Notes: a model not told the origin generated them from the sequence alone. Shown: positions 1 through 64,000, numbered from the stretch's first letter. The stretch is DNA of 64,000 nt from an uncultured Ruficoccus sp. (GCA_965140785.1 OZ223510.1:1-64000); one strand, 5' to 3'. Made by a program: numbers and translations.

Positions 1-2416
<2,416 letters not shown>

Positions 2417-2516
2417 TTAGATAAACGGCGCTCTCAAAGCGAACAAAAAGTTGGGGGCAGTCCGCAAGGGCCTGTAGTGGAGGGCGATCCGGGGGCGAAA
2501 ATCTCGCAGAAGGCGG

Positions 2517-3346
2517 CTAGGCCGTGTCCTGCGGCTCGCGCATGCGCACCTCGTAGGGGGGGACTGCCAGTGGGATGCCCTCGGCTCGGAAAGCGGCGTC
2601 GATGGCTCCGTTTACGGAGTAGCGGAGCCTGTGGTAGCGCTGTGTCGGCAGCCAGTAGCGATAGCCGAGCCGGATCGTGCCATCCCGGAATTCGTCGATG
2701 CCGACCATGGGGGCCGGTTCATCGGTCACATCCTCAATACCGCCAATGGCCTCGGCCAGAACTTGGCAGGCCCGCTGGGCGTTCGCGGTGGCGGGGATGC
2801 TCAGGGTCGCCTCGACGATGCGGCGGGTTTGGGAGTTGGTGAAAATTTCCCCATGATGAGCTTGTTGGGGATGGTGATGACCTCGCTGTCCTCGGTGATG
2901 AGTTGGGTATAGCCGAGGGTGACCTCGTGCACGACCCCGTACTGGCCCTGCACGAAAATCGTGTCGTGCACGACGAAGGGCCGCGTCAGGATAATAGCCA
3001 GTCCGGAACCGTAGTTGGCGATCGGTCCCTGAATGGCCAGGGTGGCCCCGAAGGCCATCGCGCCGAGGGTGGCGATGAGCGGGGCGATGTCGTAAAATTT
3101 CGCCACCGCGAAGATGATCACGATCCCCAGGATGAACATCCGGGCGCTGCCGGCGAAAAAGCGCGACAGGGTCGGGTCAAGGTTGCGCTTCTCAAAGCGT
3201 TTCAGCAGGAAGCCCTTCAGCCAGCCCGACAGGAGCCACCCAATGCCCAGGATGATGAACGCGCTGATGATCTTCGAGCCGTTTTCGACCAGAAACTGAA
3301 TGACAAACTCGGTGTGTTGCTCGAGTTGCTGAATCTCTTCTTCCAT
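2517..3346 (-). CDS. Small-conductance mechanosensitive channel (MscS family), apparent 1-nt frameshift
   Basis: ORF 2801..3346 (TM helices, LAIQGPIANYGSGLAIILTRPF, ITIPN) joins ORF 2517..2729 (AFRAEGIPLAVP) if one G is added to the C4 run at 2849-2852, giving LIMGEIFTNSQTRR. Confidence 0.85.
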
Positions 3347-3477
3347 AGCAGAGTAGGGGAGTCTCTTTTGTGGCTGATGCGTGAGCGTTTGCCAAGCTTT
3401 TAGCAGAGCCTGAGATCGCTCCGGGCTTTCCTGTCTTGCCTTTGTTAGGTAATCAGCTCAAGAATACGGCTTTACCT

Positions 3478-3889
3478 GTGAAATTATCCCTGAAAATCGA
3501 ATACTCGTGCCGCGTGCTGGCGCAACTGGCCCGCTCCTATGGGAACCAGCAACTCGCTCATATCGAGGAGCTTGCTGGAGCTGAAGACGTGCCGGCCAAC
3601 TACCTCGTCCAGATTCTCAACGAGCTGCGCAACGGAGGCTTGATCACGAGCCGACGCGGCAAGCAGGGGGGGCTACGCCCTCGCGCAGGCTCCGGGAGAA
3701 ATTTCCCTCTTCGACATCATCCGCATCGTCGATGCCGAGATGCTGGAGAACTCCGTCGCCGCCAACGGCCAGTCCGGCCAGGCTGTGCAGGCCGTCTGGG
3801 CCGAAATCGGCGACACCTTCGCTGAGCAAACCAAAAAAATCCGCCTCTCCGACATGGCCGCCGAATCCGGCCCCATGTATTATATCTAG
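3478..3889 (+). CDS. Rrf2-family transcriptional regulator, apparent 1-nt frameshift
   Basis: GTG start gives [17 protein letters not shown]...[25 protein letters not shown]. Removing one G from the G7 run at 3666-3672 continues [20 protein letters not shown]...MYYI to TAG at 3887-3889. No Fe-S cysteine triad. Confidence 0.88.
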
Positions 3890-3979
3890 CCCAGCTCGCG
3901 AGTCAGACGGACTTTTACCGTCTGCTGTCTTGCCATCGCTTACATTTTCCCCTCAGCTTGATCTTTCTCTACGCACCTC

Positions 3980-4065
<86 letters not shown>

Positions 4066-4224
4066 CATTTTTGCCGCTTCTTATGCTGAAACGGGCAAGT
4101 GCATGTCGGCTGAGGTTGCATTTCGATAAGGGATTTGGCGAAGGGGTTGGAGGTGCCGTGTCGAAGTTAATCGAAGGGGCGTGAGACAAACATTCGGCAG
4201 GCTTGGGCGGCGGTTCTCAATTGA

Positions 4225-4248
4225 ACTAAAATAGCCGGTGATTTTAGC
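4225..4248. promoter_or_regulatory. Locus-1 operator candidate ACTAAAAT-N8-ATTTTAGC
   Basis: Spaced inverted repeat upstream of the sulfatase; same motif and spacing at 10589, 14151 and 19812. Confidence 0.65.
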
Positions 4249-4347
4249 TTAAATTTCATTCGATGCGTTATGCTGAATATGTTGAAATGCTTCATCGAAA
4301 AAAAAGGGGCCGGGATGTCCCAAATCATCGTTCATAGCATCGAGATA

Positions 4348-5889
4348 ATGAAGCAGGAAACAAATCGGTTAAACGTGCTTATGATCCTCGCGGATCAGTT
4401 CAACGCAGGCTGGATGGGAACTGAGGGTCACCCGCAGGCGATAACGCCTCATCTGGACAAATTGTCCGCCGGGGGCATCACTTTCAGTAACGCCTATTGC
4501 CAGAATCCGATCTGTACGCCCAGCCGTGTTTCGATCGCCTCTAGCCAGTATTGCCATAATCATGGTTATTACGGGTTGAGTGGGAACGCCGAGGTCGGCC
4601 CACCAAATGCTTTCCGGCACTTTCGCCAGCACGGTTACCGAACGGCTGCCTACGGGAAACTGCACCTGCCCTGCGCGCCGAGCAACTGGATAGCCGGCGA
4701 TGTGGACGAGTTTGGCGATACCTATGAGACGGCCGACAATGTCCACGGGCAGAGCGAGTTTTTAAGCGGCCTGGAGCGGGACGGCCTGCGCGATCTGGAG
4801 GACAGTTGGCACAACTGGAAAGCCTATGGGGCCAGTGGGATTCCGATGGACGCGATGCCCTCGCTGCTGCCGCTGGAGAGGACCCAGGAAATGTGGTCTG
4901 CCAATAAGGCCATGAACTTTATGAGGCAGAGTGGGGAGCAGCCGTTTTTCATTCAGGTCTCCCTGCAAAAACCTCATCATCCCTTACTGCCCAACCCGCG
5001 TTTTTGGGACATGTACCCGGAGGATATCGAGTTGCCTCGGACTTGGAACCTTTTGCCCGGCGGGCGACCCCGGCACTTCAGCGATCAGTGGAAAACCTGC
5101 CGGGAAATGCAGCCCGAGTTCGGGGAGCCCGGGGAGGGGATCGAGGCTCTGTACCGTCGTTGCTGGCGCGGAACTCTTGCCTGCGTGACTCAGGTGGATT
5201 ATGTGGTCGGGCAGTTGATGGACTTTTTGGAGGTAAACGGTTTGCACGAGAACACGATCGTGGTCTTCGGCAGCGACCATGGGGCCTACCATGGTATCCA
5301 CGGTATTTTGGAAAAGGCTCCCGGCATCTGCTCGAACGAAGTGTGCCGGGTGCCGATGATCTGGCGCATCCCCGGGCTGACCGATGCTGGTAGGAGATGC
5401 GATGCCCTCGCGGAAAACATCGACATGGGGCCGACATTGGCCGAGCTGTGCGGCGTAGCGGAAATGCACTACGCCGACGGTAAGAGCCTCTGTCCTCTGA
5501 TTAAGCGGGAGCGAGCCTCCCTGCGTGAGGCCGCCGTGACCGAAAATGCCTGGAGCAAATCGATCCGCTGGGAGCGCTGGCGTCTGGTTTATTACCCGAC
5601 TGGGATGTTGGGGCCAGAGGCAACAGGTGAACTTTACGACCTTGAACGCGATCCCGACGAACAGCAAAATCTTTACGGGCATCACGACTACCAGGAGCAA
5701 GTCCGTGCCGGCATGATGCACCTGACGGATTGGCTGATTAAGACCACACGGGTGACAACTCCGCCGACGCTTGTCCAGACGGTGAAGAAGCTGGGCGAAT
5801 CTCGGGTGGTTTCTCTTGAGGGCGACGGACGGGCCGCCAATCCCTTTCAGCCTGGTTTTCGTGACGACCTGATGATCAATTATCTCTGA
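4348..5889 (+). CDS. Formylglycine-dependent sulfatase (no evident signal peptide)
   Basis: NVLMILADQ, PICTPSR (CxPxR), YGKLH, KPHHP, SDHG, ELYDLERDPDE. Start taken at MKQETN; the ORF track starts at 4270. Confidence 0.93.
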   Translation: MKQETNRLNVLMILADQFNAGWMGTEGHPQAITPHLDKLSAGGITFSNAYCQNPICTPSRVSIASSQYCHNHGYYGLSGNAEVGPPNAFRHFRQHGYRTAAYGKLHLPCAPSNWIAGDVDEFGDTYETADNVHGQSEFLSGLERDGLRDLEDSWHNWKAYGASGIPMDAMPSLLPLERTQEMWSANKAMNFMRQSGEQPFFIQVSLQKPHHPLLPNPRFWDMYPEDIELPRTWNLLPGGRPRHFSDQWKTCREMQPEFGEPGEGIEALYRRCWRGTLACVTQVDYVVGQLMDFLEVNGLHENTIVVFGSDHGAYHGIHGILEKAPGICSNEVCRVPMIWRIPGLTDAGRRCDALAENIDMGPTLAELCGVAEMHYADGKSLCPLIKRERASLREAAVTENAWSKSIRWERWRLVYYPTGMLGPEATGELYDLERDPDEQQNLYGHHDYQEQVRAGMMHLTDWLIKTTRVTTPPTLVQTVKKLGESRVVSLEGDGRAANPFQPGFRDDLMINYL

Positions 5890-5934
5890 GCGGGGGAACG
5901 TTCAAACCCTGCCCGCGCCGTTCAAGCGGCAAAG

Positions 5935-6209
5935 CTAGAGCATTTTCGTTTTAATCTGGCGCACTCGGCTGAGCTGATTTTAAGTTCTGGCAAGGCTCTT
6001 TCAAGGGACTTGGGCTGGAAGCCCTGGCCCTTTGAAAGGAACGCCGCCAGGCTTAAAATCAGCCAGTCCATTCGGATGGGGTCTGTCTTGCGGCTCGCGG
6101 CGTTGGCTGGGGGACTTACGGGCTTCCAGTCCGCTACGCCCCCAGCGCCTGCCGAGCCTTCAAGACATTTCCCCACTGAGTGCGACTGATTAAAGCGAAA
6201 GTGCTCTAG
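5935..6209. mobile_element. MITE-like palindromic element, 275 bp, CTAG ends
   Basis: Left end CTAGAGCATTTTCGTTTTAATC versus right-end reverse complement CTAGAGCACTTTCGCTTTAATC. Internal hairpins GCTGATTTTAAG/CTTAAAATCAGC and TTTCAAGGG/CCCTTTGAAA. Lies between convergent genes; no transposase. Confidence 0.75.
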
Positions 6210-6240
6210 TTGGCGCGGGGAACGGGCCACCTGCAGTCGT

Positions 6241-8217
6241 CTATTCCGATGGTCCGAGGTGCTTGTGGACGGTGCCGTCGTCGGCGGCGTCGCGTGAGGC
6301 GGATTTCAATTTGCGGATCATGATGAGGATATCGCGGATGCCGCCAATGACGAACCATATGACCGTGATGCTGGCGACCGTGGCGTACAGGTAGATGTTG
6401 GCCTTCCAGAAGCCCATCCAACCGTCATCGGAGATGCCTGTCGTCAAGCCCCAGACTGTGCCGATGATAAAGGCGACGAACCATCCCATCGTCCAGCAGA
6501 TGTTCAGGTAGTAGATGAGGCGGTCGCCCCGGGTATACTCCCGGTTGAAATTGAACATGCGGTGAAGCCAGTTGCGTGTATCCCTTACGATCTCCTTGTT
6601 CTTGGATTCATCGTCTTTGCAGTCGTCGCCTTGAAGCATTTCCTTGATCGGGAAGGGCTGCTTGCAAGTCAACAGGGAGACGACGACGTAGGAGGTGATG
6701 GAAGAGAGATAGGCGATCATGGCCAGAGAGGCGCCATTGAGCGGAAACTCCGGCCTGATCCGTATGAGGGCGGGCACACCCTCCCAAGTCTGTTGTAGGA
6801 TGATGCCGGTGAGGGCCACGACCCAGCCGACGGTCATCGCGGCCCAGGCACCCTGCGTTGTGCCCCGTTTCCAGTATAGTCCACCGATGATAACCGCGCC
6901 CGAACCGCCCAGGTAGATGGTGCCGGTGAGCAGAAAATACATCAGTAGGTAGTCCTTGAGAGGGAAGTACAGGCTCCAGAAAAAGGCGAATGCGGCCACG
7001 CCGAAAACGGAGAGCCGAAGCAGGCGGAGGTGGGCCTGGGGGGAGAGCGGTTTTTTACGAAAAGGCAGGATGACGTCCTGAATAAAGATGCTGCCCCAGG
7101 AGTGAATCTGTGTGTCGTCGGTGGATATGGCGGCCGCGATGATGGCTGCCCCGAACATGCCCAGTACGCCCACCGGGAGAATGGCCGAGAGCAGGATGGG
7201 CACGCGCATCTGCTCCTGCGCCTGTGGGTCACTGATGGCTCCGATGGCGTCATTTACACTGGCAACGAGGTCCGGGGTGCCGCCGCCGTTGAGCAGGACA
7301 TAAGCGCAGATCGGGGCGAAGAGCATCAGCATGTAGGTGATGCCGTTTCGCCACTCGGCCAGGACGCGCGCCATCTTTGCCTCGTGAGGGCTTTTGGCCG
7401 CGGCGTTGTAGCCTTGGTTGCCCTGCCAGCCGAGGCAGTTGTAGACCAGCTTGAAAGCGAAAATGAGAAAGAACCAGACAGTGAAATCCGTCAACTCGTG
7501 TTGGTCGAAGGGGTTGAGCATGGACTTGCCGGTGGGCGCGGTCTGCAGGACTGTGCCTATCTTTTCCCAAGAGATCGAGGTGATCAGAATGAAGAAGATG
7601 ACGAGAAAGCTCACATTGAGCAGAATGGACTGAAAGAAGTCGGTCACCATAACTGCAATCAACCCGCCGAACAGGGTGAAACACAGGGCGATGCTGAGCG
7701 TGACGCCCATTATCACGGGCTTGGTCTGCCAGATAAAGCCCAGGAACTCAAAGCTCTCGGGCAGGCCGCAGAAGTGGATGAGAAAGAGGGCCGTGATGCC
7801 CGGGAAAACCCCGTAGTTCAGGATGCCCGAGACCCAGGCGAGAATACCCGCATAGACACGAAATTTGCGACTGTAGCGCATTTCAAATAGCTGTGCCATC
7901 GTCATGGCCTGACTTTTGCGGTAGCGATATACGATCCAGCCCGACAGCGCGATGATCATGGCGATGGGAGCCATCATCATGCCCCACCAGGCTCCGCCGA
8001 AGCCGGCCTTGTAGAATTTCTCAAAGTTGGCCACCACGGCAATGGCCCCCAGCGCCGCCATTCCGTCGGCCAGCGTGAGCAGGTAGCGTCCGGCGCAGCG
8101 GTTGGCGGCCAGAAAGTCCGACACGCTGCGGGTCAGTGATTTCGCGTACACGGCGACGGCGAAAAGAAATACACCGAAGGCGAGAATGATGGTCCAGTCG
8201 ATGAGGCTGAAATTCAT
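6241..8217 (-). CDS. Sodium:solute symporter (SSS) family transporter
   Basis: 658 aa with many TM helices; IDWTII, DFLAANR, TMAQLFEMRYS, GGLIAVMVTDFFQ, AAAISTDD, GGLYWKRGTTQGA. Confidence 0.92.
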   Translation of the reverse strand: MNFSLIDWTIILAFGVFLFAVAVYAKSLTRSVSDFLAANRCAGRYLLTLADGMAALGAIAVVANFEKFYKAGFGGAWWGMMMAPIAMIIALSGWIVYRYRKSQAMTMAQLFEMRYSRKFRVYAGILAWVSGILNYGVFPGITALFLIHFCGLPESFEFLGFIWQTKPVIMGVTLSIALCFTLFGGLIAVMVTDFFQSILLNVSFLVIFFILITSISWEKIGTVLQTAPTGKSMLNPFDQHELTDFTVWFFLIFAFKLVYNCLGWQGNQGYNAAAKSPHEAKMARVLAEWRNGITYMLMLFAPICAYVLLNGGGTPDLVASVNDAIGAISDPQAQEQMRVPILLSAILPVGVLGMFGAAIIAAAISTDDTQIHSWGSIFIQDVILPFRKKPLSPQAHLRLLRLSVFGVAAFAFFWSLYFPLKDYLLMYFLLTGTIYLGGSGAVIIGGLYWKRGTTQGAWAAMTVGWVVALTGIILQQTWEGVPALIRIRPEFPLNGASLAMIAYLSSITSYVVVSLLTCKQPFPIKEMLQGDDCKDDESKNKEIVRDTRNWLHRMFNFNREYTRGDRLIYYLNICWTMGWFVAFIIGTVWGLTTGISDDGWMGFWKANIYLYATVASITVIWFVIGGIRDILIMIRKLKSASRDAADDGTVHKHLGPSE

Positions 8218-8363
8218 GGGATGTCAAAAAGTGCTAAGGGGTGACGATTACCCGGATATCCACAAGGCGATGAGCGCGGGACTCTCCGGTGCAGGCGACA
8301 GTGGTCAGGAAATAAACGGCGGGAGCAGCTATGACTTACTCCATACCTTGATAACTAAAAAAA

Positions 8364-9398
8364 CTAACAGTAGCGAAGCCGGAGGTTGAACGAAGCCTCC
8401 TGTGGGTCTTTGGGCCGGACGGCGACGACGAGTACGGGGGCCCCGTCGGGCTGGAAAAACAAGTTGGGGCGCTCGACTCGCTCAAAGTCCACGGTATGGC
8501 CGTTGATGTCCTTCAGGGTACGTCCAATGACAAAGAGGGGGTCGCTCGGGGTCCAGTCAGTGCCATTGTGGGACTGGAGCAGGAGGAGGCTGCTTTCGCG
8601 GGTGGGGGACAGGGTGCCCTGCATGTCTTTGACCAGGCAGTAATAGCAGTCACCTTCGCGCCACACATAGGGGTCTTCAAAGGCGAAAGGCGTATCGTCG
8701 AAATTGAAGATCGGGGCAGGTGTCTTGATGAACGGTCCCTCCGGACTGTCGGCCCAAGCCAGCCCATGCAGGACGCGTCCGCCAAAGGGAGAGGGGCCTT
8801 CGGCCACCCCTTTGTAAATCATCATGAAGCGTCCGTCAGGGGTATCCGTCACCGTGGGGTTCGAGACCATGAGGGCATCCCAGGCGCCGGGGGTGACGTC
8901 AAGAGCCGGAAGCTCCTGCCGGTGCCAGGGGCCGTTCGGGTGGTCGGCGATGGCGACGCCGATGCGCTGGTTGTTGCGGTGAGTCCACCACTCGCCGTTG
9001 CCGACATTGCCCATGTAGTACAGGTAGTACCGGTCGTTAAAGTGTTTGACGGCCACATTATGAAAGCAGTGGGCGTCCCATAGCTGGCTTCTCTCGTCGC
9101 GGGGCCAGAGTTGCTCGACGAAGGTGAAGGGACCGGAGGGAGAATCACCCACAGCGTGGGCGATTTCGGAGTGCGTGACCCAGGCATCGTAGCCTTCGGA
9201 GACCGGCCACCGGCTGTAGAAGAGGTGGTAGCGCTCCGCGTCGGGGTCTTTGAGGAGGGAGCCACACCACACATGCCAGCCGTCCTCGCGGAAACATTCT
9301 TCAGGTTTGAAAGGTTGGGGCCCTTGTTTAAGTAAATGAGCGAACTGCGATCCTGTGGGCCGGGCTGCAGTTTGTGTAGCTAGTTTTTCTTGTGGCAT
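8364..9398 (-). CDS. Five-bladed beta-propeller glycoside hydrolase (GH43/GH117-like clan), cytoplasmic
   Basis: WCGS...YHLFYSRWP, HSEIAHAVGDSPSGPF, NQRIGVAIADHPNGPW, SNPTV, AFEDPYVW, ERPNL; no signal peptide. Confidence 0.78.
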   Translation of the reverse strand: MPQEKLATQTAARPTGSQFAHLLKQGPQPFKPEECFREDGWHVWCGSLLKDPDAERYHLFYSRWPVSEGYDAWVTHSEIAHAVGDSPSGPFTFVEQLWPRDERSQLWDAHCFHNVAVKHFNDRYYLYYMGNVGNGEWWTHRNNQRIGVAIADHPNGPWHRQELPALDVTPGAWDALMVSNPTVTDTPDGRFMMIYKGVAEGPSPFGGRVLHGLAWADSPEGPFIKTPAPIFNFDDTPFAFEDPYVWREGDCYYCLVKDMQGTLSPTRESSLLLLQSHNGTDWTPSDPLFVIGRTLKDINGHTVDFERVERPNLFFQPDGAPVLVVAVRPKDPQEASFNLRLRYC

Positions 9399-9438
9399 GT
9401 CTTAATGGAGCCAGTGGACGATAGATAAAATCAGGCAG

Positions 9439-10449
9439 TCAGCATTTCGCTTCGGAGACGGTGCCGCGGTCCTCGTATTGCACGGGCAGCACGACCATGG
9501 CGGGACCGGTGGAGTGTCCTTCAGCTTTCTGGATCAAACGAAGGACGCCTTCTTGGCCCACTTGGCGCAAAGGGTAGAGGATGGTTGAAATCCGCGCCTC
9601 GGACTCGGGAAGATAGGGGTCCACACCGATGGCGATCAGGCTGATGTCTTCGGGGATCGACAGATTCGCTTCGGTCAGGGCACGCATGACGCCGAAAGGC
9701 TTTGAGTAACCGGAAAAGGCTGCGGTGAACTTCGTACCGGGGTTTTCGGCCAGGTACTTTTTGACGGCTTCATAACCTTCTTCGGAGGAGTCGCCTTCGC
9801 TTTTGACCATGATAATGTTTTTCTCGGTCATCCCGGTGTGCAGCATGGCCCGGTTGAGGTGAGAGGAGACGAACGGAGACTGCTCGTCCGAATAGGCAGA
9901 CTTTACGCAGAGAATCTTGCGGTGGTTCTTCTCCTTCAAAATGTTCAGCGCCACCTCAAAGCCCGCTTCGTAGTTGGGGATGACCGAATCCCAATTCGGA
10001 TCGACCGTACCGTTGACGATGACAACCGGCATTTTGAGCCTCTTGAGTTCCGCCAGAAGTTGGTGCGGCGGCGGGCCCAGGACAAGGACACCGTCGGCCT
10101 TGTTGCGGGTGAAAATGTCGCTTTCCTGCAGGCTGTCTTTGTTGTGCAGGCGCTTGATAATGGCGTGAAAGCCGCGCTCCTCCATCGTCTCCTCAATCCC
10201 GCGATAGATTTCAGAGAAATAGGGGTTTTCGAAACAGCTTCGCAGGTCCTCGAACGTCGCCACGATGATGGTCTTGCTCAGGCGTGTGCGTGGCTTGGGT
10301 TTGTAGCCGAGTTCTTCGGCTGCGTTTTTCACCTTGGTGCGGGTGCTGTCTGGGATGGAGATGTCCTGACGGTTATTCAGAACCATCGATACCGTGGAGA
10401 GGGAGAACCCGGTTTTTTTGGAGATGTCTTTGAGTTTGGGAGTGCTCAT
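9439..10449 (-). CDS. LacI-family transcriptional regulator (locus 1)
   Basis: LKDISKKTGFSLSTVSMVLN HTH, AEELGY, periplasmic-binding-type effector domain, IPEDISLI; divergent from the gene at 10685. Confidence 0.92.
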   Translation of the reverse strand: MSTPKLKDISKKTGFSLSTVSMVLNNRQDISIPDSTRTKVKNAAEELGYKPKPRTRLSKTIIVATFEDLRSCFENPYFSEIYRGIEETMEERGFHAIIKRLHNKDSLQESDIFTRNKADGVLVLGPPPHQLLAELKRLKMPVVIVNGTVDPNWDSVIPNYEAGFEVALNILKEKNHRKILCVKSAYSDEQSPFVSSHLNRAMLHTGMTEKNIIMVKSEGDSSEEGYEAVKKYLAENPGTKFTAAFSGYSKPFGVMRALTEANLSIPEDISLIAIGVDPYLPESEARISTILYPLRQVGQEGVLRLIQKAEGHSTGPAMVVLPVQYEDRGTVSEAKC

Positions 10450-10588
10450 GATTCTCTTATAGATTGGTGTTAACTTAAATGCGGTCAAAGGCAGGGGGCT
10501 GTATCAGGGGAATACCTAAGTGCGGGATGGAGATGTAGCGGTGCGGCAACGGTGAAGGACGCGCTTGGAGATTCATTAGCTACGATTA

Positions 10589-10622
10589 ACTAAAAAGTTT
10601 TTAAATTTTATCAAATAAAAAA
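10589..10622. promoter_or_regulatory. Locus-1 operator candidate ACTAAAAA-N8-ATTTTATC plus AAATAAAAAA
   Basis: Shares ACTAAAA and the 16-bp TTTATCAAATAAAAAA, at identical spacing, with 14151-14184. Confidence 0.65.
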
Positions 10623-10684
10623 GTTGAAAATTTTACTTTCCATTGCAGTTATCTAATTACGCTTTTGCTGAACAATTGCTTAGT

Positions 10685-13600
10685 ATGTTTACCCGTAGTA
10701 TTTACCTCTTAGGAGTAGGCTTGGCGGCTTTGATCCCGCTGCAACAGTCCTGTTTTGCGGCCCAGGAAACCTTTCTGGTTGAGGCCGAGGATTTTGAATT
10801 TCTTGGGGATTGGATCCCGGGATGGAACGACGGACAGACTGTCCTCGGCGTGGTGAGCCATGAGCGGGCCCATCCGCAAGATGCGCTTACGGTGGTCGAA
10901 TTGCCCGAGGCGGGCGAGTACACTGTCTGGACCAGCTCGCGAGACTATGCCAATGACAAGCCGGGCAGCCGCCGCTATCAGGTTCAGGTCAATCAGACTC
11001 CCATGGAACACGAATCCGGAACGCACGGCGGAGAGGGCGTCGCTTGGGAGCGGGTGGGACAAGTGGAGCTGGAGAAGGGCGAGAACGTTCTTGCGATCCA
11101 TGATACGACTAACTTTTACGCGCGTTGTGATGCGGTCCTGTTGACCCGGGATTCCAGCTACGATCCCAATGACGATCTCCGCGTGCGCCGTTACCGCATC
11201 ATGCCCAAGCAAATGGGGGGCGGGTTGGGCGATGGTGCTGTTGTGCCAGCCGAGGCTGCCGTTGATGGGAGCTGGCAGGTTGCGGCCACGCTGGAAAACG
11301 ATACCAATCGTATTCGCTTTTTGCAGGGGCTCGACACCGCAGGAAAGCCAAGGGTCATTCGTCAGGTTGATCTTTGGACCGACAGCGGCTTCAGTGGCGA
11401 ACAGCTTAACGCCGTCGGCGAAATCCTGACCCTGATCGAGGCGGGCGAAGATCCCTTGATCTCATTTGGGCGCATCATCCCTTACTGGCGCGGTCGTGGA
11501 AGCGTACTGGAGATTGGGGGCAAGAGCTATGAAGTGGTTGGAGGGAAAAACTTCAGCGATCCTTTTCGTGCTGGCAAGGCCACTGCATTAGTCGCACGGG
11601 CTGTGACCGACGTGGCCGGGCAGAGTGTCACGCTTCTCTATGAGGGGCCGGACGGTACGGCAGTGACGGGGGTATGGCGCCTTCAGTCTGAGTCGAATAC
11701 GGCGGAGGTTACGCTATCTTATGTTCCGAAACAGGCCGGGTACTACAGTCTCGCGTTGTCGGCCTTTAATGCCCACGCCCGCGAGGCGGTGGCCAATGTG
11801 CAACTGCCACCCCTTTATCAGTTTCAGCGCCTGCCGGATGGTCCGACGTTGGTGACCAGTACGCTGACACCGATGCCGGCGGCGATCGTCGAGTATGCCG
11901 GCGAGTCCCCGTTGACGGCCTTTGTGGCCGGTGATCCCAATTCCTTTCCGCTCGAGTGGGGGACGGGCATGGACTCGGTGTATGGTTTCTCGCTGCTGAA
12001 TGCTGCGAGTGAGGTTCAGCCGACTATTTTCGCGCCGGTGTTGGGGACGGAGCGTTCTTACTTCGCAGCGGATGATGAGCTGTCGGTCAGCTTCGTGCTC
12101 GGGGCGGCTCCAACGGACTGGCAGGCCGTCTTTGAGTTGATTTCTGCTGAGTTGTACGCCTTCAGCGACTACCGTGAGCAGTACGTCGGTTCCTTGACGG
12201 ACGCGGTTTTTAACATCATCGAGCTGCTCGCTGACGATGATGCCGTGGGCTGGGACCCCACGCAGAAAGGCTTCTATGACATCGAGGGAGACCCGCACAT
12301 TAGCCCGGTCGTGGTTCAGGCTTCCCCGCTCGCCGTTCTCTCGGCCGCTGTTCTCACCGAAGACGAGGACCTGTATGTCGAGCGGGCTCTGCCCGGCATC
12401 GAGTACACGCTTTCGCGACTGGGCTTCCGCTATTCCGGCAAGCCCGGCTCGCCGCACTTTAACAAGGACAGCGACGAGCAGTTCGTTCCCTTCAGCCTGG
12501 AATTCAATACCGCCTATTACCAGGGGCTCGATGCTTTGTTGGCGGGCAAAAACCCATGGATAGCCGAGGCTGTTCTGCCCGAGGACGGGAAGCTGCGCCG
12601 CACAGCGGGCTACGCCGTGCCCTTGCCGACTTGGACACAGTACCTCGCTGCTGAGCGTCTCAAGCCCGGGCAGGGATATCTCGCCAAGGCCGTTGCCGGA
12701 GCTGATGCCTATATCGCGCGCAAGATTACCGCTCCACAGGAGGAGCCGATGGGCGTGCGCCATTTCTACAATGCGAATTTCTATCCCTACTGGTGGGACC
12801 TGCTCGATCTGTACGAGGTAACCGGGGACGAAAAATACCTCGAGGTGGCCGAGGATATGGCCTACCAAACGATGGCGGGGATCCGTATCTTTCCGGTCGT
12901 CCAGGACGAGAGTATGACCATCCATCCGGGGGGAGATTTCAAAGGTGACAGCGTGTTGCTCTGGAAAGGTCAGGAGAGATTTCGGCTGGGCTTCCCGACT
13001 CAGGCCGGTGATTTCCCTGAGCGCACAGTGTCTCAGGCTCAGGTCTCGCCTGTCGGGCTGGGACTGGAGCAGCCGACGACTCTCTTTGGCGCGGAAAAAC
13101 CGAACCGCCAGATCATGATGACCGCCTGGACGCCCAGCCTGCTGCGTCTGTATCAATATACAGGCAATGAACTGCTGGTGCCCTATGCTCGAAACGGAAT
13201 CATTGGCCGCTTCACCAACTATCCGGGCTACTACCTGGGAGGCTTCACCGATATCGCCCAGCAGCCGGATTACCCGTATGTGGGGCCGGATGTCACCTCG
13301 ATTTACTTTCACCATATTCCGCCGCACCTGGCGTTTGCGATGGATTTTCTGGTCACGGAGGCAGTCGAACGCTCCGGGGGTAATATCAGCTTCCCGTGGG
13401 CGCGACAGGAGGGCTTTGTGTGGTTCGATAACCGTGTTTACGGGATGGGCGAAGGAAGTATTTTCGGTGAAAAGGCCCGCCTCTTCCTCAATTCAAACAT
13501 CCTGGCCCTGAACAACCGGCAGGTGAATTACCTGACGGCGAAGTCTCCGGGCATGCTCTGGGTGATCCTGCTCAACGAGGATGCGGAAGCGGTGGACTGT

Positions 13601-14140
13601 ACGCTCTCGCTCTTGGGTGGGGCGGGGGTCGATGTCTCGGCGCTCGGCACGGTGTATGCCGCAGACGGTTCCACCCGGGGGGTTGCCGTGGAAAATTCCG
13701 TCGTGAACCTGACGATACCGGCCAAGGGCGAGGTTGTCCTGGCTCTGCCTTCGCGAATTGCGGTGCCCGAGCAAGAGTATGATCAGTTGCCCCCGGTTCG
13801 TGACGGTTTTATGCAGGTGTCGCTGGGGAAGCCTTGGGGCACACTGTATGCCTTTCGCATTCGTTCACCTTTCGGCGTGGACTCGCTCTACGTCTATACC
13901 AGCAACTATGTCGGGGAGGGCGCGAGTGTGACCTTGCTCCTGAGCGATCCGATCGGGTTGGAAGAGGCCCGGGGTGAGTTTCCCTATGAGTTTAGTCTTT
14001 ACCCGATCGATCCTGCCAGGCCCATCCGCTTTGAGCTGGAACTGACGCTACCGGATGCTGAATCGACGGTGGTCGGCCCGTTTGAGCTGCCGGGCGCTAG
14101 CCACCCGGTGCCCGTGGATATTTCTCAGCCCGATCTATAA
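10685..14140 (+). CDS. Large secreted protein of unknown function (about 1150 aa), paralog A
   Basis: Signal peptide (MFTRSIYLLGVGLAAL...CFA), N-terminal VEAEDF CBM-like module, aromatic-rich helical core (YWWDLLDLYEVTGDEKYL, GRFTNYPGYY); colinear similarity to 15308..18742. Confidence 0.8.
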   Translation: MFTRSIYLLGVGLAALIPLQQSCFAAQETFLVEAEDFEFLGDWIPGWNDGQTVLGVVSHERAHPQDALTVVELPEAGEYTVWTSSRDYANDKPGSRRYQVQVNQTPMEHESGTHGGEGVAWERVGQVELEKGENVLAIHDTTNFYARCDAVLLTRDSSYDPNDDLRVRRYRIMPKQMGGGLGDGAVVPAEAAVDGSWQVAATLENDTNRIRFLQGLDTAGKPRVIRQVDLWTDSGFSGEQLNAVGEILTLIEAGEDPLISFGRIIPYWRGRGSVLEIGGKSYEVVGGKNFSDPFRAGKATALVARAVTDVAGQSVTLLYEGPDGTAVTGVWRLQSESNTAEVTLSYVPKQAGYYSLALSAFNAHAREAVANVQLPPLYQFQRLPDGPTLVTSTLTPMPAAIVEYAGESPLTAFVAGDPNSFPLEWGTGMDSVYGFSLLNAASEVQPTIFAPVLGTERSYFAADDELSVSFVLGAAPTDWQAVFELISAELYAFSDYREQYVGSLTDAVFNIIELLADDDAVGWDPTQKGFYDIEGDPHISPVVVQASPLAVLSAAVLTEDEDLYVERALPGIEYTLSRLGFRYSGKPGSPHFNKDSDEQFVPFSLEFNTAYYQGLDALLAGKNPWIAEAVLPEDGKLRRTAGYAVPLPTWTQYLAAERLKPGQGYLAKAVAGADAYIARKITAPQEEPMGVRHFYNANFYPYWWDLLDLYEVTGDEKYLEVAEDMAYQTMAGIRIFPVVQDESMTIHPGGDFKGDSVLLWKGQERFRLGFPTQAGDFPERTVSQAQVSPVGLGLEQPTTLFGAEKPNRQIMMTAWTPSLLRLYQYTGNELLVPYARNGIIGRFTNYPGYYLGGFTDIAQQPDYPYVGPDVTSIYFHHIPPHLAFAMDFLVTEAVERSGGNISFPWARQEGFVWFDNRVYGMGEGSIFGEKARLFLNSNILALNNRQVNYLTAKSPGMLWVILLNEDAEAVDCTLSLLGGAGVDVSALGTVYAADGSTRGVAVENSVVNLTIPAKGEVVLALPSRIAVPEQEYDQLPPVRDGFMQVSLGKPWGTLYAFRIRSPFGVDSLYVYTSNYVGEGASVTLLLSDPIGLEEARGEFPYEFSLYPIDPARPIRFELELTLPDAESTVVGPFELPGASHPVPVDISQPDL

Positions 14141-14150
14141 AAATGAGTTG

Positions 14151-14184
14151 ACTAAAATAACCATAAAATTTATCAAATAAAAAA
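14151..14184. promoter_or_regulatory. Locus-1 operator candidate ACTAAAAT-N8-AATTTATC
   Basis: Upstream of the PEP-CTERM gene; matches the site at 10589. Confidence 0.65.
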
Positions 14185-14231
14185 CATAAACACAGTTTTC
14201 TCTCTCAGAACCCAACGAACCAACCTTACCC

Positions 14232-15095
14232 ATGATGAATACCACCCTCAGCACACTCGTGGCTGGCGTTATCGCCCTGGCCTCCACCTCCGCTTTTGCC
14301 GTCGATATCTATACCAACGATTTCAGCGGTGCATCACCGCTGGCCGACTGGGTACTGTCCCAGCCGGCAGGGTCGGATATTGAGATTTCCAATTCCGAGG
14401 GTAATCCGCTGCCGAGCCTGCGTCTGAGTGATACCGACAACACAGCTTATGCTTCTGGCCGGTACACGATCTCCGACATCAGTTCTCAGGCCCCGGGTAA
14501 TACGCTGAACTATTCCTTCGATTGGAATATTACCTCCTTTGCCACTGCTTTGGCGAACACAGCCGCTAATCCGCGGATGGTTCTACAGGTCAATGACACC
14601 GACTTCCTTTCTCTGGGTTTTGGCCGCCGAGGCGGTTACCCGCAGGGAACCTGTTTGTTCTTTTACGTATCTGACAGCTCCGGGGCTGTGATCCCGACGG
14701 TGACGGACACAAATGCCGCCGCGATTGGCTATACCTCCGGCAGTGGATGGGCAGATGGCTCTTTCTTTGGAAACTACAATTCGGAGGATGCCTCGGCCAA
14801 CTCGACCGACGGTTGGATTCACTTTGAGCTTAGCTATGTCTCTGGAGATGACACCGTCTATGGGACGATGATTAATGGCGAAAACACGATTACCTTCTCC
14901 TGGGCGGTGGACGCAACCACGCTCGAGAGCATGGACGAATTCACTATCCTTGTTGAGTCTGGAAGCAGCTCTCAATCAGACTTCTACATCGATAATATGG
15001 ATGTCTCGGTCATCCCTGAGCCTTCTCAGTCCGCGCTGGGACTGCTGGGTGGTCTGTTGATTGTTTTTTGCGTGTATCGTAAAGTACGGCGCTAG
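14232..15095 (+). CDS. PEP-CTERM surface protein
   Basis: Signal peptide ending AFA; S/T/D/N-rich beta domain; C-terminus IPEPSQSALGLLGGLLIVFCVYRKVRR (PEP, TM helix, basic tail). Confidence 0.92.
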   Translation: MMNTTLSTLVAGVIALASTSAFAVDIYTNDFSGASPLADWVLSQPAGSDIEISNSEGNPLPSLRLSDTDNTAYASGRYTISDISSQAPGNTLNYSFDWNITSFATALANTAANPRMVLQVNDTDFLSLGFGRRGGYPQGTCLFFYVSDSSGAVIPTVTDTNAAAIGYTSGSGWADGSFFGNYNSEDASANSTDGWIHFELSYVSGDDTVYGTMINGENTITFSWAVDATTLESMDEFTILVESGSSSQSDFYIDNMDVSVIPEPSQSALGLLGGLLIVFCVYRKVRR

Positions 15096-15307
15096 TTTCC
15101 TTTTTGTAGTGAGCGGATACGGCAACGCTTTCGGTCGCGTATTCGCTCACCCCCTTTCATGTTTTCACTCGCCGGGGCGTTGCCCCGGAAGCGCTTGGCT
15201 GTGCCCGTATGCAGGCACCGGAGCTTCTTGTTGTGAGTGTCTGGGCGGCTGTTCGTCGGGCCCTTTCGGTTAACCCTGTGTGTCTTTGCTGCTTAATATT
15301 TATAAAG

Positions 15308-18300
15308 ATGAAATTTTCCGCTTTCTGCTTGTCGTGTTTATGCTGCGCTCTGTCTGCCTTTAGCCTGTCCGTATTGGCCGCTGAGACACCTCCCCGGGTA
15401 GAGGACACGTTTCTGGTCCGGGCGGTGGATTTCCAGTTTCACGGTGGATGGCAACCGAGTGTGACGCGGGGCGGTTCGCCGCTGGCCGTTCGCGAAAGCG
15501 GCCCGGGCACAGAAAACGCAGAAGCCAACACGGTAATCGATCTTCCGCAGGGTGGAGAATTTCGGATATGGACGCGTTCTATCGATTACAAAACCGATCC
15601 AGGGGCACGCCGTTACCAGGTGCTGATCGATGGCCGAAAGCTCGCCTCTGAGTCGAATACGACCGGTAGGCTTGGCTGGCACTGGGAGAAGGTAGATACG
15701 CTCAAGCTGGACACTGGCCAGCACGTATTGAGTTTGTATGACAGTGGCAGGTATTACGCGCGCTGCGACGCGGTGTTGTTTACAAAAGGGGATTTCGACC
15801 CCAATACGGTTGAGATGAGTGACCTGGCTCCGTTTACGCTCAAGCCTGTTGAGGTGGAAGTGGCATTGAGCGAGGAGTCCGAGCCGGAGACAGTGAACGT
15901 CGATCCCAATGTCGAGAAGCACCTGGGCGCGACTTTGGCAGGACCTGAACTGCGCGTCCACTTCTACGAATCGAAGGACGAGCAGGGGAGGCCGGTCATC
16001 CTGCGCCAGAGCCAAATGAATTCAAGGGACGAGGCATCTGCACTGGAGGTGCGCTCGAACGCCGAGCCACTGTATCTGCTGTACTCGCCGGATCTGAATA
16101 TCAATACCTCCACCTACTTTCCCTCGTGGGACAGCCCGTATAACCGGACGAGCTTCGAGCTCAACGGGCGGGAGTACACGCAGGCGGGTGCGCCGCGAAA
16201 TCCGTTTCTGGCCGGTCAGTCGAAAATGTTTGTGCCGCGTGAAGTCGAGATAGCTTCGGCTGACACAGTGACCCTGCGCTACGAATCCCCGGAGGGGCAG
16301 TGGGCGCGCGTCACCTGGTCGCTGGGTAAAGGGGATTGGGATATTCGCATGGAGGTCGAGTATCAGGTGCCGCGTGAGGGTTACTATTCGTGGTGTTTCG
16401 CGCCATTTAAGGGTTGGGAGCGAGGGCAAACGCAGGAGGTCTTGCTCTCTCCGATGTATCAGTTCCGGCGCATTCCCGACGAGCCGCTGATGGTTACCTC
16501 CGCGGAAACGCCGCACCCCTCCGCCATGGTGGAGGTACTGCCCGAGGGAGCTAGCAGCCCCGTTTCTTTTGCGGTGACGGCTGAACCGGAAAACCTCGCC
16601 TTCACTTGGCCGCAGGCTCAGAACGCCCGGTACGGCTTCACCCTGCTGAACCCGCAGGGTGAAGTTCAACCCGTGGTTTTCGCCCCCGTGCTCGGACTGG
16701 AGGGTTCTAGGCTTGAGGCCGGGCAGAACTTGAAAAGCCGCTTGCGGGTGATCATACGCCCGGGCTCGTTACACGAGATGCTGACCTACATCAGTGATGA
16801 GGTCATGGGGGTGACGGACTACCGCGAGCCTTACGAGTCCTCGCTGACGGACGCCGTACTGGAGATGATCCGCCTGATTAAGGATGACGTCCACAGCGGG
16901 TGGGACCCGAAACTGAAGGGCTTTTATAACATCGAAATTCCGGGCGGTGTCAGTCAGGGCTCGCCCTTGATGTTGCTGTCGGTCGCAAATCTCACGCGAG
17001 ATGAGCACTTTTATCAAACACGGGCGCTGCCCACGATCGAGTACTTGTTGACGCGCCCCTCACTGCACTTCGCCACGCGGATGATTGGGAGTAAAGAGTA
17101 TGCCATGACGCCGGATAAAATTGTGCTGACAGTTCCTAACAAGAGTTTCGGCACGGATGTCTGGGAAGGCGTTGATCGGCTTACCGCAAGGCTCAATCCC
17201 TGGGTGCAGCCGCTGGCGTTTGATGAGGGCAAGCCACGACTGATCAAGCACCCACATTATCCGGATTTCTCGCAGTACTTGTGGGCGAGCCGTCTCGATC
17301 CCCAGCACTACTCGATGGAGGATGCGACCGTCCGGGCTGACCGCTTCGTGGCCGCCAAGGTTGATCGCTTGCCGACGCGGCCTTTCTCGATCGATCCGCA
17401 CTACAATGTCGCCTTTCATCCGCATTGGTGGGAACTGCTCGACCTGTACGATGTGACCGGCGAGGAGCGTTACCTTGAGGCGGCTGAGGAAATCGGCTAC
17501 CAGACCGTCGCCGGGATGTGGTCGTTTCCCATGCCGCCGGTGGGCGACGTCCTCATCCACCCGGACGGGCAATTTACGGGAGTGGCGTCGGTCATTCATA
17601 ATTGGTACGGTTGGAGCCGGTACACAACGGGCTATCCCCGCACGGCCAATGACACACCGGCGCACGAAGTCCCGGCCTGGCTGGTCTCGCCGGTTGGTCT
17701 GGGGTTTGAGCAGCCTTCCACCTACTACCGGTCTAGTGGGGGCATGATGATGACGATGATGACCTCGTGGGCAGGCCATCTTGAGCGTCTGGCCGACCGT
17801 ACCGGCAAAGATATATTTCGCACTTACGCTCGCAACGCCATCATCGGTCGCTGGGCCAACTGGCCCGGCTATTATATCGACGGTTTTACGGATCTTTTTC
17901 ACGACCCGGAGTATCCCTACAACGGGCCGGATGTCGGCCGGTTTTACTTCCACCATATTCCTGTGCAGTTGGCGCTGACTCTTGATTTTCTGGTGGCCGA
18001 GATGGAAAACCGATCTGAGCACCAAATATCCATCCCGTGGGTCAAGCAGCAGGGGTATGCCCAGTTTACAAACCGTATCTACGGGGATGCTCCGGGTACC
18101 TTCTATGGTGAACATCAGGCGAACCTGTGGTTGGACCCCGACTTGGTGGAAATCGATACGCCCGCTGTGAATTACCTGACAGCACGGGGAAGGGACCAGT
18201 TTTGGGTCATTCTGATGAATGAAACGAGCGAACCGGTAAGCATCCATGTATCGATAAACCATGACAAGGCCGGGACACATCCAGACTCTCCCTGGCTGCG

Positions 18301-18742
18301 CTATATCGGCGGCGCTGAACCCCGACTGATGCGCTCACCTCTGGAAGATGCGCCGGTCACCCTGCCGGCGAAGGGGCTGGTGGCGCTTGCGGTCGAGGCC
18401 AAAGCGTTGCCGGAGCCCGTGCCGTTGTCGGCGGTAGAGGAGGGGCACGTCGTCCAGATGTTGCCCGATCCCTGGGGCGAGGTGCATGCCTTCCGCATTC
18501 GCTCGGAGTTTGGAAAAGATGCCCTCTATGTCGTAGCAATGGGGCACCCGGAGGTTGGAGCCCGGGCACGTATCGACATCCAAGACGGTGATTGGACACG
18601 TCGTGAGAGCGACGAGTACCCTTATGAGATGACGGTTTATCCCTGGCCGGTGGACCGGGATATGCGTTTCACATTTGTGGGCACAGACGCAGACGGGACG
18701 GAGGTCAGCAGCGAAGAGTTCGTCCTGCCAGGAACGAGATAA
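15308..18742 (+). CDS. Large secreted protein of unknown function (about 1145 aa), paralog B
   Basis: Signal peptide MKFSAFCLSCLCCALSAFSLSVLA; shares ARCDAVL, GEVQP.FAPVLG, DYRE.Y.SLTDAV, VSPVGLG.EQP.T, GPDV...YFHHIP and AFRIRS.FG.D with paralog A. Confidence 0.8.
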   Translation: MKFSAFCLSCLCCALSAFSLSVLAAETPPRVEDTFLVRAVDFQFHGGWQPSVTRGGSPLAVRESGPGTENAEANTVIDLPQGGEFRIWTRSIDYKTDPGARRYQVLIDGRKLASESNTTGRLGWHWEKVDTLKLDTGQHVLSLYDSGRYYARCDAVLFTKGDFDPNTVEMSDLAPFTLKPVEVEVALSEESEPETVNVDPNVEKHLGATLAGPELRVHFYESKDEQGRPVILRQSQMNSRDEASALEVRSNAEPLYLLYSPDLNINTSTYFPSWDSPYNRTSFELNGREYTQAGAPRNPFLAGQSKMFVPREVEIASADTVTLRYESPEGQWARVTWSLGKGDWDIRMEVEYQVPREGYYSWCFAPFKGWERGQTQEVLLSPMYQFRRIPDEPLMVTSAETPHPSAMVEVLPEGASSPVSFAVTAEPENLAFTWPQAQNARYGFTLLNPQGEVQPVVFAPVLGLEGSRLEAGQNLKSRLRVIIRPGSLHEMLTYISDEVMGVTDYREPYESSLTDAVLEMIRLIKDDVHSGWDPKLKGFYNIEIPGGVSQGSPLMLLSVANLTRDEHFYQTRALPTIEYLLTRPSLHFATRMIGSKEYAMTPDKIVLTVPNKSFGTDVWEGVDRLTARLNPWVQPLAFDEGKPRLIKHPHYPDFSQYLWASRLDPQHYSMEDATVRADRFVAAKVDRLPTRPFSIDPHYNVAFHPHWWELLDLYDVTGEERYLEAAEEIGYQTVAGMWSFPMPPVGDVLIHPDGQFTGVASVIHNWYGWSRYTTGYPRTANDTPAHEVPAWLVSPVGLGFEQPSTYYRSSGGMMMTMMTSWAGHLERLADRTGKDIFRTYARNAIIGRWANWPGYYIDGFTDLFHDPEYPYNGPDVGRFYFHHIPVQLALTLDFLVAEMENRSEHQISIPWVKQQGYAQFTNRIYGDAPGTFYGEHQANLWLDPDLVEIDTPAVNYLTARGRDQFWVILMNETSEPVSIHVSINHDKAGTHPDSPWLRYIGGAEPRLMRSPLEDAPVTLPAKGLVALAVEAKALPEPVPLSAVEEGHVVQMLPDPWGEVHAFRIRSEFGKDALYVVAMGHPEVGARARIDIQDGDWTRRESDEYPYEMTVYPWPVDRDMRFTFVGTDADGTEVSSEEFVLPGTR

Positions 18743-18979
18743 TCTCTGGGGTTAGTGCTGTAGCGCCGATGGGCTAAACCTGTTATTTCGGGGGGGACTC
18801 ATTATCCCTGCTGTCGTCGTTTTGTGCGTGATAGGAGAGGGGGGACCCTTACTCCAGTGGTTGCAGGCTATTTCGTTACTGGGCTTTGGGCAGTTCGAGT
18901 TGCTCCCCACGTTTCAGCCTCAAAGCATCAGAACAGGTTCACCCAATGATGCCGGAAATCGAATATTACCCCCAATTGG

Positions 18980-19684
18980 CTAGGGAGTGGTGAATCCGCT
19001 GAGGAGGATGTCGCTTTCCCTTTCCGGGATATCCTCGGGAGACAGCGAGTCCGTATGTCCGTCCAGAAAGACGACGTTGAATTTGCCGTTACTGTCGAAA
19101 GTGATCCGATTATAGCTCAGCGCGCTGCTTTTTCCCGCATCGGAAAAGATGATCGTTTTGGCTGGATTCTCCAATTGCTGGTACTTGCGATAGTCTGTGC
19201 CGTAGTGCTGCAACGAGTAGGTCTTGATGATGTTGTTCAGAGCGTAGGAACGATCCGTCATATCATTCATGTCGAGAAAAGGTGAGCAGAAGATCGTGCC
19301 TTCCTGAAGCGGGCCAAAGCCGGGCCACGGGATGTCCTCGTTGCCTACGACGTAGGGCCAGAGGAATTCGCCCCAGCCGAGGTTTGTGCCCGTTTTTGTG
19401 CCCGGATCGTACGGGTCGAAGGCGGGAGGGTAATTCCCTGAATGTTCGTTGGCGTAGAGGAGCGCCGCGTTGTTGATTTGCCGCAGGTTGGACAGGGAAG
19501 TGGTCATCCGGGTCTGGTCGATGCCACGCTGAATGACAGTGTAGATAATGGATGCCAGCACACCGATCACGGCAATCGTGACGAGCAACTCAATGAGGCT
19601 GAATCCCGGCTGCAGACGGGTTTGGGAAGGGTAAACTGCGTGCGTTTGGCTAGCGCGAAAGCAAATCTGGGACCGTTCGTCCAT
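18980..19684 (-). CDS. Prepilin-type N-terminal cleavage/methylation protein with C-terminal X9-DGH motif (PVC expanded family)
   Basis: G|FSLIELLVTIAVIGVLASI, SLSNLRQI, LLYANEHSGNYP, SYALN, KFNVVFLDGH. Confidence 0.9.
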   Translation of the reverse strand: MDERSQICFRASQTHAVYPSQTRLQPGFSLIELLVTIAVIGVLASIIYTVIQRGIDQTRMTTSLSNLRQINNAALLYANEHSGNYPPAFDPYDPGTKTGTNLGWGEFLWPYVVGNEDIPWPGFGPLQEGTIFCSPFLDMNDMTDRSYALNNIIKTYSLQHYGTDYRKYQQLENPAKTIIFSDAGKSSALSYNRITFDSNGKFNVVFLDGHTDSLSPEDIPERESDILLSGFTTP

Positions 19685-19811
19685 GTCTGTTATTTGTACG
19701 GGGCAATTTGGGGTGAGGGTAAGTCCAATTCAAAGGATACTGCAACGGGGATAATGTGAAGTAGTTTTTTCAAAGTATATACGGCTATTAAAAAAATAAA
19801 GTATAAAAAAT

Positions 19812-19835
19812 ACTAAAATTATTAAACATTTTAGT
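19812..19835. promoter_or_regulatory. Locus-1 operator candidate, perfect ACTAAAAT-N8-ATTTTAGT
   Basis: Perfect spaced palindrome in the AT-rich divergent region between the prepilin-like and SGNH genes. Confidence 0.7.
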
Positions 19836-19871
19836 TCCAAGGTCGTGATTGTCTAGGCGCACACCTTCCGG

Positions 19872-21230
19872 TTGAATAGCTCCGTGCAGGTTGAAATTCC
19901 ATCCATTATTGCGTCAAATTTTGAGATCAGACTGTCAGCGTTTAGCTTCGCAGGCGTTGATTTTCCCGCAACGAGTATCGAGGCGTTGCCCGATCGTGTG
20001 CAGTATCTGGTCATGAACTTGAAGTCGCGGCGGCTGCATACGCTCGCCCGGATCATGGGAGAGGCGTCGCTCGTGCTGGCGCGTGTCGAAACTGATACGG
20101 AGGGGGTTGTGGATGTCATTCCCTGCCCGTTGTCCCGACCGCGGACACGGATACCCGAGGCGGCGAAAAAAATCCGCAGCGGGCAGGCTGTGCGTGTTAA
20201 TGCCTACGGGACGTCGCTGGTGGAGAACGGAGCGGGGACGGACGGGTGGCTGCGTTTGCTGTTTGACACGGGCGAGGAGGATACCGGGCTTCGGGTGGCG
20301 GGAGATGTGCGACTGGTTTGCCATGCCGTTGGCGGGACCAACGCGCATTATACAGTAGCCCTTTTGGGGCGTACCCGTGCTGAGGCTAAGGAGGCATCCT
20401 CACGGCGTCACGCCTGCGATCTGGTGATCGTCGGACTCCTTCCCAACGGCGGAGACAATCGGCTGGAGCTTTTCGAATCGGTGGTTCGCAAGTTTCGGGG
20501 GCAGGGGCTTGAGGTTGTGCTGCTGACGGACAATGCACATCGGGGTGAAGGTCGTGGCGATACGCTCTGGGCCGACGGCGAGTTTGTTGGTGCGATGGCG
20601 GAGCGTTACGGTTGTGCCTTGGCGGACACCGCGGCGTATATGGAGGAGGCCGAACAGCGGGGGGGGGCCGTATACGCGGACACTATTCACCAAAGTCCGC
20701 TTGGGCATCGTGCTTGGGCGGAAGCCGTGTCCGCGGTCATCGCACCTTGCGTGGATGAGGAGGCGCAAGGGGGCCTGCCCGGCTGCGAGGCGGCGGCGAT
20801 GGCTTCTATTTGCCGGTCCGAACTGACGGATGTCGAGGCTCTTGTGGACTTCGAGCCGGTGTGTTTGGGAGCGAAACCGGTTCGAGGTGTCCCGGAGAAC
20901 CGTATCGCTCGACTTTTTATGGGCGGGGATGGTAACAGCCAGGACTTGGAGCCCGGTGGAACACTGATCATCCCCAGTGAGGGCGCGGTGGATATTATCT
21001 TCGATGCCTCGCGTAGTTTCACCGGCGAAATTCAGGAGCAGGGTGGGGGCGAGGTCCTGAAATGTATCGAGTATGCAGCTCCTGCCGGTTCGCCTGAGTG
21101 GTCCGTCCGTCCGGTGGCACGCACAGTGGTAAGCCTCGAAGAAGCAACCGCTGCTCGGGCGCCTTACACGTTGAAGGTGGTGGGCGGGACGCTGCGGCTG
21201 TACGGGGTCTCATACCTGCGGAGAGCCTGA
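19872..21230 (+). CDS. SGNH/GDSL-type hydrolase (esterase); start uncertain
   Basis: Block motifs AYGTSL, AVGGTNA, LLPNG and ADTIHQSPLGH. Confidence 0.7.
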   Translation: MNSSVQVEIPSIIASNFEIRLSAFSFAGVDFPATSIEALPDRVQYLVMNLKSRRLHTLARIMGEASLVLARVETDTEGVVDVIPCPLSRPRTRIPEAAKKIRSGQAVRVNAYGTSLVENGAGTDGWLRLLFDTGEEDTGLRVAGDVRLVCHAVGGTNAHYTVALLGRTRAEAKEASSRRHACDLVIVGLLPNGGDNRLELFESVVRKFRGQGLEVVLLTDNAHRGEGRGDTLWADGEFVGAMAERYGCALADTAAYMEEAEQRGGAVYADTIHQSPLGHRAWAEAVSAVIAPCVDEEAQGGLPGCEAAAMASICRSELTDVEALVDFEPVCLGAKPVRGVPENRIARLFMGGDGNSQDLEPGGTLIIPSEGAVDIIFDASRSFTGEIQEQGGGEVLKCIEYAAPAGSPEWSVRPVARTVVSLEEATAARAPYTLKVVGGTLRLYGVSYLRRA

Positions 21231-21303
21231 GGCCTGTACGATGGTCTGAGAATCTCGCCCGCCTCTAACGCCTACCTGCATTGACGCAAGAGGAGTCTAT
21301 GCT

Positions 21304-21318
21304 GCGAAAGTGCTCTAG
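21304..21318. repeat. Solitary MITE end GCGAAAGTGCTCTAG
   Basis: 15 bp identical to 6195-6209, same orientation. Confidence 0.55.
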
Positions 21319-21374
21319 GCGGTCGGGGTGAACTTTTTAAAAAGGACGGCGTGGGAGCACTCGTGTGGTAAGCC

Positions 21375-22874
21375 TCAGTGGGCTCGCGAGACTTTGTCCC
21401 ACTCGGCGGCTTCTTTTTTGTCGTCGGAGACGGGGGTAGCGTTCCACCCGCCGCCGACAGCCTTGTAGAGGGCGATGATGCTTTTGAGCGAATCGGTACG
21501 GCTGGCGATCAGGCTGCTCTGCTGATCGTAAAGCGAACGCTCGGTGTCGAGCACGTTGTTGTAATTGGTCAGGCCGGTGTCGTACTGCGTGTTGACCAGG
21601 TCCACGGCGGATTCGGTAGCCTTGGTGGCTTCGTCCAGGCTCTCGCTGCGCAGCGTGTATTGGTTATAGGAGACGAGCGCGTTCTCGACTTCCTCGAGCG
21701 CCTCCAGCACAGTCTGGCGGTAGTTAAGAAGCGCCTGTTGCTGTTGCTCCTCCTTGATGTCGATGTTGTCGAGGGTGCGGCCGGCGGTGAAGATGTTCCA
21801 GTGGATAGGCGCGCCCAGGGACCACATCAGGCTGGAGGAGTCGAAAAGGTCGCTGGCCGAGCGGGACTCCAGGCCGATGGTGCCCTTGATGGCGAAGCGC
21901 GGATAAAGCTCGGCGGTGGTAGCCCCGATCATGGCAGTGGCGGCGGCCAACTCGCGTTCGGCCTGGCGAACATCGGGACGCTGGCGGAGCAGGTCCGCGG
22001 GCACTCCGGTGGAAATGTCCATGCTGGGGACGGGCAGCTTAGCCTCGCCGGAGAGCTCGTCCTGAAGGGTGCCGGGATCTTTCCCGCAGAGGACGGCGAG
22101 GCGGTTGTAGGCCTGGTTCAACCGGATCTGAAAGAGGGGGATGGCGGCCTTGGTGGTGTTCAGGATCGACTTGGCTTGTTCGACGTCGAGCTGGGAGGTG
22201 AGGCCGTCGTTGAAGCGTTCCTCGGAGAGGTCGAGCGACTGGGTCTGGATGCCGATATTGGACTCGGCATTGGTAATGTGGACCTGGCAGGAGCGGATCT
22301 CCAGGTAGGTGAGGGCGACCTCGGCGTAGAGCGAGACCAGTACGTCGCGGTAGGACTCGATGGAGGCCTCGAAGCGTGCGCTCTCAGCCTCGACCTGACG
22401 CTGGATGCGGCCAAAGACGTCGATTTCCCAGGCCGCGTCGAGGCCGAAGGCCATCATGCTCTGGGAGTGAAAGCCGTTGGAGGGGGCCATCTGGCTGAAG
22501 GCGCCGTTGTCGCTGAGCTTCGTGGTGGTGGTCTGGCCGAAGAGGGAAACCTCCGGTAGGTTTTTGCCGCCCATGTAGGCGAGCCGGGCGCGCGCCTCCC
22601 GCACATTGGCCAGCGCGGACTGCAGGGTGAGGTTGGACTCGCGCGCCTCCTCGATCAGGTCGTTGAGCACCGGGTCGTTAAAGATTTCCCACCACGTCTG
22701 GATGGGCGCTGTGGGCTCGCCGGCACCGTCTCCGACGATGGCTTCATGCCAGGCGTCCGGGGTGCTGATGTCGGGCTGCTCGTAGTCCGGGCCGACCGCG
22801 CAGCCGCCCCAGAGGGCTGCGAGCAGCACAAGCGCGTAGAATGGCCAGGATGGCTTCATGTTCTCAACCGGCAT
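21375..22874 (-). CDS. Efflux outer-membrane lipoprotein, NodT/OprM family
   Basis: Lipobox WGGC-AVGPDY, AWEIDVFGR, PADLLRQRPDVRQAER, LYKAVGGGW. Confidence 0.93.
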   Translation of the reverse strand: MPVENMKPSWPFYALVLLAALWGGCAVGPDYEQPDISTPDAWHEAIVGDGAGEPTAPIQTWWEIFNDPVLNDLIEEARESNLTLQSALANVREARARLAYMGGKNLPEVSLFGQTTTTKLSDNGAFSQMAPSNGFHSQSMMAFGLDAAWEIDVFGRIQRQVEAESARFEASIESYRDVLVSLYAEVALTYLEIRSCQVHITNAESNIGIQTQSLDLSEERFNDGLTSQLDVEQAKSILNTTKAAIPLFQIRLNQAYNRLAVLCGKDPGTLQDELSGEAKLPVPSMDISTGVPADLLRQRPDVRQAERELAAATAMIGATTAELYPRFAIKGTIGLESRSASDLFDSSSLMWSLGAPIHWNIFTAGRTLDNIDIKEEQQQQALLNYRQTVLEALEEVENALVSYNQYTLRSESLDEATKATESAVDLVNTQYDTGLTNYNNVLDTERSLYDQQSSLIASRTDSLKSIIALYKAVGGGWNATPVSDDKKEAAEWDKVSRAH

Positions 22875-22881
22875 GGCTCAA

Positions 22882-24012
22882 TCAAAAGGGATTGAAGAGG
22901 TAGTTGAGGTAGCTTTCGGAGCGTATTTCCAGCTGACGCAGGAGGATGAGCGCGTCGATGGTTCCCTTCGTATGGACCGCGACGAGCGCGCTGGCTCCGA
23001 AACGGACCGGAAAGTCCGGGTTGTCCTCGGTCAGCTTGAGGCGGATGGCGAAGCCCATGCTTGGGTGATTGGCGTTTTCGGCGGGGAGCACGCCACTCGG
23101 TATCCCCTGGGAGCCTGAGTTGGCCCACCCGATGCTGACCACCTCGGCCTCAAAGACTTGGCCGGGGTACATCTCGAAGGCGATTTCGGCTTTGTCGCCG
23201 ATCTGCACGTGCTGCATGCCGCGCTGGTCAAAGCCGCCGAGGATCCATTGTTTCTCGGAGTTGACGAAGGGCATGACCGGCTGCTTCATCCGGATAAAGG
23301 AGCCGGGGTAGAGCTGCATGTTCGGCACATAGCCGTCGGAAGGGGCGCGGATGATGGTGTGCCTGAGGTTATACTGCGCCGTGTCGAGCTTGGCCTGGAT
23401 TTCGGCGATCTGGGCGTGCTGGTCGTCCACCATGGCATCGTAGGCGATTTGCGCCGCCTTCAGCTCTGCCCGCTCCACGGACAATTGCGCTTCGGCGTTC
23501 TTCACGCCCTGCTCCTCCTGCTGGATGCGGATGAGGGAAACGGCGTTTTTCTTTTTGGCCTCCGAGAGTTCGTCCAGTTTTTCCTTGGCCAGGTCGAGCT
23601 GGCCTTCGGACTGCGTGACGCGGGCCTGGGCTTCGTCCACCTGGGCCTTGAGGGTGGCAACCGAGGAGTGGGCCAGCGCGAGCTGCGCTTCGTATTCGCG
23701 CACACGGTCTTTCCACGCCTGCCCGTCCATGCGGAAGAGTGGGTCGCCCTTTTTCACCGGCTCGTTGGCCTGCACATAGACCTCCGCGACGTAGCCGCCG
23801 TACTCCGGGGCCATCTGCACCACGTAGGACTGGACAAAGGCGTACTTACTGTAAGGGGTGAACTGGCCGAGCAGGAGAATCTCCGTCAGCGCGGCGGAGA
23901 CGTACAGCCCGCAGACCACAAACTTCCAGAACAGATTGAACGGGAGAAGCTTGTAATCGATGAAGATCAGCCGGATGAAAAAGTAGTAGGCGATGGTGAG
24001 GAGGAGTTCCAT
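22882..24012 (-). CDS. HlyD-family membrane fusion protein (YiaV/YibH-like)
   Basis: Two N-terminal TM segments, VKKGDPLF, coiled-coil hairpin, IRAPSDG, AFEMYPGQVF. Confidence 0.9.
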   Translation of the reverse strand: MELLLTIAYYFFIRLIFIDYKLLPFNLFWKFVVCGLYVSAALTEILLLGQFTPYSKYAFVQSYVVQMAPEYGGYVAEVYVQANEPVKKGDPLFRMDGQAWKDRVREYEAQLALAHSSVATLKAQVDEAQARVTQSEGQLDLAKEKLDELSEAKKKNAVSLIRIQQEEQGVKNAEAQLSVERAELKAAQIAYDAMVDDQHAQIAEIQAKLDTAQYNLRHTIIRAPSDGYVPNMQLYPGSFIRMKQPVMPFVNSEKQWILGGFDQRGMQHVQIGDKAEIAFEMYPGQVFEAEVVSIGWANSGSQGIPSGVLPAENANHPSMGFAIRLKLTEDNPDFPVRFGASALVAVHTKGTIDALILLRQLEIRSESYLNYLFNPF

Positions 24013-24021
24013 GATGCGTCG

Positions 24022-24432
24022 TTACTTTTTCTCCTCTTTGGGAGTGTCCTTGGTCGGTTCGGTTTTGGCGTCAGCCGGGCTGGCCGGTTTATCACTGTCG
24101 GCAGCGGCTTCTTGTTTGTGGGCGTGCTTGCGGTGGCGGCGGTGTTTTTCGAGAAACTCCGGCAGGGGCTTGGGCGGCTTTTCCACCTCGGGGTCCTCCT
24201 CGCGGTAAACCTTGCCGATGACCGCATTGGAGTAGGCCCAGACCAGTGCGAACATCCACAGCGGAAAGATGAGCAGGCCCAGTAGAGAAGTGACTTCAAT
24301 CGCCTTGGCCTGCGGGTGGTTGCGGTCCTTGGCGACTTTTCCCGGGTAGCAGTGGATTTTGACAATTCCCAGCGTGATGACGATCACGGCGAAAAAAATC
24401 AGCCCAAGTGAAATGATGTCTAATTTTGTCAT
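24022..24432 (-). CDS. DUF3302 (YiaW/YibI-like) small membrane protein
   Basis: IHCYPGKVAKDRNHPQAKAI...LWMFALVWAY pattern; lies directly upstream of the HlyD gene. Confidence 0.8.
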   Translation of the reverse strand: MTKLDIISLGLIFFAVIVITLGIVKIHCYPGKVAKDRNHPQAKAIEVTSLLGLLIFPLWMFALVWAYSNAVIGKVYREEDPEVEKPPKPLPEFLEKHRRHRKHAHKQEAAADSDKPASPADAKTEPTKDTPKEEKK

Positions 24433-24635
24433 AGCGTAAGTGCAGCCTCTCCGGCTGGCCGGGTATCTGCTGGAAGTAGCAACCTCAGGGATATTTTACC
24501 ACGGGCTTATGACAACCTTAATTTACGCATGCCATCCTGCCTGATATCTAGGCTGAAGGAGATCGCCCTTGGGTGGTGAGGCCAAAAAACATCTGTACGC
24601 GGGGGCTGAAGGCCCTGCTGCGGCCCGCCCAGAAG

Positions 24636-26162
24636 TCAATCCTCAGCTCTGGGGTGGTGGGCGAGGCCCAGGCGCTCCCATTGCTCAGGGGGAGCGTCGA
24701 GGACGTCCAGATGTCCGTTCAGGGCAGCGAGCAGCCGGGCCTCCACGGCTTCGTCCTGAATGGGTGCTTGCTGGCCGGGATCGCCGCTCAGGTCGTAAAG
24801 GCAGGTCTCGAAGGTACGGGCCATGCCTTCGCCGCCAGGCATACCGCCGACGGCGGGGATTTTCATCAGGTGGCAGCCTTGGGTGAAGTCGAATTTGACT
24901 GCCTCGAAGGGCTGCTGGAAGCGTTCATGGGGGAAGGCTTTGCGCATATTCGCAGGCATCAACGTGTACTCATAGAGCGGGGCATTGGGCTGACCCCCGG
25001 GATTGCCACGCATATAGACGTAACGCCCGTCGGTGACATTGACGTGGCTGCCGAACATGCCGAAGACCGCGGTCTCGCGCACGGGCTTGTCCTCGGCGAT
25101 GGTGGCGGCCAGGTCGCAGCCGGTCATGCGAGGTGTGGGCTCCAGCCCGAAGGTACTCAGGACGGTCGGCACCACGTCGATGGCGGGCTGGACGAGGGAC
25201 TGGCGCCGCTCGTTGCGCGCGCCGCAGCGCGGGTCCCAGACGAAGAACGGCGTGCGGGCGATTTCTTCATAAAAGGGCATCCAGCACTTGGCCCAGCAGT
25301 CGTGTTCGCCGAGGAGAAAGCCGTGGTCGGTGCCGACGATGAGCATGGTGTCGTCCCACATCGCGTTTTCGTCCATCCAGTCGAGCACGTGTCCGAGCTT
25401 TTCGTCGCACATGGAGACGAGGGAGGCGTACTGGTGGCGCATGTGCTCGACCTCTTCGGGGCTTTCCTCCACTCCCCGGTAGGGCGGCCAGTCGATATCG
25501 CGCCCTTTATAGTTGCGGTAGTGCTCGGGGTAGAGGTCCTTGTAGTGGCGGTGGGAGAAAAACGGTTCGTGCGGGTCGAAGGTCTCGATTTGCAGAAACC
25601 AGTTGTCCTCGTCGCGGTTGCGTTCGAGGAACTGGCGGGCCTGCGTGAAAACCTGCGACATCGGCTGCAGGTGCGGCTCGGGCATGGCCTGGCGGTTGAT
25701 GATGTCCTGACGCACCATGGAGCCGGGCTTGGCCAGGGATTCCTCGCGCAGGATGCTGGCCTCGATCGGCTCGGGGTCGCGGACCTGGGGAATCCACGGG
25801 TCGCCCTCTTGGCCGCGGATGCATTCCCAGGAGTTGTACTTGGTGTGGTAGTTGGTGCCGCCTTCTTCCCAGTAGTGGCCGTGGTCGCTGATCAGGTGGG
25901 TATAGACGCCGGCCTCCTTGAGCATGGCGGGCATGGAGTCGTCGTAGGGTTCGATCGGCCCCCAGGCGCGGTGCAGGAAGTTCGGCCGCCCGGTGTGCAT
26001 GTCGCGCCGGGCGGGGATGCAGGGCATGCTGCACACGTACGAACTGTCAAAGGTAACCGTGCGCTCGGCCAGACGCTGGAAATTCGGGGCGATAATCGAG
26101 CCCCCGTAAGGGGGCAGCATGTGCCGGTTGAGCGAATCGAACAAAACAAAGATGACCTTCAT
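24636..26162 (-). CDS. Sulfatase (no signal peptide)
   Basis: MKVIFVLFDSLNRH, PCIPARRD (CxPxR), FDPHEPF, TDHGFLLGEH, LYDLSGDPGQ. Confidence 0.9.
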   Translation of the reverse strand: MKVIFVLFDSLNRHMLPPYGGSIIAPNFQRLAERTVTFDSSYVCSMPCIPARRDMHTGRPNFLHRAWGPIEPYDDSMPAMLKEAGVYTHLISDHGHYWEEGGTNYHTKYNSWECIRGQEGDPWIPQVRDPEPIEASILREESLAKPGSMVRQDIINRQAMPEPHLQPMSQVFTQARQFLERNRDEDNWFLQIETFDPHEPFFSHRHYKDLYPEHYRNYKGRDIDWPPYRGVEESPEEVEHMRHQYASLVSMCDEKLGHVLDWMDENAMWDDTMLIVGTDHGFLLGEHDCWAKCWMPFYEEIARTPFFVWDPRCGARNERRQSLVQPAIDVVPTVLSTFGLEPTPRMTGCDLAATIAEDKPVRETAVFGMFGSHVNVTDGRYVYMRGNPGGQPNAPLYEYTLMPANMRKAFPHERFQQPFEAVKFDFTQGCHLMKIPAVGGMPGGEGMARTFETCLYDLSGDPGQQAPIQDEAVEARLLAALNGHLDVLDAPPEQWERLGLAHHPRAED

Positions 26163-26400
26163 TATGATAGAGGCTGAGCGATCCGGGCCCGCGCTCCAGA
26201 TTAAAAAACGAGGAAAAGGGTTCATACATATGAACTGAGCCGGACGGATTAGTAGCCGCCCTCCGCCTCAGGTGCGTCTGTTGGCAGATTGCCAGGATCA
26301 GTTGAACTCAAACGGACGATCGGTTATGTTTATCAAAAGCCAGCCGGGGCGGCGTTCACCCTCCGGCCCAACCACGATAACTCGGAAAGGACTCTCTCTC

Positions 26401-27258
26401 ATGTCATTGCAAAACGATACCGCCAGCACCGGATTGGAAACTGTCACCAAACAAATCCAGGGACGGGCGGTGCCCGCCTTGGGATTCGGCACGTATGAAC
26501 TCGGCGATGAGGATTGCCGCCAGGCGGTTCTGTCTGCGCTGGAGACCGGTTACCGGCACGTGGATACGGCCCGCATGTACGGCAACGAGGCGCTGGTGGG
26601 ACGGGGCATCGCCGAGTCCGGCGTGCCGCGCAAGGAACTCTTTGTCACCAGTAAAATCTGGCGCGACGCCCTCGACCCCATCGGGGTGGAGCGCGAAATC
26701 GAGACCAGCCTGAACCTGCTCAAGCTGGACTATCTCGACCTCATTCTGATCCACTGGCCCAACCAGGACCTGCCGCTGGAGCAGACACTCCGGGCGATGC
26801 TGGAGCAGGTGGAGAAAGGGCGGGTCCGCCATGTGGGCGTCAGTAACTTCCCGCCCAAACTCTTCAAGGAGGCGCTGGCCTATGCGCCCATTTTCTGCAA
26901 TCAGGTGGAGTATCATCCCTTCCTCGACCAGCGCGAACTGGTGGGGATTGCCCGCTCCCACGACGTGCTGCTGACGGCGTATTCGCCGCTGGCGCAGGGC
27001 AAGGTCGCCGATTGCGCGGAACTGGTTAAAATCGGCAACAAGTACGGCAAGAACCCCCAGCAGGTCGCGCTGCGTTGGCTGATCGAACAGGATCAGGTGG
27101 CCGCGATCCCGCGCTCCTCGACACCGGCACACATCGCCAGCAACTTCGATATCTTCGACTTCCAACTGGACGAGGACGACCGCCGGGCGATCGATAGCCT
27201 GCCCAAGGACCGGCGTCTGGTCGACCCGGAGTTCGCGCCCGACTGGGAGCGCGATTAA
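26401..27258 (+). CDS. Aldo/keto reductase
   Basis: LGFGTY, GYRHVDTARMYGNE, LFVTSKIW, DLILIHWP, VGVSNF, AYSPL. Confidence 0.93.
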   Translation: MSLQNDTASTGLETVTKQIQGRAVPALGFGTYELGDEDCRQAVLSALETGYRHVDTARMYGNEALVGRGIAESGVPRKELFVTSKIWRDALDPIGVEREIETSLNLLKLDYLDLILIHWPNQDLPLEQTLRAMLEQVEKGRVRHVGVSNFPPKLFKEALAYAPIFCNQVEYHPFLDQRELVGIARSHDVLLTAYSPLAQGKVADCAELVKIGNKYGKNPQQVALRWLIEQDQVAAIPRSSTPAHIASNFDIFDFQLDEDDRRAIDSLPKDRRLVDPEFAPDWERD

Positions 27259-27293
27259 AAGGGGGCCTCAAATAATCTTAACCACGCGCGGGT

Positions 27294-28607
27294 TCAGTCG
27301 CTGGACTCGCGCGTTTCTTTTTCATCCAACTCCCAGATGATGCGCGCCCCCGGCTCGAACCACAGGTAAGCCGAAATCCAGTCCAGGAAGACAGAGATCC
27401 GGTTGCGCAGGCCGACGAGAGTGACCAGGTGGATAACCAACCACATCATCCAGGCGATGAAGCCGGAAAAGTGGTGCTTGCCGATCTTCGCGACGGCGCG
27501 GTGGCGCCCGATGGTCGCCATCTCGCCGCGGTTGTTATAAACGAAGGCGCCCTTCGTGCCGCGGTCCCCGCCGTCCAGTTCGGTCTTGATCAGACCGGCC
27601 ACATATTTACCCGTCTGCATCGCCCCCTGGGCGACGCCGGGAACGGGTTTATCCTCGCCGTCCACCAGGTGGATAATGTCGCCGATAGCAAAAGCCTCGG
27701 GGTGGCCGGGAAGACTGCAGTCCGGCTCGACTTTTAACCGCCCGGCTTTGTCCTTGGGCAGGTCCAGCGTTTCGGTCAACTTGTTGGCTCCGATACCGGC
27801 GGTCCAGCAAATGTTGGCCGCCCGGATGACCTCGCCGTTGGCGAGTTCGGCCTCCTGGTGGCGGATGTCCTTGACCATCTGCCCGAGACGCAGTTCGACG
27901 CCCAGGCCTTCGAGTTGGCGCTGGGCACTGCGGGAAAGTTCTTCGGGGTACTGGACAAGGATGCGGTCGTCCCCTTCGGCCAGGATGATGCGGGTTTTGC
28001 GAGGGTCGATATGCCCGAAGTCATCAGGGAGCATTTTCTTCGTCAACTCAGCCAGCGCCCCGGCCATCTCGACGCCGGTGGGACCGCCGCCAATGATCAG
28101 AATCGTCAGGAGCTTTTCCAGTTCCTCGGGCGTATGGCCGCCGCTTTCGCCTTCTTCCAGAGAGGTGAGCACCTGATTACGGATCAGTCGCGCGTCGCTG
28201 AGGGATTTGAGGCCCGACGCGTACTTTTCCCAATGGTCATTGCCGAAGTAACTGGTGCTCCCTCCGGCGGCGATGACAAGGTAGTCGTAGTGCATGCGCT
28301 GGCGGTTGGTCTGCACGGTGCGCTGCTCGAGATCGATGCCCTGCACGCGCTCCATCAGGACGCTGATGTCCTGACGGTTAGAGAGAATGGCGCGCAGCGG
28401 CTGGGCGATGTCCGGCGCGGCCAGCCCCGTCGTGGCCACCTGATAGAGCAGCGGCTGGAACAGGTGATGGTTGCGTTGGTCGATGAGTGTGATCCGCGCG
28501 TTATCATGACGCAGGGCCTTGAGAAAAGAAAGGCCGCCGAAGCCGCCGCCGATCACGACGATATGCTTCTGCCCGGGTGAGGAGTCCGTATGATGCATAG
28601 GTGCCAA
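27294..28607 (-). CDS. ndh: Type II NADH dehydrogenase
   Basis: VVIGGGFGG, NHHLFQPLLYQVAT, IIGGGPTGVEMAG, AIGD, PGVAQGAMQ, GEMATIGR. Confidence 0.88.
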   Translation of the reverse strand: MAPMHHTDSSPGQKHIVVIGGGFGGLSFLKALRHDNARITLIDQRNHHLFQPLLYQVATTGLAAPDIAQPLRAILSNRQDISVLMERVQGIDLEQRTVQTNRQRMHYDYLVIAAGGSTSYFGNDHWEKYASGLKSLSDARLIRNQVLTSLEEGESGGHTPEELEKLLTILIIGGGPTGVEMAGALAELTKKMLPDDFGHIDPRKTRIILAEGDDRILVQYPEELSRSAQRQLEGLGVELRLGQMVKDIRHQEAELANGEVIRAANICWTAGIGANKLTETLDLPKDKAGRLKVEPDCSLPGHPEAFAIGDIIHLVDGEDKPVPGVAQGAMQTGKYVAGLIKTELDGGDRGTKGAFVYNNRGEMATIGRHRAVAKIGKHHFSGFIAWMMWLVIHLVTLVGLRNRISVFLDWISAYLWFEPGARIIWELDEKETRESSD

Positions 28608-28714
28608 GGAGTGAGCGTTTACCGGAGATGAGGTGAACTTTATCCGGATAAGCGCAGAACTGCAAATGGAGAGCCCAGATCAGTGCAGAGAAAGCAGGGG
28701 CCGTACCGCCTTTT

Positions 28715-28961
28715 TCAGGTGCTGCCCAGCAGCGGGCATGGGAAGAGGTCCCAATCAAGCTCATCGTAGAACAGCCGCTGCCCGCCCGGCTCCACGCGCT
28801 TGAGCCAGCTATCCAGATGAGCATCCCGATAGGCGAGGACCTCGTTGCGCTGAATGGTTTTAAAACTGGCGATTTCCTCGGGGGGAGTCAGGGCAAAGGC
28901 GCGGCTGGCCAGGAGCAGGCCAAGAAGGGGGAACGCGGACAAAGCGAAAGCGGGATAACAT
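28715..28961 (-). pseudogene. Short or truncated secreted protein fragment, probable homopolymer frameshift
   Basis: ATG at 28961; removing one base from the G5 run at 28927-28931 gives signal peptide MLSRFRFVRVPLLGLLLASRAFA followed by about 58 aa. Confidence 0.4.
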
Positions 28962-29079
28962 GTAAAGACATAAGCGCGAAGTTCATGTCTCTGGCAAGGG
29001 AACCTTGACTTACGCGGGTAAGCCGCGGCGTCACTTGTTCGTTTGTCAGGCGATGGTGGGGGGACTTCAGAGGGCGGTC

Positions 29080-29964
29080 TTAGCACACCCAGGGCGGCGT
29101 GGTCGGCAGTGCCCGGCTGAAGGATTCGTTGAGCGCGTGCTGGTAGTCCGCATCGAAGCGGCCCTCCATGAAGCGCGGGAATCCTTCCTCCATAAAGCGG
29201 GTCCAACTCCGGGTTTCCTCGCCGGGGATGATGGGAAAGAAACAGGCGCTGGCGGCTTCGGCGGCCTGTTGGTCTCCGGGGGCGTCACCGAGCACGAGAA
29301 CGTCATTCGTATCCGGATTACCGGCGACAGCCTGCTGGATCTGCGCTGCCTTACTCCCGAACTCCTGCCCGGCGATGAAGGCAGTATGCTGGCTCAGGCC
29401 CGACTGTGTCCACTCATGCAGAAGCGTTTCGCGTGGAGCCTGACTGACGACGACCACATCAGCCTTCTGCTCCGCCAGACTGAGCGCCTGCGCCACGCCC
29501 GGAAAGGGTCCCAGCCCCTGGCACATGCCCTTGACGGCGACGTTTACCTCCTGCGTCCACTCGAGCATCGCCCGCAGGGCAGGGGCGTCGGTGGCTTTCA
29601 CCTGCTGCTGGAGAGCCGGTTCACCCAACGCATCGGCTTGCGAGAGAAAATCGTGGACGGGACGGAAATCCATGAACGTGATTCCCGTGCCCCGCACCTC
29701 CGGATGATCCATCAGCAGATCGACCGCGAGGCCGACCGCCTGGAAACGATTCGAGCCGCGGGTCTGGCTGTAGAGATTGACGAACTCCCAAACCTGCCGC
29801 GCCTGCCGGGCGCAGCGCTGGAGCCGGAAGTGTTTGATGAAGGCCGGACAAAAGCACTCCTTGTGCTTGAGGTCCATGACGTCGAAGGCACAGCCGTCGC
29901 TGTCGCAGGCGATCATGCGTGTGTGCCGGCCGGTGAAGGCAATCTGCGGGGAAGACGATGACAT
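29080..29964 (-). CDS. HAD-superfamily hydrolase
   Basis: IACDSDGC (DxD motif I), VVVSQ, GSKA, VLGDAPGD (motif IV). Confidence 0.85.
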   Translation of the reverse strand: MSSSSPQIAFTGRHTRMIACDSDGCAFDVMDLKHKECFCPAFIKHFRLQRCARQARQVWEFVNLYSQTRGSNRFQAVGLAVDLLMDHPEVRGTGITFMDFRPVHDFLSQADALGEPALQQQVKATDAPALRAMLEWTQEVNVAVKGMCQGLGPFPGVAQALSLAEQKADVVVVSQAPRETLLHEWTQSGLSQHTAFIAGQEFGSKAAQIQQAVAGNPDTNDVLVLGDAPGDQQAAEAASACFFPIIPGEETRSWTRFMEEGFPRFMEGRFDADYQHALNESFSRALPTTPPWVC

Positions 29965-29971
29965 GGGGCGT

Positions 29972-31639
29972 TTAGAGCTTGAAGGTGATAGGAAGTTTGC
30001 CCGTGGCAGTGAGGTCGCCGGCCATGATCTTGACCGCGCTGTCCATAGCCGCCCGGCTGGCGCCCAGCGTGCACAGGCAGGTATCGGCCTCGGGGTAGAC
30101 GCTCAGGTCGTAGGGCGACTCCATGGCCACGACGATGACGGACTTGCCCGAACTCAGGCAGGTCTTTACCAGTTCGGGCTGTCGCTCGAAGTTGATCGCA
30201 TTGATGCTGCCGACGATGATCGTATCGCAGGCTTCGCACAGGGTGCGGGCCGCGGCGATGTTCTCGTCCGTCGGTACTAGTTCGGTGAGCAGCGCCTGCG
30301 CCTGCGGGAAGCGCGCCCGCACCGCCTGGATGAGCATGTCCTCGCTCTGGACGGCGTCGTTCGCGCCGTCGAGCTTTTGCGGCTTCGGGCTGATCACGGC
30401 CACGCTTCCGACTGTCTCTGGTCGCAGCGGCAACCGCCCCGCCTCATCGCGCAGGACGACGACGGAACGATCGGCCACGGCTCGGGCGCAGGTCTGCGCG
30501 GCTTCCGATTGGAAGGCCGCCTCCGCCGTTTGCGACGGGACGGTGGCTTTTTCGTAAAGGCCAGTTTTGGCGCGCAGGCGGTGGATGCGCAGAAGGGCTT
30601 CGTCGAGAATTGATTCGGCCAGCGTACCCGCTTTGACCGCATCGTAAACGGCCCGGTAGCCTTCGAGAAAATGGTCGGCATCGCCACGCAGCAGGAGCAC
30701 ATCGCACCCGGCCTGTAACGCCATTACGCTGGCCTTGCCGGTGCCGTATTTTTCCTGAATGGCGCTCATGCGCATGGCGTCCGTCTCCACCACGCCCTGG
30801 AAGCCGAGCGTTTCCCGCAAGTAGCCGCGAATGATGGGGGCGGAGAGGGTGGCGGGCACGCGCTCGGGGTCCATGGCCTCGACCACGACATGCCCGGTCA
30901 TGACGGCGTCCGCGCCCGCCTGGAGCAAGGCACGGATGGGCTGGTTGTCATGGGCCTCCAGCTCTTCGAAGGACTTTGTCACCTCGGCCAGCCCCTTGTG
31001 GGCATCGACTGCGGTTGCCCCGTATCCAGGGAAGTGTTTGATCATGACGGCGAGCCCGGCCCGATGGTAGCCACGCATCATGGCAGTTGCGTGCCGGGTG
31101 ACCAGCGCGGGGTCTTCGCCGAAGGAGGCGGCTTTGAGCGTTGTGCGCCCTTCGTAGGAGAAGACGTCGGTGATGGGCGCCTGAACGAGGTTGATGCCGA
31201 TAGCGCGCATCTGCAAGCCGGTCAGGTAAGCGGCTTCTTCGGTGAGGGCGGGGTCGTCGGCGGTGCCGAAGCTCATATGACTGCCAAAGACCAGTGCGCC
31301 GTAACGGTTGAGGTCGTTGCGGGTGCCGCCCTCCTGGTCCACCCCGATGACGAGGGGGAGGCCGCTGCCCTTAGTCAGTGAAAGGGTCTGCAAATCGTTC
31401 AGCAGGCTGGCGTTGGTTTCGGGGGTGAGGGTCGGGTTGGGCTGGCCGACGACCCGGCTGTGGTTGTCGTAAAAAGCGTTCAGGCAATAACGCACGAAAC
31501 CAATGCCGTACTCGGTGATGAAGGATTCCAGATCCTCGGTGAGCGCGCTGGATTGAAAGATCGGGCTGCAAACCTGGCCCACCTTTTTTGCAAGGGGGAG
31601 GGCGAGGATCTCTTTTTCGTGGATGGTGGCAGGGGTCAT
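29972..31639 (-). CDS. GH3 glycosidase, NagZ/beta-hexosaminidase-like, with C-terminal domain; cytoplasmic
   Basis: GVDQEGG, SFGEDP, IKHFPGYGATAVDAH, VMTGHV, VETDAMRM. Confidence 0.9.
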   Translation of the reverse strand: MTPATIHEKEILALPLAKKVGQVCSPIFQSSALTEDLESFITEYGIGFVRYCLNAFYDNHSRVVGQPNPTLTPETNASLLNDLQTLSLTKGSGLPLVIGVDQEGGTRNDLNRYGALVFGSHMSFGTADDPALTEEAAYLTGLQMRAIGINLVQAPITDVFSYEGRTTLKAASFGEDPALVTRHATAMMRGYHRAGLAVMIKHFPGYGATAVDAHKGLAEVTKSFEELEAHDNQPIRALLQAGADAVMTGHVVVEAMDPERVPATLSAPIIRGYLRETLGFQGVVETDAMRMSAIQEKYGTGKASVMALQAGCDVLLLRGDADHFLEGYRAVYDAVKAGTLAESILDEALLRIHRLRAKTGLYEKATVPSQTAEAAFQSEAAQTCARAVADRSVVVLRDEAGRLPLRPETVGSVAVISPKPQKLDGANDAVQSEDMLIQAVRARFPQAQALLTELVPTDENIAAARTLCEACDTIIVGSINAINFERQPELVKTCLSSGKSVIVVAMESPYDLSVYPEADTCLCTLGASRAAMDSAVKIMAGDLTATGKLPITFKL

Positions 31640-31768
31640 TCGTCGGTGGGTTTTGGAGGTGTTAGGCCGGTGAAACGGGATTTATGTTTCGTTGTGGTTT
31701 CCTGTTTTTCCAACAGTATATGCTATGGACAGGAAAGCCATTTGATATATGTTTCATTTTCTGGACGA

Positions 31769-32590
31769 ATGATGCAGCGTGAATCACCCCGACCGTACAT
31801 GCAGTTTCGCGCCCATCTCGGTGCACGGAACTACCTGCCGCTGAGCGTTCGGTCCGTCGGACGGCATCATGTCGATGAGCGCTGGCGGGAAAACTTCGAG
31901 GCACGATGGTTTCTAGAACTGTACTGGACCGTTGAGGGGCGGGGATGCTTTTATGTCGGCCAGCGCAAGTTCGAGGTGAAGGCGGGGGATGTCTTTATTT
32001 ACCCGCCCGGTAGTCCGCACCGGATCGCGTCCCTGTGCCCGTGTTGGGATTATTGCTGGCTGACATTCGACCACGCAGACTGTGTGCAGTGGCTGCAGGG
32101 CTTCGGCCTGAGCGAGAGCCTGCACCGGGTCGGCCCCTGTCCGGTGGAGCGCTTTGAAGCCGTCGCCAGCGCGCTCGCGCTGGGTACCATGCAGGGCGAG
32201 TACGAGGCCGCGCAGCAGGCCCATGCGCTGCTCATCGAGGCGTCCCGGGCCAAGGAGCCGGCGGGCCAGTCCCGCATCACCCAGGCCAAAGTCCTGATGG
32301 ACGAACGCTTCGCCGAGCCGGAGCTGTCCGTCCAGTCGCTGGCGGGCGAGTTGGCCATGCACCGCACAACGCTTTTTCGGCTTTTTCGGGCGCAGTACGG
32401 ACTGAACCCCAACCAGTATCTCAAAAACCTTCGCCTGCACCGGGCGCTGCAACTCATCCAGCAGGGCAATCTACCCATCGGCGAGATCGCCCGCAGCAGC
32501 GGATTTAACGATCCCAATTACCTTTCCCGCCTGATCAAGCAGCGGGTGGGCGTACCGGCGCGGAAGATCCGGGCGGCGCGCCCTGTGTAG
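31769..32590 (+). CDS. AraC-family regulator
   Basis: Cupin N-terminal domain (GDVFIYPPGSPH) and double HTH (GFNDPNYLSRLIKQRVG); divergent from GH3. Confidence 0.9.
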   Translation: MMQRESPRPYMQFRAHLGARNYLPLSVRSVGRHHVDERWRENFEARWFLELYWTVEGRGCFYVGQRKFEVKAGDVFIYPPGSPHRIASLCPCWDYCWLTFDHADCVQWLQGFGLSESLHRVGPCPVERFEAVASALALGTMQGEYEAAQQAHALLIEASRAKEPAGQSRITQAKVLMDERFAEPELSVQSLAGELAMHRTTLFRLFRAQYGLNPNQYLKNLRLHRALQLIQQGNLPIGEIARSSGFNDPNYLSRLIKQRVGVPARKIRAARPV

Positions 32591-32729
32591 TGCTTTTTGG
32601 ATACGTTCCAGCCTTCCTGTTGACGCCATTCGCAACTCCGATGGAAGGCGAAGACACGGAGCATCCTAAAGATGCCCGCGGTCGGATTCGGCCGCCACCT
32701 CGCGTGCGGCCGCCTTGTCCTCGGCCAGT

Positions 32730-32963
32730 TGTCCAACGGTCTTGGTCTGAAGGCGTGCCGCGCCCGTGTAGCCCTCGCGGGTAGCGATCGGCCATGAGCG
32801 CATCGGCACGAAGGCGTATCGCTGGGCTGGAAATGATCGCCCCGGCGCGCACTTGTTGTGGCAGTTCACGCTGGCCGGGTTTCAGGATCAGGCCTACTTC
32901 AGCCGCTTTTTCAAAAAACAGACCGGATTTTCCCCCTCCGAATGGCGACGCCAGTTCGGCTGA
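32730..32963 (+). pseudogene. AraC regulator remnant with a large internal deletion
   Basis: Frame 32781-32963 reads VAIGHERIGTKAYRWAGNDRPGAHLLWQFTLAG|FQDQAYFSRFFKKQTGFSPSEWRRQFG*, i.e. the cupin start joined directly to the last HTH helix. Upstream boundary approximate. Confidence 0.7.
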
Positions 32964-33014
32964 GAAGCGGATACTTTACGGAGCGGTTTGCTTCCGGGCA
33001 TCGACAGATCGGCT

Positions 33015-33848
33015 CTAGGGCTGGGCTTCGATGACCTCCAGATAAACCTCGGCGTAGCGGCGGCCGAATTCGCGCTGGGATTCGGCGTTGAAGTGCACGT
33101 GGTCGGGGTTGTCGGTCAGCCCGTCGCTGGAGACGAAGCCGACGAAGTCCATTTCCTCCGCCACTTCGCGCTGGGACTGGTCAACCGCTTGACGGCCCTT
33201 GGACCAGGGGCGTTCGGGAAATTGCCCGAGCTGGCCGATAATAATGGGCAGATCTGGGTCATTGAATTCGGCCCGGAAGCGTTTGATCAGCTCCTTCAGC
33301 TTTGCCTTGTATCCACTGCCGAGGCGAACATCGGACTCACCCTGGTGCCAGAGAACGCCTTTCAGTGTGCCGTCCTGCATGGCCCGGTGGGTGCGGGCGA
33401 GCGCGTCGTCATAGGGATGGCTCCTCGTCTGGTTATGGTACCCACCGGGTACCCAGGTGGTGATGGACGATCCTCCGCAGGCGGCCGGGATCAGGCCAAT
33501 GACCACCTCGTCGTCCTCCTCTTCAGCCAGTGCAAGGGCGAATGTTCGTCCCGGTCCGACACCGGCTGCGCTCTTGTCGTAGTGGACCGGGTCCACGGCG
33601 GGCACCCACGTGCCGTCCTTGCTCAGCATGAGGACGCGGGGGGAGGGGACCTTGTCCTGGGGATCTACCTTACCACGTCCGGCCATGTTCGACTGCCCAG
33701 CCAGCAGATAGAGGTGAAAATTCTCCTTGGACGGGAGCTCGATGTCGCTCTCCTGAGCCAGGCTGAACGCCGTGCCGATGAGGACGAGGCAAAGGCTCAG
33801 CAGGCTGGTTTTAAGGGCGGCATGGCGGGGGCAGGAAATCTTGAACAT
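33015..33848 (-). CDS. Secreted SASA-domain / CE6-like carbohydrate acetyl-esterase
   Basis: Signal peptide, LAGQSNMAGRG, ACGGSSI, LWHQGESD, DHVHF. Confidence 0.9.
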   Translation of the reverse strand: MFKISCPRHAALKTSLLSLCLVLIGTAFSLAQESDIELPSKENFHLYLLAGQSNMAGRGKVDPQDKVPSPRVLMLSKDGTWVPAVDPVHYDKSAAGVGPGRTFALALAEEEDDEVVIGLIPAACGGSSITTWVPGGYHNQTRSHPYDDALARTHRAMQDGTLKGVLWHQGESDVRLGSGYKAKLKELIKRFRAEFNDPDLPIIIGQLGQFPERPWSKGRQAVDQSQREVAEEMDFVGFVSSDGLTDNPDHVHFNAESQREFGRRYAEVYLEVIEAQP

Positions 33849-34080
33849 GGCTTTGCTACGTATGGTTCTATTGGAGGATAAAGGCTGAGTTTTTCCGATT
33901 CCAGACCACTGGGCAAAGAGAATTTCATTCATATATAGGAAAAATGCGGGCAAGTCTGCAAGCGGGCTAAGCAGGGGACTCCCTCGAAATTGCGATGCGG
34001 TTAGCGTCAGACGCGGAACATTTAACCGAGAGCTGCCTGTGAAAATGGTACGCTTGTTCGATGACTCACGTCCTGCCTGC

Positions 34081-35187
34081 TCAGAAACCGGTCGGCGGGA
34101 TTGCATCCGGCTGCTTGCAGGGGGTGCTCAGTTCGATCTTGCATCCGGTCTGTTCGGACTGGTCAAAGGCGAGCATCGCTTCGAGAATATGACAGGCCAG
34201 TTCGCCACTGGCGCGGTGGGGGCGGTTTTCCCGGATGGCGAGCACCAGGTCGGCCAGTCCCAGGCCGCGCCCGGCGGCGTAGTCATGAGTGGCTGGAAGC
34301 TCCTGATATTCTTTCTCTCCGGCCCGGCGCAGGTACACCGTGCCGTTGAATTCGTTGGGGTCGGTGCATTTGAGCGTGCCCTCGGTGCCGATGATTTCCG
34401 GCATCTTATCAAAGTCGCTGCCGCCGGGCATGTCGAAGCTCATCAGCGTGAGCGCATGGACGCCGCTCTGGGTTTCAACGACGCCGGAGTAGTGGGTTGG
34501 CACCTCCACTGCGACCCGGGTGCCGTTGAGCGGCTCGCTGGTGATGAGCCGTTCGGCGAAGGCTTGCCGTGAGCGACCGACGACTGAGCGCAACGGTCCG
34601 ACCAACTGCACCAGCGCACTCAGGTAGTAGGGGCCGAAGTCGAGCATCGGGCCGCCGCCGACCTTGTAGTAAAAGGCGGGATTCGGGTGCCAGGACTCAT
34701 GGCCACCGCTGCCCCACATGAGGCGTGCTGCCACAGGCGTGCCGATCAGGCCCTGCTCGATCGCGGCGCGCGCGGTCTGCGTGCCGGGGCCCAGCACCGT
34801 GTCCGGAGCGCAGCCGACGCGCAGGTTGCGCTCTTGGGCCAGTTGCAGCACCTTCCGGCCATCGTCCAGATTGAGGGCGAAGGGTTTTTCGCAGTAAACA
34901 TGCTTGCCGCTTTCCAGGGCGCGGAGGTTGATCTCGGCATGGGCGGCGGGATGGGTGAGGTTGAGGATCACGTCGATATCGGAGGCGGCCAGCAGTTCCT
35001 CCGCAGAAAACACCGCGGGGATATCGAAGTCCTGCGCCAGCTTTTGGGCCAACTCAGCTCGCAGGTCCGCGCAGGCGGTTATGCGGAACTCTTTACGCGT
35101 GGCGGCAAAGGGGAGATAGGCCTTGCGGGCGATGTCGCCGCAGCCGATCAGGCCGACGCGCAAGGGAGTATGGGTGGGAGTCGTCAT
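34081..35187 (-). CDS. Gfo/Idh/MocA-family oxidoreductase
   Basis: VGLIGCGDIA, KHVYCEKP, GCAPDTVLG, GGGPMLDFGPYY. Confidence 0.92.
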   Translation of the reverse strand: MTTPTHTPLRVGLIGCGDIARKAYLPFAATRKEFRITACADLRAELAQKLAQDFDIPAVFSAEELLAASDIDVILNLTHPAAHAEINLRALESGKHVYCEKPFALNLDDGRKVLQLAQERNLRVGCAPDTVLGPGTQTARAAIEQGLIGTPVAARLMWGSGGHESWHPNPAFYYKVGGGPMLDFGPYYLSALVQLVGPLRSVVGRSRQAFAERLITSEPLNGTRVAVEVPTHYSGVVETQSGVHALTLMSFDMPGGSDFDKMPEIIGTEGTLKCTDPNEFNGTVYLRRAGEKEYQELPATHDYAAGRGLGLADLVLAIRENRPHRASGELACHILEAMLAFDQSEQTGCKIELSTPCKQPDAIPPTGF

Positions 35188-35217
35188 TGGGAATGAAGGA
35201 GAGGAGGTGGAAGGGGT

Positions 35218-35868
35218 TTAGCGGCTGGCCCAGAGCAGCCCGCGCACGGTCATGGCCCAGACTTGCGGATAGGTTTCGAATTCGGCGGTCTTGTGGCCGA
35301 GTGCGGAGCAGAAGACCCGCCCGGAGCCCCAGGGTTTCGTCCAGACGACGGGCATGTTGACGGTGCGGCCTTCGTGTTCATAGACCGTTGTGGCCAGCAT
35401 GTGGATGGCGGGGTCGAACTGGAGGTAATACTGTTCGGAGTCGTACGCGAAGGACGCCGGCAGATCGCTCATGGCGGGGTGGGTCCCGTCTGTCACATAA
35501 ACGTGGTAGGGGCCGACGTAGGGGTGAGCGACGAAGTGAGCGCCGACCATCCACTCGTAGTCGATGCTGCCGCGAAAGGCGTCTGCCATACCGCCGTGGA
35601 AACCGCCCAGACCCGAGCCTTCGCGGACGGCCTGGCAGAGGTTTTTCTGACGTTCGTCACTGAGACTGCCCATTGTCCAGATCGGGATGATGAGGTCACA
35701 GGCTTGCAGCAACGGCAGATCGTCGAGGCAGTCCAGGCTTGCTTGGAGATTAACGTCATAGCCTGCCGTGTTGAGGGCCTGGGCCGTCAGTTGAGCCATT
35801 TTCTCCGGCTCATGTCCGTCCCATCCTCCGTAGATGATGAGGGCTTTCTTGTCGTTGGAAGTTTTCAT
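35218..35868 (-). CDS. ThuA-domain protein
   Basis: KALIIYGGWDGHEP, GLGGFHGG, EQYY, WGSGRVFCSALGH. Confidence 0.85.
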   Translation of the reverse strand: MKTSNDKKALIIYGGWDGHEPEKMAQLTAQALNTAGYDVNLQASLDCLDDLPLLQACDLIIPIWTMGSLSDERQKNLCQAVREGSGLGGFHGGMADAFRGSIDYEWMVGAHFVAHPYVGPYHVYVTDGTHPAMSDLPASFAYDSEQYYLQFDPAIHMLATTVYEHEGRTVNMPVVWTKPWGSGRVFCSALGHKTAEFETYPQVWAMTVRGLLWASR

Positions 35869-35934
35869 AGATAGATTATTTGCCTAAATTAACACCGTTG
35901 TGGTTCTTGTTAAATAGCTATTTTATTCAAAAAT

Positions 35935-36810
35935 ATGGATAATTTATTCATGCATGCGGGACAAACGCCTCGCTTGTTGCGGGGCGCTCCGCCGGTGCAG
36001 CATGCCGGTTATCTGCCCCGGAAAACTGATGTCATCGATTTGGAGTTCGACAGTTTCAACTTGTCCTTTCTCTTGTCCGGGAGCGGGTTTTTCGCGGTGG
36101 ATGGTAAACGTGTGACAGTGACCGCGCCCTGCGTGCTTACGCAGTGGGAGGGGCCGCATTTCCACTACGGACAGGATGATCGCGGGGGCGGGTGGGAAGA
36201 GCTGTTCTTCATTTACCCGAGCGAAAGTCGTGCGGACTTCGAACGCCGGGGGCTGTGGAGGCCGGAGCGGCCCTGGTGGCCGATCGCCCGCGAGGTAGTC
36301 ACACGGCGCCTCGCGGACGAGGTATTGGAACTGATGCGGGCCTCACGTCCGGTGGAGGTCATCGACCTGATCGACCGGCTGGCCGAGGCCATGGTGGTGG
36401 CCAGCCTGGGGGCGCGCCTGCATATCCGGGAAGCGCAGGACGAGCGGGCTCTCCATATCGGGCGCCTGCGGGAACGTCTGGCCCAGTCTCCCTGTGAACC
36501 TGTTGACTGGACAGCCCGAGCCGCTGCCTGCGGCTGCAGCCTCTCGACGTTTCGCCGTCTGTGGATGGATCAGGTCGGCATTCCGCCCGCTCGCTATGTC
36601 ATGCAATTACGGATACAGGAAGCGGCCCGCCTGCTGCTGGAGACCAACGTGCCCGTGGCGGAAGTGGCGGCGGCCATCGGGGTGGAGGACCCGTTGTATT
36701 TTTCCCGGCTGTTTCGGCAGCAGACCGGGGAGGCTCCGTCCATTTACCGTCAGCGCAAGCGCATGCTGTTGGCCGGGATGTCCTCGTCTTTCCGGGATGA
36801 GACCAGCTAG
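35935..36810 (+). CDS. AraC-family regulator
   Basis: C-terminal STFRRLW...RIQEAARLL...GVEDPLYFSRLFRQQTGEAPSIYR; divergent from the ThuA gene. Confidence 0.9.
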   Translation: MDNLFMHAGQTPRLLRGAPPVQHAGYLPRKTDVIDLEFDSFNLSFLLSGSGFFAVDGKRVTVTAPCVLTQWEGPHFHYGQDDRGGGWEELFFIYPSESRADFERRGLWRPERPWWPIAREVVTRRLADEVLELMRASRPVEVIDLIDRLAEAMVVASLGARLHIREAQDERALHIGRLRERLAQSPCEPVDWTARAAACGCSLSTFRRLWMDQVGIPPARYVMQLRIQEAARLLLETNVPVAEVAAAIGVEDPLYFSRLFRQQTGEAPSIYRQRKRMLLAGMSSSFRDETS

Positions 36811-36843
36811 AGGTCCCATGTAGAAAGGGGTGGGCGCTTAAGC

Positions 36844-36855
36844 TTATGTGTATAA
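36844..36855. promoter_or_regulatory. Locus-2 operator candidate TTATGTGTATAA
   Basis: Matches the TTAT-N4-ATAA consensus seen at 41227, 41251, 43697, 52185 and 52256. Confidence 0.55.
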
Positions 36856-36898
36856 ATAACTCCGGGCTATCTGTGGAGTCAGGCAGAGAGTAGTTTGC

Positions 36899-38089
36899 AT
36901 GATAACACTCATGCCGTTTACATTTCCAAATGCTCATACCCTCGGTGTGGAGGTCCAGGCTGTGACCCAGGGCCCCCGGCACCATTTTTTCGGGTACTAC
37001 GATAAATCCTGCTGGGATGCCTCCGGGCGCTGGATCCTGGGATTGGAGTCCGCCTTTATGGATCGTCCTCCTCGCGCCGGTGACAAGGCCGTGATTGGGC
37101 TCATCGATGTCCGGAACGATTTCGACTGGCGTCCGCTGGCCGAGACGGGGGCGTGGAACTGGCAGCAGGGATGCATGCTCCAATGGCTGGGAGACCGGCC
37201 GGAGATCATCTTTAACGACTTGGGCGAGGACGGTTTCTTTGCCCGCATTCTCAATCTCGAGACGGGCGAGGAGCGCCGCGTGTCGAGGCCGGTTTACGCG
37301 GTCAACCGCACCGGCACCCATGCCATCTCCCTGAACTTCTCCCGGCTGCACCACCAGCGGCCCGGCTATGGCTACGACGGAGTGCCGGATGCCTGGGAGC
37401 AGGTGGACGAACCGGCTGACGACGGCCTGTACGCGGTGGATTTGCAGACCGGCGAATCTCAGCTGATCCTGAGCATCGCCGAGGCCGCGAGCTTCCAGCG
37501 CCGGGCCGAGTTCGATGACAAGACCCACCGTTTCAATCACGCTCAGTTCAGTGCTGATCCAAATCGCTTTGCTTTCCTGCATCGCTATAAAAGCCCCGAA
37601 GACGAAGTGGGAAGTACCCGCCTGATGACGCTTAATCTGGATGGCAGCGACCTGCGCTGCCTCTCCGATCAGGGGATGGTCTCGCACTACGACTGGCTTG
37701 GCTCGTCTGCCGTGCTGGCCTGGGCGCATCGCCGGGATATTGGAAACCGCTATTTCCTCTTCCAGGATCGCAGCAGCGAGATCGAAGTGGTCGGGGAGGG
37801 CGTCTTTCACTGTGACGGGCATTGCTCCTTTTCCCCGGATAATGAGTGGATGCTGACGGATACCTATCCGGATGAGACGCACCACCGCAGCCTCCTGCTT
37901 TACCATCTGCGTACCGGCACCGTGCACCTGCTGGGGCGCTTTCTGTCTCCGCCGATGGAGTGGCAAATCCGGTGCGACCTGCATCCACGCTGGAACCGGG
38001 ACGGGACACAAGTGTGTATCGACTCGATCCACGAAGGGCACCGCCAAATGTACGTGCTGGACGTCAGTTCGCTGACTACTGGAGCGTGA
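36899..38089 (+). CDS. Beta-propeller protein (TolB/oligogalacturonate-lyase-like), function unknown
   Basis: HHFFGYYDK, AWNWQQGCMLQW, DGHCSFSPD, RCDLHPRW, CIDSIHEGHRQMY; no signal peptide. Confidence 0.65.
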   Translation: MITLMPFTFPNAHTLGVEVQAVTQGPRHHFFGYYDKSCWDASGRWILGLESAFMDRPPRAGDKAVIGLIDVRNDFDWRPLAETGAWNWQQGCMLQWLGDRPEIIFNDLGEDGFFARILNLETGEERRVSRPVYAVNRTGTHAISLNFSRLHHQRPGYGYDGVPDAWEQVDEPADDGLYAVDLQTGESQLILSIAEAASFQRRAEFDDKTHRFNHAQFSADPNRFAFLHRYKSPEDEVGSTRLMTLNLDGSDLRCLSDQGMVSHYDWLGSSAVLAWAHRRDIGNRYFLFQDRSSEIEVVGEGVFHCDGHCSFSPDNEWMLTDTYPDETHHRSLLLYHLRTGTVHLLGRFLSPPMEWQIRCDLHPRWNRDGTQVCIDSIHEGHRQMYVLDVSSLTTGA

Positions 38090-38103
38090 GTACGTTAACG
38101 GGG

Positions 38104-39174
38104 TTAACGTGACTTTTTAACGCGCTTGAGCGGCTTTTTATCTTTCGCGTCCATTTGGCGCAGGGTGGTGCCGTCCACCCATGTGCCGTCCACCAGTTGC
38201 GAGAGCGGGACGGCGGGCACTCCGCATTCGCGACGGTGGATCAAGTCCACCAGAAACTCCAACGCCCGCGCCCCGATCAGTTCCGGGTTTTCCCAGATGC
38301 CCGAAAAGACCTTGCCTTCATCCGGCACGGAGAGCAGGGCGAGGCCGGTCGTTTCGGGAATGCTTTCGCCGGCTTCGATCAGCCACTCACGCACCTCGGG
38401 CCAGATAGCGATGACGACATCGGGCCGGTGCTGCTTAAACCAGCGGGTAAAAACTGCCTGGGTCAATGGTTGCGGCAGCAGTGGGGTGACCCGGCCCCCG
38501 GGCGGCAGCCTCCGCTGGGAACTCAAGTAGGCGGCAGACCAGTTATAGTCGGCGCGCCGGTCGCTTTCGTCGGACAGGGCGAGTCCCGGGCGCTTATAGC
38601 CCAGCCGCCGCAGGTTTGTCATCAGCTTCGTCATGGAGCGGAACTGGTGCAGCGTGGCCAGGTGGAGAGCGGGCTTGAGCAGGGTGTAGCCAAAGGTGAC
38701 GGCGGAGAATTTCGTGAAGTCAAACTCGATGCTCATGTCCGGCCCCGGCTGGGGAGCCAGCAATATGCCCGGGATGTTACGGGCCTGGAGCATCCCGGCC
38801 AATCGGCGGGGCGTCATGTTTTTACCCCGCAGGTAGTGCTCCTCCAGGCGATAGCCCAGCTCATTAGCCCGCTTGATTGCGCCGCTAAGGTACAGGCGGA
38901 AGGTGGTGGAGTTCTTCCAGCGCGAGTCCTCGCCCTCGTTGACGAGCCAGGCCAGCGTCGCCTGGTACTGGACGGGGAGTATCTGCTTGCGGTAGGCGGA
39001 GAGGGCTGAAAGGAACGGGTCGGGGCGGTAGCCTAGGCGCTCGGCGGCCTCGTGGACTTTTTGCTGAGTTTCTGCGGAGATCTTGGGGTGCTTGGCCAGG
39101 GCCATCGACACGGCGGCCTGGGTCAGGCCGGTGGCTTCTGCGATGTTTTTCTGGGTGGGGCGCTGGGAAGCCAT
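38104..39174 (-). CDS. LacI-family regulator (locus 2)
   Basis: TQKNIAEATGLTQAAVSMAL HTH, LGYRPDPFLSALSAYR, LRRLGYKRPGL, VDGTWVDGTTL. Confidence 0.9.
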   Translation of the reverse strand: MASQRPTQKNIAEATGLTQAAVSMALAKHPKISAETQQKVHEAAERLGYRPDPFLSALSAYRKQILPVQYQATLAWLVNEGEDSRWKNSTTFRLYLSGAIKRANELGYRLEEHYLRGKNMTPRRLAGMLQARNIPGILLAPQPGPDMSIEFDFTKFSAVTFGYTLLKPALHLATLHQFRSMTKLMTNLRRLGYKRPGLALSDESDRRADYNWSAAYLSSQRRLPPGGRVTPLLPQPLTQAVFTRWFKQHRPDVVIAIWPEVREWLIEAGESIPETTGLALLSVPDEGKVFSGIWENPELIGARALEFLVDLIHRRECGVPAVPLSQLVDGTWVDGTTLRQMDAKDKKPLKRVKKSR

Positions 39175-39298
39175 GGTCGTGGGCGGTTGTCGAGGCCGGA
39201 ACGGGCCGTTAACGCAAGCGGTGCGTCACCAATATGAGAGGCGGACCGGCAGGGGGACAAGCTTTTCTCCGCTCAAGCGCCAGTCGGTATCGAGCAGG

Positions 39299-41179
39299 CT
39301 AACGTTGGACGGAGACGCTGAGGGGAGCGTCTTCCAACGAAACCTCGCGCACGTCCACCACTCTTTCCCCAATCAGCGTTGTGATCCGGTAATCGCCCTT
39401 AAAGCCGCGGGCGCTCCAGGTGCCGTCACTGTCGGTTTGGCCGGAGGTCTGCGTCCACCATTCCCCGCGCACGAGGTCGAGGTAGGCGCGTCCGGCGGGG
39501 CGGATTTGCCAGTCGAGGCTCCAGAGCGCGGCAGTGGCGTTCCAGTGTCGCCCGGCCCAGAAGCCCCATAGCTGGATGCCGGTGGCGGAGGGATGGCTGA
39601 AGACGGCGGTATAAAAGTCCCGTAGGTACTGGGCCTGGAACTGGTCGTCGGGCGAATCAATGTCAAATTCGGTGACCTTGATGTCCTTGCCGAGTACAGC
39701 CAGTCGGTCGAGCGTTTCCAGAATCTGTAAGGGTGGGGTGACGGCCCAGCCGCTGTAGTGGCACTGGATGCCGAGGCCGTCCAGCGGCGCACCTTCGTCG
39801 ATAAGGAAGTTTGCCATGCGCTCGAGTTCGTCCACACGCTCGCCGGGGGTGAAGGTGAGGGCTTCGTTGAGAAAGAGCCGGCCCTGTGGCAGCCAGCGCC
39901 GGGCTTCCTCGAAGACGTCCACCATGAAGGACTCGCCGCCGAGCAGGTCGAGAATCTCGTGGTTGAGACGGGGCTCGTTGATCACGTCCCACTCGTTGAC
40001 GTAAGGGGCGGTGGCGGTCAGCTCGTCCTGGATGTGGTCCATGATGACCTGCCGCAACTGCGCAGGATCGTGCTTGTAGTTTTGCACAAAGGCCGGCGTG
40101 CGGCTGGTGTAGAAGCTCGGCCACAGCAGGACATGGCCACGGATGTTTTTGAACCCGTTGGCCTGTAGCCATTCCAGGCCGTGAAGCGTGCGCGTGCGTA
40201 AATGTGACTCGGCCCAGTTGGGCCATTTCAGGTCATTCTCGGTACCGCAGGCGTCAAAGTTGTTGAGCAGCACGGACTGGTACATGGCCACATCGGAGGG
40301 CTTTTCGGTGTATTTTGTTTGTTGGGAATCACCGGGTAAAATCGCGTAGCCGAGCATCTCACGCACGGAGACGGCAGTGCCGAAGCCGAAGGCGTGGCGC
40401 GTCTGCTCCAGACGGACGGTAGCGCCGGGCACGGGGTTGCCGTCGGCGTCGGTAACCCGGATGTTTACCGCCTGCTTGCGAATGCGCTCGATGCGTTCGC
40501 GGGCTTCCTGGCGCCAGGCCGCATCGGGTTCGATGCCGGCATACGGATCGGGCCGGGAAGCGGGGAGGGCGGACAGCTTTGTCTCGGGGGGGAGTCGCCA
40601 CAGCTCGATGTCCTTGAACTCAAGCACTTGCGGGGCGTAGCCAAGGCGGAGGCTGAGCTTGAGCGTGTCGGGGGCGTAGGCTTTAGAGAAGCGACCCGCA
40701 GTGCTGAATGTCCGCCACTCGGCGGTGGCGGGAAAGCCGCCCCGCACCCAGAGCGTCTTGGTGAAGGGCATCTCCCGCAACTCGACGAGGGGGGAGAGGC
40801 GACCGATGCCATTCTCGGCCTCCGTGCGCAAGCAGCGGACCTTCAGGCGAAGAAAGATGACGTCGCTCCGATCGAAGCCGCTCTTGGGGTGGGCGTTGAG
40901 CTGGATGTCGTAATCATGCTTCGGGCGCGGGCCTTCCGTCGTCACACGCATAATAGCGTCCGGTGAGCCGTCCGCGGGCAACCACTCGATCTGCGCCTTC
41001 GGGGATTCCGTGACGAACATCCCCGGTCCCGGGGGCGGCAGGACCTGCTGGCCGTCTTTGAGGAAGTTCTCCCCGGCGCCACGGGCACAAAGGGCGCCCT
41101 GGCTGAGCAGCATCCCGAGGCCGATAAAGGAAAAAAGGTGCCGGAAGAAGGAGGGGTGTCGCGAGGGGGTAGTCAGCAT
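39299..41179 (-). CDS. Secreted GH10-fold glycoside hydrolase with N-terminal CBM-like module (paralog 1)
   Basis: Signal peptide; TENDLKW, RGHVLLW, WDVINEP (acid/base Glu), GIQCH, KVTEFD (nucleophile Glu), WGFW. Confidence 0.88.
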   Translation of the reverse strand: MLTTPSRHPSFFRHLFSFIGLGMLLSQGALCARGAGENFLKDGQQVLPPPGPGMFVTESPKAQIEWLPADGSPDAIMRVTTEGPRPKHDYDIQLNAHPKSGFDRSDVIFLRLKVRCLRTEAENGIGRLSPLVELREMPFTKTLWVRGGFPATAEWRTFSTAGRFSKAYAPDTLKLSLRLGYAPQVLEFKDIELWRLPPETKLSALPASRPDPYAGIEPDAAWRQEARERIERIRKQAVNIRVTDADGNPVPGATVRLEQTRHAFGFGTAVSVREMLGYAILPGDSQQTKYTEKPSDVAMYQSVLLNNFDACGTENDLKWPNWAESHLRTRTLHGLEWLQANGFKNIRGHVLLWPSFYTSRTPAFVQNYKHDPAQLRQVIMDHIQDELTATAPYVNEWDVINEPRLNHEILDLLGGESFMVDVFEEARRWLPQGRLFLNEALTFTPGERVDELERMANFLIDEGAPLDGLGIQCHYSGWAVTPPLQILETLDRLAVLGKDIKVTEFDIDSPDDQFQAQYLRDFYTAVFSHPSATGIQLWGFWAGRHWNATAALWSLDWQIRPAGRAYLDLVRGEWWTQTSGQTDSDGTWSARGFKGDYRITTLIGERVVDVREVSLEDAPLSVSVQR

Positions 41180-41226
41180 GAGTTGAAGGTTAAGGCTTTC
41201 TTTTATAAAGGACAGAAATGCTCGGA

Positions 41227-41263
41227 TTATACATATAAATCTTCGCTGATTTATGCGCATAAA
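41227..41263. promoter_or_regulatory. Tandem locus-2 operator candidates TTATACATATAA and TTTATGCGCATAAA
   Basis: Two sites 24 bp apart in the divergent GH10/ABC intergenic region; the second is a perfect 14-bp palindrome with central CG. Confidence 0.65.
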
Positions 41264-41497
41264 AAGTTCAGTGGCTGACGCGATCCGGTAATCGCTATGT
41301 GGTGGCGGAACAATCGTTGGTTCTTGTCTCTTTCATGATCACGCTGCGGGCCCGCCCCGGACGTTCGCCTGTCGTTTGAAATCGAGAGGCCCCGGCGGTT
41401 TTCCGAGTTAATTTGCGATGTTTGCTTACCCGTCCGTATATTTCCCGATACCGCGCCTGTCTCCGGATGCGGAAAAGTTTGAGGCGGAGGTTCTGCG

Positions 41498-42233
41498 TTG
41501 AAGCGCCTCTTTGCGACCCTGCTCTCGGTGCTTTTGATCTGGGCAGCCTTGGTTTATGTGCTGCAACCCGGCCATCATAGCTCGGCGCCGGTGCTGTATT
41601 GGACGACTGACAACAACCCGGTACGCGCGATCCAGATCGAGCAGTTTCAGGAATGGCTTGTGCAGCACGACTATCCGGAAATGGTGTTGCGGCTGGACAC
41701 TTCGAACGCCGACCTGAGCAAGAAACTCATCCAGGGGGTGTCCGGGGTGGCCTCGGACCTGATCGACCTCAACCCGAGTCCATCGATTTCTTAATCCGCA
41801 TGGGCTTGATACGCCCGGTGAGCGAAGAGGCCAGGGAGATGGGCTTTTCCCTGGAGGCAATGTTTCCCCGGATCAAGGACATCATCATGCGTGACGGTGT
41901 GCAGTATGGCTTTCCGGCTAACATCACGGCGGACATGATGGTGGTGAACCGCGATTGCTTCCGCGAAGTGGGCATGGAGACTCCGCCGGAGCGGATGGAC
42001 TTTGCACAGTTCGAACGCATCGGTAAGGAATACTGCCGGCGCGCCAACGAAGGGTTGCCGCGCCCGGTTTATTTTTACTCCACCGTGCCGGAGCGTTTTT
42101 CGACAGCAGCCGGGGGCAGTCCACCCACCTGATGATGGCCGCGGTGACGATGTCGGTTATACCGATGATCATTGTCTTCGTCCTCATGCAGAAGCAGTTT
42201 ATCCGGGGGATTTCTTCCGGGGCGGCCAAGGGC
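41498..42233 (+). pseudogene. Collapsed sugar ABC operon: solute-binding protein N-terminus abutting the last approx. 47 codons of a MalG-type permease
   Basis: SBP N-terminus (LYWTTDNNPVR, GVQYGFPAN, VNRDCFREVG; 1-nt shift at CCC 41773-41775) stops near 42090 and is followed by FFDSSRGQSTHLMMAAVTMSVIPMIIVFVLMQKQFIRGISSGAAKG. Confidence 0.8.
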
Positions 42234-42400
42234 TGGGCAGTGTCTTCAAACCTCCGAAAACTTCGTATTCTAATGCCTTTTTCGCCCAAAACACGTTTCC
42301 TCAGCTCGACAAATCTTGATTTGCCTCGCCTCGAAAGCCGTGTTTTTGGCTGAAAAATTCAAGGCGACTCCTCGTTTCGAGGTTTGAAGACACTGCCTAG
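42233..42400. mobile_element. MITE-like palindromic element, 168 bp
   Basis: CTGGGCAGTGTCTTCAAACCTC...GAGGTTTGAAGACACTGCCTAG (19-bp perfect TIR core, CTAG-type end) with nested internal hairpins. Confidence 0.8.
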
Positions 42401-42506
42401 GGGCACTCTCTCCCGAGCGGCTCATTTGAAGGTTTGCTTTATACATAATGAAAAATAAAAATCAAAAGCGGATGGCGGATCGACGCCCGCCGGAACTCCT
42501 TTCATC

Positions 42507-43634
42507 ATGGCGCACGTAAGCATCAAAAACCTCGTCAAGGAATACCCTCTGGAGCGCAAAAAGACGTTTCCGGCGGTCAAAGGTATTGACCTGGAAATCC
42601 CCGACCGCGAGTTCATGGTGCTGGTGGGGCCCTCGGGCTGCGGCAAGTCCACCACCATGCGCATGATCGCCGGACTGGAGGAAATAACCGGCGGCACGAT
42701 CAGCATTGACGGGCGCGTCGTCAATGATGTGGCCCCCAAGGACCGTGATATCGCCATGGTTTTCCAGAACTACGCGCTCTATCCGCACATGACGGTCTAT
42801 GAGAACATGTCCTTCGGGCTGAAGCTCATGAAGTACCCAAAGTCGGAAATCCGTCAACGGGTGGGGGAGGCAGCAGAAATCCTCGGCCTGAGCTCCATGC
42901 TGGAGCGCAAGCCCAAGGCGCTATCCGGTGGGCAGCGTCAGCGCGTGGCCCTGGGCCGGGCCATCGTGCGCAAGCCGAAGGTCTTTCTCTTCGACGAGCC
43001 GCTGTCCAACCTCGACGCCAAGATGCGCGTGCAGATGCGCACCGAAATCTCTAAACTCCACAACCGGCTGGAGGCGACCATGATCTATGTGACGCACGAC
43101 CAGGTCGAGGCCATGACGATGGGAGACCGCATTTGCGTGATGAAAAACGGGGAGATCATGCAGGTCGATGGACCCCTCAAGCTCTATAACGATCCGCAAA
43201 ACATGTTCGTGGCCGGATTTATCGGTAGCCCGCCGATGAACGTTTTTACCGGGATGATCGAGGGCGGGGACGGCGGATTGTCCTTCGTTGAAAGAAATGA
43301 AAAGGCTGCGCCGTTCCGACTTTGCCTCGACGACAGTCTGTCCGATCGGGTGGAGGACTACGTTGGTAAAGCAATCGTTTTGGGTATTCGGCCCGAGCAT
43401 ATCAGCGAGGTGCCCGCGGAGGCCGGCCAGACGGCGCATACGCTGCGAGTGCGTGTGGATGTGTCGGAGCCGATGGGGGCGGAGACGTATTTGTATTTCG
43501 ATACGGGGGCGCACACCTTTATCGCTCGGGTTCACAGCGATCATGTGTTTGAGGCCGGTCACGAGGTGACGACCGCTTTCGACATGGCACGGGTGAAGTT
43601 TTTCGACCCGGAGACCGAGCACGTCATCGGGTAG
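42507..43634 (+). CDS. Sugar ABC transporter ATPase (MalK/UgpC/MsmX family)
   Basis: [41 protein letters not shown]-terminal TOBE domain. Confidence 0.95.
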
Positions 43635-43696
43635 CGGAGCAGCCGGCTTTCGTCCGTCCGCCTGCCCGAGGCGGGCTCAAGAGCTCGGGATCTGGG

Positions 43697-43708
43697 TTAT
43701 TTGTATAA
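43697..43708. promoter_or_regulatory. Locus-2 operator candidate TTATTTGTATAA
   Basis: About 85 bp upstream of the PEP-CTERM gene at 43794. Confidence 0.6.
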
Positions 43709-43793
43709 ATCAGTGCCGCCTTGTGCTTTCGAAACCATAGGCATTGACTGGTATACAGTCATTAAACCCTGATCCTAACACCCTATTACTCCT

Positions 43794-44663
43794 ATGATTA
43801 AGCTAATCTCGCGTACCCTGACGGCTGCTGGACTGGCCCTTTTTTTTGCGGCCGTGGTTCACGCCCAGGTTTCCCTCACCAGCGGGGGATACACGGAGGA
43901 TTTTAACAGCATCCCTGGTTTCTCGGCTTACGGGATCAAGACCTGGACGGACAACAGCACGCTGACCGGTTGGTACAGCCGGACGGAGGGAACCGCCGGT
44001 CAGTACTATCTGGCGACGAATGCGAACAACCAGTCGCCGAATCAGTTCCCGGCTACCCCGACCTCTATCCTGGCTCTGCGCCGCAACAGCAGTAACGCTG
44101 CGCTCGGTGCTGTCAGCAATAACACCTACAGCGGGGTTTTCGGGGCTCAGTTCGTGAACAACACCGGCTCAGCCATCAACGCGCTCACCGTCAGCTACAC
44201 CGGTCAGCAGTGGAGCTGGAGCGACACGGGTGCGAACACCCTGCAGTTCACCTATTCGCTGGACGCCAGCAGCCTGAGCGATGGCGTCTGGTCAGATGTG
44301 AACCAGCTGGACTTCACGGCCCTGTACAGTGGCAATACGGTTCAGGCTCAAGGGCTCCTGGGCGACGGGGACGAGATCTTGGTCGACAACTCTTACGAAA
44401 CCAAAGGGAGCGGGGAAGCCGGCGGGCCCGGCGCGCCCAACTACGTGGAAATTTCCTACACGATCACCGGGCTGTCCATCGATGAGGGAGAAAGCTTCTG
44501 GCTGCGTTGGGCGGATGATTTCTCCGGCTCGGGCGTGGGGCAGGCGCTCGGTATTGATAACCTGAGCGTGACAGCGGTTCCCGAACCAGCCTCCCTGGCG
44601 GCTGCGATGGCATTGGCCGCGTTGGGCGTCGCCGCGATACGCCGCAGACGGAGCCGCGCTTAG
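43794..44663 (+). CDS. PEP-CTERM surface protein (tandem paralog 1)
   Basis: Signal peptide; YTEDFNS...WTDNSTLTGWY; C-terminus VPEPASLAAAMALAALGVAAIRRRRSRA. Confidence 0.93.
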   Translation: MIKLISRTLTAAGLALFFAAVVHAQVSLTSGGYTEDFNSIPGFSAYGIKTWTDNSTLTGWYSRTEGTAGQYYLATNANNQSPNQFPATPTSILALRRNSSNAALGAVSNNTYSGVFGAQFVNNTGSAINALTVSYTGQQWSWSDTGANTLQFTYSLDASSLSDGVWSDVNQLDFTALYSGNTVQAQGLLGDGDEILVDNSYETKGSGEAGGPGAPNYVEISYTITGLSIDEGESFWLRWADDFSGSGVGQALGIDNLSVTAVPEPASLAAAMALAALGVAAIRRRRSRA

Positions 44664-44729
44664 TTGTTGCTGTGCGGTGAGGGTCCGGCCCCTGCGGCCA
44701 AGCCCTCGTTCGCATGAGCGGATGCTCGT

Positions 44730-44741
44730 TTATATGTATAT
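44730..44741. promoter_or_regulatory. Locus-2 operator candidate TTATATGTATAT
   Basis: One mismatch to the consensus; upstream of the PEP-CTERM gene at 44817. Confidence 0.5.
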
Positions 44742-44816
44742 GCCAGCATCCCGTTGTCTTTTCAAACCGCTGAACGTTCAATTTTCCTAAACCCAAAATA
44801 ACAACCCGATATTCCA

Positions 44817-45683
44817 ATGATCAATCTTATCTCACGCTCAACGATGGCGGCCACAGCTATCATTTTTTCTACGGCCCTTCTTCACGGGCAGGTTTCCCTC
44901 ACCAGTGCAGGCTATACCCAGGATTTCAACAGCATTCCGGGTGCCGACTCCCCAGGCCTGCACCCCTGGACGGATAACAGCACGATCACCGGCTGGTACG
45001 CCTATACTGTCGATGCTGAAAACAGCTATTATCGCGCCTCGAATGCGAATAACCAATGGCCGCACAGTGGCAGTGACGCTACCTCCCTCTTCGCCTTCCG
45101 TCCCAACGGGACCGAGGCCGCACTGGGCTCGATCAGCAACAGCACCTACAGCGCGGTTTTAGGGGCGCAGTTTATCAACAACACCGGGTCGGTCATCACC
45201 TCGCTGACGATCAGCTATACCGGTGAACAGTGGAACTGGAATACCGCTACAGTCAGCAACACGCTCCAGTTTACCTTCTCTACGGACGCCACCAGCCTGA
45301 CCGATGGCAATTGGACCGACTATGATGACGGCGATTTCGCGGCCTTGTATTCTAGCGGATCCGGTGCCGGTCTCAACGGTAACAGTGACACGATCTTCGA
45401 TGGCAGCTCTTATGTGGAAAAAACTGCCGGACAAGCGGGCGGTCCGGGAGCGGTGAACTATACCGACATCACCGTGACCATTTCGGGGCTGTCGATTGGT
45501 GAAGGCGAAAGCTTCTGGATCCGCTGGTCGGATGATTTCTCCGGCACGAGCGGAAACGGCCAGGGCCTCGGCATCGACGACATGACCGTCACGTCCGTTC
45601 CTGAGCCGGGTTCGATCGCAGCTATGATGGCCCTTGCGGCCCTCGCTGTAGCCACTTGGCGCCGCCGGATGACTCGGCGCTAG
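44817..45683 (+). CDS. PEP-CTERM surface protein (tandem paralog 2)
   Basis: Colinear with the 43794 gene; C-terminus VPEPGSIAAMMALAALAVATWRRRMTRR. Confidence 0.93.
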   Translation: MINLISRSTMAATAIIFSTALLHGQVSLTSAGYTQDFNSIPGADSPGLHPWTDNSTITGWYAYTVDAENSYYRASNANNQWPHSGSDATSLFAFRPNGTEAALGSISNSTYSAVLGAQFINNTGSVITSLTISYTGEQWNWNTATVSNTLQFTFSTDATSLTDGNWTDYDDGDFAALYSSGSGAGLNGNSDTIFDGSSYVEKTAGQAGGPGAVNYTDITVTISGLSIGEGESFWIRWSDDFSGTSGNGQGLGIDDMTVTSVPEPGSIAAMMALAALAVATWRRRMTRR

Positions 45684-45823
45684 CTTTAGGGTATCATCTT
45701 TTTTATCGCCCGGTAAGGGTTGCTGCATCCGCGTTTCGCCAGTAAGCGTGCGGGTAGTGGCAACGCCTGTCTCCGCGGGCCGGGTCCCAACCGCATATCA
45801 TTGTACAAGACGCACACACATCC

Positions 45824-47305
45824 ATGAGGGTTAGATCAGGAATAAGGGTTATAGGAGCGGCGGTGAGTTTACTGCTGCTGACAGGAGGGTGGCTTCGGGG
45901 ACAGGATAGGCAACGGGAGGCAGTGACGGAGAATCTGGCCCGATTGGAGTCGCTATACCAGGGTGTGCTGCCCTGGTTGGCGCGGCTCTACGATCCGGCC
46001 AGCGGCGGGTTTTATGAAACGTTGAGCCTGCGCGAGGGCAGGGAACCGGGTGAGTACGGTCCGGACATTCAATCCACTTACTTTGCCATCCAAATACTCT
46101 CGCAGGCCGGCCTCCTCTCGGAAGCCCCGGCCCCCGTTCGCGCCAAGCTGGTCGAGTATTTCCAGTCGAGACAGGACCGGCAGACTGGTTACTTCGTCGA
46201 TCACGACTATCCGGGGATGGTCGATAATCTGCGGGTGATGGGACGGGCCCTGCAGTTTTCCACCAACGGCTTGGACTATCTGAAGGCGGAGCCGCTGTAT
46301 CCGCTGCCGGGCCAAAGCCGGAGTTCCGCGGCCCCCCAAGCTTCTCCCGATGGAAAAGCGCTGTCCCCGCCCAAGGTAGCGCCCGAGCCTGTGCCGGGCT
46401 CGAATGCCAAGCCTGCCGAGGAGACATCGGCGGCGCCTCAGCCGAAAAAGAGTGGCCCGCCAAACGCTGCTCCCGAGGTGTCCATGCAGGGAAGCAGAGT
46501 GGTTACCGCGCTTAGTTCGAAATCGCTTATGGGCTCCGCTCCGACAGAGCCGGTTAAGCTTGATGGCACCTCTGATGCCAGCCCAAGCTGGCCGGTGGAG
46601 GAAGGGAGCAATGTTCCGGCCTTTCTGACCTCCCGGGAGGCTCTGATCGGGTGGCTGGACGGACGCCCCTGGGATTTCGCCTGGACGGCGTTGGATCATA
46701 TCTCGGCGCAGGCGCAGCTCATCATGAACCAGCCCCCGGCGTTGCGGGAGGCGGCTACGGAAGTGATTCTAACGTACGTGATCGACCGGCAGGACCCGCA
46801 AACCGGCCTGGTCGGCGGTGGCCCGCCGGAAGTGCGCCTCTCTGGAGGATTCAAGCTGGTCGCTTTCTGCCAAAAGCTGCATCGGCCCGTACCCCGTGCG
46901 GAAGTCTTGCAGCAAACCGTCATCGAGTGGTTCCGGCAGGGTCCGGAAACCGACCGCATTTTCTTTATCCGCAATACCTGCGAAATGCTGGGCATGCTGG
47001 TTCGCCAGACCGGCCAGCCTCTGACGGAGGAGGAACTGGCGGATGTGGTCGGGGTGGCCGTCGTGGAGCTGGAGCGCTTTCGCCAGCCGGACGGTTCTTT
47101 TTCCACCTATCCAGACCGTTTCTACATCTGCCCGAACGATCTCTACCTGGGTAAAAACAAGATCACTGCTCAGGACGGCCCACAGAGTGACCTGAACGCC
47201 ACTTCCAGCGCCATGGCGGCCCGGCGGTCGCTGTACCGGCTGGCCGACAGGCCGAAGCCAGCCCTCCAGATGCCCGATTTCTGGAGAGTGGCCCAGGAGC
47301 AATAA
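45824..47305 (+). CDS. Secreted hypothetical protein, helical-repeat-like, with Pro/Ala/Ser-rich insert
   Basis: Signal peptide; repeated motifs YDPASGGF / QDRQTGYF / QDPQTGLV / RQPDGSF reminiscent of (alpha/alpha)-barrel prenyltransferase-type repeats. Confidence 0.65.
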   Translation: MRVRSGIRVIGAAVSLLLLTGGWLRGQDRQREAVTENLARLESLYQGVLPWLARLYDPASGGFYETLSLREGREPGEYGPDIQSTYFAIQILSQAGLLSEAPAPVRAKLVEYFQSRQDRQTGYFVDHDYPGMVDNLRVMGRALQFSTNGLDYLKAEPLYPLPGQSRSSAAPQASPDGKALSPPKVAPEPVPGSNAKPAEETSAAPQPKKSGPPNAAPEVSMQGSRVVTALSSKSLMGSAPTEPVKLDGTSDASPSWPVEEGSNVPAFLTSREALIGWLDGRPWDFAWTALDHISAQAQLIMNQPPALREAATEVILTYVIDRQDPQTGLVGGGPPEVRLSGGFKLVAFCQKLHRPVPRAEVLQQTVIEWFRQGPETDRIFFIRNTCEMLGMLVRQTGQPLTEEELADVVGVAVVELERFRQPDGSFSTYPDRFYICPNDLYLGKNKITAQDGPQSDLNATSSAMAARRSLYRLADRPKPALQMPDFWRVAQEQ

Positions 47306-47442
47306 ATCCTGGACCCTGAGCAGGGAGGCGGCGGCAATGGATTGCGCGCTAGTCGCTGCTCGGCTGTGTGTATGGGTAGAGTGAATACGGCTTGCATTGG
47401 GAAGAGATGAGCCAGGGAACCGGAAGCACGATTCATTCAGAC

Positions 47443-47475
47443 AAAAAAGCCCCGATCCCTATCGGGGATCGGGGC
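47443..47475 (-). terminator. Rho-independent terminator
   Basis: GCCCCGATCCC/GGGATCGGGGC 11-bp stem followed by T6 on the minus strand, downstream of the 52103-to-47532 gene run. Confidence 0.8.
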
Positions 47476-47531
47476 GCCTGATCGCGGGAGGACTGCTCGG
47501 GGGCTGCTTCCCTGTCTACAAAGAACGTGAT

Positions 47532-48368
47532 CTAATTGAGGGGAGATATCTCGACCTCGTAGATGGAAAAATGCACGCTGTCGCCGCTCTCCTTGGTTTG
47601 GGCCTGGAAGGCGATCGCGCTCTCAGCAGGAGCCCAGTCTTCTTCTTTGGCGCGGTAGCGCAGCCCCTCTGCGCTGACCGAATCCCGCCCATCCGAGACG
47701 GAGATGTCGTAGGTTCCTTTTTTCGGGTAATTCTTGATCGTGATTTCGTAGGTCTTGCCAATTTTGACGGACATGCCTTTGCCCCAGCCGCCGATCTCCT
47801 CCATCTTCTTGCCGGAGAATGCCCCGCCGTTGGCGTCCCCGTGGTAGGCGGCCCATCTCCAGTCGGAGGGTGTCTTGCCGATGGTGCGTACGGCCCAAGT
47901 GGAATCGATGGTGAAGTTTGTCCGGGGTCGGTCACCGCCGAAAGCGCCGACGAAGTCTGAAGAGACGTCGAAGCCCTCCGCCTTGTTCACCTGGATTTTA
48001 AACCGGATCGTATGCGGACGGTCGGCGTCGCGGTACTTGCGCATGACCGAGGCATTATTGTATTCTTGGCTCGGTGAGCCAACCTGCATGTCAAATGCGA
48101 GGTGCGAGGGACGGGGCGTCTCCTCGAGCTGGAGGCTCAGGGTGATGTTGCGGGCGTGGCTGGGGATGCTCCATCCGTCCGACCAGCCCGAGCCTTTGGA
48201 GCCGGGATACTGATTGGGCTGGCGATTGCCGGTGCCATCGGAAAAGTCGGTCCTGGCCTCCTGAGCCGTTAGGGAGAGCGCGGTGACGGCGCTCAGCGTG
48301 CCGGCCAGTACGGCTGCACGGGCCAGCGTCTTGATACGGGAGTGGTGTCTTTTTTTCATGGGATTCAA
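47532..48368 (-). CDS. Secreted hypothetical protein, Trp/Gly-rich beta-sandwich (lectin-like?)
   Basis: Signal peptide ending SLTA; begins 6 bp after the GH10 stop; beta-strand-rich pattern. Confidence 0.6.
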   Translation of the reverse strand: MNPMKKRHHSRIKTLARAAVLAGTLSAVTALSLTAQEARTDFSDGTGNRQPNQYPGSKGSGWSDGWSIPSHARNITLSLQLEETPRPSHLAFDMQVGSPSQEYNNASVMRKYRDADRPHTIRFKIQVNKAEGFDVSSDFVGAFGGDRPRTNFTIDSTWAVRTIGKTPSDWRWAAYHGDANGGAFSGKKMEEIGGWGKGMSVKIGKTYEITIKNYPKKGTYDISVSDGRDSVSAEGLRYRAKEEDWAPAESAIAFQAQTKESGDSVHFSIYEVEISPLN

Positions 48369-48374
48369 GTAAGG

Positions 48375-50174
48375 CTATTGTTGAGTTTGGATCTCGAGGT
48401 TGAGCGGGGATTCATCGAGGCTGGCTTCCCGCGTATCGACGACTTTTTCCCCGATCAGCGTTGTGATCCGGTAGTCGCCCTTGAAGCCGCGGGCGTTCCA
48501 GGCACCGTCGCTGCCGGTCTGGCCGGAGGTCTGCGTCCACCATTCCCCGCGCACGAGGTCGAGGTAGGCGCGTCCGGCGGGGCGGATTTTCCAGTCGAGG
48601 GTCCAGAGGGCGGCGGTGGGTTTCCAGTGGCGGCCTTCCCAGAAGCCCCACATCTGGATGCCGGTGACGGAGGGATGGCTGAAGGCGGCGGTGTAGAAGT
48701 CGCGCAGGTAGGCGGCTTGGAAATCGTCGTTGGCGGTGTCGATGTCGAATTCGGTCACCTCGATGTCGAGACCGAGTTCTTCCAGGCGGTCGAGTGTTTC
48801 AATGATCTGCGCCGGGGGCGTGACGACCCAGCCGTTGTAGTGGCATTGGATGCCGATGCCGTCGATGGGCGCGCCCTCGTCGAGGAGGTATTGCGCGGTG
48901 CTTTCCAGCACACCGATGCGGAAGTCCGGACTGAAGGTCAGCGCCTCGTTCAGAAAGAGCCGTCCCTGCGGCAGCCATTTGCGGGCCTCCTTGAAAACTT
49001 CGACCATGAAGCTCTCGCCACCCAGCAAATCGAGGATGTCGTGGTTGGTGCGCGGCTCGTTGATGACGTCCCACTCCTGCACGTAAGGACCGGTCGCCAC
49101 GAGGATGTCCTTGACGTGTTCCATGATCAACTGCCGCAGGCGGTCGGGGTCGGAGGCCGCCTCGCTCAGGTAGTCCGGCGTGCGCCCGCGGTTGAAGGTA
49201 GGCCAGAGCAGAACATGGCCGCGCATCTGGGTCATCCCGTTTTGCTGGAGCCACTCCAGCCCGTGCAGGGTCCGCTCCCGGGTTTCGGTCCACGTCGGCC
49301 ACTTGAGATCGTTTTCCGTGCCACAGGTGTCGAAGTTATTTAAGAGAATACTCTGGTACATGGCGGTATCGGCAGCGTCAGAGTAAGCGAGCACTTGCTT
49401 AATGGAAATCGCGGTGCCAAAGCCGAAGGCGTGGCGGGTCTGCTCCAGACGGACCGTGGCGTTCGGGACGGGGTTGCCGGATGCGTCAGTCACGACAATG
49501 CGTACGTCCTGCTTACGGTATTTCTCGATCCGCACCTGGGCTTTGCGGCGCCAGTCTGCCTCGGCCTCGTGGCCCTCGTACATTTCGGGAGTGGTGGCGG
49601 GAAGGGTAGACAGCTCGGTGTCGCGTGGCAGGCGCAGTAGTTGGAGGTCCTTGATCTCGATGGTCTGGGCGTCGTAGCCGAGGCGCAGGTTCAGGTTGAG
49701 CTCTCCCTTGCCATAGTCCCTGCCGACCCGGCCCGGCACAAAGAGCTCCTTCCACTCACTGACGGCGGGGAAGCGCGCCCAGATGGTTTTGGTATAGGGG
49801 GACTGACCCATTTCGACCAAGGTGCCGATCTGTCCGACGCCGCTTTCGGCCAGTGTCTCCAGGCAGCGGACCTTGAACCGCAGCAGGAGCGCGTCGCCGG
49901 GCTTGAAGCTTTCCGGCAGCGTAGCGCGCAGCTGGATAGCGCTGTCACTGGAGGGGCGCGGGCCAAACGTCTGGAGACGCAGGAGCCCGTCCGGGTTGCC
50001 ATTGGCTGGCGTTATGGTCACAGCTTCCGCATTCGGGTAGGCGCGGAAATTCCCGATCTCCACCGGCACGGCGTCGTCAGGGATACGTTTGGTTTCCTGG
50101 GCTGACAGGCCGGGAAGTGCCGTTAAGCAAGCGAGGCCCACGAGCAAGCGGGCGGCATGGTCAAAGGTAAACAT
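48375..50174 (-). CDS. Secreted GH10-fold glycoside hydrolase (paralog 2)
   Basis: Signal peptide; TENDLKW, RGHVLLW, WDVINEP, EVTEFD. Confidence 0.88.
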   Translation of the reverse strand: MFTFDHAARLLVGLACLTALPGLSAQETKRIPDDAVPVEIGNFRAYPNAEAVTITPANGNPDGLLRLQTFGPRPSSDSAIQLRATLPESFKPGDALLLRFKVRCLETLAESGVGQIGTLVEMGQSPYTKTIWARFPAVSEWKELFVPGRVGRDYGKGELNLNLRLGYDAQTIEIKDLQLLRLPRDTELSTLPATTPEMYEGHEAEADWRRKAQVRIEKYRKQDVRIVVTDASGNPVPNATVRLEQTRHAFGFGTAISIKQVLAYSDAADTAMYQSILLNNFDTCGTENDLKWPTWTETRERTLHGLEWLQQNGMTQMRGHVLLWPTFNRGRTPDYLSEAASDPDRLRQLIMEHVKDILVATGPYVQEWDVINEPRTNHDILDLLGGESFMVEVFKEARKWLPQGRLFLNEALTFSPDFRIGVLESTAQYLLDEGAPIDGIGIQCHYNGWVVTPPAQIIETLDRLEELGLDIEVTEFDIDTANDDFQAAYLRDFYTAAFSHPSVTGIQMWGFWEGRHWKPTAALWTLDWKIRPAGRAYLDLVRGEWWTQTSGQTGSDGAWNARGFKGDYRITTLIGEKVVDTREASLDESPLNLEIQTQQ

Positions 50175-50291
50175 AATGGGTAAATTCTCTGGGTTATCTG
50201 GCTGTAAGTTTAGTTGTGGGAGTGGAGGGACTCGGCTGTATTTGCAAAACAACTCACGTCGCATGCTCGTTCCCTATTTTGCATACACAGC

Positions 50292-52103
50292 CTAGAGTTT
50301 GATCTGCACCTGGGCGGGTGTTTCACCCAGGGTGAGTTCACGGACATTTACCACGGTTTCGCCGATGAGGATAGTGACACGGTACTGCCCCTTGAAGCCG
50401 CGGGTGGTCCAGGCGCCGGTGCTGTCGGTCTGGCCGGACTCCTGCGTCCACCATTCTCCGCGCACCAGGTCGAGGTAGGCTTGTCCGGAGGGGCGGATGT
50501 TCCAGTTCTCGGCCCAGGGAGCGGCGTCGGGTAGCCAGTGCCGTCCGGCCCAGAAGCCCCACATCTGGATGCCGGTCACAGCCGGGTGGCTGAAAACCGC
50601 CGTGTAGAAGTCGCGCAGGTAGCGCGCGCGGAACGTGTCGCTGGGCGAGGCCAGGTCGAATTCCGTCACTTCAATATCGACGCCCAGTTTAGCCAGGCGA
50701 TCGAGCGTGCTGAGAATCTGCTCAGGCGGGGTGACCTCCCAGGCGCCGTAGTGACACTGCACGCCGAGACCGTCGAGCGGGGCTCCCTCGTCGAGCAGGT
50801 AGCGGGCCGTCTCTTCAAAGGCATCCATCCGGCTGTCGGCGGTGAGGGTGAGGGCTTCGTTGAGAAAAAGCCGGCCTTCGGGCAGCCATTTACGAGCCTC
50901 GTCAAAGACTTCTAGCATGAAGGAGCGGCCGCCGAGGATGTCCAATATCTGGTGGTTGTTGCGGGGTTCATTGATGACGTCCCACTCCTGGACATAAGGG
51001 GCGGTCGCGGTGAGGATGTCCTGGACGTGCTCCAGGATCACTGACCGGAGTTTTACCGGGTCGTCGGCGTACTGCTGGAGCCAGCCCGGGGTACGCCGGT
51101 CCACAAAGCTGGGCCAAAGCAGGACGTGGCCGCGCATCTGGTCAAAGCCCCGCTCCTTCAGCCACTCCAGTCCTTGCAGGGTTTTCTCACGGTGCATTTC
51201 CCAGCCGGGCCACTTGAGGTCGTTCTCGGTGCCGCAGGTGTCAAAGTTGTGCAGCAGCACGCTCTGGTACATGGCACGATCTGCCGCGTCGCCTGTGCCA
51301 ATGAGGTACTTGACCGCGATGGCGGTACCGAAGCCGAAGGCGTGGCGGGTCTGCTCCAGGCGGACGGTGGCCTCGGGCACAGGGTTTCCGTCGTTGTCGA
51401 CGACTTGTATCTGTACGTCTTGCTTGCGGTACTTGTCGATGCGTTGTTGGGCAGCCTGGCGCCAGGCCGCGTCCTTTTCATGGCCGGAATAGAGAGGCGG
51501 CTCGGTGGAGGGGACGGCGTAGAAGTCGGTTGCTTCAGGCAGGAGCCAGAGCTTGATGTCCTTTATTTCGAGGGTCTGCGCGGGGTAGCCGAGGCGGAAT
51601 TTCAGGATGACGCGGCCCGCCGCGTAATCCCGCCGGGTGACCCGGCCCTTGAGGGTCAGGGTCTGCCACTCGGGACCGACTTCGAAACCATGGCGGGACC
51701 AGATGAATTTTTTGTAGGGGGGCTCGTCCACCTCGACGAGGGGAGATATCCGGCCCAAACCATTATCCGACTCGCTGTGAGGACAGCGGACCTTGAAGCT
51801 CAGGACGACGATGTCTCCCACGTTGAACGCGGTGTCCAGCGTGTAGCTGATCTGGTCGCCTCTGTCGTGCGCGGGGGCCGGGCCATCGACGGTGATTTGA
51901 AGCGTCTGTGGGCCGGGGGCGTCCGTGCCGGGAAGCCAAGTCAGCTTGGCCCGCGGGGAAGCCACTGTGAATTGGCCGGACTGGGGGCCCGTGAAAATCG
52001 GATCGGTGCCTTTGAGGGAATTGTCACCTTCTTTCCCCGCCACGGCGATCAGACTGGAGATGATAAGCGCGAGGACGGAAACGACGGGATAGGGTAAGCT
52101 CAT
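50292..52103 (-). CDS. Secreted GH10-fold glycoside hydrolase (paralog 3)
   Basis: Signal peptide; TENDLKW, RGHVLLW, WDVINEP, EVTEFD. Confidence 0.88.
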   Translation of the reverse strand: MSLPYPVVSVLALIISSLIAVAGKEGDNSLKGTDPIFTGPQSGQFTVASPRAKLTWLPGTDAPGPQTLQITVDGPAPAHDRGDQISYTLDTAFNVGDIVVLSFKVRCPHSESDNGLGRISPLVEVDEPPYKKFIWSRHGFEVGPEWQTLTLKGRVTRRDYAAGRVILKFRLGYPAQTLEIKDIKLWLLPEATDFYAVPSTEPPLYSGHEKDAAWRQAAQQRIDKYRKQDVQIQVVDNDGNPVPEATVRLEQTRHAFGFGTAIAVKYLIGTGDAADRAMYQSVLLHNFDTCGTENDLKWPGWEMHREKTLQGLEWLKERGFDQMRGHVLLWPSFVDRRTPGWLQQYADDPVKLRSVILEHVQDILTATAPYVQEWDVINEPRNNHQILDILGGRSFMLEVFDEARKWLPEGRLFLNEALTLTADSRMDAFEETARYLLDEGAPLDGLGVQCHYGAWEVTPPEQILSTLDRLAKLGVDIEVTEFDLASPSDTFRARYLRDFYTAVFSHPAVTGIQMWGFWAGRHWLPDAAPWAENWNIRPSGQAYLDLVRGEWWTQESGQTDSTGAWTTRGFKGQYRVTILIGETVVNVRELTLGETPAQVQIKL

Positions 52104-52184
52104 GGGCAGGTCTTTGATAGAGGGGGGCAGGGGTTGGCCCTTACCGTATCGAAACGGGGTGGAAGGAAGAAACACTTCCGGTTT

Positions 52185-52267
52185 TTATACAAATAAACTG
52201 GAGGATGCCTGAAAATGGCGAAGCGGGTGATTTCTGCCGGATTCAACCCCACCAATTATATGTATAA
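52185..52267. promoter_or_regulatory. Two locus-2 operator candidates: TTATACAAATAA (52185-52196) and TTATATGTATAA (52256-52267)
   Basis: Divergent region between GH10 paralog 3 and the prepilin-like gene. Confidence 0.65.
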
Positions 52268-52325
52268 ATTTCATTGAAGCTGTGCGACATTAATGACCAT
52301 GGTAAGGTGCTGTCCATTGGAACGC

Positions 52326-53018
52326 ATGACCATTTCCCCTTACCCCCTGTCCCGCTCTCGTGGCTTCTCCCTGGTTGAATTGCTGATGGTGATCGCGATT
52401 ATCGCCATCCTCGCAGCGATATTGATCCCCGTTACCAGTTCGATCCGCAAGCAGGGGTATGTTACGCATAACCTGGCCAACCTGCGAGCCTTACAGGCGG
52501 CGAATATCCTCTACGCGCAGGAAAACGACGGCAGCTTCGTGCCGGTGGGGGCGTTTAACGAAAACGGCAGCTACGGGAGCTTCTGGTATCAGCGGGACGA
52601 TTTCGTCGTCGAGTATTTGGAAATTCCAGACCCCTCCGATTGGCCGGAAAACCGGCTCTCCCCGCTGGCGACCCAGCGCAACCCGGCGGGCGAACTTTAT
52701 ATCTCGCGTTCGTACGGGTATAATTTTACCGAGCTGGGCGCCTATGGGGTGGCCAACACCTCCCGGGTGGCCACCATCAATACGGTGGCGGATCCAGCTC
52801 AGACCCTGGCCTTCGCCGATGCGCTGGACTGGCAGATACAAATGAGCGGAGCCAACCGCTATGTGAGCGAAGAGGCCGACGTCAACGTGAACCAGAACAA
52901 TGCCATCGCCTACCGCTATGACGGGGCCGCAGGTGTTGTTTACTTCGATGGCCACACGGCCATGCTCAAGCGGGCAGACGTGGTCGATAACGAAAAACTC
53001 TGGCTCATCCGCGAGTAA
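52326..53018 (+). CDS. Prepilin-type N-terminal cleavage/methylation protein with X9-DGH motif
   Basis: RG|FSLVELLMVIAIIAILAAIL, LANLRAL, LYAQENDG, SYGYN, YRYDGAAGVVYFDGH. Confidence 0.9.
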   Translation: MTISPYPLSRSRGFSLVELLMVIAIIAILAAILIPVTSSIRKQGYVTHNLANLRALQAANILYAQENDGSFVPVGAFNENGSYGSFWYQRDDFVVEYLEIPDPSDWPENRLSPLATQRNPAGELYISRSYGYNFTELGAYGVANTSRVATINTVADPAQTLAFADALDWQIQMSGANRYVSEEADVNVNQNNAIAYRYDGAAGVVYFDGHTAMLKRADVVDNEKLWLIRE

Positions 53019-53223
53019 AGGCGGACCCGGCCTAAAGGCAAAGACGGCCCCTTGGCATCCTTGGGATACGCATCCGTCGTAGCTGCATGGCTTGATGGAA
53101 CATTAATCCAGAAATTAAGACATCTGTCGTCTGGATGTATTTATCTATCTAAGGTAATTCTGTGTGGATTCCATAACACCCGAAACATAATTCACTTTCC
53201 TGAATGATAATCCTTTGAGCCCC

Positions 53224-54944
53224 ATGAATACGATAGCATGCAATTCCGCCACTCACGAACGACTCCTCAACGGCCTGTGGGATTTTTCCTTCCTGGGCGA
53301 TGTCGATCCCGACCGGGTGCCCGAACCGTCGAGCATCTCGTGGAAAAAGGTCATGGTGCCTTCCGCCTTTGATGCCTTACTCAAGACCCAGGGCAAGCGC
53401 GGCTTGGCGCTCTACAGGCGGGAACTCCCGCTGCCCGCCGGGCAGGACGGCGAGCTGTGGTTCGGGGCTTTGTCGATGTGGAGCCGCGTTTATGTCGATG
53501 GCGAACTGCTGCGGGAGAACGCCTGCGGTTACGAGCCCCTGCGTGTGCGTGTGCCCGCCTCGCCCAGCGAGAAGCGCGAGCTGCTCGTGGTGGTGGATAA
53601 CCGCTTCGACTTCGAGCGCGTGCCCATGCACGAGGAGTATTTTGATTTCTATCAGTACGGGGGCATTTTGCGGGAGGTGAAGCTACGCCTGCTGCCCCGG
53701 CAGGGGCCGTGGATCCAAGCGGTCCGCGTTACGCCCACTGAGGAGTATCGGGCAGGCAAGGTCACCGTCGATGTTATGATCGAGGGGGAGCAGGGAGACG
53801 GTTTGCAGATCATGGCTGGCTTCGACGGCGAGGCGCCCCGTGTGGTTTCAGCCGCACCCGGAGTGATCGAGGGCGGGCTGCGCGTGAGCTTGACGGTTCC
53901 GGCTCCACGGCTGTGGAGCCCGGATGAGCCGAACCTGCATGGGCTTGAGATCGCTCTGGACGATGGCACGGGGACGATTATTGACCGGCGTTGCGTACGC
54001 TTCGGGCTGCGCCGGATCGAAGCCCGCGAGGCCCGGCTTTGGCTCAATGGCGAACCGCTCATCCTCAAGGGTTACAACCGGCATGAGTGGCACCCCAGCG
54101 TCGGCCCCTGTACGCCGCCCCCGCTGATGTTCGAAGATATCGAGCTGATGAAGGATTTGGGCTGCAACTTTGTGCGCGGCTCGCACTACCCCCCCAGGAC
54201 CAGCGATTCCTCGACCTGTGCGACGAACTCGGACTGCTCGTGTGGGAGGAGAACCTCGGCTGGGGCCAGCGGGAGAAGACCTTCGCCAGTGAGAAGTTCG
54301 TGCGCGACCACCGCCAGTCGCTGATTTCGATGGTCCACGAAAGCTATAACCATCCCAGCATTATCTGCTGGGGTTTTCTGAACGAGGCGGGCAGCGACTC
54401 GGCGTACTCGCGGGCGGTCTTCGAAGAGAGCGCGGCGCTGCTGCGTGAACTCGACCCCAGCCGGCTCGTGACGTACGCCACCATGTTTCCCTTGACGGAC
54501 CTCCATTACGACCTGGTGGACCTGATCAGCATCAACACCTATCCGGGCTGGTATGCCTGCGAAAGTGTGGCGGACCCGGTCTCCCTGATCAAACCGCGAC
54601 TGGAGGCTCTTGTCGCATCGGTGGACGAACGGGGCTTTAAGGACAAGCCGGTGATGATCTCCGAAATCGGCGCCGAGGCCCTCTACGGCTGGCGCGACGG
54701 GCACAACGACTTTTTCACCGAAAGCTATCAGGCCCGCTACCTGGCTACCGCCCTTGAAGGGGTCCTGGACAACCCGCGCTACAGCGGTATCTCGCTCTGG
54801 CTGTTCAGCGATACGCGCACCTATAGTGGCGGGTTTTCGCTGATGCGTCCGCGTACCTATAACAATAAAGGGACCCTGGACGAGTACCGGCGGCCGAAAG
54901 AAGCGTATGCCGTGGTTAAGCGGGCCTTTACCGGCGGATGTTAG
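53224..54944 (+). CDS. GH2 beta-glucuronidase-like enzyme, apparent frameshift in a C7 run
   Basis: LNGLWDF, YGGILREV, LKGYNRHE, VRGSHYP|QDQRFLDLCDELG (break at 54189-54195), WGFLNE, ISEIGAE, NNKG uronidase-type motif. Confidence 0.85.
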
Positions 54945-55046
54945 TCAGCAAACGGCGATACGCGGGGTGAAAAATCTACGGCCCGGATCGACATCCGGGG
55001 CAGGGGAGCGCTGACGCGGGTCTCCCGGCTCGTTTAGCGGTATCGC

Positions 55047-57866
55047 CTAAGCCTTCATCTTGTGCTGGCTGGCTTTAGCGAGGACGGCTTTCAGATTCTT
55101 GGTCAGGATGGGTTTGCCCAAATGCTCGTTCATACCTGCATCGAGGCAGTCCTGCTTGTCATCGCCATGCGTGTAGGCGGTGAGGGCGCAAATAAAGGTG
55201 TCTTCGTTTTGCTTGCCGGCGTCTCCCTGGCGGATGAAGCGGGTCGCTTCCAGGCCATTCATACCGGTCATCTCGACGTCCATGAAAATAATATCGAAGC
55301 GCTCCCGGCGAAGCCGTTCCAGGGCGATCTCCCCGGAGGAAGCCGTCTCGCAGTGGTGCCCCATCTGCTTGATGATTTCGTGGAGGAGTTGGCGGGTCTG
55401 GGCCTCGTCCTCGACCAGGAGGATGTGCAGAGGCTCCAGCGGCTGGCGCTCTTCTTCACGGGGGAGGAGGGGCGCGTCCTGCTGAATGATCTCACCCTCG
55501 ACGGTAAAGTAAAAGGTCGTGCCCCGGCCTTCGTGGCTCTCGGCCCAGATGTCTCCGCCCAGCAGGTGGCAGATTTTCTGACAGATAGCCAGTCCCAGGC
55601 CGGTGCCGCCAAATTTTCGCGTGGAGGAGGAGTCCACCTGGCTGAAGCTCTTGAAGAGCGTGTTCAGCTTATCGCGGGGGATGCCCACCCCCGTGTCGCG
55701 CACGGCAAAAATATAGGTCCAGTGGCCGGGGTGGTTGGCCGAGGGCTTGGCCGAGACGGAGATGCGGATCGAGCCCTCATGGGTGAATTTGATGGCGTTG
55801 CCCACCACATTAAGGAGGATCTGGCGCAGCTCCAGGTAGTCGGTTTTAACCAGCGAAGGCGTGTGTTCCTCGATCTCGTAAGTCAGCTCCAGGTTCTTTT
55901 GGCTGGCCTCGACGCCCAGGGCTTCCTCCACCTCGCTCAGCAGTAAGGGGATGTCCGTGTCGCGGTTTTCGAGCACGATCCGGCCCGAATCCAGGCGGCT
56001 GTAGTTGAGCACGTTGTTGATGAGTTCGAGCAGGGTGTAGGCGTTGGCCTTGATGATATCGATGGACTCGATCTGGTCCTCATCCTCGGTCTGCTCGCGC
56101 AGGAGGTCGGCAAAGCCGATGATCGAGTTCATCGGGGTGCGGATCTCGTGGCTCATCACGGCCAGGAACTCGTCCTTGCTGCGGTTGGCGGTGTCGGCGG
56201 CCTCTTTGGACTTTTTCAGCTCCTGCTCGTAGCGGATACGGTCGGTGATGTCGTTGACGAGAGAGGCGATGCCGACAATGGTGCCGCTCTCGTTCACCAA
56301 CGGCGTGTTGTACCACTCGCAGGTGATGGCGGTGCCGTCCCGGGTGACATTTTCGTTGGTGCTGCTGAACCCGCCCTTGTTTTCCAGGAGCTGGTTAAAG
56401 ATTTGGTCCCCGACGTGCAGCATGTTCTCGTGCATGAGCCAGGTGTAGGGCTGGCCGACGATTTCCTCGGCGGTGTAGCCGAAAATGCGCTCGGCGGCGG
56501 GGTTCCAGGATGTGATGCGTCGCTGCACGTCCCACTCGATGAAGGCGAGAGGGGTGCGCTGGACGTGGAACTGGAGGCGCTGCTGGGCTTCCAGGCGCTG
56601 TTGCTCGGCGTTCATGCGTACGCTGATATCCCGGCAGCAGGCGATGATCCCGACGACCTCGCCGCGGAAGTTTTTCTCCTGGCTGAGGGAAAGGTGGGCA
56701 TGAAAGACGCGTCCGCCGCTGTGCTTGAGTTGGGTTTCCACCACATGGTTGCCATGGATCAAGAGCGGCTCCAGGAAATGGCGGTTGACGAACTGCTCAT
56801 CCGGTTCGGGCAGCAGGTCGATGAGTTTGCTGCCAACGGCCTCGGTCGCGTTGAGGCCGAAAAGCTTTTCGGCCTGAAGGTTCCAGGACTTGATATTGCC
56901 GTCAATGTCGGCTCCGACAATGGCCTCACCGAGCTGCTCCAGGATGCGCGCTTGGCGCTGCAGGACATCCTGGGTGCGTTCTCGCTCCAGCTCCATCTCG
57001 GCCCGGGCGGCGAAGACGCGCAGTGCCAGCAGCACGAAGTCGAGGTTTTCGATGCGCTGGCGGTGCATCACACACAGCAGGCCCGTTACCTCTTTGTCGC
57101 GGTTGAGCAAAGGTAAGCCGATGTAGGCCTCGGCCTCAAGCCGCCCAAGCTCGGAGTCATTGGGAAAGTTTTTTTGCACGTTGGCCTGGAGCACATAAGG
57201 CTCGCCTTTGAGCAGGTGTTCGCAGGGGGTGCCGAAGAGAGAGTAATCGAAATTCGCGGACGGGGCGTTTTTATAGGAAAAGGACAGGGTCCGCACACGG
57301 GCCCGGTCCGGCTTGGTGAGTTCGCCGACAATGGCGTAATCCAGATTGAGCGTTTCGGTGATGTAGTGGGTCAGCTCCCGGAAAAAAGCCGTGCCCGAAA
57401 CCGCGGTAATGGAGACGGCAATGCGCTCCAAGGCGCGCTCGGCCGACTTGCTGGCCCGCTTGGCCTGGTAGTGGTCGATAATCCGGACGATGGTGTGCGG
57501 GAGATAGACCAGGTAGCGTCCGTCGGGGTCGATCTCGATATAGTCCTGAATCCCGCCCTGAAAAGCCGTTACAGCCCGCTCGCGGGAGGGGGCACGGTCG
57601 AGCATGATCGTGGGAATCTGCTCGGCCCGCAGGCGAGAGCGACAGCAGTCCCAGCCGTCGGCGTGGGCGGCGGTCGCATCGACCAGAACGACATCGAACT
57701 GCCGGTCTTTTTTGCCCAGAACGGTTTCGGCGTCTTCCCAACTGGGTACGACGGTGAAGGCGGCCTCGGTGGAAAAGTCCTTCAGGCTTTGCGCTACCGA
57801 TTGGTGCTCATTCTCCAGCAGTCCAACGGCGAGAATGGAGACCTTTTCCGTATATTTTTTTGCCAT
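55047..57866 (-). CDS. Cytoplasmic hybrid sensor histidine kinase (REC-like, GAF, 2 PAS, HisKA, HATPase, REC)
   Basis: FLAVMSHEIRTPMNSI, NVVGNAIKFT, DTGVGI, GGTGLGL; C-terminal REC ILLVEDE...IFMDVEM...LGKP. Confidence 0.93.
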   Translation of the reverse strand: MAKKYTEKVSILAVGLLENEHQSVAQSLKDFSTEAAFTVVPSWEDAETVLGKKDRQFDVVLVDATAAHADGWDCCRSRLRAEQIPTIMLDRAPSRERAVTAFQGGIQDYIEIDPDGRYLVYLPHTIVRIIDHYQAKRASKSAERALERIAVSITAVSGTAFFRELTHYITETLNLDYAIVGELTKPDRARVRTLSFSYKNAPSANFDYSLFGTPCEHLLKGEPYVLQANVQKNFPNDSELGRLEAEAYIGLPLLNRDKEVTGLLCVMHRQRIENLDFVLLALRVFAARAEMELERERTQDVLQRQARILEQLGEAIVGADIDGNIKSWNLQAEKLFGLNATEAVGSKLIDLLPEPDEQFVNRHFLEPLLIHGNHVVETQLKHSGGRVFHAHLSLSQEKNFRGEVVGIIACCRDISVRMNAEQQRLEAQQRLQFHVQRTPLAFIEWDVQRRITSWNPAAERIFGYTAEEIVGQPYTWLMHENMLHVGDQIFNQLLENKGGFSSTNENVTRDGTAITCEWYNTPLVNESGTIVGIASLVNDITDRIRYEQELKKSKEAADTANRSKDEFLAVMSHEIRTPMNSIIGFADLLREQTEDEDQIESIDIIKANAYTLLELINNVLNYSRLDSGRIVLENRDTDIPLLLSEVEEALGVEASQKNLELTYEIEEHTPSLVKTDYLELRQILLNVVGNAIKFTHEGSIRISVSAKPSANHPGHWTYIFAVRDTGVGIPRDKLNTLFKSFSQVDSSSTRKFGGTGLGLAICQKICHLLGGDIWAESHEGRGTTFYFTVEGEIIQQDAPLLPREEERQPLEPLHILLVEDEAQTRQLLHEIIKQMGHHCETASSGEIALERLRRERFDIIFMDVEMTGMNGLEATRFIRQGDAGKQNEDTFICALTAYTHGDDKQDCLDAGMNEHLGKPILTKNLKAVLAKASQHKMKA

Positions 57867-58105
57867 TATTGCGTGACGGGTGCCAATTCCTGTAACTGGG
57901 CTGTAAATATGAGCTTTCTGCAACACATGGCAAGCACTGGCATGGTTGGTGCTAAATAATTTAATGAGTGTAACAAGTTGGGCTCATGGGATAGCTAAAG
58001 GAGAGGCTCGGCGGTTTGGGGTTCCGTCGGGCCTCTCTGCTTTTTGAGAGGAGTGGAATCGCCGGGCAATTTACTGCAGGGAGCGATGTATGTCGGCGTG
58101 ACGGT

Positions 58106-58423
58106 TCACTCGACCGGTTCGCCAAGTTCAGCCAACAGGTGCCGGGCTTCGTCGGCGGGGTCGTCGTGGTGCTGCTCGATCGCGAGACGCAGCCCCTCCC
58201 GCAGGTAGGGGATGGCTTCCTCGCGATGGCCGGTTTCCATCAGCGCCTTACCCAGCATAATACGCGGGAGCATCCAGTCCTCGCGGCTTTCGCTACAAAA
58301 GCGCAGGTGCTCAATAGCTTCCTCCCACTGAGCCTCCTGGGAGAGGGCTTGGGCCATGCTGAAGCGAAAGAGCGGGTTTTGCGGATTGGCGGCGAGGCGT
58401 TCGCGCAGCAAGTCGATATTCAT
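58106..58423 (-). CDS. Small TPR-repeat protein
   Basis: LAANPQNPLFRFSMAQAL...LGKALMETGHREEAI helical pairs. Confidence 0.75.
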   Translation of the reverse strand: MNIDLLRERLAANPQNPLFRFSMAQALSQEAQWEEAIEHLRFCSESREDWMLPRIMLGKALMETGHREEAIPYLREGLRLAIEQHHDDPADEARHLLAELGEPVE

Positions 58424-58432
58424 AGCAAGGTG

Positions 58433-59203
58433 TCAGGCGGGTTCCGCAAAGATAGCGATAGCGGTGATGTTGTCCGGTCCGCCTCGTTCGTTGGCGAGGT
58501 CGATAATATGCCGAACAAAAGCCTCCGGCGAGGTGGCGGCGATGATCAGCCCGTGGACTTCTTCCATCGTCATGGTTTTGGAGACCCCGTCGCTGAAGAG
58601 CAGGAGGCGGTCGCCCGGCTCTATTTGTTCGTTCAGGATATCGACTTTCACCTTGCCGGTCTGGCCGAGGCAGCGGGTCAGGGTGTGGTTAAAGTAATCG
58701 GGGATGTAGGCCTCCTCGCCGGGATCGAGCTGGCTGATCATTTCCTGGGCCATGGTGTGATCCCGGGTCAGCTGACGCCACTGGTCGGGCTTAAAGACCA
58801 CCAACGCGGTGTCGCCGATATGGCCTACAGTGAGACGATTCCCGGCGATGTGGGCAACGGTGAGCGTCGTGCCGATACCGAGATCGGAACTGACTTCATG
58901 GCCACGGTCGTAAACCTCTTCATTGATGCGCCTGAAAATGGGGACAAAATCCACCTCATCAGTGGCTCTGCGCTGGCCTGTCCACTGCCGCAGGGCGTCG
59001 ATGGCGATTTCGCTGGCCATGGCACCCTCGGGCAAGCCGCCGAGGCCGTCAGCCACGGCATAGATACGTTGGGGTGCGTTCAGCAGGAAGCCGTCTTCGT
59101 TGTTGCTGCGCATGAGCCCGCAGTCGGTGTCACCGTAGGCTTGCAGGGGCAAGTCGTCGGTGGGGGCTAAGGTAGCCGGGGGTCTGTCGGGCTTTCCGGG
59201 CAT
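58433..59203 (-). CDS. PP2C-family Ser/Thr protein phosphatase
   Basis: GLMRSNNED, VADGLGG, GTTL, HIGDT, LTRDH, FSDGV, GGPDNIT. Confidence 0.93.
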   Translation of the reverse strand: MPGKPDRPPATLAPTDDLPLQAYGDTDCGLMRSNNEDGFLLNAPQRIYAVADGLGGLPEGAMASEIAIDALRQWTGQRRATDEVDFVPIFRRINEEVYDRGHEVSSDLGIGTTLTVAHIAGNRLTVGHIGDTALVVFKPDQWRQLTRDHTMAQEMISQLDPGEEAYIPDYFNHTLTRCLGQTGKVKVDILNEQIEPGDRLLLFSDGVSKTMTMEEVHGLIIAATSPEAFVRHIIDLANERGGPDNITAIAIFAEPA

Positions 59204-59383
59204 TCAGGTAACTATAATATCTGCGCCCCGTCTTGTAAAGATAATCCCTCTGTTGCGAAGACAGGGCGCAAAAGGTGTGAGAAGCGTTAAGTCTATGACT
59301 ATGAGCAGAAAAGATGCCGGATCGGGAATCGGGTCAAGCTTTTGCTGCTGCGCCGGGCAGCGGAATCCACCCTGCCGGACGGC

Positions 59384-60250
59384 TCAGTAAACTTCGCTCA
59401 CATTGACGGTGACCGAGAGGGTGCTGGTAACGCCTCCCGGACCGGTGTAGCTGCCCGAAACCGGCGGCACCATCTCGGGGTGGCGGGCGATGGCGGTGGC
59501 GATGTGGTCGGGACCGGCCATGCGTCCGCTGGTGTTGTCAAAACCGCGCCAGCCCAGGCCGGGGATATACACCTCGGACCAGGCGTGAGTCGAGCCGGCG
59601 GCGAAGGCCAGGTCCGGCGCATGGAGATAGCCGCTGACGAAGCGCGCGGCCATGCCCAGGTAGCGGCAGGTTTCGATGAAAAGCGTGGCATAGTCGCGGC
59701 AGGAGCCGCCGCGTTTATGAAGGGTTTCAATCGGCGTCTGCACGCCTTCCTCCTCGCGCATGGCGTACTGGAAGTTGTTGGCCGTCTCTGAGGCCAGGCG
59801 GGCCAACAGGTCCGCCGTGCACCACTCGGACTGCTCCGCCAGGATGCTGTCCACCCATTGGCCGACCTGCCCCTGGTCGTGGAGATAGGAGGGTGTCTGG
59901 AACGCAATCAGGTCAAGGCGCTCCTGCGAGTTGTAGTTAAAGGGCCATTTCTCGGCAGTGTCGGAAATTTGCAGGCCGGGGTCCTCGACTTCAAATTGCT
60001 GGAGCGTGACTTCACTGGTGATGCTCAGGTTAACCGCGTCGGAGCCGTCGAAATCGACGCGCGCGACGGAATTGCCGTAGAGGTCGCGTTGCCAGAGGGT
60101 TTGGGTCGGGACAGGGCTGATGACCAGGCTGCTGCGGTCGATGAGCACATCGTGTCCGGCGCGGGGCCGCAGGAGCAGAGTATGGCGCCCGAGACGGACC
60201 GGTTGGGAGAAATTATACTGAGTGGCGTGATGGATGGAGAGATGTTTCAT
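59384..60250 (-). CDS. Transglutaminase-like family protein
   Basis: IHHATQYNF, LRPR, GSCRDYA, ARFVSGYL, THAWSEVYIPGLGWRGFD. Confidence 0.9.
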   Translation of the reverse strand: MKHLSIHHATQYNFSQPVRLGRHTLLLRPRAGHDVLIDRSSLVISPVPTQTLWQRDLYGNSVARVDFDGSDAVNLSITSEVTLQQFEVEDPGLQISDTAEKWPFNYNSQERLDLIAFQTPSYLHDQGQVGQWVDSILAEQSEWCTADLLARLASETANNFQYAMREEEGVQTPIETLHKRGGSCRDYATLFIETCRYLGMAARFVSGYLHAPDLAFAAGSTHAWSEVYIPGLGWRGFDNTSGRMAGPDHIATAIARHPEMVPPVSGSYTGPGGVTSTLSVTVNVSEVY

Positions 60251-60341
60251 ATAAAAAAAGGGGAGGTGAGGTTCAGGTCGCGATGCGTGCTGCTATCAAC
60301 ACAAACCGTGAAGCAAAGCGACCTCTTCAAAATGATGACTT

Positions 60342-60412
60342 AAAAAAACAGGCAGGCCGGGGAGAAAGCGAAAAACCCTGCTTGGGCCTTCTTGGCTTTC
60401 TCCCCGGCCTGC
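60342..60412 (-). terminator. 18-bp perfect hairpin plus T7 tract (terminator, or small RNA with terminator)
   Basis: Arms 60352-60369 and 60395-60412, 25-nt loop, A7 on the plus strand at 60342-60348. Confidence 0.65.
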
Positions 60413-60525
60413 TTATTATATCAATAACCATAATTTGAAATTTATCAACATCGGGAGAAAGTCGCAGGAAACTTTTCGGCGGGAATCTCTCCGCGACCCG
60501 GTGCCTCGGTGTCAAATCGTAAAAA

Positions 60526-62583
60526 CTACAGCGCGAACACGTCTTCGCGGTCGTGGCGGTTGAAGCGGGCATAGTGGCGCTTGGGCAGGGCGTCGATGAA
60601 GTGCCGCCCGTACTCCTTGGTCAGGATGCGCGAGTCGAGCACGATCATGCGGCCGGTGTCGTCCTGCTTGCGGATGAGCCGCCCGATGCCCTGGCGGAAC
60701 TGGATGACCGCGTCCGGCAGGGTCATCTCGGTGAAGGGGTTGCCGCCGCGCTTGCGGATCCACTCGGACCGTGCCTCGGCCACCGGGTGGGTGGGGATCT
60801 CGAAGGGCAGGCGCGTGATAATGACCTGCGAGAGCGCCGGGCCGGGCACGTCGAAGCCGGTCCAGAAGCTTTCCGTGCCCAGCAGCACGGCATTACCCGC
60901 CTCGACGAAGCGGGCCTTCAGCTCCGAGCGGGAGAGGCCCATGCCCTGCGAAAGCAGCGGGCGGCCCTCTTTCTCCAGGGGCTCGCGCAACTGCGCCGCC
61001 ACGTGGTTCAGGTCAGCGTAGCTGGTAAAGAGTGCCAGCGTGCCGCCCTCGACCTGCCGGGCGCAGAAGCCGATGGTGTCAGCCAGGTAGCTGATGTCGA
61101 GCCGGTTGGAGGTGCGGTCCGGGCCGGGCGCGTCCTCGGCGATGTAAATCTCCACGTGGTTCTCGTAGTCGAAGGGCGAGGCCTCGACCCCGGTTTCCTC
61201 GCCCTCGGCGCCGACTCGTCGCAGGAACGGCGCCATCGAGCGCCCGCTGGTCAGGGTGGCGCTGGCCAGGGTGACGGAGGTGCTTTTTTCAAAAAGCGTC
61301 TCGCGCAAAAACTCGGCCACGTCGATGGGCGCGGTGCGCATCGTAACGATCTGGCGGCGGCGTCCGGTTTTTTCCAGCCAGTAAACGACCGCCTCGTCAT
61401 CGAGCGCGAGGCAGTGGGTGATGCCCTTGAGGTAGGCGTCGAGCCGGGCGGCGTGGTCGGAGAGTTCCTGCTGCGTGCCCTCCTCGGTAATGTCCTGGCG
61501 CAGGCGCTTGAGCAGGCCGGAGACTGCCCCCAGCGGACGGTGCAGGAGCGGGTCCGTCCAGTCGGGCTTGAGCAGGCGCAGCACGTCGCGCTTTTCCAGG
61601 TACTGGCGGCGGATGCCGTTAAAGAACGATTCGCTGGCCGAGAGGGCACGCACGACCTGCTCCTGGTCCGAACGCTGGGCGAGCTTGGCCAACAGGCCCT
61701 TTTTCGTCTTTGGGTTATAGAGGACCTTGAGGGCACGCTCGATGGCGTAGGAACTAATATTGAGGCCGCAGTGGTTAGTGGCGATCTCGGGGACGGTGTG
61801 GGCCTCGTCGAGCACGAGAAAGTCATCCGGAAAGAGCACACCGCGGGCGTCCCCAGCCGGGGAGAGCCCCGCGCTGATCAGGCTGAAGAGCAGGCTGTGA
61901 TTGACGATGACGACCTGGGCCTGCGCGCGCTCGGCCTGCGCCTTGCGGTAGAAGCAGGTCTGCGGGGTGCAGTTTTTCGAATTGCAGGAGGAGGCGTCGG
62001 CGTTGACCCACTCCCAAACCTCGGGGGAGGGGGCGGGGACGAGTTCCTCGCGCAGGCCGGTCTGGGTCTGGGTGGACCACTCGCAGATGCGCTCCAGCTC
62101 CTCGGCCTGGACTTGATTAAACAGGTCGCCCCGGGTCTGAATCGCCCGCGCCAGCCGGTGGCCGCACAGGTAGTTGCCGCGCCCAACCAGTAGCGCCACC
62201 CGGAAGTCCCGGAAGCGCTCCAACTGCGGCATCTGGTCGAAGAGCCGCCGCACCAGCGGGATGTCGTGGTTTTTCAACTGCTGCTGGAGCGCGATGGTGT
62301 GCGAGGACACCAGCAGGGGGCGCTTTTCGCTGACGGCCTGAAGGATACCGGGGACAAGGTAGGCGAGGCTCTTGCCCACGCCCGTTCCTGCCTCGAAAAC
62401 CAGCGGAATGTCCGTCGCCATGGCGCGGGAAACGGCCTGGGCCATCGCTTCTTGCTGCGGACGGTGCTCCAGCATCAGCCGCTCGGCCAGCCAGCCGCCG
62501 GGCGCGAACACCCGGTCCGCCAGCTCCACCGGGAGCGGCGTCGAGGGCAACGGGCTTCCCCCGCCTTCACGAAATCCTATCAT
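60526..62583 (-). CDS. DinG/YoaA-family ATP-dependent DNA helicase; start uncertain
   Basis: EAGTGVGKS, GRGNYLC plus Cys cluster, VNHSLL, LDEAH, SATL, LFTSY, QGIGRLIR. Confidence 0.92.
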   Translation of the reverse strand: MIGFREGGGSPLPSTPLPVELADRVFAPGGWLAERLMLEHRPQQEAMAQAVSRAMATDIPLVFEAGTGVGKSLAYLVPGILQAVSEKRPLLVSSHTIALQQQLKNHDIPLVRRLFDQMPQLERFRDFRVALLVGRGNYLCGHRLARAIQTRGDLFNQVQAEELERICEWSTQTQTGLREELVPAPSPEVWEWVNADASSCNSKNCTPQTCFYRKAQAERAQAQVVIVNHSLLFSLISAGLSPAGDARGVLFPDDFLVLDEAHTVPEIATNHCGLNISSYAIERALKVLYNPKTKKGLLAKLAQRSDQEQVVRALSASESFFNGIRRQYLEKRDVLRLLKPDWTDPLLHRPLGAVSGLLKRLRQDITEEGTQQELSDHAARLDAYLKGITHCLALDDEAVVYWLEKTGRRRQIVTMRTAPIDVAEFLRETLFEKSTSVTLASATLTSGRSMAPFLRRVGAEGEETGVEASPFDYENHVEIYIAEDAPGPDRTSNRLDISYLADTIGFCARQVEGGTLALFTSYADLNHVAAQLREPLEKEGRPLLSQGMGLSRSELKARFVEAGNAVLLGTESFWTGFDVPGPALSQVIITRLPFEIPTHPVAEARSEWIRKRGGNPFTEMTLPDAVIQFRQGIGRLIRKQDDTGRMIVLDSRILTKEYGRHFIDALPKRHYARFNRHDREDVFAL

Positions 62584-62665
62584 CGCCCAGCAGCATCGTC
62601 CAACACCCTACCACTGGCAAGCCAGCAAGGCAGCGGTTTTTCTGGGCTCTCGTAAGTTCCGGGCT

Positions 62666-63175
62666 TTAGCCCTGCTTCGGGTAAACCTGTTCGCCGGTGT
62701 CGAGACCGTCCTGGATGTCGGCCTTGGACTTGATGAACTGGACGTTCGGGCCGGTCTTTTCCCAGTCAAAGGTCTTGCCCAGCACATAGTACGTGGCGGG
62801 GAGCTTGGGCAGGTCCTTGAGGGTGACGCTGGCCTTGGCGCTTGAGATGACCTGCGCGGCCATACCGTCGGTGTCCTTGTGGAGGGAGGCGATGACCCAC
62901 AGCTCCTGACCGACGACCCAGGCCTCGTCGATTTTCAGGCTCCAGGCGGGGGAGGGCACGGCCAGGGTAATGCTGATCACCTGTTCGGCCAGGATGGGCA
63001 CATTGCCGCTCTCGGGCGGTTTACTCTGGACGTTATCGGCCAGTTCCTGGATGCCCTCGGCCATGGGGGCGGTGTATTCCTTTTCGGCCTTTTCGGCGGT
63101 TTTGCTATCACAGCCGGAAAGCAGGCCGAGCAGGGGGAGGGCAAGTAAAGCGGGTAGCAGGCGTGTCAGTTTCAT
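62666..63175 (-). CDS. Hypothetical lipoprotein
   Basis: Lipobox LLSGC after a hydrophobic leader; host-like codon usage. Confidence 0.7.
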   Translation of the reverse strand: MKLTRLLPALLALPLLGLLSGCDSKTAEKAEKEYTAPMAEGIQELADNVQSKPPESGNVPILAEQVISITLAVPSPAWSLKIDEAWVVGQELWVIASLHKDTDGMAAQVISSAKASVTLKDLPKLPATYYVLGKTFDWEKTGPNVQFIKSKADIQDGLDTGEQVYPKQG

Positions 63176-63232
63176 AACAGCTAAACTAGGGCCCCGCCCC
63201 CGGTCCCGGCAAGCGCATTCAACTGTCGTTAC

Positions 63233-63280
63233 TTTGGGAGTTTGAACGTTTGAGAGTTTGAGGGTTTGAAAGTTGGGGGG
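63233..63280 (+). repeat. Degenerate 8-bp tandem repeat (TTTGRRNG x5-6)
   Basis: TTTGGGAG TTTGAACG TTTGAGAG TTTGAGGG TTTGAAAG TTGGGGGG. Confidence 0.7.
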
Positions 63281-63403
63281 GGGAGGCGAAGCACCGAAGT
63301 AGCCACCCGCTTTACTCGCCCCCGCCCAAACCGCTCCGGGGGGTAGCCGCCTTTCTGGCGGCGTAGGGGCGTAAGCCCCTCAAAGTCCAGTGCGGCCACG
63401 CAC

Positions 63404-63934
63404 TTACTCGATCAGGACGAGGGTGCCGGAGGGGACGGCGTCGTAGAGTTCGATGACTTCGGCGTTGCGCAGCAGGACGCAGCCGTGGCTGCGGGCGTTG
63501 GCGAAGTCCGCCTCGAGATTCGTCCCGTGGATGTAAATATAGCGGTCGTGGCTGTCGCAGCCGGGACCGGCATTGTGGCCGGGTTCGAGCCCGCGCAGCC
63601 AGAGGATGCGTGTGGTGACGAAGTTGCGGGCTTCCTCGTGCTCCCAGTAACATTTGCCGGTGGGCACGCGTCCGATGAAGACCATCCCCTCCGGCGCGCT
63701 GTCGCCGATTTTCTCATCGACGACGTGCAACCCGGTCGGCGTGCCGAGCGAATTTTCCACGCACGAGGGCGGATTGACCCCGAAGGCGGTGTCGTAGGTG
63801 CGCACGAGCCGCCCCTCGCAAAAGTGCTTCAGTTTCTTCTCGCCAAGCGAGACGTGAAGCGCATGCTTTGTCGGTTCAATTGACAGCCGGGAGCACTCGG
63901 CTAATATTCTATCCAAACCGTTAATCACCACCAT
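63404..63934 (-). CDS. L,D-transpeptidase (YkuD domain); start 63934 or TTG at 63916
   Basis: SLGTPTG, YIYIHGTN...SHGCVLL catalytic His/Cys motif. Confidence 0.9.
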   Translation of the reverse strand: MVVINGLDRILAECSRLSIEPTKHALHVSLGEKKLKHFCEGRLVRTYDTAFGVNPPSCVENSLGTPTGLHVVDEKIGDSAPEGMVFIGRVPTGKCYWEHEEARNFVTTRILWLRGLEPGHNAGPGCDSHDRYIYIHGTNLEADFANARSHGCVLLRNAEVIELYDAVPSGTLVLIE

Positions 63935-64000
63935 GAGCTATCGAGTCGGCATTGTCGGCGCCACAGGCGCCGTAGGTCAAGAACTGATCGAACTGCTCCA
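63933..64000 (+). CDS. asd: Aspartate-semialdehyde dehydrogenase (5' end only)
   Basis: MSYRVGIVGATGAVGQELIELL, the typical Asd Rossmann-fold start; only 22 codons visible. Confidence 0.75.
   Translation, partial: MSYRVGIVGATGAVGQELIELL

Follow-up and report, generated by a model that had tools for sequence, protein, structure and literature searches.

Sus-like PULs of Bacteroidota are substrate-specific, locally regulated clusters, one per glycan, in which surface binding proteins and secreted endo-enzymes are combined with an importer and downstream exo-enzymes. Capture of polysaccharides by pili has also been proposed. Under the planctomycete 'fishing-rod' hypothesis, pili-like fibres attach to intact polysaccharides and pull these into the cell with no TonB system involved (PMC5394234; restated in PMC12078418). 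Boedeker et al. 2017 showed fibres and labelled dextran, and the passages that deal with these name no pilin genes (PMC5394234). In Akkermansia, MUL2 has been described as providing a type IV-like pilus by which the cells attach to glycans rich in fucose (PMC13174399). The idea of pilus-based polysaccharide capture is thus itself not new, being preceded by the 'fishing-rod' hypothesis (PMC12078418, PMC5394234).

We studied positions 4225..54944 of a window of 64,000 nt (OZ223510.1:1-64000, the whole stretch of DNA analysed) from an uncultured Ruficoccus sp. (GCA_965140785.1), a Verrucomicrobiota bacterium of the Opitutales/Puniceicoccales type; whole-genome searches covered 4.36 Mb. The two glycan loci found here, at 4.2-21.2 kb and 36.8-54.9 kb, have the PUL features listed above in common with Bacteroidota. 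Both comprise a LacI-type regulator, one prepilin-like gene, one or more PEP-CTERM genes, paralogous signal-peptide enzymes, an importer and leaderless enzymes. By contrast with Sus-like PULs, which have SusC/SusD and anchor proteins as lipoproteins, there is no native SusC/SusD pair, a pilin-like gene stands in the place of the transporter pair, and anchoring is of the PEP-CTERM type.

Window genes were profiled with Pfam and NCBIfam, and the signal peptides of the large paralogues and GH10s were judged by eye. Locus 1 begins with a sulfatase (4270..5889, plus strand; PF00884, 1.9e-39) whose inspected N-terminus has no evident signal peptide. Three minus-strand genes follow: an SSS sodium:solute symporter serving as inner-membrane importer (6241..8217; PF00474, 2e-21; TIGR00813, 1.2e-31), a GH43-like protein without a signal peptide (8364..9398; partial match to PF04616, 5e-9) and the LacI-family regulator (9439..10488), with HTH and PBP domains (PF00356, PF13377, PF00532). 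On the plus strand, two secreted paralogues of 1165 aa (10643..14140) and 1177 aa (15209..18742), 37% identical, flank PEP-CTERM protein 1 (14232..15095), which has a signal peptide, an IPEP motif, a TM helix and a basic tail. Neither paralogue matched a Pfam or NCBIfam family above cut-off, the first giving a weak GH127-like hint. Prepilin-like protein 1 (18980..19684, minus strand; PF07963, 1.8e-7; TIGR02532) has a G|FSLIE site and a C-terminal DGH, with Ser replacing the His of H-X9-DG. The last gene (19872..21230, plus strand) encodes a 452-aa protein without a signal peptide. The initial annotation had called it an SGNH esterase, a label that is weakly supported because its sole GDSL/SGNH match (PF13472, E 0.0011) is below cut-off; its sulfatase, SSS and LacI calls were borne out.

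Locus 2 opens with a 396-aa protein (36899..38089, plus strand) that matches no Pfam or NCBIfam family. Next come the LacI-family regulator (38104..39174, minus strand; PF00356, 7.9e-9), of which Pfam detects the HTH only, and the first of three secreted GH10s, all on the minus strand and identified by profile match (39299..41260, 48375..50264 and 50292..52175; pairwise identity 56-64%). An ABC importer remnant (41803..42233, plus strand) consists of residues 107-190 of a 450-residue SBP and the last 40 aa of the second permease. At the deletion junction lies a repeated element of about 162 bp with inverted ends (42240..42400); four other places in the genome carry a near-identical copy (about 99%). 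Mobile and repeated elements occur in and near the loci. A MalK-type ABC ATPase (42507..43634, plus strand; profile match) is intact. PEP-CTERM proteins 2 (43794..44663) and 3 (44817..45683), 59% identical, and a 493-aa secreted protein without a family match (45824..47305) follow on the plus strand, and a 278-aa secreted protein with no match in Pfam or NCBIfam (47532..48368) lies on the minus strand. Prepilin-like protein 2 (52293..53018, plus strand) has a G|FSLVE site and a C-terminal FDGH, Tyr replacing the His. The locus ends with a GH2 without a signal peptide (53215..54944, plus strand), which occupies two reading frames in the window. Contigs from two public runs are 2 bases shorter at 54189, and the apparent frameshift is probably an assembly variant. 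Apart from the esterase label, every gene that the initial annotation had listed for the two loci was recovered in its place.

The motifs at these genes are locus-specific genome-wide and lie upstream of pilin-like, PEP-CTERM and enzyme genes. With up to 2 mismatches, ACTAAAAT-N8-ATTTTAGT has only 2 sites in 4.36 Mb, at 4225 and 19812. The former, ACTAAAAT-N8-ATTTTAGC (4225..4248), is 21 bp upstream of the sulfatase gene, and the latter, ACTAAAAT-N8-ATTTTAGT (19812..19835), is 128 bp upstream of pilin-like gene 1 and 36 bp upstream of the gene at 19872. Degenerate copies lie between the LacI gene and paralogue 1 (10589..10612) and upstream of PEP-CTERM gene 1 (14151..14174); the right half of the latter matches at 5/8 positions, and it has the 11-mer TTTATCAAATA in common with 10607. 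Because the copy at 14151 is degenerate, the locus-1 PEP-CTERM gene is preceded by no more than a weak version of the palindrome. The earlier claim that a palindrome precedes both the pilin-like and the PEP-CTERM genes thus held overall, with this one copy falling short. In locus 2, four of the five genomic occurrences of TTATNTGTATAAA were found (36844, 43697, 52184 on the minus strand, and 52256), the fifth being on a contaminant contig of 39% G+C. These are TTATGTGTATAAA (36844..36856, plus strand) upstream of 36899, TTATTTGTATAAA (43697..43709, plus) 85 bp upstream of PEP-CTERM 2, a copy upstream of the third GH10 (52184..52196, minus) and TTATATGTATAAA (52256..52268, plus) 25 bp upstream of pilin-like gene 2. 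A variant, TTATATGTATA (44730..44740, plus), lies upstream of PEP-CTERM 3. At other loci, 12- to 16-mers are common to pilin and PEP, LacI or GH promoters (e.g. C13:58514/61364/62501). This sharing upstream of pilin-like genes exceeds background only modestly: 5/26 for exact 12-mers against 168/2152 (p = 0.05), and 3/26 for 13-mers (p = 0.11).

About 35 glycan-utilisation loci in this genome follow a single plan, among them the two in the window; the design is genome-wide and no two-locus curiosity. The plan combines a local regulator (LacI, GntR-PBP or AraC type) with one highly diverged H-X9-DG-type prepilin-like gene, often a non-enzyme PEP-CTERM protein, secreted enzymes, an inner-membrane importer and leaderless enzymes. 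As the initial annotation had anticipated, pilin-like genes are non-random relative to CAZyme clusters and co-occur with LacI and PEP-CTERM genes. Within 4 genes on either side (238 neighbours scanned; random set of 92 proteins), a CAZyme, lyase or sulfatase (Pfam) was present in 28/35 pilin neighbourhoods vs 2/12 random ones (Fisher p = 1.7e-4); of the remainder, 2 were ambiguous and 5 of 35 had none. A LacI HTH lay within 10 kb of 22/38 pilin-like genes, the mean over 500 random placements being 7.8 and the maximum 15 under a null of uniform placement that, here and in the related genome below, has no regional structure. A PEP-CTERM gene directly adjoins 9/37 pilin-like genes, compared with 5.0% of all genes (p = 6.5e-5). 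The importers SSF, MFS_2, ABC and RhaT recur among the neighbours.

The association extends to the complete genome of a congener (G009), where LacI lies within 5 kb of 19/27 pilin-like genes (random mean 3.5, maximum 10 in 2000). There, homologues of prepilin-like protein 2, PEP-CTERM proteins 2/3, the accompanying 493-aa protein and LacI (44-58% identity) lie together on one strand as a contiguous cassette, in the order pilin-PEP-PEP-two further genes-LacI. It adjoins lyases, not GH10s, which fits the earlier description of the module as exchangeable. In G014, a genome from a different family within the order, 4/12 pilin-like genes had an unambiguous CAZyme, lyase or sulfatase gene nearby, vs 3/5 arbitrary control regions.

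This lack of enrichment speaks for the reading that there is no functional coupling, and that expanded pilin-like, PEP-CTERM, LacI and CAZyme families pile up in the same flexible regions and lie merely side by side. So do the blindness of a uniform-placement null to regional structure, the 3/12 random control neighbourhoods that also landed in glycan regions (L039, L045, L048), and the mobile and repeated elements in and near the loci. We consider this reading very improbable, given that 34/35 loci have exactly one pilin-like gene, that 10/36 pilin-like genes lack an upstream gap of 40 bp or more, and that adjoining PEP-CTERM/pilin pairs (8/9 on the same strand) are separated by operon-like gaps of 3-190 bp. 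Motifs common to pilin, PEP and enzyme promoters of a locus and the cassette order kept across species also speak against it, and when the null in G009 was confined to the LacI-rich span, 0/2000 simulations reached the observed count.

All paralogues (36/36) keep the prepilin-peptidase site and Glu5. The GspG model matched the N-terminal region of 34/36, TIGR04294 matched 13/36, and about the first 60 positions of PF07596 (SBP_bac_10) gave weak matches to 6; the two window proteins matched neither TIGR04294 nor PF07596. The likeness of the pilin-like model (pLDDT 75) to type IV pilins or pseudopilins is weak: the best 20 VIA-align rows were all of these classes (Z 3.1-5.1), EpsG, PulG, ComP and PilV being among the weak fold matches, and no Foldseek match was obtained at E <= 1e-3. 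The Pfam name, with PF07596 carried by 22-43% of members of the nearest Atlas clusters, could point to a membrane-anchored periplasmic binder or sensor, held by its N-terminal helix in the inner membrane without forming a fibre, which would bind oligosaccharides and pass them to an SSS, MFS or ABC importer or signal to the regulator. Importers do recur nearby, and to our knowledge neither SSS nor MFS importers come with a dedicated binding protein. We nevertheless regard such a role as improbable, since the conserved peptidase site and Glu5 are needed for processing and assembly but not for a simple anchor, and the modelled fold is pilin-like, not SBP-like. LacI regulators are moreover cytoplasmic and sense small sugars directly.

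Profile searches found no TonB receptor or SusD gene on the window contig. The genome has one native TonB receptor (contig C46) and no native SusD, the sole SusC/SusD pair of the assembly being on the 39% G+C contaminant contig. The loci are therefore TonB-free as originally described, but this absence is a property of the whole genome and not of the loci themselves. Neither the locus-1 nor the locus-2 motif was found at the receptor on C46, in line with there being no co-regulated receptor elsewhere. In 37 non-independent genomes of the order, each 2.5 Mb or larger, counts of pilin-like and TonB-receptor genes among the matches listed anticorrelate (rho = -0.38, p = 0.02), more weakly when family means are compared (p = 0.065).

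Type IV pilus/T2SS machinery and exosortases, which had been predicted to lie elsewhere, are encoded in the genome: one prepilin peptidase, five secretins, four PilB/GspE-like and three PilT-like ATPases, with a T2SS-type operon containing a secretin and GspE on contig C40. This operon, the GspG matches and the name of the nearest Atlas cluster ('type II secretion system protein') are consistent with the main rival explanation, in which a locus-specific minor pseudopilin adapts a shared T2SS piston to export the large enzymes or PEP-CTERM protein of its locus and has no part in glycan binding or import. Each window locus encodes several large signal-peptide proteins (three GH10s; two of about 1170 aa), and the tight PEP-to-pilin order in 7 pairs could reflect cargo and adaptor. 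The three PilT-like ATPases suggest retractile pili rather than a T2SS alone, and a negative relation to TonB receptor counts is unexpected for pure export. In known T2SSs, one fixed pseudopilin set serves many cargoes, and we know of no cargo-specific pseudopilins. On balance we think this rival unlikely, if the strongest of the three.

Our best guess for the module, a tentative one at slightly less than even chances, is that it captures or takes up glycans by way of a shared pilus machine. In the presence of the glycan, the local regulator would leave its locus-specific sites. The pilin-like protein would be cleaved by the single prepilin peptidase and may become a minor or tip subunit, specific to its substrate, of a shared type IV pilus or T2SS-like apparatus, whilst exosortase would sort the PEP-CTERM protein to the cell surface. 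The model of PEP-CTERM protein 2 (pLDDT 90.6) is confidently predicted as a CBM-like beta-sandwich, with 73 Foldseek matches at E <= 1e-3, CBMs and lectins foremost; the resemblance does not go beyond the fold, and TM-scores are low (0.22-0.35). Together the two proteins might retain the polymer at the cell and hand it towards secreted endo-enzymes and the envelope. Fragments would then enter via an SSS, ABC or MFS importer, and leaderless enzymes would complete their breakdown. About 87 PEP-CTERM candidates occur in the genome, with very diverse passenger domains and at most 24% identity between loci.

Compared with known systems, the pilin-like proteins are closest to the H-X9-DG (TIGR04294)/DUF1559 (PF07596) prepilin-like families of Planctomycetota, Verrucomicrobiota and Lentisphaerota. 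They have in common the class III signal peptide with Glu5, the consensus stretch 'SNLRQIG..A..YA.DH.G..P' followed by a C-terminal R-H-x-G-x-x-N-V-L-F-x-D-G-H motif, and dozens of paralogues per genome; the two window proteins differ in having Ser or Tyr for the motif His. In the literature searched, we found no description of a layout with one pilin per glycan locus and a PEP-CTERM partner. Recurring about 35 times, it offers a testable lead on the function of a very large prepilin-like protein family. The N-terminal module is also that of T2SS pseudopilins (GspG-K), ComP and ComGC, but the proteins here are larger (210-300 aa), have their own C-terminal DGH motif, and are encoded away from machinery operons, one per catabolic locus. 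ComP-type pilins illustrate that a minor pilin can confer ligand specificity on a shared retractile machine. The PEP-CTERM proteins match the known exosortase system in their signal peptide, C-terminal PEP motif, TM helix and basic tail and in the presence of exosortase genes, but here go with catabolic loci and not with exopolysaccharide synthesis. The 'fishing-rod' fibres likewise come from a PVC bacterium; fibres and labelled dextran were seen there (PMC5394234), whereas here the system is known from genes and loci. Akkermansia MUL2, also from Verrucomicrobiota, similarly ties pilus-type proteins to glycan use (PMC13174399). Compared by its published description, MUL2 is a single conserved locus whose four genes (amuc_1099-1102) include those for a PilM and an archaeal-type pilin, whereas the present genome encodes about 40 locus-specific subunits.

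The association of pilin-like genes with LacI, PEP-CTERM and carbohydrate-active enzyme (CAZyme) genes, which the initial annotation had described for two loci, extends across the 4.36-Mb host genome. We scanned four called genes on each side of 36 pilin-like genes, lying in 35 loci. Two further regex matches were left out, one (C18:69495) within a run or operon of five pseudopilin-type genes and the other (C34:50971) overlapping a PEP-CTERM ORF. In 28 of the 35 loci Pfam clearly identified a CAZyme, polysaccharide lyase or sulfatase; two others were ambiguous, and five had none of these. Random neighbourhoods held a CAZyme in 2 of 12 cases, one of which adjoins a pilin-like gene, a significant difference from the pilin-like loci (Fisher p = 1.7e-4). 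The neighbouring enzymes include glycoside hydrolase (GH) families 2, 4, 5, 10, 20, 29, 39, 42, 66, 71, 78, 88, 106, 113 and 127, alginate- and heparinase-type lyases and sulfatases, and importers (SSF, MFS_2, ABC or RhaT) and regulators (LacI, GntR-PBP or AraC) were recurrent neighbours. There are 55 LacI HTH matches in the genome, and 22 of 38 pilin-like genes lie within 10 kb of one, against a random mean of 7.8 and a maximum of 15 in 500 simulations. PEP-CTERM genes directly adjoin 9 of 37 pilin-like genes, compared with 5.0% of all called genes (p = 6.5e-5). Eight of these nine pairs share a strand, and seven are ordered PEP-CTERM to pilin with gaps of 3-190 bp. The pilin-like gene is single in 34 of the 35 loci.

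Pfam and NCBIfam scans of the window ORFs agreed with the gene lists first drawn up for both loci. Locus 1 (4.2-21.2 kb) encodes a sulfatase and a GH43-like protein, each without a leader, an SSS symporter, a complete LacI (9439-10488; HTH plus periplasmic-binding-protein-like sugar domain), two secreted paralogues, one PEP-CTERM protein, one prepilin-like protein and a 452-aa protein (gene at 19872) with a GDSL match below threshold only. The paralogues (1165 and 1177 aa) carry signal peptides, are 37% identical and match no family above cut-off; their closest Atlas clusters are hypothetical proteins, and the 1165-aa protein gave a weak GH127-like hint (E 0.03; Pfam, E <= 1). A sequence search of solved structures at E <= 1 matched neither this protein nor the 493-aa protein of locus 2. 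A MITE-like element of ~276 bp with terminal inverted repeats lies at 5930-6225 and has at least seven other near-full copies, 92-98% identical, on other contigs. Between the loci are an operon of an outer-membrane efflux protein, an HlyD-type fusion protein and a DUF3302 gene (21375-24432) and a second sulfatase without leader (24636-26225). Upstream of locus 2 are a GH3 gene (29972-31639), a SASA-type esterase, GFO and ThuA genes and two AraC regulators.

Locus 2 (36.8-54.9 kb) encodes a LacI protein (38104-39174) with the HTH alone at Pfam thresholds, three GH10s with signal peptides and 56-64% mutual identity, two PEP-CTERM proteins, one prepilin-like protein, a GH2 without leader, and 493-aa and 278-aa secreted proteins, each without a family match. 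The suspected ABC-importer remnant is real, consisting of a substrate-binding protein fragment and the final 40 permease residues adjoining an intact MalK-type ATPase. A ~162-bp element with inverted ends (42240-42400), of which four other copies exist elsewhere at ~99% identity, sits exactly at the junction of the deleted importer genes. The GH2 gene is read in two overlapping frames (54087-54324). Contigs of two public runs are missing 2 bases at ~54189, and without these the frames would join, so the break probably reflects an assembly variant, not a pseudogene. Secreted proteins of the 493-aa type (window 45824-47305; also 13214-16094 of region L049) are ~470-490 aa long with a Pro/Ala-rich linker. 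Records of the 493-aa protein come from Puniceicoccales, Opitutaceae and Spartobacteria only, and it gave a faint squalene-cyclase-like hint (E 0.16; Pfam, E <= 1).

Genome-wide site counts upheld the palindromes noted earlier as real and locus-specific motifs. The 24-bp palindrome of locus 1, ACTAAAAT-N8-ATTTTAGT, has only two sites in the 4.36-Mb assembly at up to 2 mismatches, one (4225) upstream of the sulfatase and one (19812) separating the pilin-like gene from that at 19872. Degenerate copies occur at 10589, between the LacI gene and the first paralogue, and at 14151, upstream of the PEP-CTERM gene. The motif TTATNTGTATAAA has five genomic copies, four of them in locus 2: upstream of the gene at 36899, of the second PEP-CTERM gene (PEP2) and of GH10 c, and 25 bp before the pilin-like gene. 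A shorter variant precedes the third PEP-CTERM gene (PEP3). Both motifs are AT-rich, rare and operator-like, and are candidate regulator sites. Four other loci each have a 12- to 16-mer immediately before the pilin-like gene that is found again upstream of PEP-CTERM, LacI or GH genes within that locus. As a general statistic, an exact k-mer test of co-regulation, shared 12-mers gave a modest signal (5/26 vs 168/2152, p = 0.05); 11-mers were ignored unless extended because they are expected by chance.

The fifth copy of TTATNTGTATAAA lies on contig C9 beside a SusC/SusD pair. A TonB receptor co-regulated through this copy was considered and rejected, as C9, which carries a Bacteroidota-type SusC/SusD PUL and a split hybrid two-component regulator, is likely assembly contamination, judged by its G+C content (39% vs ~60%) and by the Bacteroidota-type hybrid system and SusC/D pair themselves. 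Off-composition contigs of the host assembly are C9, C28, C41 and C44, and also C15 and C20, at 28-49% G+C against ~60% for the rest; C20, at 47%, still carries host-type pilin-like and LacI genes.

The initial annotation had called both loci TonB-free. That description stands for the window's contig, on which we found no TonB receptor (PF00593), no SusD (PF07980) and no adjacent SusC-like and SusD-like genes of a Sus-like PUL. As a distinguishing mark of these loci it does not stand, since the scarcity is a whole-genome trait: the only PF00593 matches of the assembly are on the contaminant C9 and in a native 1115-aa receptor on C46, and SusD matched only on C9. The native receptor (8266-11613, minus strand, of region L002, G000:C46:48000-62000) has CarboxypepD_reg, Plug and barrel domains and adjoins a PEP-CTERM gene and a 525-aa protein without family. 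No CAZyme lies nearby, and neither the locus-1 nor the locus-2 motif is present.

The prepilin-like proteins of locus 1 (18980-19684) and locus 2 (pil2, 52293-53018) matched PF07963 at 1.8e-7 and 1.7e-7. Across an alignment of 36 paralogues the mean column identity is 21%, with Phe+1 and Glu+5 invariant in a G↓F-x-x-x-E site that is followed by a hydrophobic helix. Also kept are a post-helix "SNLRQIG" stretch and the C-terminal consensus RHxGxxNVLFxDGHV. TIGR02532 was matched by all 36 paralogues, the GspG model, N-terminally, by 34, TIGR04294 by 13 and PF07596 weakly by 6. Unlike the described H-X9-DG (TIGR04294) and DUF1559 (PF07596) families, the two window proteins match neither model (TIGR04294 at E <= 0.01, PF07596 at E <= 1); they keep the DGH, whereas the His ten residues upstream is replaced by Ser in the locus-1 protein and by Tyr in pil2. 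The Atlas clusters nearest to pil2 are from Verrucomicrobiota and Planctomycetota, and PF07596 is carried by 22-43% of their members. The predicted structure of pil2 (pLDDT 75) is a long N-terminal helix with a small sheet. The best 20 VIA-align matches are all type IV pilins or pseudopilins, at weak scores (Z 3.1-5.1), and Foldseek returned no match at E <= 1e-3. Such a protein might instead serve as a membrane-anchored periplasmic binder; beside the invariant processing site and the pilin-type matches we consider this unlikely.

The family is very large: of 1.84 billion cluster representatives, a profile of the 36 paralogues recovered 246,101 at E <= 1e-10 and 13,301 at E <= 1e-30. In the host genome 38 DGH-type pilin-like ORFs were defined by regex, and the profile adds at least four (C4:188364, C4:262137, C26:176241 and C20:56297), three of which are near a LacI HTH or PEP-CTERM gene.

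Both PEP-CTERM genes of locus 2 (PEP2, 43794-44663; PEP3, 44817-45683) matched PF07589, and that of locus 1 (14232-15095) had a C-terminal NF038120 match at 6.7e-5 as well as the PEP-CTERM regex. The proteins have the C-terminal PEP motif, TM helix and basic cluster, with N-terminal signal peptides judged by eye. The genome holds 87 PEP-CTERM candidates of at least 150 aa, and identity between those of different loci is at most 24%. PEP2 is modelled (pLDDT 90.6) as a beta-sandwich, for which Foldseek returned carbohydrate-binding modules (CBMs), sugar-binding F-box domains and adhesin domains. The CBM matches (chondroitinase CBM, CBM11, CBM4, CBM22 and CBM61) have E of 1.5e-5 to 3e-4 and TM-scores of 0.23-0.34. 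The passenger domain had no Pfam CBM match; the likeness to CBMs is at the level of the predicted fold, and glycan binding is putative. A complex prediction of PEP2 (24-262) with pil2 (24-241) scored 0.00, which is uninformative either way.

As anticipated, the assembly machinery is encoded elsewhere in the genome, with one prepilin peptidase (Peptidase_A24), five secretins, seven T2SSE-type ATPases (four long PilB/GspE-type and three short PilT-type) and exosortases (PF09721; four matches at three places). Three consecutive ATPase genes, PilB-like (594 aa), PilT-like (389 aa) and PilB-like (567 aa), lie at G000:C23:6398-10388 and are a candidate motor set of a retractile type IV pilus. The main rival to a role in glycan capture is that each pilin-like protein is a cargo-specific secretion adaptor. 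The near-universal GspG matches and the GspE-type ATPases would suit an adaptor, and the PilT-type ATPases and CBM-like fold of PEP2 would suit capture; the present data fit import and export alike, and we rate the adaptor as rather unlikely. Were it right, cargo-specific pseudopilins would be seen here for the first time.

We also examined related genomes. G009 is a two-contig genome of the same genus. Of its 27 pilin-like matches, 19 have a LacI HTH at a distance of no more than 5 kb, against a random mean of 3.5 and a maximum of 10 in 2000 simulations; with the null confined to the LacI-rich span, no simulation reached the observed count. Homologues of pil2 (58% identity), PEP2/3 (48-51%), the 493-aa protein (two copies, 44-47%) and LacI (53%) form one contiguous same-strand run there, flanked by alginate-lyase-type and heparinase-II/III-type proteins; the 38 kb examined contain no GH10. 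As the run is kept whilst the surrounding enzymes differ, the conserved unit is pilin, PEP-CTERM, 493-aa protein and LacI. A cassette beside lyases and without GH10 fits the earlier notion of an exchangeable module. No match to the locus-1 prepilin-like protein was found at E <= 1e-20 in G009 or G044, both of the same genus.

The enrichment did not carry over to G014, a genome from another family of the order, in which a clear CAZyme, lyase or sulfatase lies beside 4 of 12 pilin-like genes compared with 3 of 5 control regions, which were few and arbitrary rather than random. Of the remainder, five adjoin large LamG, FG-GAP or BNR proteins and three adjoin nothing. Five same-strand pilin-like genes at 5-11 kb spacing (L051-L053, G014:C1:35000-79000) alternate with giant proteins of the LamG/Ig (1598 aa), FG-GAP and BNR_2 types. 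The G014 counts would agree with mere co-location of the gene families; set beside the host and G009 figures, that explanation appears quite improbable. Among 61 genomes of the order, pilin-like counts reach at least 48. The family is expanded (at least 20 matches) in three families and one further 2.2-Mb genome, all with five or fewer TonB-receptor matches, and genomes with at least 13 TonB receptors have at most 17 pilin-type matches. The two counts are anticorrelated (Spearman rho -0.38, p = 0.02, n = 37 genomes of at least 2.5 Mb, some counts being lower bounds; family means, rho -0.40, p = 0.065), only a hint because the genomes are related and some counts are minimum values.

Many PVC bacteria play a major part in breaking down sulfated and algal polysaccharides, and these loci bear on how such bacteria move large glycans across the outer membrane without SusC/D. 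We tentatively favour, at a little short of even chances, glycan capture by a locus-specific pilin-like subunit that the substrate would induce to be loaded onto a shared pilus machine. The subunit would act jointly with a lectin-like surface protein sorted by exosortase, and the captured glycan would be handed to the enzymes and importers of the locus. In this window single family members are tied to defined regulators, rare operator-like motifs and defined sets of enzymes, namely GH10/GH2 for locus 2 and, for locus 1, a sulfatase, a GH43-like gene and two ~1170-aa proteins; the question is thus open to knock-out, induction and binding experiments.

Polysaccharide-fishing pili in PVC bacteria have already been proposed for Planctomycetes (PMC5394234; PMC12078418), and a type IV-like pilus locus for glycan attachment has been described in Akkermansiaceae (PMC13174399). 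Unlike the present loci, the relevant portions of these three papers name no locus-specific pilin genes. We found no published description of one pilin-like and one PEP-CTERM gene per catabolic locus in the literature covered, namely main texts outside subscription journals. The expanded PVC prepilin-like family might form the specificity layer of TonB-independent glycan capture and import, a possible but doubtful generalisation. An inducible pilin for each locus, often with a PEP-CTERM lectin, would retarget one shared retractile pilus, much as ComP-type pilins do for DNA, and would fill the role of SusC/D in Opitutales and other PVC bacteria.
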